A DNA stretch of 20,259 nt from IMG/VR virus record IMGVR_UViG_2541047882_000008. The stretch is one strand, 5' to 3'. How positions within the stretch are numbered: position 1 is the stretch's first letter; the number at the start of each line of letters is the position of its first letter. Below the pieces are notes generated by a model. That model ran no database searches, was not told where the DNA came from, and saw only the letters and a list, made by a program, of their open reading frames with translations. Both the position numbers and the translations under genes were made by a program. Positions 1-20,259 of this stretch are shown piece after piece. The DNA comes from a virus. Its lineage: Duplodnaviria > Heunggongvirae > Uroviricota > Caudoviricetes.

Positions 1-584
1 ATCATCCACCCAACTTAACTGAAACCAGGATGAAGTATATGCATATAAAGTTCACTTTGCCAAACTTCAGTATAAAAAACCACATAAAAAATAGGGTGTG
101 ATAAAAAATACCGTAACAATAAAGCAAAGGATTATAAATTCCGTTACAGTTACAAATGATACTCAAGAAACAATTCCTTAGGAAAAACTTATTTACAGCC
201 AATAAGTAAGACACTTATATGATATCAAGTTTTCATAAAACATAACTAGGCTAAATAGCTGCGCCTAATACCGCTACACTTTTGCCAGCCCATGTTTGCC
301 TCCGGGTATTGACCCCTTCTCTACGCAACTTCAGTTCCCACCACCAACTTTGCGGCAGCTTTGTAGGATCAATGTCTAAAAGAATAATGGTGACCGATAA
401 GAAAACGACTGAATAACTGCAAATTTTCGCTCAAAACCTTCCTGTCAGATCCATAGCGAATCAAGTGCTGAATGTCACAGTATCGAACAGAAAACAGTGA
501 CGATCTAACCCTTCAAGAATATTCTACGATTGTTCTGTTTAGGAAAAGCAAGGCGGGAAGTCGGGAGATAAGTCATTGATAAAG

Positions 585-645
585 TGGCGGAGAGAGGGGG
601 ATTTGAACCCCCGGTAGAGTTGCCCCTACTCCGGTTTTCGAGACC
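585..645 (-). other. Orphan 3' fragment (61 nt) of a tRNA-Ser(CGA)-like gene: anticodon stem-loop, long variable arm, T-arm and CCA end; 5' half absent
   Basis: Minus strand reads GGTCTCGAAAACCGGAGTAGGGGCAACTCTACCGGGGGTTCAAATCCCCCTCTCTCCGCCA, matching my recollection of the 3' part of E. coli serU; sequence upstream of the anticodon stem is unrelated, so no acceptor/D arm. Confidence 0.6.
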
Positions 646-1388
646 GATGATACAGAGTCGAAAAATCAAAGAGTTAAAAATTTTTCTTGGAATAAATGTC
701 TTTAAATCGTACACGAAAAATCAATGAATTACATAACATTAAAGAAGAATATTCCAAGCCTTCTTGAGGCTACCACCTGTTTTCAGGTGTCATTCAGACG
801 TGATTTGCCCCAGATTGGGAAAGCACGCTTTTTTCTCAGCTATCGTCCTCTTATTTTGCCGTTACATTTCTTTTTGCACTCTAATGATTAATTTACAATA
901 ATAATATCGGTAATTATTGAGTAATAATAAATTGATTATTGCAAATGTAATTTAATTCCATCTTAGCGTTATATTCCAATCTTTAATCTCCGCATGGAAC
1001 AAGTTGCATGCGTGACTATATTAAGACAACTTATAACCACCAAAACATTTGCTTTGCAAGCAAAAACAGTGACCATTGACTCTAAGAAAATTCCGATCTA
1101 TTGTTAGGGTCATCAAAGTTACTTAACAGTATTCCGAAATGAAAATACAAAGCAAGCTAATTGTCTTATTAAACATTATTATTGCATTTATATTATTTGA
1201 GCTTTTAGCTCAAAAATTTGGTTTGAGTACATTATTTTAAAGCAAGGTAAACAATATCGGGCACTCTAGTTTTTATAATTAACAATTAAACGTCCATAAA
1301 ATGTTATTTACTTTTCTTCGCTATTGTCACATCTTAATATAGTGGCTTACGCCACTCTACTTTCATCACATTTTGTACGTTTATGTAC

Positions 1389-1418
1389 TCGCCATGAAGC
1401 TCTTTCATGGCGATTTTT
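1389..1418 (+). terminator. Rho-independent terminator (10-bp perfect stem TCGCCATGAA/TTCATGGCGA, 5-nt loop, TTTTT)
   Basis: Perfect inverted repeat followed by a T-run on the + strand only; no U-tract on the - strand. Confidence 0.55.
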
Positions 1419-1504
1419 ATTCTTAATCCAAGAACATACTCCCTATCTATAGCAAAATCACTTTTTGAACAAAAGAATAACGTATTTAGGTAATCATTAC
1501 GAAT

Positions 1505-2086
1505 TTACCCTATAGGTGCTACTGGCCATTCAATATCCTGTGCAGTTGACGTATCAACACGGTTCAGCAATACCCGATACTTTTTCCAGGCTTCCAGCAA
1601 CAAGGTTTCTTCCTCCGTTGCGATTTCCAGATCCACAGCATCCTGAAGCGGCGCTATATGCTCACTGGCTACCTGCATCAGGCTGTTTTTTGTTTCTTCC
1701 ACCTCCCGGATCCGGAACAGTTTTTCTGCTTCCGTATCCTTCACCCAGGCTGTGCCGTTCCACTTCTGAAACTCCCCTTCCGGGGATAACCAGGTAACAT
1801 TTTCCGGTAATGAGCCGAGTTCAGAAATAAATAACGCGTCCCCTGATGCCACGTCATAAACTGTTTTACCCCGATGGTCTTCAACAAGATGCCACGATGA
1901 CTCATCACTGTTGAAAACAGCCACGAAGCCAGCCGGAATATCTGGCGGTGCAATATCGGTACTGTTTGCTGGCAGACCTGTATGAGGCGGAATATATGCA
2001 TCACCTTCACCAATAAATTCATTAGTTCCGGCCAGCAGATTATAAATTTTTATGGTCCGTGGTTGTTCACTCATTCTGAATGCCAT
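1505..2086 (-). CDS. tfa: Tail fibre assembly protein Tfa (193 aa)
   Basis: Translation [24 protein letters not shown]... matches lambda Tfa from memory; ATG overlaps the TAA of the out-of-frame stf C-terminal segment (TAATG). Confidence 0.85.
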
Positions 2087-2096
2087 TATGCAAGCC

Positions 2097-4031
2097 TCAC
2101 AATATAGTTAAATGCGATGTTTTTGACGGTGTTTTCCGCGTTACCAGCAGCGTTAACGGTGATGGTGTGTCCGTGTGAGCCAATCGCAACGGAGTGCGTA
2201 TGAGCACCAATACCGACAGTATGTGCATGTGCGCCTGCGCTTGCAGCAGTGCCGGACAGCGAGTGGGTACCCGACCATTCGCATTATCATTAGCTGCTTT
2301 CACTGCTTTCGGTGTCGCGGCAAGCGTTTCAGATGCGCTGTTGGTTGCACTACTGAGCTGGACAATTCCTTTTTGTGCTGTCGTAGCGTCCTGAGCAGTA
2401 TATTTCCCGTTAGCAAGGTCATAGGCTGCCTTTACCGACTTTGGCGTTGCCGCCAGCATTTCAGATGTGCTGTTGGTCGCGTTGCTAAGCTGAACTATCC
2501 CTTTCTGTGCTGTCGTTGCATCCTGTGCGGTGTATTTCCCGTTAGCCAGCTCATACGCGGCCTTAACGGCTTTTGGCGTTGCCGCCAGTGACTCGGAAGT
2601 GCTGTTAGTCGCACTGCTGAGCTGTACTATCCCCTTTTTCGTCGTGCTCGCATCCTCAAGCGCCACGGCGGATGCAATATCCTCTGCCCGTTTTGCTGCT
2701 GTCTCGGCGCGCGTTGCCGCGGATTCCGCCGTACTTTTGCTCTGAGCTGCCGCCGTCGCACTGCCAGCTGCCTCTGTCGCCTTCGTGGATGCCGTCGTGG
2801 CGCTGCCCTTCGCTGCTGACGCCTGTCTGGTCGCCTCATCTTTTGAAGCAGACGCCGATGATGCCGATGACGCCGCCGAACTGGCTGACGATGCGGCAGC
2901 CGTTTTTGAGGATTCTGCGCTGGTTTCCGACGCTTTCGCGTTCGTTTCGGATGTCTTCGCTGCGGAAGCTGACCTCGCTGCTGCCGTGGCCTGTTCAGTG
3001 GCTTCGCCAGCCTTCGTTGTGGCTGTTGAAGCGGATGATGCGGCGCTTTCTGCCGACTTTCCGGCAGCGGTGGCACTGGCTGAGGCCTGCCCGGCATTTG
3101 TTGACGCGGCGCTGGCAGATGAGGCAGCCGCTGTTTTTGAGTCTGCTGCTGCGGAGGCACTCTGTGCTGCTGCCGTCTCAGAAGACTTAGCGTTCGTCTC
3201 GGACGTTTTTGCCGCCTTCGCGGAATTTCCTGCCGCTGTTGCCGAGGAGGCTGCACTACTGGCGCTCGAGGCTGCGCTCGTTTCTGATGATTTTGCCGCC
3301 TCTTTTGAGGCCGCCGCATCCCGGGCTGAGGTGGCAGCTTCTGACGCCTTCGTGGTCGCGGCGGATGCAGAAGTGGCTGCTGATTGTTGTGACGCTGCCG
3401 CATTCGTTTCTGACGTTTTCGCCGCAGCGGCACTGGTAGCTGCCGCGCTTTTTGAGGACTCTGCAGCAGCAGCACTTTTCGATGCTTCACTGGCCTTTGT
3501 TGATGCCGTTCCTGCGCTGGAAGATGCTGACTGAGCAGATGATGCAGCCTGTCCGGCTGACGTGCTGGCGGCACGAGCTGAGCCTGCAGCATCGGTTGTA
3601 TGAGTTGCCGCCTCACTGGCAGATGTGCTGGCATCACTGGCTGACTTCTTCGCGGCTGCCGTGTTCTGTGCCACTGCGGACGCGTTACGCGCCACCTCTT
3701 CCACCATCAGTTCAAAACGGCGCAGAGCCTCCGGACGGGCATCATCCTCCGTCATGGCACCGAGAAAATCATTCAGCGTACCGGGTCGGGAATCTTCATA
3801 CACGGTGATGGTCCCGGCATGTGACGGCGGGAATCCTTCCACCAACAGAATAACGCTGTACTGACCGTACTCAACGTCCATGCTGTAACGCCCGGCTTCA
3901 TCCGGATTTTCTGAGGCCAGCGTGTTCACCACCACCGCGGTGCTGTTACGTTTTGCTTTCAGCTGGATTGTGCAGTTCTGTACCGGTTTTCCTGTGCCGT
4001 CTTTCAGTACACCTGAAATCTTTACTGCCAT
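2097..4031 (-). CDS. stf: Side tail fibre protein Stf, lambda-type N-terminus, Ala/Ser/Thr-rich shaft, collagen-like repeats; C-terminal ~62 codons are encoded in a different frame (frameshifted / internally deleted, probably non-functional)
   Basis: N-terminus [26 protein letters not shown] matches lambda Stf; last ~63 codons of this ORF are low-quality sequence, while the alternative frame from ~2273 to 2089 encodes [62 protein letters not shown], the canonical Stf C-terminus. Confidence 0.75.
2292..2636 (-). repeat. Tandem in-frame ~132-bp repeats (about 2.6 copies) inside stf, encoding [42 protein letters not shown]
   Basis: Three near-identical 44-aa units visible in the translation and as nucleotide repeats. 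Confidence 0.8.
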
Positions 4032-4041
4032 ATTCACCCCA

Positions 4042-4069
4042 CAAAAAAGCCCGCCTGAACCGGCGGGCT
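4042..4069 (-). terminator. Rho-independent terminator between lom remnant and stf (stem AGCCCGCC/GGCGGGCT, then TTTTTT on - strand)
   Basis: GC-rich hairpin followed by a 6-U tract on the - strand. Confidence 0.55.
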
Positions 4070-4095
4070 GTCATAACACTGTGTTACCTGGCTAA

Positions 4096-4365
4096 TCAGA
4101 ACTTATAACCGACACCCACGATGAAACCGTCAGTGCGCCAGTCGCCACTGCCGGAGCCTTCATAAGCAATATCAATGGCCACGGATTCGGTCGGGTTAAA
4201 CTGCACGCCAGCTCCCCACGCCAGAGACGTGTTGCTGTGGCGACCGTCATCACTTCCGGTCAGCACGTCGTGCGTTTTCCCCTTGTTGTCAGTTACGCGG
4301 AGATAATCCCCGGAGAAAGTCGACACACGGCTGTAAGCCACACCCGCCATCGCATACGCGCTGAA
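4096..4365 (-). pseudogene. lom: 3' remnant of lom (Ail/OmpX/Lom outer-membrane protein family); N-terminal part deleted at the junction with the ylcI region
   Basis: C-terminal translation ...YAMAGVAYSRVSTFSGDYLRVTDNKGKTHDVLTGSDDGRHSNTSLAWGAGVQFNPTESVAIDIAYEGSGSGDWRTDGFIVGVGYKF has the aromatic C-terminal beta-strand typical of Lom; upstream part of the ORF is unrelated and overlaps ylcI. Confidence 0.6.
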
Positions 4366-4369
4366 CCTC

Positions 4370-4564
4370 ATGTCAACGAAGAACAGAACCCGCAGAACAA
4401 CAACCCGCAACATCCGCTTTCCTAACCAAATGATTGAACAAATTAACATCGCTCTTGAGCAAAAAGGGTCCGGGAATTTCTCAGCCTGGGTCATTGAAGC
4501 CTGCCGTCGGAGACTAACGTCAGAAAAGAGAGCATATACATCAATTAAAAGTGATGAAGAATGA
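4370..4564 (+). CDS. ylcI: Small prophage protein YlcI-like (64 aa, DUF3950-type)
   Basis: Translation MSTKNRTRRTTTRNIRFPNQMIEQINIALEQKGSGNFSAWVIEACRRRL... recalled as DLP12 YlcI. Confidence 0.6.
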   Translation: MSTKNRTRRTTTRNIRFPNQMIEQINIALEQKGSGNFSAWVIEACRRRLTSEKRAYTSIKSDEE

Positions 4565-4728
4565 ACATCCCGCGTTCTTCCCTCCGAACAGGACGATATT
4601 GTAAATTCACTTAATTACGAGGGCATTGCAGTAATTGAGTTGCAGTTTTACCACTTTCCTGACAGTGACAGACTGCGTGTTGGCTCTGTCACAGGCTAAA
4701 TAGTTTGAATGATTAGCAGTTATGGTGA

Positions 4729-4935
4729 TCAGTCAACCACCAGGGAATAATCCTTCATATTATTATCGTGCTTCACCAACGCTGCCTCAATTGCTCTGAA
4801 TGCTTCCAGAGACACCTTATGTTCTATACATGCAATTACAACATCAGGGTAACTCATAGAAATGGTGCTATTAAGCATATTTTTTACACGAATCAGATCC
4901 ACGGAGGGATCATCAGCAGATTGTTCTTTATTCAT
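4729..4935 (-). CDS. ybcW: Small prophage protein YbcW-like (68 aa)
   Basis: 68-aa ORF in the position and orientation of DLP12 ybcW. Confidence 0.55.
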
Positions 4936-5220
4936 TTTGTCGCTCCATGCGCTTGCTCTTCATCTAGCGGTTAAAATATTACTTCAAATCTTTCTGTATG
5001 AAGATTTGAGCACGTTGGCCTTACATACATCTGTCGGTTGTATTTCCCTCCAGAATGCCAGCAGGACCGCACTTTGTTACGCAACCAATACTATTAAGTG
5101 AAAACATTCCTAATATTTGACATAAATCATCAACAAAACACAAAGAGGTCAGACCAGATTGAAACGATAAAAACGATAATGCAAACTACGCGCCCTCGTA
5201 TCACATGGAAGGTTTTACCA

Positions 5221-5631
5221 ATGGCTCAGGTTGCCATTTTTAAAGAAATATTCGATCAAGTGCGAAAAGATTTAAACTGTGAATTGTTTTATTCTGAACT
5301 AAAACGTCACAACGTCTCACATTATATTTACTATCTAGCCACAGATAATATTCACATCGTGTTAGAAAACGATAACACCGTGTTAATAAAAGGACTTAAA
5401 AAGGTTGTAAATGTTAAATTCTCAAGAAACACGCATCTTATAGAAACGTCCTATGATAGGTTGAAATCAAGAGAAATCACATTTCAGCAATACAGGGAAA
5501 ATCTTGCTAAAGCAGGAGTTTTCCGATGGGTTACAAATATCCATGAACATAAAAGATATTACTATACCTTTGATAATTCATTACTATTTACTGAGAGCAT
5601 TCAGAACACTACACAAATCTTTCCACGCTAA
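5221..5631 (+). CDS. ybcV: YbcV-like prophage protein (136 aa from the internal Met; ORF track starts upstream at 5098)
   Basis: Translation [43 protein letters not shown]... recalled as DLP12 YbcV. Confidence 0.6.
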
Positions 5632-5921
5632 ATCATAACGTCCGGTTTCTTCCGTGTCAGCACCGGGGCGTTGGCATAATGCAATACGTGTACGCGCTAA
5701 ACCCTGTGTGCATCGTTTTTAATTATTCCCGGACACTCCCGCAGAGAAGTTCCCCGTCAGGGCTGTGGACATAGTTAATCCGGGAATACAATGACGATTC
5801 ATCGCACCTGACATACATTAATAAATATTAACAATATGAAATTTCAACTCATTGTTTAGGGTTTGTTTAATTTTCTACACATACGATTCTGCGAACTTCA
5901 AAAAGCATCGGGAATAACACC

Positions 5922-6215
5922 ATGAAAAAAATGCTACTCGCTACTGCGCTGGCCCTGCTTATTACAGGATGTGCTCAACAGACGTTTACTGTTCAAAACA
6001 AACCGGCAGCAGTAGCACCAAAGGAAACCATCACCCATCATTTCTTCGTTTCTGGAATTGGGCAGAAGAAAACTGTCGATGCAGCCAAAATTTGTGGCGG
6101 CGCAGAAAATGTTGTTAAAACAGAAACCCAGCAAACATTCGTAAATGGATTGCTCGGTTTTATTACTTTAGGCATTTATACTCCGCTGGAAGCGCGTGTG
6201 TATTGCTCACAATAA
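5922..6215 (+). CDS. bor: Bor lipoprotein (serum-resistance-associated outer membrane lipoprotein, 97 aa)
   Basis: Signal peptide plus lipobox LITGC; sequence and length match lambda Bor; placed opposite to the lysis genes as in lambda. Confidence 0.8.
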   Translation: MKKMLLATALALLITGCAQQTFTVQNKPAAVAPKETITHHFFVSGIGQKKTVDAAKICGGAENVVKTETQQTFVNGLLGFITLGIYTPLEARVYCSQ

Positions 6216-6246
6216 TTGCATGAGTTGCCCATCGATATGGGCAACT

Positions 6247-6708
6247 CTATCTGCACTGCTCATTAATATACTTCTGGGTTCCTTCCAGTTGTTTTTGCAT
6301 AGTGATCAGCCTCTCTCTGAGGGTGAAATAATCCCGTTCAGCGGTGTCTGCCAGTCGGGGGGAGGCTGCATTATCCACGCCGGAGGCGGTGGTGGCTTCA
6401 CGCACTGACTGACAGACTGCTTTGATGTGCAACCGACGACGACCAGCGGCAACATCATCACGCAGAGCATCATTTTCAGCTTTCGCATCAGCTAACTCCT
6501 TCGTGTATTTTGCATCGAGCGCAGCAACATCACGCTGACGCATCTGCATGTCAGTAATTGCCGCGTTCGCCAGCTTCAGTTCTCTGGCATTTTTGTCGCG
6601 CTGGGCTTTGTAGGTAATGGCGTTATCACGGTAATGATTAACAGCCCATGACAGGTAGACGATGATGCAGATAACCAGAGCGGAGATAATCGCGGTTACT
6701 CTGTTCAT
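6247..6708 (-). CDS. Rz: Spanin inner-membrane subunit Rz (i-spanin)
   Basis: N-terminal TM segment, coiled-coil body; Rz1 embedded in +1 frame; follows the endolysin gene. Confidence 0.8.
6306..6488 (-). CDS. Rz1: Spanin outer-membrane lipoprotein Rz1 (o-spanin), fully embedded within Rz in another frame
   Basis: 60-aa ORF with lipobox VVGC and proline-rich mature region, nested in Rz. Confidence 0.7.
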
Positions 6709-7202
6709 TGCTGACCCCACAAACAGATTTCACGCTCAATCTCACGACGAGTCATGAGACCTTTCCATTGCTTACCGCCAGCATATGTCCAGCGACGTAG
6801 CTGATCACATGCGCCTTTGATATCGCCCTGGTTTATTTTGCGAAGAAGCGTCGATGTTCTGAAATTGCCAGCACCCACGTTGTAAACGAATGAGTAAAGA
6901 GCGCCGCGCGTTGTTTCCGGTATATCGACTTTGATGTACGGGTTAATTTGTCTGGCGACAGTGGCAAGGTCTTTATTCAAGAGTGCTTTGCATTCTGCTT
7001 TGGTATACGTTTTACCGAGCATGATGTCTTTTCCGGTGTGTCCGTGACATACAGTCCATACGCCAACGATATCTTTGTATGGTACGTAGCTGACACCTTC
7101 CAGACCATCGTTACCACTTGGGCCAGTAATTAACACTGATGCTATAGCAATTGCTCCGCCACCAATAGCAGCAGCAACGGCTTTTCGTAATGATGGAGGC
7201 AT
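6705..7202 (-). CDS. R: Endolysin R, lysozyme family, with N-terminal signal-anchor-release (SAR) hydrophobic segment (phage 21 / DLP12 RrrD type)
   Basis: Gly/Ala-rich weakly hydrophobic N-terminus [18 protein letters not shown] followed by a lysozyme-like body; ATGA overlap with the S stop. Confidence 0.8.
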
Positions 7203-7417
7203 TATTCACCTCTCGCAGCCTTGCGCTTATCTTCTTTAATCTTGAAATAAAGGTTTGTCAGGTACGTCAGCAGGCCAAATACCAGGCTACCCAGCACACC
7301 TATTGCTGCCCACTGTGAGGGCGTGACTTTATCGAGCAGCTGTAAAAACCAGTAACCGGCACTACCTGCTGAGGTGCCATAGGCGACACCCGTTGTTAAC
7401 TTATCCATGGATTTCAT
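7202..7417 (-). CDS. S: Holin S of the phage-21 pinholin type, with dual-start motif MKSM (antiholin Met1 / holin Met4); ORF track extends to 7462 via a non-ATG start
   Basis: Translation [71 protein letters not shown] closely resembles S21 / EssD. Confidence 0.8.
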
Positions 7418-7544
7418 AACCCCACCTCGCAGACAAAGCGGGTGTAAATTGAGGGAATACAACGTATCGCAAAAAAGCAGAAACGTAACAGACTCGGAGT
7501 CAGTGAATAACTCAGGTATTGGGTTATCAGCTAATATCGAGACT

Positions 7545-7575
7545 CAAAAAATGGAAAAACCCGCTCGACGGCGGG
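7545..7575 (-). terminator. Rho-independent terminator upstream of S on the late-gene strand; candidate tR'-like terminator
   Basis: Hairpin CCCGC-TCGACG-GCGGG followed on the - strand by a U-rich tract (TTTTTCCATTTTTT). Confidence 0.45.
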
Positions 7576-8004
7576 TTTAAGCTGTGTGACGAAGTAACCA
7601 CTCTTAACAGCATAACCAATTTTTTACGTACGTAAACCACTAAATGATATTTGCGAGAATGCTACCGAGTATTGAAAACACCACTACAAATACATAAGCA
7701 AATCTCAACAAATAACCAACAAATAATTTCCAGCGTTATTTTTAGCTGGTTTAAATTGAATCTTCAAATTATAGAGCACTTATAAATAACAGCCATTAAT
7801 ATAAATTGGCTAATAGATTTATTTTTATTCAGCCAAGAGCCATGAATAGGATTCGATAGAAAAAGTTCAGATAAAAATAGAGATCTACTTCACAAATCAA
7901 ATGAGAAACCAAAACTTACATCTTGAAATAATCACATTGATTAGATGAATATTTATCGCGCAGTGACATCATTTTTTAATAATAGTTCAAAAAAAGGGCT
8001 CACG

Positions 8005-9087
8005 ATGAAAAAATTAACAGTGGCAATTTCTGCTGTAGCTGCATCAGTACTGATGGCGATGTCTGCTCAGGCAGCTGAAATTTATAATAAAGACAGTAAC
8101 AAGCTGGATCTGTACGGGAAAGTTAATGCTAAGCACTACTTCTCCTCTAATGATGCAGATGATGGTGATACTACTTATGCCCGTCTTGGCTTCAAAGGTG
8201 AAACCCAAATCAACGATCAACTGACTGGTTTCGGTCAGTGGGAATATGAATTCAAAGGCAACCGCGCTGAATCTCAAGGTTCCTCCAAAGATAAAACCCG
8301 TCTTGCCTTCGCTGGCCTGAAATTCGGTGACTACGGCTCCATCGATTATGGCCGTAACTACGGTGTAGCATACGATATTGGTGCATGGACCGACGTTCTG
8401 CCAGAATTCGGTGGCGATACCTGGACCCAAACAGATGTATTCATGACTGGTCGCACCACAGGTGTTGCAACTTATCGTAACAATGACTTCTTTGGTCTGG
8501 TTGATGGTCTGAACTTTGCTGCTCAGTATCAGGGTAAAAATGACCGCACTGACGTAACTGAAGCTAATGGTGATGGTTTCGGTTTCTCCACTACTTATGA
8601 GTATGAAGGATTCGGTGTAGGTGCAACCTATGCTAAATCTGACCGCACTAATAATCAGGTTATCTACGGTAACAACAGCCTGAATGCATCTGGTCAAAAT
8701 GCTGAAGTATGGGCAGCTGGTCTGAAATATGATGCGAACAACATCTATCTGGCTACCACCTATTCTGAAACCCAGAACATGACTGTTTTTGGTAATAACC
8801 ATATTGCCAACAAAGCACAAAACTTCGAAGTAGTTGCACAATATCAGTTCGACTTCGGTCTGCGTCCGTCCGTTGCTTACCTGCAATCTAAAGGAAAAGA
8901 CTTGGGTGCGTGGGGTGATCAGGACCTGGTTGAATATATTGATGTAGGTGCAACCTATTACTTCAACAAAAATATGTCCACTTTTGTTGATTACAAAATC
9001 AACCTGATTGATAAGAGCGATTTCACGAAAGCATCTGGCGTTGCTACCGATGATATCGTTGCTGTAGGTATGGTTTACCAGTTCTAA
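8005..9087 (+). CDS. nmpC: OmpC-family general porin (NmpC / OmpD / Lc-like), phage-borne moron (360 aa from MKKLTVAIS; ORF track starts at 7945)
   Basis: Signal peptide ending [10 protein letters not shown], porin-typical beta-barrel sequence ending in aromatic YQF; located between Q and S on the opposite strand, as nmpC in DLP12. Confidence 0.8.
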
Positions 9088-9102
9088 TTTGATTACTAAA
9101 AG

Positions 9103-9250
9103 ATATGTTGCGGGAGGCTTTGCCTCCCCAACATATAAGTGGCTCCCTCAAGCCACTTCCTTTAGGAGCACAACCTTGCTTCTAACTATATAAACCTTCT
9201 GTTATATATTACCCTTTATTTTTGGGGGCGTCTCAACGCCCCATTTTTAA
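9103..9250 (+). terminator. Cluster of three hairpins downstream of the porin gene, the last (9224-9250) a rho-independent terminator (GGGGCG-TCTCAA-CGCCCC then ATTTTTAATAATTTTT)
   Basis: Long near-perfect inverted repeat at 9103-9136, a 7-bp stem at 9137-9158, and a GC stem with T-run at 9224-9250. Confidence 0.5.
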
Positions 9251-9275
9251 TAATTTTTAGTAAACAATTGGCATA

Positions 9276-9659
9276 TTAATTAGAGTTATTAACAACGATA
9301 TCCATCTCTAACCGGATATCTAATGCCATTAACATCCCTTCAATTATACCCTCAGCCTTCTGTAACCTTTTCCCGATATAACCATCAGAGCAGCAATGCT
9401 TACCTGCCAGTGACATGAATGTCATACCGACTACATAATAATCTACTAATAAATCGTGCAAATCGCTGTTGTTCTTTTTCAGACGGGCCATGCACCCGCA
9501 AATGATCATCGCGTCATCGTCACAACATTGCGGGCGAGATTTTACTTTTGAAGTAATTAATCCCTTAAAACCGGCGGCAATGGACGACCAGGTCACATCT
9601 TCATGATTATTAGCCGCCCACGCTCCCCAACGCTCAAGAACCATCTGAATATCACGCAT
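9276..9659 (-). CDS. quuD: Late-gene antiterminator Q (phage 82/21 / QuuD type, 127 aa)
   Basis: Translation [24 protein letters not shown]... with Cys-rich zinc-binding region, positioned between rusA/ylcG and the lysis cassette. Confidence 0.7.
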
Positions 9660-9744
9660 CAACTTACTCCACAAAAATCAGACCAGAACGCCAATTACAA
9701 GCAAAAATCAATAAAACAGTATTAGTTGATTGTTATCTCTGACT

Positions 9745-9882
9745 TCATACTCCTGCTCCTGTCAGGGTTTTGGCGTAATTCCTCAGTATTCGGTAATCGG
9801 TCAAAACAGAACTGGGGAAACGATATAAGCGCAGGCGCATCCAGCGGTGGCGAAGAAGTTCTGCCATATTAAACTCAAACAT
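9745..9882 (-). CDS. ylcG: Small protein YlcG-like (46 aa), ATG overlapping the rusA stop
   Basis: [48 protein letters not shown] found by manual translation (below the ORF-track size cutoff); TGATG overlap with rusA. Confidence 0.55.
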   Translation of the reverse strand: MFEFNMAELLRHRWMRLRLYRFPSSVLTDYRILRNYAKTLTGAGV

Positions 9883-10244
9883 CATTCATTCCCCATTTCG
9901 GTGATGGTCAGTTCCAGCCTCCCACCTTTGGTAACAGGCATCTTCACAACGCGGTAATCAACGACCTGAGCATCATCCAGCCAGAAACCTGCTTTGGTGA
10001 GTGCGTCAAAAGCGGCTTTTTGCAGATTATCCAGGTCACGGCGACGGCGATCCGGCATGTGGCACTCAATACGGATTTTCACTGGCATAGCCAGGCCGAT
10101 ATCCAGCATTGCGTTTTTAATGATTCGGGTGACGTTATCGCGGTATGCCTGCCCTTCTGCGCTGATGTGTGTGCGCCCGCGATTATGGCGGTAATAGCGA
10201 TTATTGCTCGGAGGCCAGGGTAATGTGATGCTGTAGGTATTCAC
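9882..10244 (-). CDS. rusA: Holliday junction resolvase RusA (120 aa)
   Basis: Translation [36 protein letters not shown]... is the RusA family signature. Confidence 0.85.
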
Positions 10245-10531
10245 GCCTTAATAACCCCCTCTTTCAGCCAGATAACCTGTGTTCTCGCCATACCTTCCAG
10301 CGCGCATTCTTTTGCATATGCAGCATCGACAAAATGTGTGCGGCGGTCGATTTCGTCGTGGCAGGCAGAACATGCAATGGTGGCAATCAGGTCTGGCGGT
10401 TTCGTACCGGTGCCGCACAATCCAGTCAGCCGGATATGTGCCAGTACAGACGTTTCAGGGTTGCCATTACATACGCCAGGGATTCTTACCTGGCATTCCC
10501 GACCACGCGCTGCTTTTCTCAAATCAGCCAT
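10241..10531 (-). CDS. ybcO: YbcO-like nin-region protein (96 aa from [10 protein letters not shown]; ORF track starts upstream)
   Basis: Cys/His-rich ~96-aa protein in the DLP12 ybcO position, ATGA overlap with rusA. Confidence 0.65.
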
Positions 10532-10694
10532 GACTCCTCCTTGCTGCCAGTCGCAACCATTTTTTATCAACCAGGCTGGCGGTATATCCGAGCAGTGTTG
10601 GTATTTCGGAAGGCTTCAGCTCCGGTTTACGCTTACGACGATTTGGTACTCTGTAGATGTGTCCGTTCATGACACGAATAAGCGGTGTAGCCAT
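10524..10694 (-). CDS. ninE: NinE-like small basic protein (56 aa)
   Basis: Manual translation [56 protein letters not shown]; overlaps ybcN stop and ybcO start as in nin operons. Confidence 0.5.
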   Translation of the reverse strand: MATPLIRVMNGHIYRVPNRRKRKPELKPSEIPTLLGYTASLVDKKWLRLAARRSHG

Positions 10695-11149
10695 TACGCC
10701 TCCTGTTTGTCGCGGAGCTGCTGGAACTCGCAGCTCTGCGGAATAGTCAGGTGGCAGCCAATATTCACCGCCCAGGCTTCAACCTTACACAGGAAGATAT
10801 ACATCTCTCCGGTATCAAGATCGGAGGTATGGCGTAACGACTGGATAGTAGTGATTTCGCCGGTTACGACATCAACCAGGTCCTTGGTTTCATAACCGAG
10901 GTATGTGTGTTTGAGAGCATCTTTTACCCATGCTGCGGTAGCGAACGATTTCCCCCTGCTGATGAGGTATTCACTGATTTCGCTGTACCACATGTGGCTG
11001 AGTGCATTCTGGGAAAGACTGCGTTTCTCACGCCACGGTTTAAGCACCATGCGAAAGCATTTTCCGTCCTCCAGATAAGGCTGGATCTGCTGGCCGATAG
11101 CGGTGAAGTTACCGCGATGCAGTTTGATGCCATCTTGTGGTAGGTTCAC
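10694..11149 (-). CDS. ybcN: YbcN-like nin-region protein (151 aa)
   Basis: 151-aa ORF recalled as DLP12 YbcN, first gene of the nin-like block. Confidence 0.65.
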
Positions 11150-11339
11150 GCTTCACCTCCGCAGAGGTCAGACGCTGGATGCAAAAAATCGCAGGTGCAT
11201 TTCTGCATCTGTGAAGGGAGAAGAGAGTTTGGATTGTATGTGCGCATAAACGTCCCCGTTTAGCGCAGAAGTCACCGGAGTTGTTCAAGCTCCGATGACT
11301 TTATTATTACGAATTGATTTTACAAAATCAAAAGGTATG

Positions 11340-11792
11340 TTAGTGACGTGGGTCTGTTATTATGCGAGAAGGGTTTCCGTATAAAACAAGGACCTTACTT
11401 CCTTGAGTAAATAACGGATCTTTGCCTTGAACAATGGTCATTAAATTCCCATTCTCAGTTTCGACAACATATTCCATGCCTGTTTGTTTTGTTGCTGAAG
11501 ATTCGATTGCTGCCCCGGCAATACCACCAATGACTGCACCACCAACGGCACCAACGATATTAGAACGAACTCCCCCACCAAGCGCAGAACCAGCGGTTGC
11601 CCCCACGGCAGCCCCAGCAGTCCCGCCTAACGCGGAAGTCCCACTGATATCAACCCCCCTAGCACTAATAACTGTACCAGCGATAGTTCGATTAACCATG
11701 CCCACAGAGCCAACAGAATAACTATTTGGCGATATATTTTGTGCGCATCCAACCAACACTAAGAGTGGAGCAATTACGAATAATCGCTTCAT
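11340..11792 (-). CDS. SlyB/PCP-family outer-membrane lipoprotein paralogue (glycine-zipper domain plus C-terminal beta domain), prophage cargo
   Basis: Signal peptide with lipobox LVGC; Gly/Ala zipper GTSALGGTAGAAVGATAGSALGGGV...GAVGGAVIGGIAGAAI; C-terminal region aligns by eye with SlyB (GMEYVVETENGNLMTIVQGKDPLFTQGSKVLVLYGNPSRI). Confidence 0.7.
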   Translation of the reverse strand: MKRLFVIAPLLVLVGCAQNISPNSYSVGSVGMVNRTIAGTVISARGVDISGTSALGGTAGAAVGATAGSALGGGVRSNIVGAVGGAVIGGIAGAAIESSATKQTGMEYVVETENGNLMTIVQGKDPLFTQGSKVLVLYGNPSRIITDPRH

Positions 11793-12349
11793 TTAGCTAC
11801 CCTAACAGGAAACATTGGACGAGAAAGATCAACACTTTCTAATGCTTGCAAGAACTGCGTTATGTTGTTTTGCACCGCGCGATTAACAGATTCGCGTGCT
11901 CGAACAATACCGTAGAATGCGTAACTGGCTGGAACAGTACCGGTAGACTCAATATCCTGCGTATATATAATATCACCATTCGCACGGTTGATTATTTCAT
12001 ACCTTGCAATTGCTTTAGTTGTCATTGAAACACCAAAAGCAGGAACGTCAAGAGCCAACACTTTAACATTTAAGCTAACCGTATTTGGTGAACTATCACG
12101 AAAAATAGTCATTCGGTCGAGTGCTTCCTGCAAAGATTCACGCCAAATTGGAGTTATAGCCTCCATACCAGCAGTGATATCCCCTTTCTGCTCATCTGGA
12201 CGAGCAAGTGATACCGTTAATGACTTAATTTCAGCATCTATTTTTTTCTGGCTAACTCCCACGTTAGGTGTTGAAAAATTCAATGGTGGCACACTAGCGC
12301 AACCTGTTAAAGAACCAATAATCATGGCTAATAATATTATCTTCTTCAT
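11789..12349 (-). CDS. Lipoprotein of unknown function (186 aa), translationally coupled (ATGA overlap) to the downstream SlyB-like gene
   Basis: Signal peptide MKKIILLAMIIGSLTGC with lipobox; AT-rich codon usage; 4-nt overlap with the next gene. Confidence 0.6.
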   Translation of the reverse strand: MKKIILLAMIIGSLTGCASVPPLNFSTPNVGVSQKKIDAEIKSLTVSLARPDEQKGDITAGMEAITPIWRESLQEALDRMTIFRDSSPNTVSLNVKVLALDVPAFGVSMTTKAIARYEIINRANGDIIYTQDIESTGTVPASYAFYGIVRARESVNRAVQNNITQFLQALESVDLSRPMFPVRVAK

Positions 12350-12605
12350 AAATTTACCTTATTGTTATAACCAAAGGAATTATAAAGTAAAAAAGTTCAC
12401 TATCACTAGCCATTAACGACATCAATTTCAGAGAAACATGGTACTCATTTCCACAAATTTGACACAAGTCATTTTCACCTACATATTCCATCATACTTGA
12501 TGCATATGTTATTGAAGCCTCTATCCTATCCGTTCATAATAGCAATAGTTACCCGGGTGATAGTACCTCTATGATTACTCGTCTTTCTGATTGATTGGAT
12601 TAAAT

Positions 12606-12797
12606 ATGCGCGCCAAAATTTATCAACTTTCGTTATGGATATTTATTTCGTTTCTAGCGATCTATGCCTTTATTATCTATAAAGGTTCTTATATTGGAGT
12701 AGCATTGCATCAAATTGCTTGGATCATCATTATTGCCTCTGGCTTGATTGCTAGGCTAACTAAACCAAAGCAAAAACCAATTTCGTCCAATAATTAG
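12606..12797 (+). CDS. Putative small membrane protein with two predicted TM helices (63 aa from the ATG; ORF track starts at a TTG at 12591)
   Basis: Two hydrophobic stretches (LSLWIFISFLAIYAFIIY, IAWIIIIASGLIA); AT-rich; weak ribosome-binding site, so coding status uncertain. Confidence 0.3.
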   Translation: MRAKIYQLSLWIFISFLAIYAFIIYKGSYIGVALHQIAWIIIIASGLIARLTKPKQKPISSNN

Positions 12798-12956
12798 ACA
12801 TGTATTAAAAAAATGATATTTTTATGTACATAGTCTATTGAAAATTGCCGCGATAAAATGCCAACACCCGCTTCATCGCGGCACTCTGGCGACACTCCTT
12901 GAAAATCAGATTCGTGCTCACCTTTCCTTCCCGTTCTTCCCTGGTAGCGAACCGGT

Positions 12957-13403
12957 AATCATCCGATCTGCGTTACCGAGTGGATGGATGAATGCCGCCG
13001 CGAACCATTCAAAACCCGCGAAGGCAGAGAAATTACGGGGCCGTGGCAGTCGCATCCCAAACGGATGTTACGGCATAAAGCCATGATTCAGTGTGCCCGT
13101 CTGGCCTTCGGATTTGCTGGTATCTATGACAAGGATGAAGCCGAGCGCATTGTCGAAAATACCGCATACACCGCAGAACGTCAGCCGGAACGCGACATTA
13201 CTCCGGTTAACGATGAAACCATGCAGGAGATTAACACTCTGCTGATTGCCCTGGACAAAACATGGGATGACGACTTATTGCCGCTCTGTTCCCAGATATT
13301 TCGCCGCGACATTCGCGCATCGTCAGAACTGACACAGGCCGAAGCAGTGAAAGCTCTTGGATTCCTGAAACAGAAAGCCACTGAGCAGAAGGTGGCAGCA
13401 TGA
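12957..13403 (+). pseudogene. bet: 5'-truncated bet (lambda Red-beta recombinase), only about the C-terminal 148 codons present
   Basis: Translation ...NHPICVTEWMDECRREPFKTREGREITGPWQSHPKRMLRHKAMIQCARLAFGF...[11 protein letters not shown] matches the lambda Bet C-terminus; upstream sequence unrelated and no in-frame start for the N-terminal domain. Confidence 0.8.
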
Positions 13404-14080
13404 CACCGGACATTATCCTGCAGCGTACCGGGATCGACGTGAGAGCTGTCGAACAGGGGGATGATGCATGGCACAAATTACGGCTCGGCGTCATCACCGC
13501 TTCAGAAGTTCACAACGTGATAGCCAAGCCCCGCTCAGGAAAGAAGTGGCCTGACATGAAAATGTCCTACTTCCACACCCTGCTGGCTGAGGTTTGCACC
13601 GGTGTGGCTCCGGAAGTTAATGCTAAGGCGCTGGCATGGGGAAAACAGTACGAGAACGACGCCAGAACCCTGTTTGAATTCACTTCCGGCGTGAATGTTA
13701 CTGAATCCCCGATCATCTATCGCGACGAAAGTATGCGCACCGCCTGCTCTCCCGATGGTTTATGCAGTGACGGCAATGGCCTTGAGCTGAAATGCCCGTT
13801 TACCTCCCGGGATTTCATGAAGTTCCGGCTCGGTGGTTTCGAGGCCATAAAGTCGGCTTACATGGCCCAGGTGCAGTACAGCATGTGGGTGACACGAAAA
13901 GATGCCTGGTACTTTGCCAACTATGACCCGCGTATGAAGCGTGAAGGACTGCATTATGTCGTGGTTGAGCGGGATGAAAAGTACATGGCGAGTTTTGACG
14001 AGATGGTGCCGGTGTTCATCGAAAAAATGGACGAGGCACTGGCTGAAATTGGTTTTGTATTTGGGGAGCAATGGCGATGA
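13400..14080 (+). CDS. exo: Lambda exonuclease Exo (Red-alpha, 226 aa)
   Basis: Translation [54 protein letters not shown]... essentially lambda Exo; ATGA overlap with bet. Confidence 0.9.
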
Positions 14081-14259
14081 CGCATCCTCACGATAATATC
14101 CGGGTAGGCGCAATCACTTTCGTCTACTCCGTTACAAAGCGAGGCTGGGTATTTCCCGGCCTTTCTGTTATCCGAAATCCACTGAAAGCACAGCGGCTGG
14201 CTGAGGAGATAAATAATAAACGAGGGGCTGTATGCACAAAGCATCTCCTGTTGAGTTAA
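14077..14259 (+). CDS. Lambda orf60a-like protein (60 aa)
   Basis: 60-aa ORF immediately after exo, overlapping orf63 by 28 nt as in lambda. Confidence 0.6.
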
Positions 14260-14423
14260 GAACGAGTATTGAGATGGCACATAGCCTTGCTCAAATTGGA
14301 ATCAGGTTTGTGCCAATACCAGTAGAAACAGACGAAGAATTTCATACGTTAGCCACATCCCTTTCACAAAAACTGGAAATGATGGTGGCGAAAGCAGAAG
14401 CAGATGAGAGAGACCAGGTATGA
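14232..14423 (+). CDS. Lambda orf63-like protein (63 aa)
   Basis: 63-aa [66 protein letters not shown] in the lambda orf63 position. Confidence 0.6.
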   Translation: MHKASPVELRTSIEMAHSLAQIGIRFVPIPVETDEEFHTLATSLSQKLEMMVAKAEADERDQV

Positions 14424-14499
14424 CAACCACTGAATGCATTTTTCTGGCAGCGGGCTTCATATTCTGTGTGCTTATGCTTGCCGACATGGGGCTTGTTCA

Positions 14500-14715
14500 G
14501 TGACACCTCAGCAGGAAAACGCCCTTCGCAGCATTGCCCGTCAGGCTAATTCTGAAATCAAAAAAGCCAGACAGCAGTTTCCGGATAAAAACGTCGATGA
14601 CATTTGCCGTAGCGTACTGAAGAAGCACCGCGAAACGGTAACGCTGATGGGATTCACACCGACTCATTTAAGTCTAGCAATCGGCATGTTAAACGGCGTT
14701 TTTAAGGAACGGTGA
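14500..14715 (+). CDS. Hypothetical early-left-operon protein (71 aa from in-frame GTG; start uncertain)
   Basis: Open frame in the lambda orf61 region; GTG overlaps the stop of a 27-codon hydrophobic mini-ORF (14420-14503). Confidence 0.35.
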   Translation: MTPQQENALRSIARQANSEIKKARQQFPDKNVDDICRSVLKKHRETVTLMGFTPTHLSLAIGMLNGVFKER

Positions 14716-14813
14716 ACATGAAAAGCAAAATCATCAGGGAGCTACAGGCTCCTTTTTTATTATTCGCATTCACCCTCAAGCGTATTAACCAACAATTCAG
14801 GGATTAATGAAAG

Positions 14814-15035
14814 ATGGCAGACATCATTGATTCAGCATCAGAAATTGAAGAATTACAGCGCAACACAGCAATAAAAATGCGCCGCCTGAACCACCAGGCT
14901 ATATCTGCCACTCATTGTTGTGAGTGTGGCGATCCGATAGATGAACGAAGACGCCTGGCCGTTCAGGGTTGTCGGACTTGTGCAAGTTGCCAGGAGGATC
15001 TGGAACTTATCAGTAAACAGAGAGGTTCGAAGTGA
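14814..15035 (+). CDS. TraR/DksA-type C4 zinc-finger protein (lambda Orf73-like, 73 aa)
   Basis: Motif CCECGDPIDERRRLAVQGCRTCASCQ, typical of phage TraR-like RNA polymerase-binding proteins. Confidence 0.7.
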   Translation: MADIIDSASEIEELQRNTAIKMRRLNHQAISATHCCECGDPIDERRRLAVQGCRTCASCQEDLELISKQRGSK

Positions 15036-15283
15036 GCGTAATTCACTCTCAGGCACTGCGTGAAGCGGCAGAGCAGGCAATGCATGACAACTGGGGATTT
15101 GACGCGGACCTTTTCCATGAGCTGGTAACACCATCGATTGTGCTGACACTGCTGGATGAACGGGAAAGAAACCAGCAGTACATCAAACGCCGCGACCAGG
15201 AGAACGAGGATATTGCGCTAACGGTGAGGAAACTGCGTGTTGAGCTGGAGACAGCAAAAATCAAAACTCAACGAGCAGCGTGA
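15032..15283 (+). CDS. ea22: Ea22-like protein, N-terminal 83 codons ending at an in-frame TGA; the same frame stays open for 53 further codons to a TAG at 15443-15445
   Basis: N-terminus resembles my recollection of lambda Ea22 (QALREAAEQAMHD..WGFDADLFHELVTPSIVL); Ea22-like sequence (EGVISDGSKRIA) continues in frame after the TGA. Confidence 0.5.
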   Translation: MSVIHSQALREAAEQAMHDNWGFDADLFHELVTPSIVLTLLDERERNQQYIKRRDQENEDIALTVRKLRVELETAKIKTQRAA

Positions 15284-15581
15284 GTAGAAGGTGTTATCTC
15301 GGATGGAAGTAAGCGTATTGCTGAACTGGAGGCCTGGGTTGAATACACAAGAGCTGCATACGTAAGAGCAAAAGACAAGGGAGATTTGATCAGAGTTATT
15401 ACCCGACAACCAACGGGATTTTACGCTTACGTACCATGTAATTAGGAATCCTTGAAGTGGCAGCCTAACTGCGGATACACTGAAATGGCGATTTGGTAAC
15501 ATGTTTCGCACAAGGCTGTTACTACGCTTAAAGATAATCAGCCATGATTAAACGCTTTGTAAAAAGTAAAAGGAAATTACA

Positions 15582-16196
15582 ATGAAAAAATCAATACTAA
15601 TTTTAGGGCTTACGTTAATTGTCTCATCTCAAATACCATCGGCAATGGCAAAAAATGAATCAAGACTTTGGGTTGTTGTTGATCGAACGGAAAGACATAC
15701 CTGCCCTTCAAGTAAATGTGGAGTGGCTGGGAAACTATTTTTCAGGGAAGGCGTAGATTTTCTAGAAAAAAAAGGTGAATGGGTTCGTATAACTGAGCCA
15801 TATTCAGCCTCATGTGTGGGAGGGGAAAGCGAATATATTAAAGAAGGTAATAAATCCTGCACAAGAAAAAACGGAATCGTCAATGGCAAGTTTTCAGAAT
15901 GGGTTAAACTTAGTGATCTTAGCAGTGAAAGGCCATCAGATCCTGCTGAAAATGCGAGCGGAGATGATACTTTAATCAAAGGATCTGATGACTACCGTAT
16001 ATACAAAAAAGAGTTTTCTTCGGCAGCTAGGAAGTTAATAAACGAAGGGGTCTGCACGGAAAGCGACTTTAAGGAAATCGGAGGGTGGATGGCATCAAGC
16101 AATAAGGGGAAAAACATCTATTTCACATATTGCGGAGGAATGACGTTGTCGAACAGAATATACCTAGACGTTAAAAGTGGAAAGACTTTTAGATAA
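15582..16196 (+). CDS. Secreted cysteine-containing protein of unknown function (204 aa), AT-rich moron
   Basis: N-terminal signal peptide MKKSILILGLTLIVSSQIPSAMA; six Cys in the mature part; marked drop in GC content; followed by a terminator. Confidence 0.6.
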   Translation: MKKSILILGLTLIVSSQIPSAMAKNESRLWVVVDRTERHTCPSSKCGVAGKLFFREGVDFLEKKGEWVRITEPYSASCVGGESEYIKEGNKSCTRKNGIVNGKFSEWVKLSDLSSERPSDPAENASGDDTLIKGSDDYRIYKKEFSSAARKLINEGVCTESDFKEIGGWMASSNKGKNIYFTYCGGMTLSNRIYLDVKSGKTFR

Positions 16197-16267
16197 TATG
16201 ATATTACCAATGACAGTATTAATTTAATGCCTCCATAGAATTATCTCTAGGAAGTATGTATAAGAAA

Positions 16268-16302
16268 AGCCCGCACAATGAGCTGCTGCGGGCTTTGTGT
16301 TA
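16268..16302 (+). terminator. Rho-independent terminator after the secreted-protein gene (stem AGCCCGCA/TGCGGGCT then TTTGTGTT)
   Basis: GC-rich inverted repeat followed by a T-rich tract. Confidence 0.5.
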
Positions 16303-16489
16303 TTCGCCATATTTTATGAAGCAAATACGACACTATAGATAATTAAGCGTTGCTGGTTGTCGATTCCTCACTCACTCCTGTTGATGGCTCTCTTCTTGTA
16401 TGTGCCATTGAAGGGTAATATCGAGTAAAAAGATACCGGAAGTATCCGCGCCGCCATGATTGTCTTTCTCCTAATGCAGGAAAAGCAGA

Positions 16490-16609
16490 ATGGCTAAATC
16501 ATCAGCAGAGCGCAAAGTCGATCAGAGAGCCAAGCAAGCATCATCCGGTATGCGTAAGCTGGAGCTTGTACTTGATGCTCAGGAAATTGAAATGCTGGAT
16601 CGTAACTGA
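16490..16609 (+). CDS. Small ORF (39 aa) with a good ribosome-binding site, ending at TGA; same frame stays open 72 more codons (to 16826) and encodes a zinc-ribbon-like motif
   Basis: AGGAAA 6 nt before ATG; downstream in-frame segment contains C-x2-C-x9-C-x-C (RCGKCGERVPVNSCPCNG) but no ATG (an in-frame GTG exists). Confidence 0.35.
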   Translation: MAKSSAERKVDQRAKQASSGMRKLELVLDAQEIEMLDRN

Positions 16610-16856
16610 GCCACGCGCCGCTTCAGGCATGCGCCTTACGAGTTTGGTGAGTACATCGCGTTACTGAGCCGCCAGGATGATGCACGTGTGCGCTGGCGTA
16701 TAAAATCGATCAGCAGAAAACGTTGCGGTAAGTGCGGCGAGAGAGTTCCTGTTAATTCATGCCCGTGTAATGGTGACTCACAATGCTGGGTGACCAAAGG
16801 CTGGCACGAAACAAAATTAATGATATAAATCTCTGTGACATGTCACGGAGGCGGCA

Positions 16857-17285
16857 ATGAAATTAGACCAGCAATATCTAAAAGATCTACTTATCGCATT
16901 CGAAAAAACTCATGGCCCTGACACGATGCTTAGTGAACTAGAGGATAATGGCTTTAATAGATATGACCAAAATTTTATTTTCCATATGCGATTATTATGC
17001 GACTACGAATTAATAGTCAGGGTTGATGGAAAACCTGGGTTCGGTCATATAATGTCCAACGAGTTAGGGGAAGGTGTTGGATATAGTTGGATCGAAGTAC
17101 CACTGAGGTTGACAGCAAGAGGGCATGATTTTATTGCTGACTTGCGTCAAAAGGAGGTCTGGCAAACTATAAAAACAAACTTTAAGGATGAGGGAATTAG
17201 TACACTAATAAGTGTTTCAAAATCACTAGCAAAAGGCTTTGCAAGGAAAAAGATAAAAGATATTACAGGAATAGATATTGAATAA
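16857..17285 (+). CDS. Hypothetical protein (142 aa), AT-rich, occupying the slot of lambda ea8.5
   Basis: Clean ORF with ribosome-binding site GGAGG upstream, low GC, followed by a terminator. Confidence 0.55.
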   Translation: MKLDQQYLKDLLIAFEKTHGPDTMLSELEDNGFNRYDQNFIFHMRLLCDYELIVRVDGKPGFGHIMSNELGEGVGYSWIEVPLRLTARGHDFIADLRQKEVWQTIKTNFKDEGISTLISVSKSLAKGFARKKIKDITGIDIE

Positions 17286-17329
17286 TTCTTAGCATCAGCA
17301 ACTACTGCCTTTGGTGGAAATTATATCTG

Positions 17330-17354
17330 AACTCGCTACGGCGAGTTTTGTTTT
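17330..17354 (+). terminator. Rho-independent terminator (AACTCGC-TACG-GCGAGTT then TTTTGTTTT)
   Basis: 7-bp stem, 4-nt loop, T-rich tail directly after the 142-aa gene. Confidence 0.6.
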
Positions 17355-17367
17355 ATGGAGATGATAA

Positions 17368-17535
17368 ATGCACTTCCGAGTCACAGGTGAATGGAATGGA
17401 GAACCATTCAACAGAGTTATCGAAGCAGAGAACATCAATGACTGCTATGACCACTGGATGATATGGGCGCAGATAGCACATGCAGACATAACCAATATTC
17501 GAATTGAAGAACTGAAAGAACACCAAGCCGCCTGA
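17368..17535 (+). CDS. Lambda orf55-like small protein (55 aa)
   Basis: Manual translation MHFRVTGEWNGEPFNRVIEAENINDCYDHWMIWAQIAHADITNIRIEELKEHQAA; size and position (just upstream of xis) as lambda orf55. Confidence 0.5.
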   Translation: MHFRVTGEWNGEPFNRVIEAENINDCYDHWMIWAQIAHADITNIRIEELKEHQAA

Positions 17536-17548
17536 TGGCGGTTTTTTC
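17527..17548 (+). terminator. Candidate rho-independent terminator between orf55 and xis (CCGCC-TGAT-GGCGG then TTTTTTC)
   Basis: Short GC stem with a 6-T run; the orf55 stop codon lies in the loop. Confidence 0.45.
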
Positions 17549-17574
17549 TTGCGTGTAATTGCGGAGACTTTGCG

Positions 17575-17793
17575 ATGTACTTGACACTTCAGGAGTGGAA
17601 CGCTCGCCAGCGACGCCCAAGAAGCCTTGAAACAGTTCGTCGATGGGTGCGCGAATGCAGGATATTCCCTCCTCCGGTTAAGGATGGAAGAGAATATCTG
17701 TTCCACGAATCAGCGGTAAAGGTTGACTTAAATCGACCAGTAACAGGTAGCCTTTTGAAGAGGATCAGAAATGGGAAGAAGGCGAAGTCATGA
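17575..17793 (+). CDS. xis: Excisionase Xis (72 aa), lambda type
   Basis: Translation MYLTLQEWNARQRRPRSLETVRRWVRECRIFPPPVKDGREYLFHESAVKVDLNRP... matches lambda Xis; overlaps int start. Confidence 0.9.
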   Translation: MYLTLQEWNARQRRPRSLETVRRWVRECRIFPPPVKDGREYLFHESAVKVDLNRPVTGSLLKRIRNGKKAKS

Positions 17794-18841
17794 GCGCCGG
17801 GATTTACCCCCTAACCTTTATATAAGAAACAATGGATATTACTGCTACAGGGACCCAAGGACGGGTAAAGAGTTTGGATTAGGCCGAGACAGGCGAATCG
17901 CAATCACTGAAGCTATACAGGCCAACATTGAGTTATTTTCAGGACACAAACACAAGCCTCTGACAGCGAGAATCAACAGTGATAATTCCGTTACGTTACA
18001 TTCATGGCTTGATCGCTACGAAAAAATCCTGGCCAGCAGAGGAATCAAGCAGAAGACACTCATAAATTACATGAGCAAAATTAAAGCAATAAGGAGGGGT
18101 CTGCCTGATGCTCCACTTGAAGACATCACCACAAAAGAAATTGCGGCAATGCTCAATGGATACATAGACGAGGGAAAGGCGGCATCAGCCAAGTTAATCA
18201 GATCAACACTGAGCGATGCATTCCGAGAGGCTATGGCTGAAGGCCATATAACAACAAACCCGGTCGCAGCCACTCGCGCTGCAAAATCAGAGGTAAGGAG
18301 ATCAAGACTTACGGCTGACGAATACCTGAAAATTTATCAAGCAGCAGAATCATCACCATGTTGGCTTAGACTTGCAATGGAACTGGCTGTTGTTACCGGG
18401 CAGCGAGTTGGTGATTTATGCGAAATGAAGTGGTCTGATATCGTAGATGGATATCTTTATGTCGAGCAAAGCAAAACAGGCGTAAAAATTGCCATCCCAA
18501 CAACATTGCATGTTGATGCTCTCGGGATATCAATGAAGGAAACACTTGATAAATGCAAAAAGATTCTTGGCGGAGAAACCATAATTGCATCTACTCGTCG
18601 TGAACCGCTTTCATCCGGCACAGTATCAAGGTATTTTATGCGCGCACGAAAAGCATCAGGTCTCTCCTTCGAAGGGGATCCGCCAACCTTTCACGAGTTG
18701 CGCAGTTTGTCTGCAAGACTCTATGAGAAGCAGATAAGCGATAAATTTGCTCAACATCTTCTCGGGCATAAGTCGGACACCATGGCATCACAGTATCGTG
18801 ATGACAGAGGCAGGGAGTGGGACAAAATTGAAATCAAATAA
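17771..18841 (+). CDS. int: Tyrosine integrase Int (356 aa), essentially lambda Int
   Basis: Translation MGRRRSHERRDLPPNLYIRNNGYYCYRDPRTGKEFGLGRDRRIAITEAIQANIELFSGHKHKPL... through ...HLLGHKSDTMASQYRDDRGREWDKIEIK matches lambda Int from memory, including catalytic R-K-H-R-H-Y region. Confidence 0.95.
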   Translation: MGRRRSHERRDLPPNLYIRNNGYYCYRDPRTGKEFGLGRDRRIAITEAIQANIELFSGHKHKPLTARINSDNSVTLHSWLDRYEKILASRGIKQKTLINYMSKIKAIRRGLPDAPLEDITTKEIAAMLNGYIDEGKAASAKLIRSTLSDAFREAMAEGHITTNPVAATRAAKSEVRRSRLTADEYLKIYQAAESSPCWLRLAMELAVVTGQRVGDLCEMKWSDIVDGYLYVEQSKTGVKIAIPTTLHVDALGISMKETLDKCKKILGGETIIASTRREPLSSGTVSRYFMRARKASGLSFEGDPPTFHELRSLSARLYEKQISDKFAQHLLGHKSDTMASQYRDDRGREWDKIEIK

Positions 18842-18940
18842 TGATTTTATTTTGACTGATAGTGACCTGTTCGTTGCAACAAATTGATAAGCAATGCTTT
18901 TTTATAATGCCAACTTAGTATAAAAAAGCAGGCTTCAACG
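18842..18940. other. attL (B-O-P'): lambda P' arm with Int arm-type/IHF sites, 15-bp core TTAGTATAAAAAAGC at 18915-18929, then bacterial B arm
   Basis: Sequence 18842-18914 is the reverse complement of the lambda attP P' arm as I recall it; core followed by AGGCT matches the attB side. Confidence 0.85.
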
Positions 18941-18975
18941 GATTCATTTTTCTATTTCATAGCCCGGAGCAACCT

Positions 18976-20259
18976 GTGAACACATTTTCAGTTTCCCGTC
19001 TGGCGCTGGCATTGGCTTTTGGCGTGACGCTGACCGCCTGTAGCTCAACCCCGCCCGATCAACGTCCTTCTGATCAAACCGCGCCTGGTACCTCTTCTCG
19101 CCCGATTCTGTCGGCAAAAGAAGCGCAGAATTTCGATGCTCAACACTATTTTGCATCCCTGACACCAGGTGCTGCAGCGTGGAATCCTTCCCCGATTACC
19201 CTGCCTGCGCAACCTGACTTTGTTGTCGGCCCGGCGGGCACTCAAGGTGTAACGCATACCACGATTCAGGCGGCGGTAGATGCGGCAATTATCAAGCGTA
19301 CCAACAAGCGCCAGTATATTGCCGTGATGCCTGGTGAGTATCAGGGAACGGTATATGTCCCTGCCGCTCCGGGTGGAATTACTCTGTACGGTACAGGTGA
19401 AAAACCGATTGATGTGAAGATTGGGCTTTCCCTTGATGGTGGCATGAGCCCTGCCGACTGGCGTCACGACGTCAACCCGCGCGGCAAATATATGCCAGGT
19501 AAACCAGCGTGGTATATGTACGATAGCTGCCAGAGCAAACGCAGCGACAGTATCGGTGTTCTCTGCTCTGCGGTCTTCTGGTCACAAAACAATGGCCTGC
19601 AACTGCAAAATCTGACCATCGAAAACACGCTGGGCGATAGCGTAGATGCAGGTAACCATCCGGCGGTGGCACTGCGTACTGATGGTGACCAGGTACAGAT
19701 TAACAACGTTAACATTCTCGGTCGTCAGAACACCTTCTTTGTCACCAACAGCGGTGTGCAGAACCGTCTGGAAACGAATCGTCAGCCGCGTACGCTGGTG
19801 ACCAACAGCTACATTGAAGGGGATGTGGATATCGTTTCTGGTCGCGGCGCAGTGGTGTTCGATAACACCGAATTCCGCGTGGTGAACTCACGTACTCAGC
19901 AAGAAGCGTATGTGTTTGCACCGGCTACGCTGTCCAACATTTACTACGGTTTCCTCGCCGTAAACAGCCGTTTCAATGCTTTCGGTGATGGTGTGGCGCA
20001 ACTGGGCCGCTCGCTGGATGTTGATGCCAATACCAACGGTCAGGTGGTGATCCGTGATAGCGCCATCAACGAAGGTTTTAACACGGCTAAACCGTGGGCC
20101 GATGCGGTGATCTCTAATCGTCCGTTTGCGGGTAATACCGGCAGCGTAGATGATAACGACGAAATACAGCGCAATCTGAATGACACTAACTACAACCGCA
20201 TGTGGGAATACAATAACCGCGGCGTGGGTAGTAAAGTGGTTGCAGAGGCGAAGAAGTAA
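18976..20259 (+). CDS. ybhC: Host lipoprotein YbhC (pectinesterase-like / acyl-CoA thioesterase family, 427 aa), the gene flanking attB-lambda
   Basis: Signal peptide with lipobox LTAC; full-length ORF matching E. coli YbhC; higher GC and host-like codon usage. Confidence 0.9.
   Translation: MNTFSVSRLALALAFGVTLTACSSTPPDQRPSDQTAPGTSSRPILSAKEAQNFDAQHYFASLTPGAAAWNPSPITLPAQPDFVVGPAGTQGVTHTTIQAAVDAAIIKRTNKRQYIAVMPGEYQGTVYVPAAPGGITLYGTGEKPIDVKIGLSLDGGMSPADWRHDVNPRGKYMPGKPAWYMYDSCQSKRSDSIGVLCSAVFWSQNNGLQLQNLTIENTLGDSVDAGNHPAVALRTDGDQVQINNVNILGRQNTFFVTNSGVQNRLETNRQPRTLVTNSYIEGDVDIVSGRGAVVFDNTEFRVVNSRTQQEAYVFAPATLSNIYYGFLAVNSRFNAFGDGVAQLGRSLDVDANTNGQVVIRDSAINEGFNTAKPWADAVISNRPFAGNTGSVDDNDEIQRNLNDTNYNRMWEYNNRGVGSKVVAEAKK

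Follow-up and report, generated by a model that had tools for sequence, protein, structure and literature searches.

Lambda qsr' hybrids are viable phages that arose through recombination with DLP12, a prophage of Escherichia coli K-12, and that unite lambda-family arms with its type of Q-porin-lysis block. In K-12 the SRRz/Rz1 operon of DLP12 is intact; its Q-type antiterminator, RpoE and Hha control it, and growth falls when further copies of this lysis operon are present (PMC7918800). The element described here is an ordinary dead lambda-family prophage, in the state long familiar from K-12 DLP12. It was analysed in a stretch of 20,259 nucleotides (the window, from whose first letter positions are counted), has a size of ~20.7 kb and occupies the lambda attachment site in the ybhC/ybhB interval.

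Results

The flank of the attL core (Table 1) is 100% identical to K-12 attB; ybhC (18976-20259) adjoins the core, and positions 18911-20259 are 99.9% identical to the K-12 attB region. The attR core lies outside the window, ~1.75 kb to the left of its start (L001 1244-1258, where window position 1 is L001 3001), matches in 14 of 15 positions and, in the window's own lineage, adjoins ybhB. A degenerate att-like site at 67-81 was considered as attR and rejected, the true attR being left of the window. Position 585 had initially been taken as the boundary of the element; however, phage ev099 and the TUM1887 prophage are homologous to the window from its position 1 on, and to the left of the window the prophage goes on with an AraC-family gene, IS remnants and attR. 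Lambda-type Int and Xis beside the 15-bp core, with ybhC on one side and ybhB on the other, identify a lambdoid prophage at attB-lambda.

Table 1. Features of the prophage, in window coordinates; aa, amino acid identity.
Feature	Position	Strand	Closest match or basis
AT-rich b-region-like prophage DNA	1-1504		98.9% vs phage ev099 25209-23705; 99.1% vs TUM1887 prophage
tfa, tail fibre assembly protein, intact	1505-2086	-	92.7% aa vs lambda Tfa, 95.9% vs ev099; Pfam Caudo_TAP
stf side tail fibre pseudogene, ~587 N-terminal codons, then frameshifted tail	2097-4031	-	Translation
Joint A, inside stf	2266-2269		1018-bp deletion; GGTA microhomology; frameshifts stf
lom', C-terminal fragment, Lom/Ail outer-membrane protein	4096-4367	-	Matches lom of ev099 and TUM1887
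Joint B, lom'/ylcI	4364-4367		1057-bp deletion; AACC microhomology; ends 5 bp before ylcI ATG
ylcI; ybcW; ybcV; bor	4370-4564; 4729-4935; 5221-5631; 5922-6215	+; -; +; +	99-100% aa vs lambda and DLP12
Lysis cassette, all intact: Rz; Rz1; R SAR endolysin; S pinholin	6247-6708; 6306-6488; 6705-7202; 7202-7417	-
S-to-porin intergenic region, expected late promoter site	7418-8004	-	95.7% vs DLP12 SRRz promoter fragment region, 93.5% vs ev099
Candidate intrinsic terminator (tR'-like), upstream of S	7557-7578	-	8-bp GC-rich stem and U tract; shuffle z-score not significant
Porin moron (NmpC/OmpD-like), intact, antisense to late operon	8005-9087	+	Pfam Porin_1
Q antiterminator, QuuD type, intact	9276-9659	-	127/127 identical to DLP12 QuuD; Pfam PF06530, E=3.5e-53
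nin region: ylcG, rusA, ybcO, ninE, ybcN, ylcH, all open	9745-11247	-	88-100% aa vs DLP12; Pfam RusA, YbcO, NinE
Two lipoprotein-like moron genes (150 aa, 186 aa)	11340-12349	-	PHROG 13877 and 12521, function unknown
ren', C-terminal 40 codons	12835-12957	-	Matches lambda 40449-40548
Joint C, bet'/ren'	12955-12959		Lambda 32473 joined to 40449 (bet codon ~113 to ren); GTAAT microhomology
bet' (truncated), exo, orf60a, orf63, 71-aa ORF, TraR/DksA-like gene	12957-15035	+	95-100% aa vs lambda
Decayed ea-region substitution: ea22 fragment, 204-aa secreted protein, two pseudogenes, DUF2513 protein, orf55	15080-17535	+
xis; int, both intact	17575-17793; 17771-18841	+	98.6% aa vs lambda Xis and Int
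attL common core	18915-18929		GCTTTTTTATACTAA; exact 15/15 match to lambda att core

Two stretches of the arm from bet' to int are close to lambda DNA (12955-15330, 97.1%; 17320-18929, 97.9%), and protein identity to lambda was 98.6% for Int, 98.6% for Xis, 98.2% for Exo and 99.3% over the C-terminal 148 aa of Bet. These values of 98-99% agree with the initial annotation, which had called the four genes near-identical to lambda. The ea-region pseudogenes carry that annotation in relatives too, PHROG and Pfam matches in this region were to families of unknown function only, and a PADLOC scan found no defence systems in the ea region or among the unknown morons.

Compared to K-12 DLP12, DNA identity was 95.6% over 4364-9029 and 96.9% over 9046-11333, and protein identity was 100% for Q, S and NinE, 99% for YbcO, 98.8% for R, 98.3% for RusA and 94% for YbcN. 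The porin was 90.5% identical in amino acids to K-12 NmpC and 98% to the ev099 porin (98-100% across ev099 and TUM1887), and the lipoprotein-like morons, which are absent from lambda and DLP12, were 99-100% identical in TUM1887. The order is that of a DLP12-type Q-lysis module, namely Q of the QuuD type, an oppositely oriented porin and then essD-rrrD-rzpD/rzoD-bor. The proposal that Q, the lysis genes, the porin and the ybcN-ylcI genes are all DLP12-like was sustained for Q, S and R, whereas the part from Rz to ylcI is nearer to lambda: window 4364-6708 (Rz, bor, ybcV, ybcW, ylcI) is 99.66% identical in DNA to lambda 48309-45966, cf. 95.6% for DLP12. Q had also been called phage-21-type but is of the QuuD type, with a remote likeness only to the Q21 structures (PDB 6P18 and 6JNX; E=7.6e-7 over 80 of 127 residues; lengths 127 vs 162 aa).

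The 71-aa S protein starts with MKSMDK (dual start MKSM), matches Pfam Phage_holin_2_1 and is 100% identical to EssD, while R is 98.8% identical to RrrD and matched the solved chains 4ZPU and 3HDE at E ~1e-111 (residues 1-165 for 3HDE, E=3.7e-111), the latter being R21. S and R have the features of a phage 21-type pinholin and SAR endolysin, and Rz1 matches Pfam PF06085. The retained late genes are all open, at 96-100% identity to homologues that are functional or characterised, in keeping with the earlier description of a retained Q and a complete lysis cassette; Q is intact and the cassette comprises S, R, Rz and Rz1.

Neither lambda 1-19457 (Nu1 to J) nor lambda 32474-40448 (gam to P) had a match anywhere in the window, as expected from the reported absence of the terminase-to-J and immunity/replication blocks. 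Repressor and operator, N, O, P, cos, terminase, head and tail genes are absent and stf is frameshifted; the element is thus defective, as had been stated, in that it can neither form particles nor maintain repression by itself. Scars had been placed near 12940-12960 (bet) and 4360-4380 (lom/ylcI), and both are real (joints C and B), but the term "doubly deleted" is an undercount, since there are three illegitimate joints as well as the ea-region pseudogenes. The third, joint A, maps to the point where window 1-2269 (L001 3001-5269) meets window 2266-4367 (L001 6284-8385). In the relative PEC1009, stf is intact with 988 codons. The frameshifted Stf product had no exact sequence match on record, and the lom'-fusion open reading frame had one. 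Joint B removed the rest of lom', nohD' (Nu1) and cos, window 4364 being lambda 48309, 193 bp short of cos; in relatives, lom' is annotated as truncated Ail/Lom.

Joint C was identical in 18 complete E. coli genomes and was kept in 6 more with a further deletion (at least 24 in total). Its carriers differ in their morphogenesis deletions, which include lom'/nohD' in PEC1009, stf'/A' in A14 and NCTC9087, and others. Joints A and B were absent from 5426 complete RefSeq genomes, and the exact 39-mer at joint B had no match in GTDB species-representative genomes. Both joints were contiguous in at least nine independent draft contigs at 99.8-100% identity, and joint A was present in draft assemblies L007-L012; the assemblies that carry the element include GCA_012548255.1 and GCA_012632105.1.

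Rearrangement endpoints recurred at two places, with three independent rearrangements ending at GGTA^CC inside stf (2266-2270) and three others at GCGTA^CC at the start of exo (13423-13429). A GTA-containing microhomology was seen at 5 of 12 mapped joints, all on the same strand, against an expectation of ~0.5%. No IS elements were found at the stf hot spot in relatives, in which IS insertions lie elsewhere, and comparison of the hot-spot sequence with the invertase (gix/pix) and lambda Int core consensus sequences gave no convincing match.

The fuller prophage of E. coli strain TUM1887, at the same site, has the same modules in colinear order (int/exo/bet arm, QuuD-type Q, porin, S21-type lysis genes, lambda-type stf/tfa), with proteins 98-100% identical on both arms and with immunity and replication genes between the arms; over the ylcI-to-ren stretch DNA identity was 98.9%, and from bet onward it was 98.1%. 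The plaque-forming phage ev099 (NC_049953) also has a colinear module order, and the segments retained in the window are colinear with lambda, ev099 and TUM1887 (int-xis-red ... nin-Q-lysis ... tail fibre-b region). Because TUM1887 and ev099 are colinear, 12955-12959 is a deletion joint within one ancestral genome and not a lambda x DLP12 crossover. The mosaic, called chimeric in the initial annotation, is therefore nothing special to this element; colinearity with a single known intact phage, which that annotation had named as evidence against its view, is seen in part in the order of ev099 and TUM1887.

The late promoter expected between S and the porin was not located by a sigma-70 consensus scan, and Rfam contained no late-leader or regulatory RNA family matching the window, its sole match being IS009 inside tfa. 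On the minus strand from joint C to 13500, no promoter was found by consensus scanning. A promoter-like site on the minus strand at 12406-12379, before the lipoprotein moron, is aimed at the nin genes and Q, and no strong terminator was predicted between this site and Q; some read-through from it into nin-Q may occur.

Discussion

We consider, with a probability of roughly 85%, that the window holds a cryptic, non-inducible and non-packageable lambdoid prophage that stems from one mosaic ancestor, was eroded stepwise and has kept its lysis genes unpowered. The ancestor would have been one natural lambdoid phage that was mosaic beforehand, with int/xis/red, the right end and stf/tfa of lambda type, Q of the QuuD type, lysis genes of the S21 type and a porin moron. 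The first step would have been one illegitimate deletion at the 5-bp microhomology of joint C, from mid-bet to ren, which would have taken gam, kil, cIII, N, pL, the repressor, pR, cro, cII, O and P and disarmed induction, replication and N-dependent expression. Joint C is placed earliest because it is common to many strains, and parsimony over the 12 sampled relatives suggests that this immunity deletion preceded the others. Later, the morphogenesis genes were probably lost through separate deletions in different sublineages, and in the window's lineage joints B and A would have taken away nohD' and cos together with what was left of lom' and a portion of stf.

To the question, raised in the initial annotation, of how expression of lethal late genes is prevented, the conventional answer seems to apply, given the deletion of pR, pL, N, nutR, cro and cII and the precedent of DLP12 (PMC7918800). 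Q has no known promoter because the deletion took pR, pL, N and nutR. The nin-Q operon would have lost both its sole known promoter, pR, and its antiterminator, N/nutR, and with Q scarce or absent, late-promoter transcripts would halt at the terminator upstream of S. Silence of Q is the likely explanation for the tolerance of the late genes, a state that would be the same as that of DLP12 in K-12. That such a block works when driven follows from the viability of the lab phage 434B, which carries a DLP12 Q-nmpC::IS5-lysis block.

A tentative proposal, compatible with stepwise erosion, is that the nin-Q-porin-lysis-bor arm was kept by selection for host benefit. The 12 relatives compared show 12 later deletions, each located either in the tail/morphogenesis remnant or in the arm from bet' to int, and the 8.6-kb ylcI-to-ren' arm has no deletions and just two IS insertions and one ninE nonsense mutation. 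The benefits proposed are the porin, Bor serum resistance, RusA, and a part in vesicle release or in turnover of the envelope, as has been suggested for DLP12, whose lysis genes affect vesicle production in K-12 (PMC7918800). However, the sample is small and phylogenetically non-independent, the divergence of ~0.03% is too low for a dN/dS test, the skew becomes no more than borderline once the larger morphogenesis region of the ancestor is taken as the deletion target, and partial deletions near lysis genes may simply be lethal.

It appears unlikely that a sequence- and strand-specific breaking or joining activity, and not plain replication slippage, drives prophage erosion in this lineage. 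The candidates under this unlikely reading would be a type II topoisomerase, a site-specific recombinase acting on pseudo-sites or a single-strand transposase-like nickase; one description of the gyrase cleavage motif gives it as very degenerate (PMC6379681). If confirmed, the recurrence of endpoints at GTA/GTACC would indicate that deletions in E. coli prophages form by a specific mechanism.

We give very little credence to an origin in situ, by which a lambda-like prophage took its nin-Q-lysis block from a resident DLP12 (or phage 21), a view largely refuted by the colinear relatives. Such exchange is known, as 434B has an annotated crossover in ylcG, and the identity of the Q and S proteins to those of DLP12 would fit it, but the DNA of the block is 3-4.4% diverged from K-12 DLP12, its porin resembles those of ev099 and TUM1887 more closely than NmpC, the lipoprotein moron and ren-proximal spacer are missing in DLP12 and found in TUM1887, the Rz-to-ylcI part is nearer to lambda, and joint C links two points that lie in colinear order across lambda, ev099 and TUM1887. 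That joints A and B are assembly collapses in a repetitive tail-fibre region can practically be discounted: stf does contain 132-bp repeats and the complete genomes lack both joints, but the exact joints recur in those nine or more contigs, from separate NCBI assemblies and up to 211 kb long, and each lies in unique sequence, at a 4-bp microhomology, rather than linking repeat units.

On the reading of one mosaic ancestor eroded stepwise, the element adds one well-resolved example of the path from temperate phage to harmless passenger, in which one deletion puts an end to killing and induction and is followed by piecemeal erosion of the structural genes. What persists is a promoterless lysis cassette along with morons of use to the host (porin, Bor, RusA), and the many strains at different stages are a convenient natural series for work on prophage decay.

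Among known systems, the TUM1887 prophage shares the site, the module order, the AraC gene and the IS remnants; unlike in the window, immunity, O/P and gam-to-N persist in it and in ev099, as do terminase, head and tail genes, although the TUM1887 prophage has partial morphogenesis deletions of its own. Lab phage 434B likewise joins lambda-family arms to a DLP12-type Q-porin-lysis block, but it is viable and its nmpC is disrupted by IS5, whereas the block of the window is not the K-12 allele. The lambda*B prophage of E. coli B REL606 is also defective and lies at the ybhC-ybhB site with lambda-type Int and Xis, but its remainder is unrelated (P22-like terminase, acyltransferases) and includes no QuuD-porin-lysis block (PMC3032704); it was rejected as the same element on this other gene content beyond Int/Xis. 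Lambda itself shares the attachment site, att core and prophage gene order, and its Rz, bor and right end are 99.7% identical in DNA, but its Q, S, R and nin region are different, it has no porin, and its immunity, replication and morphogenesis regions are complete. DLP12 (qsr') shares the order ylcH-ybcN-ninE-ybcO-rusA-ylcG-quuD, the porin, essD-rrrD-rzpD/rzoD, bor, ybcV, ybcW and ylcI and, like the window, no longer has an immunity/replication region that works; its lysis cassette is nonetheless functional (PMC7918800). It lies at argU with intD and its nmpC is broken by IS5, whereas the window's prophage lies at attB-lambda with lambda-type int, xis, exo and bet', an intact porin and an extra lipoprotein moron upstream of ybcN.

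Extent and integration site of the element

Parts of the window were found in all 5426 complete E. coli genomes by whole-window megablast, but only 22 of them contained 80% or more of it at a single locus. The best match, strain PEC1009, was 100% identical but carried two extra segments. The flank at the lambda att core matched K-12 attB exactly. The left end of the window was still prophage, as positions 1–1504 were 98.9% identical to the b-region of the plaque-forming lambdoid phage ev099 and 99.1% identical to the prophage of E. coli strain TUM1887. In the window's own lineage, ~1.75 kb more of the element lay to the left (an AraC-family gene, IS remnants and attR, which has a 14/15 core match and adjoins ybhB), giving a whole element of ~20.7 kb. 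Position 585, where the initial annotation began the element, is therefore no meaningful boundary. An att-core-like GGTTTTTTATACTGA in the b-region (window 67–81, 13/15 match) is probably due to chance and was rejected as a prophage boundary.

Features of the window and rearrangements of related prophages (L-numbers are related loci; L001 is the PEC1009 locus, in which window position 1 is 3001)
Feature	Position	Remark
ybhC, host gene	18976–20259	Right end of window
Perfect lambda att core	18915–18929	Just before ybhC
Candidate terminator hairpin and U tract	7557–7578	Upstream of S; predicted
ea22 fragment and two further pseudogenes		ea region
GTA-enrichment joints	Window 2266–2269, 12955–12959; L001 6285–6287, 19713–19716; L006 11785–11790, 16025–16035	
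PEC1009, EC416		lom' joined to nohD'
A14, NCTC9087, NCTC9104, RM10410, MS 124-1		stf' joined to truncated terminase gene; full nohD
23CRST021, BR1220	L001 6288–6560 and 7806–8695	Deleted
NCTC9040	L001 8126–9009	Deleted
Window		Joints A and B

Three deletion joints

The joints were placed by alignment to lambda and close relatives, and the lambda-like and DLP12-like stretches were measured by alignment to lambda and K-12 DLP12. The scars noted earlier at about 12940–12960 (bet) and about 4360–4380 (lom/ylcI) mapped to 12955–12959 (joint C) and 4364–4367 (joint B); the element had been called doubly deleted, which was right for these two but overlooked a third joint in stf (joint A, 2266–2269). 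Joint C fused lambda 32473 in bet to lambda 40449 in ren at a 5-bp microhomology (GTAAT), with a loss of ~8 kb in lambda terms that comprised the N-terminal 112 codons of bet, gam, kil, cIII, N, pL, the repressor, pR, cro, cII, O, P and most of ren, in agreement with the reported absence of the immunity/replication region. At joint B (AACC microhomology), the C-terminal 90 codons of lom were fused to a point 193 bp short of cos, with the ylcI start codon 5 bp further on. PEC1009 retains the 1057 bp lost here, which comprise the remainder of lom', nohD' (the Nu1 homologue) and cos. Joint A (GGTA microhomology) removed 1018 bp from stf and shifted its frame, such that the last 56 codons are out of frame. 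An Rfam scan of the window returned nothing besides an IS009 match (218 bits) within the tfa coding region (1545–1743, minus strand).

The initial annotation had also proposed checking other strains for the same architecture. A 401-bp probe showed joint C intact in 18 complete genomes at ≥99.8% identity, and 6 further complete genomes kept it with a second deletion ~95 bp to the right (window 12979–13422) that removed the first exo codons along with most of the bet remnant. Hosts included chicken, opossum, pig, goose, wild bird and humans, and several carriers were NCTC collection strains. None of the 5426 complete E. coli genomes searched matched probes spanning joint A or joint B. An ORF spanning joint B was found by exact-protein lookup in at least 9 draft contigs belonging to separate NCBI assemblies, and these aligned contiguously with the window through joints A and B at 99.8–100% identity. 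The architecture is real and belongs to a sublineage without a representative among complete genomes.

Origin of the mosaic

The lambda-like arm was 97.1% (12955–15330) and 97.9% (17320–18929) identical to lambda DNA, and the claim that int, xis, exo and bet are near-identical to lambda held at the protein level (Int and Xis 98.6%, Exo 98.2%, the 148-residue Bet remnant 99.3%). Between these stretches, lambda ea22/ea8.5 were replaced by genes for a 204-aa signal-peptide protein (PHROG 8310; 15582–16196) and a DUF2513 protein (16857–17285), flanked by pseudogene fragments. Neither protein matched any defence-system model; overall, the uncharacterised genes of the window matched only phage families of unknown function, with no defence-system match.

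Identity to K-12 DLP12 was 95.6% over 4364–9029 and 96.9% over 9046–11333. The DLP12-like character assigned to Q, the lysis cassette, the porin and ybcN–ylcI was borne out for Q (127/127), S (71/71), NinE (100%), YbcO (99%), R (98.8%), RusA (98.3%) and YbcN (94%), but not for Rz to ylcI, as 4364–6708 (Rz, bor, ybcV, ybcW, ylcI) was closer to lambda (99.66%). The label 'phage-21-type' suited the lysis genes: S begins with the dual-start motif MKSM, and R matched the solved structures of RrrD (4ZPU) and of a phage-21-type endolysin (3HDE) over its full length (E about 1e-111). It did not suit Q, which is QuuD-type (Pfam PF06530) with only a remote match to solved Q21 structures (E=7.6e-7 over 80 residues). 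With S, R, Rz and Rz1 (inside Rz) all present, the lysis cassette is complete and, as had been stated, is retained together with Q. The porin is intact and 90.5% identical to NmpC. A two-gene lipoprotein/glycine-zipper moron of unknown function (11340–12349, minus strand; PHROG 12521 and 13877), missing from lambda and DLP12, lies between ren and the nin genes, apparently with its own promoter directed at Q.

The initial annotation interpreted this as a chimera of a lambda-type arm joined to a DLP12-type block. Recombination with DLP12 can yield such hybrids: the deposited phage 434 laboratory stock (434B, OL657227.1, L023 24278–27869) carries the K-12 DLP12 Q-nmpC::IS5-lysis block with an annotated crossover in ylcG, evidently acquired from the host cryptic prophage. 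However, the window's block has diverged 3–4% from K-12 DLP12, contains the lipoprotein moron that DLP12 lacks, and has a porin of the ev099/TUM1887 type (98–100% identical). The TUM1887 prophage is inserted at the same site, shares the AraC gene and IS remnants of the element, and matches the window at 98.9% across ylcI–ren and at 98.1% from bet on. The region separating these arms contains ren, P, O, a repressor/cro pair and gam; nohD, terminase, portal, J and full lom are also present. The module order of ev099 is likewise that of the window (lambda-type int/xis/red, QuuD-type Q, porin, S21-type lysis genes, lambda-type stf/tfa). From this shared order, the mosaic is the native genome of one phage lineage, in which joint C is an internal deletion rather than a lambda x DLP12 crossover.

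Order of decay and recurrent endpoints

Joint C was common to all sampled relatives, and the structural region differed among them. The stf'/A' and lom'/nohD' types each keep sequence missing from the other; their common ancestor therefore carried joint C with far more of the morphogenesis region still present. The most parsimonious history would be deletion of the immunity region first, followed by independent erosion of the structural region. Judging from established lambda biology, a lysogen would be able to survive induction once a single event had removed kil, N, O and P.

Across 12 related prophages (L001 and L013–L022 among the loci), every one of the 12 secondary deletions lay either in the tail remnant or in the bet'-to-int arm. 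The ylcI-to-ren' arm (4370–12957: Q, porin, lysis, bor, nin) had none, which in this small, non-independent sample suggests either selection or that partial deletions there are lethal. In MS 124-1, an ISEc52 element lies directly upstream of rusA (L021 11058–12226, window about 9885), reminiscent of K-12, where IS insertions switch on the silent DLP12 rusA.

Three different rearrangements end at L001 6284–6288 (AGAAGGTA^CCCGACC, window 2266–2270): joint A (leftward), the stf'/A' joint (rightward) and the 273-bp deletion of 23CRST021 (rightward). Three others end at the exo start (L001 18498–18506, CAGCGTA^CCGGGATC, window 13423–13431), in NCTC9087 (leftward), A14 (rightward) and 23CRST021 (rightward). 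GTA-containing microhomology occurred in 5 of 12 mapped joints (GGTA, GTA, CGGTAT, GTAA, GTAAT) and TAC in none; the expectation of GTA for random junctions with microhomology of similar length is ~0.5% (binomial P ~2e-9, motif chosen post hoc). The 22.7-kb PEC1009 prophage has only seven copies of GTACC(C/G)G. Of the three internal deletions in the independent TUM1887 prophage, two likewise have their break after GTA or TTA (GGGTA^, CGTTA^). An endpoint that stays constant while its partners vary on either side resembles a site-specific break, or the action of a candidate recombinase on pseudo-sites.

Tolerance of Q and the lysis genes

In lambda-family phages, the only known promoter of Q is pR, from which transcription requires N-mediated antitermination through nin-region terminators. 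pR, N and nutR lay inside the segment deleted at joint C, where the two remaining arms meet back to back and diverge, and a consensus scan of the bet remnant found no minus-strand promoter reading into ren'. The promoter/antiterminator region is thus missing while the late genes are intact, and we infer that Q is silent. Without Q, late-promoter transcripts would stop at the candidate terminator upstream of S; the S-to-porin intergenic region was 94–96% identical to its DLP12 and ev099 counterparts. A promoter-like site before the lipoprotein moron (12406–12379) is directed at Q with no strong terminator predicted in between; it is presumably harmless, because the repressed TUM1887 prophage has the same arrangement. 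In K-12, the SRRz/Rz1 operon of DLP12 is intact and under a Q-type antiterminator, RpoE and Hha, with extra copies being deleterious (PMC7918800). DLP12, whose Q and S proteins are identical to those of the window, is the direct precedent.

Comparison with known elements

Overall, the initial observation was confirmed with corrections and its interpretation partly supported; the element is an ordinary one, and no published description of it was found in the literature searched. It works like DLP12 and is an additional member of the cryptic lambdoid prophages. It is distinct from DLP12 itself, from which it differs in site, integrase, porin state and moron content, and from lambda*B, the defective prophage listed at ybhC–ybhB in E. 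coli B (PMC3032704), with which it has only int/xis in common.

Follow-up and report, generated by a model that had tools for sequence, protein, structure and literature searches.

A gene for tRNA-Ser(CGA) that has lost its 5' end is the kind of footprint that an element leaves when it integrates in a tRNA gene. Why, then, is such a fragment found in a prophage that is integrated at attB-lambda? We analysed a stretch of 20,259 nucleotides (the window), which has the fragment near its left edge. A first-pass annotation of this sequence offered two answers: either the element or its tail-fibre module derives from a phage that integrates in serU, or two prophages at different loci recombined, which would imply a chromosomal rearrangement. 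We think it likely that the fragment is a fossil attR junction, which entered phage DNA in one illegitimate recombination event and has been a passive passenger since then.

The fragment is the 3' end of serU

On the plus strand, positions 585-646 are the reverse complement of the last 62 nucleotides of serU. In alignments, the fragment is identical at all 62 positions to the intact serU of BL21, PEC1009, and CT30, which ARAGORN identifies as a 90-nt tRNA-Ser with the anticodon CGA. The fragment covers positions 29-90 of the tRNA: four of the five bases of the 5' strand of the anticodon stem, the anticodon loop, the variable arm, the T arm, and the 3' strand of the acceptor stem with the CCA. 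The 5' 28 nt are absent, and identity to serU stops at 646, within the 5' strand of the anticodon stem. The first-pass annotation was therefore right that this is an orphan 3' fragment of tRNA-Ser(CGA), and the worry that it might not match any tRNA on proper alignment can be set aside; its end had been placed at 645, which is one base short.

The complete cloverleaf of about 90 nt that a functional gene for tRNA-Ser(CGA) would have is not there. ARAGORN calls no tRNA in the window and there is no Rfam tRNA match above the threshold, as expected for a piece of serU that lacks the 5' 28 nt. If the strand of the fragment is folded alone, it forms only the variable-arm and T-arm hairpins. A scan of positions 1-1600 for promoters and terminators found nothing at the fragment itself. 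A sub-threshold match to the Rfam family "Plastid-psbl-rps4 3'UTR RNA" (588-639, plus strand, 40.9 bits, E = 2.5e-7) is antisense to the tRNA fragment, and we read it as a cross-match to tRNA-Ser-like sequence. Similarly, we read the weak matches to sX4 and tmRNA in a permissive Rfam scan as cross-matches to tRNA-like sequence.

This is not a chance match. The 62-mer has a single copy in the window, and none is expected in 100 shuffles, even if up to three mismatches are allowed. Chance is further excluded by the adjoining 278 bp (307-584), which are 97-98% identical to the native spacer downstream of serU. A second copy, which the first-pass annotation had proposed to look for, is absent from the window, and the nearest complete genome (PEC1009) has an intact serU.

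The surrounding prophage uses lambda integrase

The prophage in the window is lambdoid, DLP12-like, and defective. Its order is tfa, stf, a lom remnant, nohD, lysis genes, an ompC/nmpC-like porin gene, Q, rusA, and on to xis and int, followed by ybhC (Table 1). The heads and tails are deleted, and this prophage is probably a defective descendant of a phage that had lambda Int and carried the serU block. The integrase is identical to lambda Int at 351 of 356 positions, with five substitutions, and it is not the cognate enzyme of the serU fragment.

The element is bounded by lambda att cores. One of these is in the window, and its partner, with one mismatch, is at 6245-6259 of the corresponding locus of PEC1009 (L001), 91 bp from ybhB. 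The partner is about 1.75 kb to the left of the window's first position, so it is outside the window. With lambda Int, with cores at both junctions, and with ybhB/bio on one side and ybhC on the other, the resident element is a lambda-type prophage at attB-lambda, as had been proposed. The serU fragment is about 2.35 kb inside this element, between ybhB and ybhC.

The native serU prophage of CT30 has a partner attL, with an intact tRNA and a cognate integrase at the tRNA locus. We found none of these in the window: there is no serU-type integrase (the similarity to the region of CT30 with the serU-type integrase is limited to the tRNA fragment) and no second serU core.

PEC1009 and the window are 100% identical if two indels of about 1 kb are set aside. 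Relative to PEC1009, the window is missing 1014 bp in the tail fibre gene (in frame, with the joint at 2266-2269) and 1053 bp in the lom/nohD region (with the joint at 4364-4367), and there is a 4-bp overlap at each joint. No complete genome of the collection has both deletions together.

Table 1. Features of the window that bear on the origin of the serU fragment
Feature	Position	Strand	Basis or remark
AT-rich upstream region of the AraC-family (YdeO/PatE-like) regulator gene	1..251	-	start codon just left of window position 1
IS630-family terminal remnant, 55 bp	252..306	.	inverted-repeat tip at 252 (TAAATAGCTGCGCC), interior cut off at 306
Captured chromosomal DNA, serU-proximal 278 bp of the yodB-serU intergenic spacer	307..584	-	alignment to native loci
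serU 3' 62 nt, tRNA-Ser(CGA), bacterial-derived half at the attR junction	585..646	-	62/62 identity
Phage-side arm of serU-integrating lambdoid phages, non-coding except small ORFs	647..1504	-	continuous homology with native serU prophages of CT30 and TUM9812
tfa, tail fibre assembly gene	1505..2086	-	annotated in PEC1009, ev099, and CT30
stf, side tail fibre gene, mosaic	2097..4037	-	1014 bp shorter than in PEC1009
Lambda integrase	17771..18841	+	sole integrase in the window; aligns over 1-356 with lambda Int structures, E about 4e-236
Lambda att core GCTTTTTTATACTAA, true junction with ybhC	18915..18929	-	exact match, none in shuffles

Native serU prophages have the same junction

In CT30, the order at serU is zinT, the spacer, the 62-nt fragment, the arm, tfa, stf, lom, J, about 40 kb, a frameshifted tyrosine integrase, the intact serU, and mtfA. 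This is the canonical layout for a prophage that has integrated in a tRNA gene. Positions 307-2269 of the window are 97.3% identical to the attR end of this prophage, and the similarity is unbroken rightward of 646. The same rightward continuity is seen with TUM9812, as far as 841. In TUM9812, the end of the prophage comes after yodB, and in O157:H7, the native serU attR adjoins espJ-tccP. The window's tail-fibre module does come from a lambdoid phage that integrates in serU, which supports the first of the two original alternatives.

The two ends of the CT30 prophage locate the crossover. The serU at its attL (L014 14492-14581) has a compensating pair of changes in the stem of the variable arm (A to G and T to C), which is phage-derived. 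In contrast, the orphan fragments in the window and in CT30 have the bacterial alleles of the variable arm. So, the crossover was within CGGTCTCGAAAACCGGAGT, in the anticodon arm, and the window's copy is the bacterial-derived half. As a side note, the reconstituted serU of CT30 differs from the chromosomal allele, so lysogens express a slightly altered tRNA-Ser(CGA).

The window has a 3' block of a tRNA that begins in the crossover region, the native chromosomal continuation (the 278 bp of spacer, truncated at 307), and, on the opposite side, the integrase-distal DNA of the phage. In other words, the footprint of integration in a tRNA gene that was first noticed is, with its flanks, a complete attR-type junction of a serU-integrating phage.

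Could the fragment instead be a decayed tRNA gene of a phage, or a copy of an attP core, and not bacterial DNA at all? Many phages (Klebsiella, Citrobacter, and Escherichia) have an attP that consists of about 78 nt resembling serU. These segments match the window from 565/569 to 646/648 at 91-95% identity, and ending at the same position is as expected for attP copies of this group of integrases. However, attP-type similarity ends 16 nt past the CCA in the attL copy of CT30, and 16-20 nt past the CCA in the other phages, whereas the window's copy runs on into 278 bp of chromosomal spacer that attP copies do not have. Also, it matches the chromosomal serU at 62/62 positions, including the bacterial alleles of the variable arm. 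Because of the chromosomal flank, a phage origin is already contradicted, and we give it next to no credence.

The phage arm to the right of the fragment has several other features. Two 18-nt direct repeats (659-676, CGAAAAATCAAAGAGTTA, and 714-731, CGAAAAATCAATGAATTA) are 55 bp apart, and the first of them is 13 bp from the tRNA fragment. Both are largely conserved in native serU prophages, including SerU-LTIIb, and it is possible that they are arm-type sites of the serU-type integrase. Further to the right, an ORF on the plus strand (1139-1240, MKIQSKLIVLLNIIIAFILFELLAQKFGLSTLF) would encode a hydrophobic protein of 33 amino acids that resembles YncL, a small membrane protein of the stress response (NCBIfam E = 1.3e-5; 25 bits, against a cut-off of 35). 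The native serU prophage of CT30, ev099, mEp332, and RM10410 all have the same translation of this ORF. On the same strand, a promoter-like site precedes it (1076-1104) and a strong terminator-like hairpin follows it (1389-1413). Within the tail-fibre genes, the Rfam family IS009, a candidate E. coli sRNA family, matches 1545-1743 on the minus strand with 218 bits, which is above the gathering score. This match is wholly within tfa, so the IS009 model probably reflects the coding sequence of prophage tfa.

The bacterial flank is joined to an IS remnant and an AraC-family gene

To the left of the fragment, the chromosomal similarity is cut short. Across 307-646, identity between the window and five native loci is 97.1-97.6% (BL21, TUM9812, CT30, the host of SerU-LTIIb, and PEC1009). 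At the left joint (306|307), the truncated interior of an IS630-family element is fused to the spacer of serU; in an intact element, the IS would run on rightward. We set this boundary and 646|647 by multi-genome alignments, and we delimited the IS630 remnant by aligning it with a full IS630-family copy on the plasmid pJNE23-001_1.

The gene beyond the remnant encodes an AraC-family regulator (L001 7257-8000, minus strand), and its coding sequence ends at window position 0. The same arrangement is found in phage ev099. The best NCBIfam match of the regulator is YdeO, below the curated cut-off. Given its family and its location, it is probably PatE (z0321, from OI-8), the activator of acid resistance. 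As for a precursor of the joint, in which the AraC gene is beside a full IS630-family element, there was none in 5,426 complete E. coli genomes. (The query was a chimera of the upstream region of the AraC gene and the continuing interior of the IS630, and we required at least 80% coverage.)

The native flank of serU is itself variable. The annotations of PEC1009 and CT30 (L010 10308-10978 and L006) lack a yodB between zinT and serU, and the gap between these two genes is 670 bp in PEC1009, as compared to 1443 bp, with yodB, in BL21.

Free phages carry the same block

Positions 1-1500 of the window are 98.9-99.3% identical to the Escherichia phages mEp332, PhiR70_1, and ev099. In these phages, the block is in the b region, between attP and tfa. 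For instance, ev099 has xis, int, attP, IS remnants, the AraC gene, the IS630 end, the spacer, the fragment, the arm, tfa, stf, lom, and J, in that order. mEp332 is a plaque-forming phage with lambda immunity that is kept as a K-12 lysogen (PMC3442831).

The exact left joint is present in 30 viral contigs from IMG/VR and in 542 of the 5,426 complete E. coli genomes (using window positions 236-376 as the query, with at least 80% of the query covered). In the GTDB representatives (one genome per species), the exact left joint has 0 matches, so this sample gives no sign of the composite outside of E. coli. The window-type right joint (577-717, at the same coverage) is in 1,098 of the 5,426 genomes, and the examples listed are at chromosomal positions that are typical of native serU.

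The copies of the composite (in the window, RM10410, ev099, mEp332, O157:H7, and TH9F11) are 99.1-100% alike. Every native locus that we sampled, including that of the host genome itself, differs from the composite copies at 8-10 of 340 positions. This pattern of divergence would fit a single capture in another lineage, followed by horizontal spread in phages, and not a duplication or translocation within the genome. Since chromosomal DNA from next to an att site is present in packaged genomes, with a non-homologous joint, this is host DNA that has been captured in a phage.

A chromosomal rearrangement is not needed

The second of the original alternatives was recombination in the chromosome between a resident prophage at serU and another at attB-lambda, which would give a hybrid prophage along with an inversion or translocation on a large scale. 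Physically, this could happen, as the serU prophages and the resident element share about 2 kb of nearly identical DNA (307-2269), and the serU-type right junction is common (1,098 of the 5,426 genomes). But the serU flank lasts for just 278 bp and ends at the IS remnant, after which come the AraC gene, the lambda att core, and ybhB, all within 2.4 kb. Also, free phage genomes have the identical structure.

The synteny comparison that had been suggested as a check for an inversion or translocation gave normal gene order around serU in PEC1009, the best-matching genome. There, serU is intact and unoccupied, between mtfA and zinT, with K-12-like synteny and at 1.25 Mb from attB-lambda; both the distance and the local gene order are like those of K-12. 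Between PEC1009's own serU spacer and the copy in the prophage, there are differences at 9 of 340 positions. As the closest complete genome has an intact and unoccupied serU in its normal context, no chromosomal rearrangement is needed. (This result is for the nearest complete genomes, and the source strain of the window differs from PEC1009 by the two absent segments of about 1 kb.) For the nearest genomes, the two-prophage hybrid is already contradicted, and overall we consider it very unlikely.

The first-pass annotation had also raised the possibility that the flanking sequence is simply a conserved internal region of a known phage. It is such a region, being about 99% identical in free phages, and it is not an att site of the resident element.

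The shared DNA of about 2 kb is also a possible substrate for large inversions that are bounded by prophages, which are known in E. coli. We saw no such inversion in the genomes that we examined here.

Could the fragment still be a working site?

The block to the left of the crossover is also found in a different kind of prophage. An IS3-family remnant, the AraC gene, the IS630 end, the spacer, and the fragment together form a cassette of 1868 bp (window -1222 to 646, starting at L001 6779). This cassette is 99.3% identical between the phages with lambda Int and an e14-like prophage near thrW/ykgR in O157:H7, E7476, and TH9F11. The homology ends exactly at 646, and beyond it, the DNA in these three genomes is unrelated: a GIY-YIG gene, pinE, and invertible tail-fibre genes. 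Among the 30 IMG/VR contigs with the left joint, the window-type arm is present in eight and the second arm in 21 (as two sub-variants), and one was unclassified.

If the left joint is a one-off event, then the two right arms were exchanged later, at or near the old core. Judging from the sequences, such a later exchange is possible but unproven. With a second, unrelated arm abutting the cassette right at the anticodon arm, the site may not have been inert at all times. It could have been catalysed by a serU-type integrase, or it could have come about by homologous recombination with resident serU prophages, across the 340-bp patch of host-derived DNA.

In a related e14-like prophage, of strain HCP5S3_I2 (L046, NZ_CM149870.1, about 5001-5030), a lipase gene replaces the AraC cassette. 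At the switch point, no more than 26 nt of a serU-like anticodon arm are left, two of them changed (CTGCGGTTTTTGAGACCGGTCC), and they may be an attP-like core.

These observations raise the alternative that the fragment remains active in recombination: serU-type integrases, or crossovers in the 340-bp patch with resident serU prophages, would swap the DNA on its two sides and shuffle the AraC cassette and the tail-fibre modules. Consistent with this, a nearly identical cassette is in two kinds of elements with its homology ending exactly at 646; the contigs with the left joint are divided between two right arms (8 and 21 of 30); HCP5S3 has another gene in place of the cassette and has kept the serU-like anticodon arm at the same point; and the fragment retains the anticodon loop and four of the five bases of the 5' strand of the anticodon stem. 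On the other hand, we found no paired serU cores around the loci of O157, E7476, HCP5S3, or 120899, and the window has no serU-type integrase. Furthermore, no copy varies within the 196 bp that adjoin the junction, so both site-specific and homologous exchange are compatible with the sequences, and ordinary homologous recombination would give the same pattern. We consider a working site to be unlikely, with a small residual chance. If it were true, then the orphan serU core would be a portable site that moves a 1.87-kb cassette with a PatE-like regulator of acid resistance, as well as tail-fibre modules, between unrelated temperate phages, and this would be a mechanism of cassette exchange that is built on a fossil att site.

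How the junction may have been captured

We prefer the explanation that the junction is a passively carried fossil, and it suggests the following history. First, serU would have been occupied by a lambdoid phage with an integrase that makes its crossover in the anticodon arm of this gene. At the tail-fibre end of that prophage, the displaced bacterial 3' 62 nt would have been joined to the yodB-serU spacer. A piece with the tail-fibre module, the phage arm, the 62-nt fragment, and 278 bp of the spacer would then have been joined illegitimately to other phage DNA, with the joint falling inside an IS630-family element that was beside the gene for an AraC-family (PatE-like) regulator. The product would have become established in the b region, which is non-essential, of phages with the Int and attP of lambda, and a descendant of one of these phages would have integrated at attB-lambda via lambda Int.

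The capture could have happened in either of two ways. Aberrant excision of the lambda bio type could have been followed by the gain of a lambda int-attP module. Or a resident serU prophage could have recombined with a phage that has lambda Int, through a homologous crossover in the tail genes and a second, illegitimate one. In addition, the insert could have been trimmed by a later deletion. We infer the order of these events and the mechanism of capture from the structure of the present copies; a single capture by an illegitimate mechanism, whether lambda-bio-like or IS-associated, would account for them. In the present genome, which has neither the partner site nor the cognate integrase, the fragment is most probably without function.

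Cargo genes at the ends of prophages are usually explained by imprecise excision. To our knowledge, a surviving att scar with its host flank has rarely been pointed out. The segment is a record, at the level of sequence, of a temperate phage that took up DNA from next to its att site and kept this DNA after it switched its integration module. Orphan tRNA fragments of this kind can mislead tools that call the boundaries of islands or prophages, and they can mislead inferences about rearrangements.

Comparison to known systems

serU is a listed site of prophages in STEC genomes. The native serU attR junctions (in KU052038, beside espJ-tccP in O157:H7, and in CT30 and TUM9812) are like the window in the 62-nt block, the spacer, the phage arm, and the tail-fibre genes. 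In the record for Escherichia phage SerU-LTIIb (KU052038, which is partial), a tRNA-Ser pseudogene of 62 nt is annotated beside yodB. Unlike these junctions, the window's copy is not at serU and has no attL partner or cognate integrase. Also, only 278 bp of its host flank are left, joined to an IS630 remnant, and it is inside an element that is bounded by lambda att sites.

The specialised transducing phages lambda bio and lambda gal form by aberrant excision, which takes host DNA from next to the att site. As in those phages, the window's relatives have chromosomal DNA from the end of a prophage within a phage genome, with a non-homologous joint. Unlike lambda bio or lambda gal, the captured DNA is entirely non-coding, the carriers use the Int and attP of lambda, and at least mEp332 is plaque-forming. 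Because the joint in the window is in an IS remnant, an IS-associated deletion explains it as well as a mechanism of the lambda bio/gal type does.

Moron cargo lies between the tail-fibre genes and the att site in lambdoid prophages, and the AraC-type regulators PatE, PsrA, and PsrB of EHEC are prophage-borne (PMC10877973). The window's fragment resembles such loci in that it is at the tail-fibre end of a prophage, beside an AraC-family gene, and the copy in O157:H7 is beside thrW. The difference is that the serU fragment encodes nothing. We found no description in the literature of a serU junction that has been relocated to the b region of a phage with lambda Int, or that is linked to an AraC cassette. 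Scars of tRNA fragments and host DNA captured next to att sites are already known, and the relocation and the linkage to the AraC gene are a modest addition to them.

Follow-up and report, generated by a model that had tools for sequence, protein, structure and literature searches.

A disrupted side tail fibre gene in a cryptic lambda-like prophage of Escherichia coli and a recurrent TA breakpoint in related stf modules

The side tail fibre (stf) gene of the prophage analyzed here (IMG/VR record IMGVR_UViG_2541047882_000008; the whole stretch of 20,259 nucleotides is referred to below as the window) is split between two reading frames, which raises the question of what kind of event broke it. 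We addressed this by comparing the locus with intact relatives and with other rearranged copies of the same fibre module.

A deletion within stf

Comparison with the intact 987-aa orthologue revealed that frame A is identical to it at the protein level through residue 589 and then runs for 55 out-of-frame residues to a TGA codon, and that frame B (-1 relative to A) matches residues 928-987, its last 60, exactly. The frame switch was located at 2266-2269, i.e. inside the range (2265-2285) in which the first-pass annotation had placed the lesion. As also described there, the TAA codon closing the C-terminal frame overlaps the ATG of tfa (2086-2084) to give TAATG, and this frame is preceded by three stop codons in register (TAA-TGA-TAA at 2292-2284), 5 codons upstream of the orphaned 3' remnant. 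The features of the locus are collected in Table 1.

Table 1. Features of the disrupted stf region (coordinates are those of the window)
Feature	Position	Strand	Remarks
tfa, tail fibre assembly gene	1505..2086	-	intact, 193 aa; PF02413 (E 8e-43); phrog_105
stf, whole disrupted gene	4031..2097	-	frame A, ATG 4031 (or GTG 4037) to TGA 2099-2097
stf 5' part, codons 1-589	2265..4031	-	protein identical to intact orthologue WP_000279081.1; N-terminal domain, Ala/Ser/Thr-rich shaft, three Phage_fiber_2 repeats
out-of-frame tail of truncated ORF	2097..2264	-	55 codons (TRCPALLQ…HLTIL) and TGA 2099-2097
orphaned stf 3' end, -1 frame	2086..2268	-	codons 928-987 (THSLSG…NYIVRLA) and TAA 2088-2086
deletion joint	2266..2269	-	TACC (gene strand) in both parents; 1,018 bp absent
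lom remnant (Ail/Lom family)	4096..4367	-	3' part
second private deletion	4364-4367		GGTT; 1,053 bp; at upstream end of lom remnant

Pfam analysis identified the Prophage tail fibre N-terminal domain (PF08400; residues 1-134, E 2.3e-71) and three 44-aa copies of Phage_fiber_2 (PF03406, …LAATPKAVK…; residues 462-590, E 6.6e-53). The N-terminus shares 85% identity with lambda orf-401 (residues 1-153), and the orphaned 3' end aligns to the end of lambda orf-314. Of the hallmarks of a lambda-type Stf, the N-terminal domain, the fibre repeats and the overlap with tfa are present; the distal part (collar, GxHxH repeats and C-terminal end) is not in frame, the last 60 codons being found only in the -1 frame. 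The central portion, which had been noted as apparently missing, is indeed absent: residues 590-927 are gone, and with them the Collar domain (PF07484), which spans residues 761-808 in the full-length orthologue. Two labels given earlier had to be corrected. The "collagen-like" repeat region of the shaft is composed of Ala, Ser and Thr (75%), with 2.8% Gly and not a single Gly-X-Y run, and precedes the three Phage_fiber_2 repeats; the supposed "low-quality sequence" is the conserved C-terminus read out of frame.

An intact stf was found in four complete E. coli genomes (100% identity in three and 99.9% in one). Each of these four best-matching genomes aligns as two segments, with 3,619 bp corresponding to 2,601 bp of the window. 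Base-by-base mapping, performed against two genomes (E. coli EC416 and PEC1009), revealed flanks of 100% identity, between which exactly 1,018 bp (3x339+1) are missing between two TACC tetramers. A single loss of this size (3n+1) thus accounts for the absent centre as well as the frameshift, the last 60 codons having been moved to the -1 frame; this bears out the internal deletion plus frameshift at a recombination joint proposed in the first-pass annotation. The upstream site lies at stf codons 588/589 (…AAT GGT CGG GTA CC|T TCT…), and the second one at codons 927/928 (…GCT CAT ACC| CAC TCG…) within the GxHxH repeats, 1,018 bp farther downstream; the sequence of this internal partner site is CATACCCAC. 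No match spanning the joint was detected in 5,426 complete E. coli genomes, a 43-mer across it was absent from genome_contigs and metagenome_contigs, and no 644-aa truncated product is on record. The 1,018-bp deletion is thus private to the genome from which the window derives.

The uniqueness of the joint is what an assembly or sequencing artefact, hiding an intact 2,964-bp gene, would produce, and a sequencing error had been considered earlier. However, correction of one base would still leave 339 codons absent, both flanks are 100% identical to the relatives, and the gap, at 1,018 bp, is far larger than a single base. At 7 nt (out of register), the longest repeat common to the breakpoints is too short for assembly collapse, and TA joints of the same kind occur in finished genomes, e.g. 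NCTC9087 and 23CRST021. An artefact is therefore very improbable. Still less credence, next to none, can be given to programmed -1 ribosomal frameshifting joining the two frames into a functional short fibre. The C-terminal frame does lie at -1 to the N-terminal one and its TAATG coupling to tfa is kept, but the slippery heptamer (X XXY YYZ) that was to be looked for is absent from the overlap (between 2300 and 2097), the two-frame arrangement is present in no relative, the collar and distal domains would remain missing, and there is no prophage tail to which such a fibre could attach.

We conclude with high confidence that the stf of the window is a deletion pseudogene, and it should be annotated as a single pseudogene rather than as a gene for a 646-aa protein. 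Its predicted product would consist of 589 native and 55 nonsense residues.

The surrounding element, located beside ybhC and carrying a lambda-type int, has lost all the head and tail genes from nu1 to J. At the DNA level its tfa does not differ from the gene for WP_000885613.1 in EC416 (100% identity). With the second private deletion, cos, nohD (nu1) and a further part of lom were lost. According to their annotation, PEC1009, NCTC9087, 23CRST021 and MS 124-1 carry the same prophage with different deletions. The element is a cryptic lambda-like prophage of E. coli, and its broken stf represents ordinary decay. Since the genes from nu1 to J were already gone, there was no virion for the fibre, and the loss of stf was therefore probably neutral.

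A recurrent breakpoint at one TA dinucleotide

The upstream breakpoint (…GGTCGGG-TA-CCTTCTG…, with the TA at 2269-2268 of the window) was first noticed, with identical bases, in three lineages. A census of junctions was performed on 209 loci in which the sequence upstream of the site extends for 30 nt or more (3' module of stf, CCTTCTGCCCGTAAGG…; 5' module, …AATGGTCGGGTA). This analysis revealed 22 distinct non-canonical upstream contexts, 21 of which end with TA before CCTTCTG and one with CA. Altogether, 24 distinct junctions were identified at the TA (22 keep the 3' side and 2 the 5' side). Rearrangement at this dinucleotide was observed in 33 of the 209 loci with the stf module (approximately one in six), and the breakpoint of the window recurs in 23 other distinct junctions among about 210 related loci and in at least 22 other independent rearrangements. 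The possibility that the TA is a natural module boundary was rejected: in intact genes the halves to its left and right never occur apart.

An unbiased sample was obtained with a probe placed 369 nt downstream of the TA. In this sample 31 loci break at the TA, against just 5 events, at 4 sites, in the remainder of the 369 nt. A random endpoint would fall on the TA with a chance of about 0.3% per event, and the tail probability of the observed clustering under a uniform model is 2e-34. We conclude with high confidence that a recombination hot spot, specific to this stf module, exists at this position. Literature searches yielded no description of the TA breakpoint of the stf module.

The identifiable partners, joined in the same orientation, are nu1, A, W, a protease gene, L, H, J, lom and stf, as well as a fibre gene of P2 type; only the portal gene clearly departs from this, being inverted. 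Of 18 native partner sites, 15 have T at position 0 and 16 have A at +1. These sites display a weak consensus (approximately CGGR-TA-YCG), which could reflect imperfect homology to the hot site.

One fixed and one variable end, with either side kept, is also the pattern of deletions adjacent to an insertion sequence (IS), and the flanking GGG…CCC may resemble the GC-rich target preferences of such elements. An IS might once have occupied the TA and, through adjacent deletion or inversion or the activity of an IS-excision enhancer, have generated the junctions before its clean loss. Draft contigs normally break at IS copies. In the present case no IS was found at the site in any of the 209 loci, and a single contig end lies within 45 nt of the TA. 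Moreover, clean loss would be needed in all 23 events, and two such losses for the inversion described below. We consider this scenario highly unlikely.

Nature of the exchange and a candidate recombinase

The exchange is limited to the TA: in the junctions, including those of the unbiased sample, the base at -1 is invariably that of the partner and the base at +2 invariably that of the hot site. No breaks right of the TA were observed in the unbiased probe sample. L115 and L207, which come from one metagenome, are both junctions of one inversion that joined the stf site to a site in the portal gene (GGGCGCTG-TA-AGTGCCG). The portal sequence rebuilt from them (P_L+TA+P_R) aligned without interruption to complete genomes, with 100% identity across 302 nt. 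Thus, in this reciprocal inversion, the sole event that could be checked in this way, no base was lost or gained. In three junctions with a one-base mismatch in the core (L112, L190 and L088), the core of the product comes from either parent, as predicted by a 2-nt heteroduplex. A fixed 2-bp core in both partners, as expected of serine-type recombination, was found as well, native TA being present in about 15 of 18 sites.

Other modes of strand exchange were rejected. A four-base staggered exchange (gyrase type) does not account for the products CTAC, TTAC and ATAC, which are chimeric within the four bases, and a single-point crossover (integron/Xer type) is not compatible with L088, L190 and L112, which fit no one phosphodiester. 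No hairpin or cruciform was detected at the hot site (DNA folding z +0.63 and -0.34, i.e. no better than shuffled sequences), and the dyad symmetry expected where a recombinase dimer binds is lacking: when the right half (ACGGGCAGAAGG) is reverse-complemented, it agrees with the left one (CGAATGGTCGGG) at 2 of 12 positions as read from the sequences.

The joint of the window, with its 4 bp of microhomology, is by itself indistinguishable from the product of ordinary illegitimate recombination, and the second private deletion (at GGTT, without TA) indicates that non-TA events have also occurred in this lineage. RecA-independent slippage or alternative end joining might have used the TACC by chance, with the clustering caused by a fragile or pause-prone sequence. 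The TACC and GGTT microhomologies, the 4-8 nt that several hot-site junctions have in common with the site, the occurrence of a few deletion endpoints elsewhere in stf and the absence of dyad symmetry are all in line with such a process. On the other hand, it would have to generate 24 distinct junction sequences at one dinucleotide, each with a chance of approximately 0.3%; the exchange was never displaced to either side of the TA; L088, L190, L112 and L006 share the same TA with only 0-2 nt of microhomology; a base-perfect reciprocal inversion is not expected from slippage or end joining; and the folding values quoted above show no hairpin. Illegitimate recombination is consequently an unlikely explanation, though a less remote one than the IS scenario.

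A conservative 2-bp exchange is, in our view, the probable nature of the reaction. The most likely mechanism would be site-specific recombination of the serine-recombinase type, with a 2-bp overlap, between the hot site and quasi-sites; attribution to a serine recombinase is a prediction to which we give slightly less than even odds. The pseudogene arose in an ancestor identical to the prophage of PEC1009 and EC416, through a single recombination event between two TA(CC) sites by which residues 590-927, i.e. the distal, receptor-binding part including the collar domain, were lost. If the reaction was conservative, the excised 1,018-bp circle would carry the joint …GGTGCTCA-TA-CCTTCTGCCCG…. The observed outcomes at the TA comprise one clear inversion versus about 21 deletions, which counts against a recombinase, as a palindromic TA core should permit both, although inversions are reversible and deletions are not. 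To the explanation as a whole (a deletion pseudogene, formed at a TA hot spot, likely by a conservative site-specific mechanism) we assign a probability of roughly 0.8.

One candidate enzyme is a PinQ/PinR-type recombinase, which is encoded beside tfa in many relatives: a gene of this type (pin) follows tfa in 26 of 93 related loci. TA events were detected in 9 of the 26 pin-positive and 7 of the 67 pin-negative loci (Fisher p = 0.012), a weak association, confounded by prophage lineage. Neither a serine recombinase gene nor a pin homologue is present in the window, and no second copy of the hot site was found within -4 to +7 kb, observations that weigh against a recombinase. The reading of this region as an invertible segment was rejected on both grounds. 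A mobile cassette comprising the stf 3' end, tfa and pin and having a defined right end was likewise rejected; only two contexts were observed beyond pin, in keeping with prophage ends and not with transposition.

The hot site was also compared with the 26-bp Din site consensus (TTCTCNNAAACC-NN-GGTTTNNGAGAA), with the e14 pix sites as a reference. It does not match the consensus of Din-type pix/hix sites, the substrate of PinQ (1-2 matches per half-site, by eye), which again weighs against a recombinase. The likeness of CCTTCT to the e14 repeat CCTTCTCCCAAACCAA is superficial, as the Din core would sit 14 nt downstream of the TA; the fibre genes of e14 are of another type than the stf of the window.

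It is conceivable, if rather doubtful, that the TA at codons 588/589 of this widespread stf module is a preferred substrate of a prophage-borne serine recombinase such as PinQ/PinR, acting on TA quasi-sites of the late operon. If so, fibre, tail, head and packaging genes would be open to one-step, base-precise deletion or inversion, and E. coli lambdoid and P2-type prophages would be subject to repeated enzyme-driven inactivation, the pseudogene of the window being one of its products.

Comparison with known systems and significance

The first-pass annotation likened the lesion to the stf defect of laboratory lambda. In lambda PaPa (orf-401/orf-314) there is likewise an N-terminal ORF followed by an out-of-frame C-terminal ORF and tfa, and the break lies just past a fibre-repeat region; the likeness is nevertheless loose. 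The lambda PaPa gene splits after the first fibre repeat, whereas that of the window does so after the third. The lambda lesion, in work ascribed to Hendrix and Duda (1992), is reportedly a one-base frameshift with all domains still encoded; in contrast, the window has lost 1,018 bp (339 codons), and its host element is a cryptic prophage.

The same decay process is seen in the stf remnants of the K-12 cryptic prophages (stfQ of Qin, stfE of e14, aaaD/tfaD of DLP12), where late-region deletions fuse fragments of packaging genes to fibre 3' ends and tfa is often kept. The lesion of the window differs in being internal to stf. K-12 was rejected as a model for the hot site, as StfR and StfQ carry other middle modules without the hot-site sequence.

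A mechanistic parallel is quasi-site recombination by serine DNA invertases, e.g. by Cin at cixQ sites, which Iida and Hiestand-Nauer (1986/87) are reported to have placed at a fixed 2-bp core. The similarities include (i) the fixed core, required to be the same in the partners, (ii) mismatch products with the core of either parent, (iii) the occurrence of both deletions and inversions, and (iv) the location of sites in or near tail fibre genes with an invertase gene adjacent. In contrast to the Cin system, the hot site and its partners lack the Din consensus (TTCTCNNAAACC-NN-GGTTT…) seen at e14 pix, the core is TA instead of AA/TT, and the role of a recombinase is putative. The b-region deletions of lambda, reportedly promoted by Int between att and secondary att sites (studies attributed to Parkinson and to Davis, 1971), similarly remove phage DNA between one fixed recombinase-site endpoint and many weakly similar partners; they differ in their att endpoints, 7-bp overlap and tyrosine recombinase, as opposed to a 2-bp exchange inside stf.

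The P segment of e14 is inverted by PinQ/PinE at a pair of 16-bp repeats in opposite orientation (CCTTCTCCCAAACCAA; Kirigo et al. 2025, PMC12529663). In that system, as proposed here, a small serine recombinase beside stf-tfa in cryptic prophages rearranges fibre genes in trans, but it produces functional chimeric proteins, while a single asymmetric site and pseudogene products are observed here.

Taken alone, the broken stf is routine cryptic-prophage decay, relevant to annotation only; the recurrent TA breakpoint is of greater importance. Models of prophage decay usually assume random deletions on which selection then acts. The TA hot spot, at which 33 of 209 loci with the stf module are rearranged, calls this assumption of random deletion into question, and the conservative nature of the single two-sided event hints at an enzyme. 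If an enzyme is responsible, part of prophage inactivation would be site-directed, which would bear on the origin of cryptic prophages, on the frequent survival of stf-tfa fragments beside those of terminase genes, and on what Pin-type recombinases, which are poorly understood, do.

Structure of stf and its internal deletion

The stf open reading frame (see the table below) ends in …HLTIL, and the −1 frame relative to it contains three stops and then codes for 65 residues, its TAA overlapping the ATG of tfa (TAATG). The out-of-frame C-terminus, this overlap and the preceding in-frame stops, all described in the first-pass annotation, were thus read in the window, and the frame switch was placed at 2266-2269, i.e. 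within the region (about 2265-2285) where a joint had been proposed. In contrast, the repeat region, which had been called collagen-like, is composed of 38% Ala, 25% Ser, 12% Thr and 2.8% Gly, contains no Gly-X-Y run and is closed by three 44-residue Phage_fiber_2 repeats, and the supposedly low-quality stretch is the conserved stf C-terminus in the wrong frame. The coding sequence of tfa also contains a match to Rfam IS009, a predicted E. coli sRNA (1545-1743, minus strand; 218 bits versus a gathering score of 117).

Features of the window and their coordinates
Feature	Position	Strand	Remarks
int, lambda-type	17771-18841
rusA	9882-10244
quuD	9276-9674
ompC/nmpC-like porin	7945-9087
lysis genes	7462-6247
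bor	5922-6215
stf ORF	ATG 4031 to TGA 2099-2097	minus	upstream GTG at 4037 gives a 646-aa version
tfa (tail fibre assembly gene)	2086-1505	minus	193 aa; follows the stf ORF

A megablast search of 5,426 complete E. coli genomes with a 2,601-bp query revealed EC416, PEC1009, NCTC9040 (100% identity each) and 1332KP (99.9%), in which the query was matched in two pieces over 3,619 bp. Base-by-base comparison was performed with two of these four genomes, EC416 and PEC1009, in which the intact stf is a 2,964-bp CDS encoding a 987-aa protein (WP_000279081.1) and is followed by the same tfa. Relative to both, the window has a gap of exactly 1,018 bp, bounded by a TACC tetramer in each of the two intact-gene stretches that it joins (left parent, …AATGGTCGGGTACC|TTCTGCCCG; right parent, …GGTGCTCATACC|CACTCGCTG). 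Its protein shares every residue with WP_000279081.1 up to 589, and the −1 frame does so from residue 928 to residue 987. Because 1,018 = 3x339+1, both the missing centre and the change of frame come from one deletion, in line with the internal deletion plus frameshift suggested earlier as one option. In the intact protein, PF08400 covers residues 1-134, three PF03406 repeats span 462-590 and a Collar domain lies at 761-808; GxHxH repeats are present as well. Of these, only PF08400 and the PF03406 repeats are kept in the window product; the central portion earlier noted as missing is therefore that between residues 589 and 928, including the Collar domain.

The likeness to the stf defect of lambda was borne out only in part: the N- and C-terminal parts of the window gene correspond to lambda orf-401 and orf-314, but lambda is split elsewhere, after the first fibre repeat, and has lost no domains, unlike the window. 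Programmed frameshifting was rejected, since no slippery heptamer was found in the frame overlap. No repeat longer than 7 nt flanks the deletion, and a reading resting on flanking repeats fails accordingly.

No joint-spanning match was detected in complete E. coli genomes, a 43-mer across the joint occurred neither in the species-representative genomes nor in the metagenome set, and no record of the 644-aa product was found. As far as the sequences searched indicate, the 1,018-bp joint is private to the window's genome. The window stf is a biologically ordinary pseudogene in a cryptic prophage, correctly observed and interpreted in the first-pass annotation.

Decay of the prophage

From end to end, the window is a decayed lambdoid prophage located beside ybhC. 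Annotation of the PEC1009 copy (100% identical) comprises lambda-type int and xis, exo, a recT fragment, ybcN, ninE, ybcO, rusA, quuD, an ompC-like porin gene, essD-rrrD-rzpD, bor, ybcV, ybcW and ylcI, then nohD fused to a lom fragment, and after this fusion stf and tfa; the A to J genes are all absent already in this copy. Positions 4000-20259 of the window combine lambda-type int/xis with a DLP12-like late region, likewise without genes A to J, and an AraC-type regulator lies beyond the left end of the window in relatives.

A second private deletion (1,053 bp compared with EC416 and PEC1009) is present at window 4364-4367, with GGTT microhomology. It takes out cos, nohD (nu1) and more of lom (the 5' part of the remnant), and no complete E. 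coli genome was found to span this joint. In the same prophage, the 3' 1.2 kb of stf is joined to a fragment of terminase A in NCTC9087 and MS 124-1, and 23CRST021 has lost 275 bp within stf and also carries a fusion of nohD to stf; these lesions are independent deletions and form a small decay series. The stf pseudogene is one more decay step of an element no longer able to build a tail, and we infer that its loss was neutral.

When the minus strand is read, about 65 nt at window 585-650 (…GGTTCAAATCCCCCTCTCTCCGCCA) resemble a class-II (Ser-like) tRNA in its 3' portion. No complete tRNA was detected there by ARAGORN, and the stretch may be an att-type duplication from an old integration.

Recurrent breakpoint within stf

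The lesions of NCTC9087, MS 124-1 and 23CRST021 break on the same bases as the window (…GGGGA-TA|CCTTCTG, …GCTGGC-TA|CCTTCTG), at a TA dinucleotide of stf codons 588/589 (…GGTCGGG-TA-CCTTCTG…; the hot TA). Because of this reuse, metagenome and IMG/VR loci were collected that contain the 29 nt adjoining the TA on its 3' side and, separately, the 36 nt adjoining it on its 5' side. The upstream context was intact in 176 of the 209 loci with the 3' module and enough flank; the remaining 33 were rearranged, with 22 distinct upstream contexts and one common fusion point, and TA stood at the end of 21 of these 22 contexts. The partners, i.e. the sequences fused to the module, that could be identified in the same orientation as stf were nu1, A, a head-tail adaptor gene, a head protease gene, L, an H-like gene, J (twice), lom, the stf N-terminus and stf repeat 1; a ParB-like gene and a P2-type fibre gene, fused at its start, were also among the partners. 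This list covers the identifiable contexts; several had no assigned gene, one of them (in L098) in the opposite orientation to stf. The 5' side was kept in two junctions, those of the window and of metagenomic contig L207.

In IMGVR_UViG_2925939204_000004, a P2-type tail fibre gene is fused at its codons 2-3 to the 3' module (ATGAG-TA|CC), and therefore P2-like prophages, too, carry the stf module and the hot spot. The ORF upstream is in turn a hybrid, with a major-head N-terminus fused to a tail protein.

As an ascertainment control, loci were probed 369 nt downstream of the hot TA; 31 loci broke at the TA and only five events, at four sites, occurred elsewhere in the 369 nt, with none just right of the TA (uniform-model tail probability of the clustering, ~2e-34). 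A site in J (GCAGCATG-TA-CCGG) served as partner in two different deletions (L102, L217), and stf holds another reused site (GGGGAT|TACTGG), which lies 263 nt from the hot TA on its downstream side and was found with two different partners (L217, L227).

Nature of the exchange and candidate enzyme

Among 18 native partners recovered, T occupied position 0 (the first core base) in 15 and A position +1 in 16, within a weak flanking consensus (about CGGR-TA-YCG). Base −1 of the product was always that of the partner and base +2 always that of the hot site. Where the core of the partner differed by one base (three cases: CA, TG, CA), the products had either parent's core, as a 2-nt heteroduplex would give.

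Two contigs of one metagenome (IMG 3300029469) carry complementary joints. L115 contains the 3' part of a portal gene, then capsid, Z and U, all inverted, with the joint …GGGCGCTG-TA|CCTTCTG; in L207 the joint reads …GGTCGGG-TA|AGTGCCG and leads into the 5' part of that portal gene, likewise inverted. Rejoined through a single TA, the portal halves (302 nt) aligned in one piece, without gaps and at 100% identity, to 'phage portal protein' genes, and the rebuilt sequence was matched by 475 records at >=99% identity; the contigs therefore represent two joints of one inversion, with no base lost or gained. Such a base-perfect inversion would not be expected from slippage or end joining, whereas conservative site-specific recombination does produce such products. 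A four-base stagger was excluded by products chimeric within GTAC, and the three mismatch cases do not fit a single-point crossover. All the data are accommodated by a 2-bp overlap of the kind that serine recombinases make, and the exchange at the hot site appears to be conservative and limited to two bases. The window's own deletion may have arisen by chance illegitimate recombination, in line with the 4-bp microhomology at its joint, although the prior for a random endpoint on this tetramer is ~0.3%.

A gene for a PinQ/PinR-type serine recombinase (196 aa) lies just after tfa, convergent, in 26 of the 93 loci with enough sequence (~28%), at +1.85 to +2.46 kb from the hot site (e.g. L128, L027, L184). 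Downstream of it only two contexts were found, as would fit two prophage insertion sites. Events were detected in 9/26 loci with pin versus 7/67 without (p = 0.012). PinQ inverts the e14 P segment in trans (PMC12529663); the e14 pix sites have the Din consensus, which the hot site does not match. No dyad symmetry or DNA hairpin was found at the hot site and no second copy of it within -4 to +7 kb, the window has no pin gene, and deletions far outnumber inversions at the site. An IS-based two-step origin of the joints has no support, as neither IS nor contig ends were found there.

The window's upstream breakpoint is part of a recombination hot spot that is well supported and of which we found no description in the literature, and it is this membership that lifts the interest of an otherwise ordinary pseudogene.

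Follow-up and report, generated by a model that had tools for sequence, protein, structure and literature searches.

A conserved operon of a SlyB-like lipoprotein and a predicted LptE/PqiC-shaped partner recurs in temperate phages

Results

Two adjacent lipoprotein genes in a 20,259-nt stretch of Caudoviricetes DNA (IMG/VR record IMGVR_UViG_2541047882_000008; hereafter the window) form a conserved, co-diverging operon. The downstream gene encodes a 150-aa member of the SlyB family, and the upstream gene encodes a 186-aa partner that, according to its structural model, is probably a new lipoprotein of LptE/PqiC shape (Table 1). In 45 of 49 species-representative genomes and 32 of 35 viral (IMG/VR) loci, the two genes stand side by side on one strand, with the SlyB-like gene second. 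In all loci other than that of the window, the spacing between the two genes is 0–70 nt. Across 59 loci, pairwise identity in one family tracks that in the other (r = 0.88), a co-divergence that would also arise from operon linkage alone. The adjacency and co-divergence agree with the original prediction of a SlyB-like protein with a dedicated partner. A SlyB-like neighbour is missing beside a minority of the 186-aa homologues (Photorhabdus and loci L042-44, L085 and L090).

No conserved third gene accompanies the pair: the neighbour clusters that recurred came from shadow ORFs or lineage synteny, and 135 neighbours spanned 101 Pfam families, with S24/HTH_3 in only two. Fusions were sought among 965 relatives of the 186-aa protein; the long forms owe their length to C-terminal extensions that are unrelated, and there were no fusions to SlyB.

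Table 1. Features of the lipoprotein cassette and its borders in the window
Feature	Position	Strand	Basis
Variable cassette vs K-12 DLP12 backbone	11334..12861	.	blastn of window against K-12
150-aa SlyB-family glycine-zipper lipoprotein gene, second in operon	11340..11792	-	ORF, phmmer, AF2/Foldseek
ATGA overlap, 186-aa stop / 150-aa start	11789..11792	-	sequence reads gtagctaaATGAagcg
186-aa predicted outer-membrane lipoprotein gene, first in operon	11789..12349	-	ORF; SD-like AAGG 9 nt upstream
AT-rich leader, GC 0.322	12350..12861	.	composition; contains doubtful divergent ORF 12606-12797(+)
Candidate sigma-70 promoter GTGATA-16-TATAAT	12379..12406	-	consensus scan, 10/12 matches, ~30 nt upstream of ATG
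ren 3' remnant, upstream border of slot	12835..12957	-	PGAP annotation of identical sequence in PEC1009, JNQH498
bet (RecT-type) 3' remnant	12957..13403	+	PGAP-annotated relatives, blastn

Inspection of the coding sequences confirmed that both lipoprotein ORFs are real, that they overlap at ATGA, which predicts translational coupling, and that each carries a lipobox. The 186-aa protein has a signal peptide and the lipobox MKKIILLAMIIGSLTG followed by Cys (LTG-C17), with Ala at +2; the 150-aa protein has a signal peptide and the lipobox MKRLFVIAPLLVLVG followed by Cys (LVG-C16), also with Ala at +2. The lipobox Cys is invariant in the alignment of the 186-aa family, as is C16 among 45 relatives of the 150-aa protein. 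According to the E. coli +2 rule, lipoproteins without Asp at this position are sorted to the outer membrane. Neither lipoprotein has Asp at +2, and both are therefore predicted to reach the outer membrane.

E. coli SlyB (PCP; PDB 7ojf/7ojg) is an outer-membrane lipoprotein with a glycine zipper and is induced by PhoPQ. In phmmer searches of the PDB, residues 2-149 of the 150-aa protein aligned with residues 3-155 of SlyB (7ojf; E = 1.3e-14). The AF2 model contains a two-helix hairpin (55-71, 75-101) between beta strands, and its sole significant Foldseek match in the PDB was 7ojf_A (E = 4e-8, TM 0.57-0.61). These data place the protein in the SlyB family, as had been proposed. The glycine-zipper profile PF05433 scored 21.1 bits on the protein itself, just below the 24.2 cut-off, but PF13488/PF05433 is present in many close relatives and Foldseek finds SlyB. 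Identity to SlyB is about 27-30%, and the relatives of the 150-aa protein constitute a separate, tightly conserved SlyB subfamily. The protein falls in phrog_13877, annotated as of unknown function.

Outer-membrane lipoproteins of the LptE/PqiC/PelC/CsgG fold interact with LPS or lipid or assemble into rings beneath the membrane. The AF2 model of the 186-aa protein (pLDDT 87, pTM 0.80) has this fold, a two-layer alpha/beta sandwich of the LptE/PqiC(DUF330)/PelC/CsgG type. Structures of DUF330 (PqiC/YmbA-type) lipoproteins include XCC0632 (PDB 2iqi) and PqiC (8q2c). The protein had no Pfam or PDB profile match to the LptE, PqiC(DUF330), PelC or CsgG families, and neither it nor 72 diverse relatives matched any Pfam family; its PHROG, phrog_12521, is also annotated as of unknown function. 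The alpha/beta domain is attached through a short tether, C-x-x-PPLNFSVPNVG, whose sequence is very highly conserved. In NCBI and UniRef the partner is named 'UDP-N-acetylglucosamine acyltransferase', a name supported by no fold or profile result here.

PGAP now labels the 186-aa protein 'YajG family', and we could not reproduce this label. PF03923 (Lipoprotein_16), which matched E. coli YajG at 3.4e-52 as a control, matched none of 73 family members at E ≤ 0.01 and did not match the 186-aa protein of the window at E ≤ 1. NCBIfam PRK11627 gave E = 0.17. In hhalign, the 186-aa family aligned with YajG at a probability of 92-93% over only 52 N-terminal columns, which cover the signal peptide, lipobox and first strand, and the YajG alignment was of low diversity (relatives at least 85% identical).

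To define the extent of the cassette, we compared the window with K-12 by blastn. Homology around the cassette is limited to 10500-11333 and 12862-12959; in K-12, the same slot is filled by emrE-ylcJ-ybcK-ybcL-ybcM (K-12 annotation). The GC content of the cassette is 0.397 versus 0.50-0.53 in the flanks, and that of its leader is lower still (Table 1), in keeping with its initial description as AT-rich. It had also been proposed that the cassette fills the slot of the prophage immunity region. This does not hold: the intact lambdoid phage PhiR30_1 carries both the cassette and cI-cro-cII-O-P, and the cassette lies between ren and ybcN (ninB) there as it does here. The window is collinear with PhiR30_1 save for the missing segment 2020-8390 of the PhiR30_1 locus (L009), and the bet'/'ren deletion junction is at 12957-12959. 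The immunity region is thus missing because a separate 6.37-kb bet-to-ren deletion took it out. The prophage carrying the pair is defective.

Other genes of the prophage specify a porin and Bor, with bor inside the window. The porin gene (NmpC/OmpD-type) lies 2 kb from the pair both in the E. coli prophage and in PhiR30_1. A spanin or lysis role for the pair was rejected, since the pair is outside the lysis cassette and essD-rrrD-rzpD are found elsewhere.

The promoter upstream of the 186-aa gene is a candidate only, because such sites are not above shuffle expectation in this region (6 vs 4.6). Matches to the PhoP box near the cassette all had two mismatches and were at chance level. We found no terminator belonging to the cassette; the hairpins that follow the 150-aa gene are part of the shared DLP12 backbone and therefore not its own. 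The original prediction also included a divergent small membrane protein. An ORF of 63/68 aa is indeed present at 12591/12606-12797(+), but an equally long ORF occurs in 12-17% of dinucleotide shuffles of the leader, the translation matches nothing in Pfam, PHROG or NCBIfam, and the ORF is missing from all copies of the pair outside E. coli. It is uncalled by PGAP and annotated in PhiR30_1 only. With a length no greater than chance and no conservation outside E. coli, it was not retained as a component of the unit.

The pair spans Alpha-, Beta- and Gammaproteobacteria, Desulfobulbaceae and Chthoniobacteraceae, and both families are strongly conserved, with about 60% identity across classes. 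Among complete E. coli genomes, 280 of 5426 (about 5%) carry it, in all cases on the chromosome and at ≥99% identity, and both ORFs are full length in 279 of these. The near-identity reflects recent spread and therefore says little about selection. In all three E. coli records examined, the pair is inside a DLP12-like prophage. The expectation that it would be prophage cargo rather than a chromosomal locus thus held in E. coli, where it is exclusively so, but not in many other Proteobacteria, where it also occurs in ordinary, non-phage chromosomal neighbourhoods, including a stable locus in Stenotrophomonas. These neighbourhoods favour a general envelope function over a phage-specific one.

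Several unrelated phages carry the pair, at four distinct positions: between ren and ninB in E. coli; in Salmonella, within the nin region and amid TA modules; in four prophage contigs, co-oriented with a CI-type repressor gene (HTH_3 + Peptidase_S24) and beginning 43-50 bp after it; and between the tape measure gene and gpM in a Pantoea-type phage. Just one of 50,697 GenBank phages bears the pair, and no PADLOC defence model matched it. Of the features expected of a moron, variable phage positions, other cargo in the K-12 slot and deviant GC were all found, the promoter being a candidate. Literature searches on the protein accessions, PhiR30_1 and glycine-zipper prophage lipoproteins returned nothing relevant.

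Discussion

We propose that the cassette is a self-contained operon for two cooperating outer-membrane lipoproteins, a lysogen-expressed envelope module that phages have captured repeatedly; we give this reading an even chance of being correct. By homology, the diverged SlyB would sit in the outer membrane by its helical glycine-zipper hairpin, and its oligomers would form rings around lipids and beta-barrel proteins. The 186-aa alpha/beta domain, on its conserved tether, may dock at the periplasmic side of this SlyB-like assembly, where it could bind lipid or LPS or organise the ring; such physical interaction is suggested by the linkage of the genes. The operon would be an ancient envelope module of Proteobacteria that moves horizontally and that temperate phages have taken up repeatedly as moron-type cargo. 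Presumably expressed in the lysogen, the pair would most likely alter or reinforce the outer membrane, a lysogenic conversion of the class of Bor, Lom and TraT.

Only lately has SlyB been recognised as a scaffold enclosing lipid and protein nanodomains in the stressed outer membrane. What is new here is a strongly conserved SlyB subfamily that almost never occurs without a specific, predicted LptE/PqiC-shaped lipoprotein. This implies a two-component version of the SlyB mechanism, without earlier description. Because at least four different temperate-phage lineages carry the pair, some of them beside the repressor gene, it is a candidate for a trait of lysogenic conversion or exclusion, and one that about one in twenty complete E. 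coli genomes possesses.

The phage contexts raise the question of whether the pair acts in superinfection exclusion or receptor blocking by sequestering or modifying an outer-membrane receptor or DNA-entry route, in the manner of Cor, Llp or SieA. In lambda, the slot just after the repressor is occupied by rexAB, and the pair takes this position in four prophages. It also occurs in nin-region accessory hot spots next to TA modules, and the same prophage encodes a porin and Bor. Moreover, the outer-membrane proteins enclosed by SlyB include porins and BamA, according to the PDB 7ojf title and a preprint (bioRxiv 10.64898/2025.12.22.696046). Against exclusion stand the frequency of the pair in ordinary chromosomal contexts with heterogeneous neighbours, such as the stable Stenotrophomonas locus, its rarity among GenBank phages and the lack of a PADLOC match. 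The identity across classes is likewise unlike that of fast-evolving exclusion proteins. We consider exclusion rather unlikely. The proximity of the NmpC/OmpD-type porin gene in the prophage and in PhiR30_1 could instead mean that the lipoproteins are accessory factors for that porin, but other loci of the pair have no porin neighbour. That they are decaying passengers without function in E. coli would fit a defective prophage but not the intactness of both ORFs in nearly all E. coli carriers or the strong conservation of both families. Either account is very improbable.

The obligate linkage of the two genes also invites comparison with TraT, the surface-exclusion and complement-resistance lipoprotein of F-like plasmids. 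The TraT monomer joins two transmembrane helices to an LptE-like core and assembles into a decamer; the protein is of chromosomal origin and was co-opted by mobile elements (bioRxiv 10.1101/2025.05.27.656304; PMC11733297). The two lipoproteins could accordingly be a two-chain analogue that co-assembles as an outer-membrane 'cork' for surface exclusion, complement resistance or both. TraT did rank second among the Foldseek matches of the SlyB-like model, but this match was non-significant (E = 0.04, TM 0.28), and DUF330, PelC and LptE are all nearer than TraT to the fold of the 186-aa protein. We regard this analogy as distinctly unlikely. The boldest reading is that the two lipoproteins co-assemble into a kind of outer-membrane ring not seen before, a hetero-oligomer in which a SlyB-type helical belt bears an LptE/PqiC-fold subunit, as a two-chain counterpart of the TraT 'cork'. 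Temperate phages would express it from the repressor operon to keep out incoming phages or conjugative DNA, or to gain complement resistance. This reading, too, seems unlikely.

Among known systems, SlyB is aligned end to end by the 150-aa protein, with the same order of lipobox, beta-strand, helical hairpin and beta-strand. SlyB rings enclose outer-membrane proteins and lipids under stress (Janssens et al. 2024, via PMC12502783; bioRxiv 10.64898/2025.12.22.696046). Canonical slyB is monocistronic and beside slyA (bioRxiv 10.64898/2026.06.08.730324). By contrast, the 150-aa gene always has a partner gene before it, lacks the PhoP box that is a feature of canonical slyB, and is phage-borne in E. 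coli. The 186-aa protein differs from PqiC/YmbA (DUF330), LptE and PelC in lying outside their sequence profiles. None of the cognate partner genes of PqiC, LptE, PelC and CsgG (MCE/PqiAB, LptD, PelB, CsgEF) lies beside its gene, whose only constant neighbour is the SlyB-like gene. It resembles YajG in size, lipoprotein status and N-terminal segment but lacks the ampG synteny; SlyB and YajG each co-purify with LptDE (PMC12065857). In TraT, one polypeptide holds both elements that are here split over two lipoproteins, neither of which has sequence similarity to TraT. Finally, Bor, Lom, Cor and Llp are outer-membrane proteins expressed in lysogens and encoded at variable positions in lambdoid prophages. 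The pair is like them in its positions and probably in its expression. They are, however, single genes with neither sequence nor fold in common with the pair, which also occurs widely beyond phages.

The operon lies in a variable prophage slot

The window is a defective DLP12-like lambdoid prophage integrated beside ybhC in E. coli, and it matched strain PEC1009 at 100%. Its minus strand (pR direction) reads ren remnant, 186-aa gene, 150-aa gene, 33-aa ylcH-like ORF, ybcN (ninB), ninE, ybcO, rusA, ylcG, quuD, porin, essD-rrrD-rzpD and bor; the plus strand runs from a bet remnant through exo to xis, int and ybhC. An identical cassette occurs in one GenBank phage, Escherichia phage PhiR30_1 (PV340558.1; 47.4 kb, propagated on E. 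coli C), ordered cI, cro, cII, O, P, ren, [63-aa ORF], 186, 150, ninB, ybcO, rusA, ylcG, Q, porin, S-R-Rz, bor. The cassette therefore occupies the slot between ren and ninB, where it coexists with a complete immunity region. Relative to PhiR30_1, the window jumps into bet after the collinear segment: a 6.37-kb deletion, from the bet N-terminus to the ren N-terminus, joined the 3' parts of these genes and removed gam, kil, cI, cro, cII, O and P. The original prediction that the cassette holds the place of the immunity region thus reflects an accident of this deletion. Homology to K-12 DLP12 is limited to two segments and therefore delimits the variable slot, which in K-12 contains emrE-ylcJ-ybcK-ybcL-ybcM.

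Features of the window
Feature	Position	Strand	Remark
PhoP-box-type direct repeat, TGTTTAGGGTTTGTTTA	5853-5869	+	53 nt before bor start codon; sole zero-mismatch PhoP-box match within the window
bor	5922-6215	+
Collinearity with PhiR30_1	10500-12959		99.5%
K-12 DLP12 homology	10500-11333; 12862-12959
33-aa ylcH-like ORF	11146-11247	-	overlaps ybcN start; RefSeq hypothetical protein
Three stable hairpins	11240-11345	-	MFE -36.7 kcal/mol, z=-7.2 vs shuffles
Variable slot	11334-12861		bounded by K-12 DLP12 homology
150-aa gene	11340-11792	-	SlyB-like
186-aa gene	11789-12349	-	partner
Deletion junction	12957-12959

Both lipoprotein ORFs were present as first described, overlapping by ATGA in an AT-rich cassette (GC 0.397 overall and 0.322 in the leader, versus 0.50-0.53 in the flanks). 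The lipoboxes are LTG-C17 in the 186-aa protein and LVG-C16 in the 150-aa protein. As position +2 is not Asp in either, the E. coli +2 rule predicts outer-membrane sorting for both. An alignment of the 186-aa protein's family (73 diverse relatives) has a single invariant column, the lipobox Cys, which is invariant across the SlyB-like family as well. A candidate σ70 promoter (10/12 match) lies 30 nt upstream of the operon and no PhoP box above chance was found at the cassette; these expression signals are weak evidence. By contrast, a perfect PhoP-box-type repeat precedes bor. K-12 borD is a PhoP-regulated gene, and this box is probably known biology.

The hairpins just 3' of the 150-aa gene belong to the DLP12 backbone common to K-12, upstream of the ylcH-like ORF, and do not form a classic terminator because no U-tract follows. 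The ylcH-like ORF had no family match. As for the small membrane protein originally predicted to diverge from the pair, dinucleotide shuffling of the leader gave an ORF as long as this 63/68-aa one 12-17% of the time. It had no match in Pfam, NCBIfam or PHROGs, is uncalled by PGAP and is absent from every non-E. coli copy of the pair; on these sequence criteria, it is not convincing as a gene.

A SlyB-family protein and a new partner family

In a phmmer search of all PDB sequences, the 150-aa protein matched SlyB (7ojf) end to end (E=1.3e-14). Its AF2 model (pLDDT 73) comprises a strand, helices 55-71 and 75-101, and further strands, and a Foldseek search of the PDB gave a single significant match, chain A of SlyB13-BamA (E=4e-8, TM ~0.6, 27% identity). 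Pfam glycine-zipper models fell just below threshold, yet matched many close relatives. Together, these data bear out the proposed SlyB-like identity and make the protein a true family member. Its subfamily is distinct and tightly conserved: across 45 sequences, drawn from several classes, mean column identity is 64%.

Past its signal peptide, the 186-aa protein matched nothing in Pfam, NCBIfam or the PDB sequences. Its relatives numbered 512 in a word-indexed search and formed 965 50%-identity clusters in an exhaustive one. According to a confident AF2 model (pLDDT 87, pTM 0.80; beta-alpha-beta-beta-beta-alpha), the predicted fold is the LptE/PqiC-type α/β fold of outer-membrane lipoproteins that bind LPS or lipid or form rings beneath that membrane. 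The protein thus represents a new family with this modelled fold. The most conserved part, PPLNFSVPNVG.S..K.DAELKS, lies right behind the lipid anchor, is modelled as coil and is probably a binding motif.

Two database names for this family found no support. Recent PGAP runs use 'YajG family lipoprotein', but PF03923 matched 0/73 members, versus 3e-52 for E. coli YajG, and the hhalign alignment to YajG was confined to the first 52 columns. 'UDP-N-acetylglucosamine acyltransferase' appears on some NCBI/UniRef family records (proteins P0001, P0003, P0021, P0041 and others) and on the PhiR30_1 CDS XSB42265.1. We take this as a misannotation, given the protein's lipoprotein nature, its LptE/PqiC-type fold and the lack of any match to an acyltransferase profile.

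The two genes are conserved as a pair

In species-representative genomes, the 186-aa gene was followed by a SlyB-like gene at 45 of 49 loci, with a gap of 0-70 nt and no change of strand; 32 of 35 IMG/VR loci showed the same arrangement. Hosts include Klebsiella oxytoca, Edaphovirga and Serratia, as well as Xanthomonas, Stenotrophomonas, Lysobacter, Luteimonas, Bordetella, Comamonas, Cupriavidus, Massilia, Azospirillum, a Desulfobulbaceae MAG and a Chthoniobacteraceae MAG. An apparently lone gene in Luteimonas was a gene-calling miss; true exceptions occur in Photorhabdus and at loci L042-44, L085 and L090. All-against-all clustering of flanking ORFs yielded no third conserved gene. Pairwise identities of the two families correlated (r=0.88, 59 loci), and the genes therefore move and diverge together, as expected of the dedicated partnership originally proposed. 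Identity between classes of ~60% and a patchy distribution indicate horizontal spread, as read from sequence comparison.

At two Photorhabdus loci (L077, L080), an ORF ~1.5 kb downstream of the solitary homologue translates as 'VHCRTGSLE' repeated in tandem, suggesting a DNA repeat array beside a partner-less copy.

Phage and chromosomal contexts

Among 5426 complete E. coli genomes, 280 carried the pair, always on the chromosome and at ≥99% identity (full length in 279), and a DLP12-like prophage surrounded the pair in 3/3 records examined. A plasmid collection contained no full-length homologue, only three partial matches at <30% identity. At four prophage loci (L033, L035, L036, L038), the pair begins 43-50 bp downstream of a CI-type repressor gene (HTH_3 + Peptidase_S24). 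Repressor and pair share one strand and diverge from cII-like and replication genes; this is the position of lambda rexAB. L037, L041 and L042-44 have a CI-like gene 1.8-2.6 kb downstream, on the other strand. The pair also occurs between the tape-measure gene and gpM in the tail module of a Pantoea-type siphovirus, and amid many toxin-antitoxin modules in a Salmonella lambdoid nin region. In the Salmonella enterica prophage L095/L096, the nin-type region that contains the pair (~4700-8800) encodes YdaS/YdaT, ParE/PaaA2, MazEF, YoeB/YefM and HigBA and resembles a hot spot for accessory or defence genes.

Outside phages, the pair is found, for example, next to umuDC and SRAP in K. oxytoca and, in Bordetella, on an island that also has TA genes. 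Across 49 genomes, its 135 nearest neighbours represented 101 Pfam families, the commonest being a TonB-dependent receptor (6, from a Stenotrophomonas synteny block), with S24/HTH_3 in 2. In a stable chromosomal block of the S. maltophilia complex (L054, L056, L058, L062-L064, L071), the pair lies directly 3' of a TonB-dependent receptor gene (~720 aa, same strand). This arrangement may reflect synteny alone or a functional tie to an outer-membrane barrel. The proposal of prophage cargo thus holds for the E. coli records examined and several phage positions, but the pair also has ordinary chromosomal settings. Overall, it is a conserved and mobile operon, found repeatedly in phages.

Proposed function and comparison with known systems

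Occurrence on many chromosomes speaks for a general role in the envelope; the positions next to repressors and in hot spots speak for use of the pair by phages in the lysogen. The benefit may be tolerance of stress, serum or antimicrobial peptides, or it may be exclusion.

Under outer-membrane stress, SlyB assembles via its glycine-zipper hairpin into rings enclosing phospholipid/LPS patches and β-barrel proteins, and its paralogue YfgH appears to act similarly (bioRxiv 10.64898/2025.12.22.696046; 10.64898/2026.06.08.730324). By extension from SlyB, we propose that the 150-aa protein would form SlyB-type rings, of which the 186-aa protein would be a dedicated accessory subunit. What is new here is a two-component variant of the SlyB kind, predicted from homology and conserved pairing. 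TraT provides a useful analogy: plasmids co-opted this chromosomal gene for surface exclusion and serum resistance, and the protein is a decamer (PMC11733297; bioRxiv 10.1101/2025.05.27.656304). In TraT a single chain carries both an LptE-like core and two outer-membrane helices, whereas in the predicted pair these elements would be split over two lipoproteins.

Follow-up and report, generated by a model that had tools for sequence, protein, structure and literature searches.

The window, by which we mean the whole stretch of 20,259 nucleotides analysed here, very probably belongs to a cryptic, decayed lambda-like prophage of E. coli at attB-lambda beside ybhC, and a gene in its exo–xis region is very probably a horizontally acquired, self-contained moron. 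In this assignment, the mobile unit spans 15440–16198 and is followed by a terminator hairpin at 16266–16304. The predicted product is a 204-aa Sec-exported precursor, cut after Ala23 to give a mature protein of ~20 kDa with three disulfides, and it consists of an SH3b N-terminal half and an 83-residue C-terminal domain. The gene is real and conserved, and it hops between phages, phage-plasmids and plasmids. The full best explanation, in which this identity is combined with a wall-protection mechanism, is possible but falls short of an even chance. The features of the region are as follows.

15331–17319, no strand assigned: mosaic replacement block relative to phage lambda (1,989 bp, displacing 760 bp of lambda).
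15335–15413, + strand: left junction, a 3' fragment of a gene known from SSU5-like phage-plasmids (EaA-like/hypothetical; 86–90% identity to phages Cyrano and PhiR41_1).
15440–15581, + strand: conserved 5' non-coding region travelling with the gene (candidate promoter, leader and ribosome-binding site); the homology to the P1-like copy starts exactly at 15440.
15452–15481, + strand: weak candidate sigma-70 promoter, TTGAAG–18 nt–TACACT (8/12 matches; read from the sequence, below the scan threshold).
15533–15538, + strand: second conserved -10-like element, GATAAT (comparison of lambdoid and P1-like copies).
15570–15574, + strand: ribosome-binding site AAGGA, 7 nt 5' of the ATG.
15582–16196, + strand: coding sequence, 204 aa, ATG start (PHROG 8310; RefSeq WP_000748284, 'hypothetical protein').
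15582–15650, + strand: Sec/SPase I-type signal peptide, residues 1–23, predicted by inspection to be cleaved between AMA and KN.
15660–15917, + strand: bacterial SH3 (SH3b) domain, residues ~27–112, with a C41–C46 loop and a ~35-residue insertion (70–104) bearing C78–C93.
15945–16193, + strand: C-terminal 83-residue alpha+beta domain with the motifs SDD, GGW, YFTYCGG and NRIYLD, and C158–C184.
16197–16346, + strand: AT-rich tail at the 3' end of the foreign segment (GC 0.345; absent from the P1-like copy).
16266–16304, + strand: hairpin resembling an intrinsic terminator, AAAGCCCGCA...TGCGGGCTTT, followed by a TTTGTGTTATT tail (folding energy -18.8 kcal/mol).
16347–16450, + strand: right junction, an internal umuD/humD-like (S24 peptidase) fragment, pseudogene (85–91% identical to umuD-like genes in Cyrano and PhiR41_1).

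The gene is located between an ea22 remnant and orf55/xis/int of the lambda-like left arm. According to the BLASTN comparison of the window with lambda, 13301–15330 and 17320–18900 match at 97–98%, and there is zero alignment between them. The lambda sequence displaced by the block corresponds to the 3' half of ea22 and all of ea8.5 in the lambda annotation; thus, the block is a replacement and not purely additive. Its cargo also includes the SSU5-like phage-plasmid gene fragments, the umuD-like pseudogene (labelled 'DNA repair protein, partial' in RefSeq) and a second AT-rich gene (DUF2513). The immunity region of the prophage is deleted, and pL, N and cI are lost. Its neighbours, namely ea22, the umuD-like gene and the following ORF, have decayed to pseudogenes here; the 204-aa ORF is unbroken. 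A search for flanking inverted or direct repeats that might hint at a transposon gave chance-level matches only, and the Rfam scan of 14800–17800 gave a single match at chance level.

The probability of 204 stop-free codons is ~1e-7 with the local base composition as the background. The sliding-window GC content is 0.38–0.40 over 15300–16500, compared with ~0.50 upstream. By segment, it is 0.496 in the left lambda-like flank, 0.389 in the cassette (15440–16198), 0.345 in the 3' tail (16199–16346) and 0.448 in the right lambda-like flank.

The DNA upstream of the gene travels with it. The identity to the copy in a P1-like phage-plasmid is 48% before 15440 and 81% after it, and the homology breaks sharply at 15440 and 16198. 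The 142-bp upstream region is 81% conserved, compared with 61% at the four-fold degenerate sites of the ORF (Fisher p = 0.0025). As judged from this comparison, the upstream region is under constraint. The promoter scan detected no sigma-70 consensus promoter on the + strand at 9/12 matches or better. The two hexamers of the weaker candidate, TTGAAG and TACACT, fall in the longest upstream stretches that are perfectly conserved between the lambdoid and P1-like copies. In one IMG/VR phage, the homologue runs antisense, with the major head-protease gene on one side and the head-decoration gene on the other, and inside the head operon it therefore needs a promoter of its own. For the 204-aa gene, we infer a promoter of its own, the candidates being weak but conserved. 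In comparison with the Pseudomonas, Aeromonas and Citrobacter homologues, no upstream conservation extends beyond the Escherichia lineage except for the purine-rich ribosome-binding site.

The arms of the hairpin 3' of the gene are located at 16266–16275 and 16287–16296 and are followed by TTTGTGTT. Its folding energy corresponds to z = -3.0 against shuffled sequences. A simple terminator scanner called the hairpin on the - strand and missed it on the + strand, probably because of the stem bulge and the 11-nt loop. As an A-run is present upstream of the hairpin, the terminator is potentially bidirectional. The P1-like copy has a different hairpin of the same type 3' of the gene.

These features can be compared with the definition of a moron in the Juhala/Hendrix sense (PMC3594210). 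The gene is missing from lambda and lies in additional DNA that separates genes found side by side in related phages, the base composition of the cassette and tail is foreign to both flanks, and the predicted hairpin with its T-rich tail would serve as the gene's own terminator. Like the phage morons HK97 gene 15 and lambda bor and lom, it is an extra gene of foreign composition with a terminator-like hairpin downstream and a predicted envelope product, and it moves among unrelated backbones. Unlike gp15, Bor and Lom, to which it is unrelated, the protein is predicted to be soluble in the periplasm, not membrane-embedded or lipidated. Unlike a simple moron insertion, the gene came inside a 2-kb mosaic replacement, and its promoter is a candidate only. 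An earlier note on this DNA had described an AT-rich 204-aa ORF with a sharp GC drop, a ribosome-binding site and a downstream hairpin terminator, and all of these are found. It had read the gene as a lysogenic-conversion moron, and with the caveats just given this reading is supported by the foreign composition, the hairpin, the co-mobile upstream DNA and the occurrence at other moron sites. It had also proposed an insertion into the ea22–ea8.5 region; the position after the ea22 remnant and the absence from lambda agree with this, whereas the insertion is not a clean one, ea8.5 being replaced.

The signal peptide, MKKSILILGLTLIVSSQIPSAMA followed by KNES, contains two lysines (KK), an 11-residue hydrophobic core (SILILGLTLIV, mean Kyte–Doolittle 2.8) and A-M-A at positions -3 to -1 of the predicted cleavage site. 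By inspection, it has the tripartite n-h-c organization of Sec/SPase I signals, and its residues show low pLDDT in the structural model. Export or anchor signals (SPI-like, lipobox or transmembrane) are present in 189 of ~200 relatives, and the signal types in the family are 81 SPI-like, 29 lipobox and 66 transmembrane-like. According to these signals, the protein is almost certainly exported to the periplasm. It has no lipobox: no cysteine occurs before residue 41, and Pfam LPAM_1 scores 14.1 bits against a cut-off of 20 bits. Lipoboxes are present in some distant relatives. The mature part contains six cysteines (residues 41, 46, 78, 93, 158 and 184), each at least 90% conserved in the family, and cysteine pairs are gained or lost as pairs across 176 members. 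Periplasmic oxidation would give the disulfides 41–46, 78–93 and 158–184.

The N-terminal domain has the SH3b beta-barrel fold, and all its strong structural neighbours are cell-wall-binding modules. SH3b domains of this type anchor endolysins and NlpC/P60 enzymes to peptidoglycan. The match to Pfam SH3_3 (PF08239) is below the gathering threshold (16.1 against 27 bits, E 0.013) and covers residues 40–72 only. SH3_3 matches at E<1 are found in 41 of 43 homologues (best 5.9e-8), and scores of up to 88 bits are reached by related proteins whose SH3_3 domains are canonical. In contrast to the SH3b (SH3_3) domains of endolysins, lysostaphin and NlpC/P60 proteins, this one has no attached catalytic domain and is predicted to reside in a Gram-negative periplasm. 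It also differs from them in a disulfide-clamped C-x4-C loop and in the disulfide-bonded insertion of 35 residues.

It is well supported that the C-terminal 83 residues form a helix-on-sheet domain, which defines a large extracytoplasmic family of diderm bacteria (~1,500 clusters at 50% identity). Its top structural neighbour, a weak one, is extracellular subdomain 2 of MapZ (PDB 2NDA), which is a peptidoglycan-binding fold (PMC4931243). Like that subdomain, the domain is small, extracytoplasmic and alpha+beta, is located at the C-terminus and has a conserved hydrophilic patch (PMC4931243). Further weak neighbours are cystatin-like, BLIP-like and PepSY-like inhibitor folds and a type VI immunity protein. 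When the protein and 43 homologues were scanned against Pfam, NCBIfam and PADLOC, only sub-threshold SH3_3 matches and a spurious LPAM_1 match came up, and the C-terminal domain stayed unmatched. The PDB sequence search with the single sequence gave no match. De novo designed TIM barrels, which were matched by the full-length profile in the PDB (E ~1e-6), were rejected as an artefact of repetitive designed helices matching the linker/helix region; with a profile of the C-terminal domain only, these matches vanish and the PDB gives none at E up to 10. Weak matches to the Pfam 'Bubble protein' in 5 of 43 members were rejected as cysteine-rich noise. The Foldseek search against viral structures gave SH3b matches only, none at E of 1e-3 or below. 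The partners of the C-terminal domain are SH3b, a zinc-ribbon with a transmembrane segment, or ankyrin, and no fusions to catalytic domains were found among the relatives.

PHROG 8310 matches the whole protein (E 3.6e-136, residues 1–204 against profile positions 1–204); this PHROG carries no functional annotation and records occurrence in phage genomes only. The signal peptide and the six mature-part cysteines reported in the earlier note are confirmed, and its statement that the protein belongs to no family is right in that the profile and structural similarity searches found no homology to any characterised family. It does not hold in that a bacterial SH3 domain makes up the N-terminal half and PHROG 8310 covers the protein from end to end, within a large family.

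The cassette, including the 142-bp upstream region, is also present in the P1-like phage-plasmid, downstream of hot–humD in an unlike backbone. In the intact phage Chlobot, the orthologue lies between exo and xis, co-oriented with the pL operon as in the window. Homologues occur between Q and the holin gene in an Aeromonas prophage, between the lysis genes and terminase or beside a tail gene in IMG/VR phages, and immediately 3' of the integrases in Pseudomonas islands. In a 5.3-kb ColE1-type plasmid, the homologue is the only evident cargo gene. Large resistance plasmids carry the gene within a lambda fragment; since they hold the whole fragment of at least 2.9 kb, independent movement of the cassette onto them was ruled out. 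Among 50,697 phage records, tblastn detected the Chlobot orthologue only, and therefore the gene is not a common phage strategy.

A survey of 5,426 complete E. coli genomes detected the gene in 133 (2.5%), and many copies are 100% identical. Carriers include PEC1009, FORC_081, NCTC9087 and ATCC 8739; in ATCC 8739, an IS1 element is located 57–66 bp 5' of the ATG. The distribution check in related prophages showed that the ORF is unbroken in most of them (34 of 36 E. coli-type viral contigs). Three inactivated copies were found, two with frameshifts and one with an IS1 insertion within the ORF. The dN/dS ratios are 0.065–0.097 with dS up to 0.71, and up to 44% of the synonymous sites differ between copies. 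These values indicate strong purifying selection on the 204-aa gene. Among the clustered ORFs of 71 loci, no conserved neighbour gene was found; the recurring genes were limited to common types (GGDEF, sensor-kinase, OmpA-like and transposase). Therefore, the function is self-contained. PHROG scans of the neighbours in the Pseudomonas islands and the P1-like element gave nothing informative.

As a tentative and rather doubtful working mechanism, we propose wall shielding or inhibition of a wall-degrading activity. T4 Spackle, P1 Sim, Ivy, PliC/MliC and PliG are small, Sec-exported, disulfide-containing products of single genes that guard the wall or the entry route. The gene's own weak promoter would drive transcription in the lysogen, and in an intact phage such as Chlobot, N-antiterminated pL transcripts would add read-through. 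The hairpin would stop promoter-proximal transcripts ahead of xis and int. In the periplasm, the SH3b domain would bind the sacculus and display the C-terminal domain at the cell wall, which would shield peptidoglycan from, or inhibit, an incoming wall-degrading activity. The attack could come from a superinfecting phage through its tail lysin, from an amidase or muramidase effector of a type VI system, from a bacteriocin or from host lysozyme. The outcome would be a stand-alone fitness benefit for any cell carrying the element. HK97 gp15, the first moron described, is a superinfection-exclusion protein (PMC3594210). Like PliC/MliC, the family of the 204-aa protein has soluble and lipoprotein versions. 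The protein has no Pfam or structural family match to the periplasmic lysozyme inhibitors Ivy, PliC/MliC, PliG and PliI and no significant fold match to them. PADLOC-DB gave no match to a known defence family, and there is no homology to the described exclusion proteins Sim, Sp, Cor, Llp, SieA and gp15. The literature search found no paper that mentions the accession or links an exported SH3b protein to the exo–xis region.

A non-defensive, general envelope or house-keeping-type role is unlikely, and it is the alternative that survives best. The protein would bind peptidoglycan or another envelope polymer and modulate wall architecture, outer-membrane tethering or stress tolerance, as mild fitness cargo. 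Many family members are chromosomal and outside mobile elements, in free-living alpha- and gammaproteobacteria, Acidobacteria and other diderm phyla (one sits between a methyltransferase gene and pheT), a distribution that fits a general envelope role as well as a defensive one. The absence of a conserved partner gene and the existence of stand-alone C-terminal-domain lipoproteins and periplasmic proteins agree with this. However, in Enterobacteria, Pseudomonas and Aeromonas the gene is found on mobile elements only. Together with the low carriage in E. coli, this is the pattern of an accessory trait that is selected in a frequency-dependent or niche-specific way, and not that of a core function of the envelope.

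A stronger form of the wall-protection mechanism is quite unlikely. The C-terminal domain would be a new wall-directed module, either a hydrolase inhibitor or a new peptidoglycan-recognition fold. The SH3b-tethered protein would constitute a periplasmic protection system of a single gene that has so far gone unrecognised (exclusion of superinfecting phages at the wall step, or type VI/lysozyme immunity), spread across Proteobacteria by lambdoid phages, P1-like phage-plasmids, integrase islands and small ColE1-type plasmids.

Two further alternatives have a low probability. One is the masking of a receptor or other protein, in which the SH3b domain, the C-terminal domain or both bind a periplasmic or outer-membrane protein and block phage DNA entry or bacteriocin import, by the logic of Cor, Llp and P1 Sim. 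SH3 folds can also bind proteins and are classic protein-binding modules, and the gene stands alone. Exported exclusion proteins are typical prophage cargo (PMC3594210). However, every strong structural neighbour of the N-terminal domain binds cell wall, and the searches that returned only the Chlobot copy among phages and nothing in PADLOC also stand against masking. Moreover, the phyla of the family have no common receptor proteins; thus, a universal ligand such as peptidoglycan fits better.

The other, equally improbable, is a function in the phage life cycle, as an early gene read from pL in lytic growth, for example keeping the infected cell's wall stable up to the lysis timed by the holin, or blocking secondary adsorption and injection. 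The orientation with the pL operon between exo and xis is in favour of this, and N-antiterminated pL transcripts would read through the gene. The exo–xis genes are early genes affecting development (PMC7093339; PMC4195576). On the other hand, the gene is also found in late regions, antisense in a head operon, beside integrases in non-phage islands and on the ColE1-type plasmid. These contexts have no phage timing in common. Moreover, the prophage of the window lacks pL, N and cI and yet keeps the ORF unbroken.

It is very unlikely that the gene in the window is a silent passenger, with a cassette lacking a functional promoter in a prophage without pL, and with an unbroken ORF that merely reflects recent acquisition. 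The failure of the scan to find a consensus promoter, the deleted immunity region, the many identical copies and the occasional inactivated ones are consistent with this, but the low dN/dS despite the large synonymous divergence, the constrained upstream region and the decay of the block neighbours, and not of this gene, argue against it. That the C-terminal domain is a small new enzyme, a peptidoglycan hydrolase or modifier targeted to the wall by SH3b, is highly improbable: the domain order resembles the SH3b–enzyme fusions of endolysins and NlpC/P60 proteins and polar residues are conserved (S135, D136, D137, D162, S172, Y183 and N191), but the domain has 83 residues only, is unlike any hydrolase in fold or sequence, and shows no evident nucleophile/acid pattern of a known class.

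The 204-aa gene is a clean single-gene unit with a confident structural model and clear purifying selection. The elements that carry it are unusually diverse: phages of the lambda type, a P1-like phage-plasmid, further prophages in which it occupies four different positions, integrase islands, a ColE1-type plasmid and, within a lambda fragment, large resistance plasmids. The gene also brings to light a family of exported proteins; the C-terminal domain that defines this family is absent from Pfam and lacks any solved or recognisable relative in fold. If the protein has no measurable effect, it would be one more hypothetical moron. If it acts at the peptidoglycan layer, a wall-level mechanism would be added to prophage-conferred protection, and a function would be assigned to a widespread domain of unknown function.

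We consider it very probable that the 204-aa gene in the AT-rich part of the window is a selectively maintained, self-contained cargo gene, and that it encodes an exported protein of two domains, with disulfide bonds and a bacterial SH3 (SH3b) domain of the wall-binding type. The features of the region are as follows.

Features of the gene and its surroundings
15335-15413: EaA-like gene fragment from SSU5-like phage-plasmids, left of the AT-rich 204-aa gene
15440-16198: cassette, GC 0.389
15582-16196, plus strand: 204-aa gene, ATG start, 204 aa
16199-16346: 3' tail, GC 0.345
16266-16275 and 16287-16296, plus strand: arms of a hairpin, -18.8 kcal/mol, z = -3.0
16347-16450: internal piece of a umuD/humD-like (S24 peptidase) gene, right of the AT-rich 204-aa gene
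16857-17285: DUF2513 gene, 142 aa, PHROG 585, second AT-rich gene of the replacement block, GC 0.36

The GC content is 0.38-0.40 over roughly 15300-16500 versus about 0.50 upstream, and the left and right lambda-like flanks of the cassette have 0.496 and 0.448. According to the local base composition, 204 stop-free codons are expected by chance at about 1e-7. The ribosome-binding site AAGGA is located 7 nt 5' of the ATG, and the hairpin is followed by TTTGTGTT. Thus, the ORF, the GC drop, the ribosome-binding site and the 3' hairpin described in the earlier note were all recovered. The consensus terminator scan called the hairpin on the minus strand only; it was probably missed on the plus strand because the plus-strand stem is bulged.

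The N-terminus of the product (MKKSILILGLTLIVSSQIPSAMA, followed by KNES) shows the n-h-c layout of an SPase I signal peptide, in agreement with the Sec signal claimed previously, and the six cysteines claimed for the mature part are residues 41, 46, 78, 93, 158 and 184. As the first cysteine is residue 41, the protein is not a lipoprotein. The AlphaFold2 model, calculated from a 43-sequence alignment, has a pLDDT of 90.3, and disorder is confined to the signal peptide. Residues about 27-112 are a bacterial SH3 domain, which fits by fold and not by the Pfam threshold: SH3_3 scores 16.1 bits on the 204-aa protein, below threshold, and matches 41 of the 43 homologues. This domain carries a C-x4-C loop (C41-C46) and an insertion of about 35 residues with C78-C93. 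The model shows a second, separate domain at residues 122-204, made up of three helices and a three-stranded sheet and containing C158-C184; its motifs are SDD, GGW, YFTYCGG and NRIYLD. Comparison of 176 relatives shows that cysteines 41 and 46, and likewise 78 and 93, are retained or lost jointly, and that the pair 158/184 is universal. The paired gain and loss supports three disulfides, and therefore an oxidising compartment. The C-terminal domain is truly unannotated: no Pfam or NCBIfam match was found, no PDB sequence match even at E 10, and the BFVD structure search gave SH3b matches only. The earlier statement that no family could be assigned thus holds for this domain; the N-terminal half is SH3b, and the whole sequence is already in the databases as 'hypothetical protein' and PHROG 8310.

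A profile search against 1.84 billion cluster representatives detected 1,507 clusters at E up to 1e-3, 172 of them at E up to 1e-30. In the relatives, the same C-terminal domain follows one to three canonical SH3b domains, in some cases with an N-terminal zinc ribbon and membrane segment, or with ankyrin repeats. Stand-alone C-terminal-domain proteins (about 100 aa) have a signal peptide or a lipobox. In about 200 members with an intact N-terminal end, 81 SPI-like signals, 29 lipoboxes and 66 transmembrane-like anchors were counted. The named hosts are all diderm lineages (Pseudomonas, Vibrio, Shewanella, Marinobacter, Rhodobacteraceae, Rhizobiales, Burkholderiales, Acidobacteria, Vampirovibrionales, Campylobacterota, Bacteroidota and Gemmatimonadota), and no conserved neighbour gene was found around the family members. 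A general envelope role would be compatible with these exported and anchored forms, and we regard it as unlikely. Masking of a protein or receptor, which an exported protein might also perform, is less likely still.

The cargo-gene reading is supported by the distribution. A P1/P7-like phage-plasmid found in E. fergusonii and E. coli codes for a protein of 89% identity, and the gene for it lies directly 3' of hot and humD. DNA homology between the window and this phage-plasmid is limited to 15440-16198 (84.9% identity), which comprises 142 bp of upstream DNA and the ORF through the stop codon; identity rises from 48% immediately 5' of 15440 to 81% on its 3' side. The upstream DNA is more conserved than the four-fold degenerate sites of the ORF (81% versus 61%, Fisher p = 0.0025), which argues that the upstream region is functional. 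Its longest invariant stretches hold TTGAAG-18-TACACT (15452-15481), GATAAT (15533-15538) and the ribosome-binding site; the first is, from its sequence, a weak promoter-like pair and a candidate. The P1-like copy, too, has a hairpin of this type behind it, though not the same one. The opposite strand beside this copy (4956-6949 of the phage-plasmid) holds a Tad2-like (anti-Thoeris family) gene, a dUTPase gene and several unknown genes in the interval up to cre; the stretch resembles an accessory or anti-defence islet.

Homologues of lower identity (58-69%) are located between the Q antiterminator and holin genes of an Aeromonas prophage, between endolysin/Rz genes and terminase, adjoining a tail gene, and antisense between the major head-protease and head-decoration genes (one each in three viral contigs), directly downstream of tyrosine integrases in small Pseudomonas islands, and on a 5.3-kb ColE1-type plasmid of Citrobacter braakii, where no other cargo gene is evident. 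In addition, 16 large plasmids of E. coli, Klebsiella, Enterobacter and Citrobacter carry the gene within a captured lambda-type exo-xis fragment of at least 2.9 kb. These four-genus carriers include conjugative and resistance plasmids; in the Citrobacter freundii IncA plasmid pA18-1, the fragment lies beside a Rac-like trkG, IS5, Tn5403 and an ars operon. Since the lambda fragments are embedded in such plasmids, plasmids disseminate prophage debris. Among isolated phages (50,697 records), only the lambda-like Chlobot has the gene, as part of a pL operon that is intact. A role as an early gene of the phage cycle itself would suit the Chlobot position, and we give it the same low standing as masking; the homologues also occur beside lysis, head and tail genes and on plasmids. 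The distribution pattern is what defines a moron, an extra phage cargo gene (PMC3594210). The earlier moron reading is upheld by the cassette with its upstream region in an unrelated backbone, the homologues at other moron positions, the foreign GC and the hairpin. Three of the four sequence-level features of morons were found; for the promoter, the consensus scan gave no plus-strand sigma-70 call, and the weak candidate pair is conserved.

The window is a cryptic lambdoid prophage at attB-lambda, adjoining ybhC, and is 100% identical to complete E. coli genomes, e.g. PEC1009. Its plus strand is the pL direction, with the order bet/recT 3' fragment, exo, orf60a-, orf63- and orf61-like genes, TraR/DksA-like orf73, a frameshifted ea22 remnant, the 204-aa gene, orf55, xis and int. 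Near 12957 (window 12835-13403), a ren fragment runs straight into the bet/recT fragment. The prophage has therefore lost its whole immunity and replication region (pL, N, cI, cro, O, P and others), which makes it cryptic. The late genes 5' of this junction are DLP12-like (quuD, essD/rrrD/rzpD, bor and an ompC/nmpC-like porin at about 8005-9087), and the element is therefore a lambda/DLP12 mosaic. The lowest GC of the window (0.32-0.36) is at 12150-12900, just before the ren fragment, and overlaps minus-strand hypothetical ORFs, e.g. 11789-12349. The TraR/DksA-like protein (lambda Orf73 homologue, 73 aa, 14814-15035) is intact; a direct action of Orf73 homologues on host RNA polymerase, which reprograms the enzyme, has been reported (PMC9239242). 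The ea22 homologue (15032-15330) is truncated and frameshifted, with an 83-aa ORF ending at 15283 and lambda homology up to 15330; this lineage has thus presumably lost the pro-lysogenic function of Ea22.

The segments 13301-15330 and 17320-18900 match lambda at 97-98%. In the interval between them, 1,989 bp stand in place of 760 bp of lambda, the ea22 3' half and ea8.5. The gene had been described as inserted in the ea22-ea8.5 region; the position is right, and the event is a mosaic replacement, not a simple insertion. The block is itself composite. The umuD-like remnant shares 85-91% identity with its umuD-like counterparts in Cyrano and PhiR41_1, two SSU5-like phage-plasmids, and is followed by an ORF with an internal stop (pseudogene) within 16347-16856. 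This match points to past recombination between lambda and a phage-plasmid via Ea22-family genes. Across the same stretch, Chlobot is annotated with a 105-aa UmuD-like protein and a 46-aa regulator. In Cyrano, the slot of the 204-aa gene between the EaA-like and umuD-like genes holds an 800-bp AT-rich stretch without an ORF (3213-4015, GC 0.40), possibly an RNA gene or an insert that has decayed. The DUF2513 gene is intact, has no PADLOC match and may be another moron.

Comparison of the 204-aa gene with Chlobot gives a dN/dS of 0.097, with the plasmid copy 0.065, and with the P1-like copy 0.085 (dS 0.71). The gene is present in 133 of 5,426 complete E. coli genomes. The full 204 aa are encoded in 34 of 36 E. 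coli-type IMG/VR copies (11 protein variants, cysteines untouched in all), so the disruption in related prophages that would have counted against the earlier reading is not general. The other two carry frameshifts that cut the protein short at 65 and 69 residues, a little past an A8 run (about 15766-15773, codons 62-64), a pattern that could reflect sequencing error or slipped-strand on/off switching. In strain 1332KP (one genome), IS1A interrupts the ORF at 15750-15758 and has produced a 9-bp target duplication. In the ATCC 8739 lineage, IS1 is at 15515/15525, 5' of an intact ORF, between the candidate promoter and the gene. With two independent insertions less than 250 bp apart in different E. 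coli lineages, the AT-rich cassette seems to be a hotspot for IS1. A silent passenger could reside in such a dead prophage, and we consider this quite improbable; the neighbour genes are pseudogenes and the 204-aa ORF is intact.

Searches of PADLOC, Pfam, NCBIfam and 50,697 phage records placed the protein in no described defence, exclusion or lysozyme-inhibitor family; strong homology to a well-characterised family, which the earlier note had named as a ground for doubt, was not seen. No paper mentioning the protein was found. A new small enzyme is highly improbable. The structural neighbours of the C-terminal domain are weak (cystatin-like, BLIP-like, NTF2-like, PepSY-like and a type VI immunity protein).

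For the maintained cargo gene, we propose a specific mechanism only tentatively. The gene would be transcribed from its own promoter, and the hairpin would insulate xis and int from this transcription. In the intact phage, N-modified pL transcripts would read through the hairpin; such read-through is established lambda biology. The protein would bind peptidoglycan, and the carrier cell would gain a stand-alone benefit at the wall. The most plausible form would be protection from superinfecting phages, type VI effectors, bacteriocins or lysozyme that degrade the wall. The existence of such an element is unsurprising to a specialist. The 204-aa gene is a tidy, testable candidate, with mobile vehicles of unusually wide range.

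Follow-up and report, generated by a model that had tools for sequence, protein, structure and literature searches.

What does a lambdoid prophage carry at the position at which phage lambda has ea8.5, directly upstream of orf55–xis–int, and what might such a gene do? We addressed this question in a 20,259-nt stretch of DNA (the window; IMG/VR virus record IMGVR_UViG_2541047882_000008, Caudoviricetes). A preliminary description made from the letters alone had noted there an AT-rich 142-aa ORF with a ribosome-binding site and a strong terminator, had left its family unnamed, and had regarded the slot as a reasonable place for a defense or anti-defense gene; as checks, it had suggested profile and fold searches and a comparison with the accessory genes at this position in other lambda-like prophages. 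Here, we report that the ORF encodes a free-standing DUF2513 protein and consider which roles its relatives, predicted fold, and genomic settings suggest.

The gene at the ea8.5 position and its prophage

The ORF (429 bp; Table 1) is a real gene and not a chance ORF, because its product has 113 homologues across Enterobacterales, because 1557 clusters were matched in a profile search of 1.8 billion representative proteins, and because pS (0.72–0.94, saturated in most pairs) greatly exceeded pN (0.14–0.35) in comparisons between genera. The same between-genera values indicate that the gene has been under strong long-term purifying selection. As had been described, it lies upstream of orf55, xis, and int, is AT-rich (36.1% GC compared with 45.7% for the window), and is preceded by a ribosome-binding site; GGAG occurs at the equivalent place upstream of DUF2513 genes in diverged loci.

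Table 1. Features of the DUF2513 locus, in window coordinates
Feature	Position	Strand	Remarks
PHROG 536 'transcriptional regulator' gene, 112 aa, pseudogene here	16490..16828	+	TGA in frame at codon 40 (16607-16609)
Candidate sigma-70 promoter CTGGCA-N17-TATAAA	16801..16829	+	consensus level only; overlaps the last codons of the upstream pseudogene
Perfect 12-bp palindrome GTGACATGTCAC	16835..16846	.	between the upstream gene stop and the ribosome-binding site
Ribosome-binding site GGAGG	16847..16851	+	read from the sequence; 5 nt before the ATG
CDS, free-standing DUF2513 protein	16857..17285	+	142 aa; ATG start; stop included in the coordinates
Intrinsic-terminator-like hairpin and U-tract	17329..17356	+	in the lambda-homologous flank
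orf55	17368-17535		downstream of the DUF2513 gene
xis	17575-17793		downstream of orf55
int	17771-18841		downstream of xis; host ybhC next

The gene occupies a unique segment of approximately 0.5 kb, since megablast homology to phages of the phiV10/TL-2011b type stops at window position 16821 on the left side and lambda-type homology starts at 17320 (lambda 29333). The distance between this lambda breakpoint and the ea8.5 stop codon (29374) is 41 nt, confirming that the gene stands at the ea8.5 position, and BLASTP detected no similarity between the window protein and Ea8.5 (E = 13); thus, ea8.5 has been replaced by position and not by homology, and homology to Ea8.5 was rejected. The two genes are nevertheless alike in occupying the same slot directly upstream of orf55–xis–int, in their pL-operon orientation, and in being small and non-essential-looking.

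The claim of a strong terminator held in part. A canonical hairpin and U-tract are present, with a stem of eight pairs, four of them G-C, and a UACG loop (17329–17348) followed by TTTTGTTTT, but the signal is only moderate, the folding energy of the 75-nt terminator region being −17.2 kcal/mol (z = −1.5). Since lambda has a matching hairpin with one mismatch at approximately 29299–29324, between orf55 and ea8.5, and since lambda homology runs from 17320, the hairpin belongs to the lambda backbone and not to the DUF2513 cassette.

The window is 100% identical to E. coli PEC1009 and further strains, and the ORF alone is 100% identical to the copy in ATCC 8739. The element, located at attB-lambda, is a lambdoid prophage that is both chimeric and defective. 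Its DLP12-like part, with lysis and nin genes (nohD, bor, rzpD, rrrD, essD, an ompC/nmpC-like porin gene, quuD, rusA, ninE, and ybcN), is joined to a lambda-like bet′–exo–...–xis–int block at a junction near 12957, where a truncated ren abuts a truncated bet, and N, cI, and pL are absent. The DUF2513 gene starts 28 nt after the PHROG 536 gene and in the same direction; other strains have an intact PHROG 536 gene, and its 3′ end marks the left boundary of the cassette. The same gene order as in the window was found in phage Chlobot (PP925838; DUF2513 gene at 17516–17944), a viable, cultivable lambda-like phage in which the pL operon is complete (N, ral, kil, gam, bet, exo, ..., DUF2513, orf55, xis, int).

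Family membership, mobility, and retention

The family of the protein proved nameable after all. In the HMM searches, the protein matched Pfam DUF2513 (PF10711) above the gathering score (E = 6.8e-11; 42.9 bits vs a cut-off of 29.6), with residues 2–115 on model positions 1–100 of 100, and PHROG 585, annotated as 'unknown function' (E = 2.3e-34; residues 1–135 on profile positions 1–127 of 128); its RefSeq name is 'DUF2513 domain-containing protein' (WP_000762730.1). These matches do not assign it to a known non-defense family, because DUF2513 is catalogued but uncharacterized. Nothing sets the window protein apart from DUF2513/PHROG 585: it shares with the family the full-length match, the length (approximately 135–145 aa), the motifs F-x-F-H and PLRLTxxGH, and the single-domain organization of most members. 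Residues F42, H43, L47, D49, R84-L85-T86, and G89-H90 were invariant in a 34-sequence alignment, and H43, R84, T86, and G89 were at least 90% conserved across 115 diverse members.

Most relatives are approximately 135 aa long, and homologues that are 46–77% identical are known from Citrobacter, Serratia, Yersinia, Pantoea, Cronobacter, Pectobacterium, and other genera. The gene is carried by 183 of 5426 complete E. coli genomes, and the lambda-like context was the same in the four strains whose annotated neighborhoods were inspected and in the E. coli-type IMG/VR loci. Beyond Enterobacterales, scanning species-representative genomes with a back-translated motif yielded 56 true members in Proteobacteria, Acidobacteriota, Nitrospirota, Myxococcota, and Planctomycetota; viral contigs were scanned with alignment A1. 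When the large protein search was repeated with a diverse alignment (A2), it added little and did not recover the fusion proteins described below. Some DUF2513 relatives also score on the model of Bacillus subtilis YjcQ (PF09639; E down to 5.5e-6), whereas the window protein itself does not match that model; the cross-matches suggest that DUF2513 and YjcQ may belong to a shared winged-helix (wHTH) superfamily of prophage-like elements. To our knowledge, YjcQ likewise has no functional characterization. Scans of the window protein against PADLOC-DB 2.0 and NCBIfam returned no family at E ≤ 1 and no match, respectively, and a full-text literature search returned no relevant paper on DUF2513 or PF10711. 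On present evidence the gene is therefore ordinary, being a hypothetical protein gene already catalogued in Pfam, PHROG, and RefSeq and lying in a known, expected variable slot of lambdoid phages.

Comparison with the accessory slots of other phages showed that the cassette of approximately 0.5 kb is horizontally mobile, and the expectation that the int-proximal exo–xis slot holds a mobile accessory gene was borne out, the same cassette also being found in other slots of temperate enterobacterial phages (nin, pre-terminase, and post-lysis). The E. coli copies occupy the exo–xis slot, a Citrobacter copy lies in a nin-like region between a MazG-like gene and DinI, and a Serratia copy lies in an early operon close to the integrase. 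Some copies stand between methyltransferase genes and DUF1367/YbcO, sometimes with an AIPR gene directly upstream, and others follow the lysis genes or immediately precede the terminase genes. Each of the 77 IMG/VR copies that could be scored is a stand-alone gene encoding 133–145 aa. Across 80 viral and 56 genomic loci the neighbors were mutually unrelated, with no conserved partner gene and no adjacent conserved toxin of the kind that defines a type II toxin–antitoxin pair; because ORF calls in the GC-rich genomic loci were partly spurious, only neighbors resembling real proteins were scanned there. The PHROG 536 gene, although a frequent upstream neighbor, was rejected as a fixed partner, as it occurs without DUF2513 and has been repeatedly inactivated while DUF2513 stayed intact.

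Retention was compared in 46 E. coli-type loci, which are closely related prophages and hence non-independent samples. The DUF2513 ORF was intact in 44 of them, and in the other two a 7-nt insertion near the 3′ end still leaves a 143-aa ORF. Meanwhile, the upstream PHROG 536 gene had suffered at least four independent disruptions and orf55 at least three, and a 204-aa gene carried two frameshifts and was absent in five loci. The set includes prophage remnants without pL, N, or cI, and the retention of DUF2513 even in such remnants suggests that it benefits the lysogen. When alleles were compared within E. coli, the dN/dS of DUF2513 was 0.43, a value based on few substitutions that fits relaxed constraint as well as diversifying selection. 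The corresponding ratios were 0.08 (int), 0.03 (xis), and 0.65 (the decaying upstream gene).

Predicted fold, leader region, and a possible role in transcriptional regulation

An AlphaFold2 model computed with 34 homologues (pLDDT 93, pTM 0.83) predicted a wHTH core (residues 1–98) and a helical tail (residues 99–142) for the window protein. The predicted helices span residues 5–16, 25–30, and 38–49, then 87–97, 99–108, and 114–137, and a four-stranded wing is formed by residues 53–55, 64–69, 73–78, and 83–85; on comparison with MarR/PadR-type proteins, the model shows a winged-helix fold. Ea8.5, by comparison, has a fold of the homeodomain/zinc-finger type, not a wHTH. In the model, F-x-F-H lies on helix 3 and R-L-T-x-x-G-H follows the wing, and the two motifs correspond to the structural signature of a wHTH and do not resemble a catalytic site; no library searched revealed an enzymatic domain in the window protein. 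The DUF2513 family has no solved structure, and a profile search against all PDB chains gave nothing below E = 0.75. Foldseek likewise found nothing in the PDB at E ≤ 1e-3 and returned only weak generic wHTH matches from the PDB and BFVD. The suggested fold search thus yielded a generic MarR/PadR/HxlR-like wHTH but no specific fold relative. Besides DUF2513, the sole Pfam match below E = 1 was wHTH-PRTase_assc (E = 0.1, under its cut-off).

The leader of the gene contains the palindrome GTGACATGTCAC, which occurs once in the window against 0.03 occurrences expected by chance; it may serve as an operator or mark the boundary of the cassette. Together with approximately 45 nt of the PHROG 536 3′ end, it is kept upstream of DUF2513 in many diverged loci, and this conserved leader block (approximately 57 nt) persists in four loci without the PHROG 536 gene, even where it is non-coding. 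The palindrome is not specific to DUF2513, however, because TL-2011b, a phage lacking DUF2513, also has it after its PHROG 536 gene, and because it is missing upstream of several DUF2513 genes. A multi-copy operator was rejected, as GTGACATGTCAC occurs once in the whole Chlobot genome; the extra copies in some loci lie in unrelated contexts, some apparently within coding sequence.

Upstream of the palindrome lies the candidate promoter. The promoter scan flagged none in the window, the −10 hexamer TATAAA lacking T at position 6, while the homologous CTGGCA-N17-TATAGT was flagged in L008, a Serratia locus, and in L072. A clean terminator directly follows the DUF2513 gene in L008. The composition of the gene (36% vs 45.7% GC) and its mosaic boundaries (16821 and 17320) are those of a moron. 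Because the promoter-like leader is conserved and is flagged in L008 and L072, and because a terminator follows the L008 copy, the cassette may be a semi-autonomous moron with its own promoter.

These features raise the possibility, which is the main rival to the explanation preferred below, that the protein is a conventional dimeric winged-helix transcription regulator, possibly with GTGACATGTCAC as its operator, that autoregulates or tunes phage development. Its nearest folds are the MarR, HxlR, and PadR repressors, it has the canonical wHTH motif R-L-T-x-x-G and a C-terminal helix that may dimerize, and the palindrome lies between the promoter-like site and the ribosome-binding site and was kept after loss of the upstream gene. 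Genes of the exo–xis region affect lysogenization and induction (PMC3824215, PMC8614690), which would fit such a regulator, and outside phage genomes the neighbors of the gene are variable, as is the case for regulators of variable cargo. Conversely, the protein differs from the MarR, PadR, and HxlR repressors in having a four-strand wing with a variable insert; Foldseek TM scores to them were only approximately 0.4 (E > 0.05), and none of the three Pfam models matched. The wHTH core was acidic in every homologue checked (pI 4.3–6.0), with a mostly basic C-terminal tail; the acidic core would be compatible with classical DNA binding, yet gives it no positive support. In addition, the occurrence of the palindrome does not follow that of DUF2513, as described above, and 12 bp is short for a wHTH dimer. 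The cassette also shifts among unrelated slots without a constant target gene, and the TIR, NIR, and AbiTi-like fusions described below would be left unexplained. We therefore consider a conventional regulator possible but somewhat unlikely.

Effector-domain fusions and possible roles in conflict

Rare relatives are longer than the orphan form: approximately 8 of 147 newly listed representatives, mostly metagenomic singletons, and the product of 1 of the 56 loci in species-representative genomes, which is fused. The DUF2513 module of the fused relatives is 35–42% identical to the window protein. In P0139, a six-member cluster from several contigs, the module (39% over 133 aa, E = 2e-26) is joined to a CAP12/Pycsar-type TIR domain (PF10137; PADLOC PDC-S35, PycTIR), and in P0236 (36% over 99 aa, E = 3e-16) to a TIR_2/ThsB-like domain (PDC-S66, E = 2e-57). 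P0206 (profile E = 3e-21) carries a PDC-S60/weak DUF4062 region; a 2026 preprint reports DUF4062 to be the NIR NADase effector of anti-phage systems (bioRxiv 10.64898/2026.09.04.749371). P0125 (42% over 138 aa, E = 6e-33), P0214, and P0202 have an AbiTi-like C-terminus with a hydrophobic end segment, and L143 (702 aa) combines a P0139-like module with a different long C-terminal region containing a hydrophobic, membrane-like segment.

The settings of these genes were also examined. A wHTH–TIR gene and a small integrase lie together between housekeeping genes, with no other cargo, and the P0206 locus is a mobile region with a second, orphan DUF2513 gene and an XRE/ImmA pair. On the prophage contig L093, a 307-aa TIR-like gene that matches a PADLOC model for a CBASS TIR effector (E = 7.5e-6) is separated by 1 nt from a downstream DUF2513 gene whose product is 51% identical to the window protein. 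Effector-domain BLAST of all fetched loci revealed no unfused effector near a DUF2513 gene beyond L093, no adjacent effector gene was detected in the window or in the 46 E. coli-type loci, and no fused homologue was found in Enterobacterales.

The window protein thus resembles rare members among the TIR/NADase candidates (COG4271-type, PDC-S35/S60/S66, ThsB-like, and DUF4062/NIR) in the module that they carry N-terminally (39–42% identity over 133–138 aa for P0139 and P0125) and differs in stopping after it, at residue 142, with no C-terminal effector; what the PADLOC models recognize in the fusions is the C-terminal domain only. According to the fusion alignments, the whole orphan protein corresponds to the N-terminal module of proteins built as a module plus a killing domain. 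This is the usual sensor–effector layout of abortive-infection proteins. In the literature that could be searched, we came across nothing that connects DUF2513 with NADase or Abi-type effector domains.

On these grounds, the explanation that we tentatively place first is that the orphan is a non-catalytic sensor or regulator module acting in phage–host or phage–phage conflict. The fusions, which are the main functional clue, the TIR-like neighbor in L093, and the retention in decayed prophages lend this role indirect support. The DUF2513 orphan, a wHTH module that is acidic in its core and basic in its C-terminal helical tail, would recognize a ligand, either a nucleic acid or a protein, and, having no effector of its own, would act in trans; in rare relatives, the same module heads single-protein TIR, NIR (DUF4062), or AbiTi-like proteins of the abortive-infection type. 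As to what the module would do in conflict, the retention and the moron-like signals favor a function expressed from the prophage, such as exclusion or modulation of incoming phages, while the location in early operons, the small size and acidity of the protein, and its lack of an effector favor lytic counter-defense or a decoy; we lean only slightly toward the former. Expression confined to lytic growth is possible because the gene is co-directional in early operons and the scan found no promoter.

Several observations weigh against a conflict role. The fusions are rare and mostly metagenomic, and perhaps reveal little about the orphan form, which is abundant; the window protein has neither a PADLOC match nor an effector; its fold match is a generic wHTH, with no Foldseek PDB match at E ≤ 1e-3; and the retention count comes from kindred, non-independent prophages, with an E. 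coli dN/dS of 0.43.

A more far-reaching version, which we regard as rather doubtful, is that DUF2513 is the recognition or regulatory module of an unrecognized modular abortive-infection family, with effectors (TIR, NIR/DUF4062 NADase, AbiTi-like, or other membrane-type) either fused or adjacent and with trans-acting phage orphans. The phage orphans of such a family could serve as prophage-expressed, minimal exclusion factors or as decoys silencing effectors.

It is unlikely that the protein is specifically a counter-defense decoy or an orphan antitoxin-like neutralizer that is made early from pL and binds the ligand or the oligomerization surface of DUF2513-linked or TIR-type effectors of the host, so that they stay inactive. 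A small, acidic, effector-less protein spanning the entire N-terminal module of the fused effectors would suit such a task, as would the presence of its gene in the viable phage Chlobot and its co-directional placement in early operons beside typical host-takeover genes (methyltransferases, the MazG-like gene, DinI, and gam/ral). However, fused forms are so much rarer than orphans that a decoy would find few targets, and no fused homologue was detected in Enterobacterales; that the gene is kept in prophage remnants devoid of a promoter speaks for a benefit to the lysogen, and the family offers no experimental precedent. That the gene is an unexpressed passenger, not yet decayed, in this particular defective prophage is the least probable explanation and a very unlikely one: the prophage lacks pL, N, and cI and carries the truncated ren–bet junction, its upstream neighbor has become a pseudogene, the scan flagged no promoter, and the E. 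coli dN/dS is 0.43, but the ORF has stayed intact while three neighboring genes were repeatedly disrupted, long-term purifying selection has been strong, and the leader with its promoter-like site is conserved.

The link to effector domains makes DUF2513 a reasonable target for a simple phenotypic test, the gene being only 429 bp long and present in Chlobot and in ATCC 8739, a standard laboratory strain. If the modular-family interpretation is true, the ea8.5 slot here would hold a new kind of immune or counter-immune gene. If the fusions reflect function, a family of approximately 1500 clusters, and one very common among temperate phages, would gain a role in immunity or counter-immunity, and TIR and NIR NADase effectors would gain a defined sensor module.

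Mosaic structure of the window prophage

The prophage in the window is a defective chimera in which a segment of about 4370-12957 is joined to one spanning 12957-18841. The DLP12-like part carries ylcI, ybcW, ybcV, bor, rzpD, rrrD, essD, a porin gene, quuD, rusA, ybcO, ninE, and ybcN, and the lambda-like part consists of a bet′-exo-xis-int block. Where the two parts meet, ren and bet are both truncated and directly adjoin each other; the prophage lacks N, cI, and pL. Together, these features suggest that the window prophage arose by recombination between two lambdoid prophages. The same site in ATCC 8739 is occupied by a different remnant containing two IS1 copies.

Features of the window prophage and of other loci
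Feature	Location	Source	Remarks
ompC/nmpC-like porin gene	7945-9087	window	in DLP12-like part
204-aa ORF	15582-16196	window	AT-rich; accessory gene of exo-xis region
PHROG 536 "transcriptional regulator" gene	16490-16828	window	112 aa; Cys-rich C-terminus
Perfect 12-bp palindrome GTGACATGTCAC	window 16835-16846; L104 1894-1905; L067-L095, various positions		
orf55 (PHROG 676)	17368-17535	window	adjoins DUF2513 gene
307-aa TIR-like gene	L093 7076-7999	IMG/VR contig	PADLOC CBASS TIR effector model, E = 7.5e-6
DUF2513 gene of L093	L093 8001-8417	IMG/VR contig	
276-aa DUF2513-TIR fusion	L016 265-1095; L017 3875-4705; L018 1639-2469	JGI metagenome contigs	
702-aa protein	L143 5737-7845	Alphaproteobacteria MAG	P0139-like DUF2513 module, then about 570 aa
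Loci of distant orphan DUF2513 genes with linked neighbours	L019 6446-7123; L022 6552-7268; L020 5009-5974	Vibrio; Methylomonas; Citrifermentans	

Decay of the genes around DUF2513

The window copy of the PHROG 536 gene, directly upstream of the DUF2513 gene, is a pseudogene, its reading frame being interrupted at codon 40 by a TGA stop (16607-16609). This stop is common to 20 of the 46 related E. coli-type loci, among which at least three other independent disruptions of the PHROG 536 gene were found with the DUF2513 gene unbroken. On the other side, orf55 is broken in 10 of the 46 by a nonsense mutation in codon 9 or 19 or by a frameshift; in these prophages, orf55 is decaying faster than the adjoining DUF2513 gene. 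The 204-aa ORF, missing or frameshifted in seven of the 46 loci, has a signal-peptide-like N-terminus (MKKSILILGLTLIVSSQIPSAMA) and matches PHROG 8310, labeled as of unknown function; a PADLOC search with it gave no match.

In many enterobacterial phages, the palindrome GTGACATGTCAC lies directly 3′ of the PHROG 536 gene, with or without a DUF2513 gene after it. Some phage loci carry one or two extra copies in several distinct sequence contexts, some of them apparently within coding sequence. Its frequency is far above chance, and it may serve as an operator, mark a recombination boundary, or act as a processing site.

TIR-linked DUF2513 loci and other possible partners

In a prophage region of L093, the TIR-like gene stops 1 nt short of the DUF2513 gene, with a methyltransferase gene on one side of the pair and a DUF1367 gene on the other; the pair may be a two-gene module in which the two parts are unfused. 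The DUF2513-TIR fusion of three metagenome contigs adjoins a 221-aa integrase-like gene as the sole cargo gene there, and the two are inserted amid housekeeping genes. This insert looks like a minimal integrative islet with one candidate defence gene.

The C-terminal part of the alphaproteobacterial protein, which has a hydrophobic, membrane-like segment, gave no Pfam or PADLOC match. Its architecture indicates that a DUF2513 module like that of P0139, a relative fused to a CAP12/Pycsar-type TIR, is also joined to a different C-terminal region. Each orphan DUF2513 gene of Vibrio, Methylomonas, and Citrifermentans has one tightly linked neighbor of 225-321 aa. None of the three neighbors gave a Pfam, PHROG, or credible PADLOC match, and direct comparison of the Vibrio and Methylomonas downstream neighbors revealed no relationship; these linked genes could be variable partners of DUF2513.
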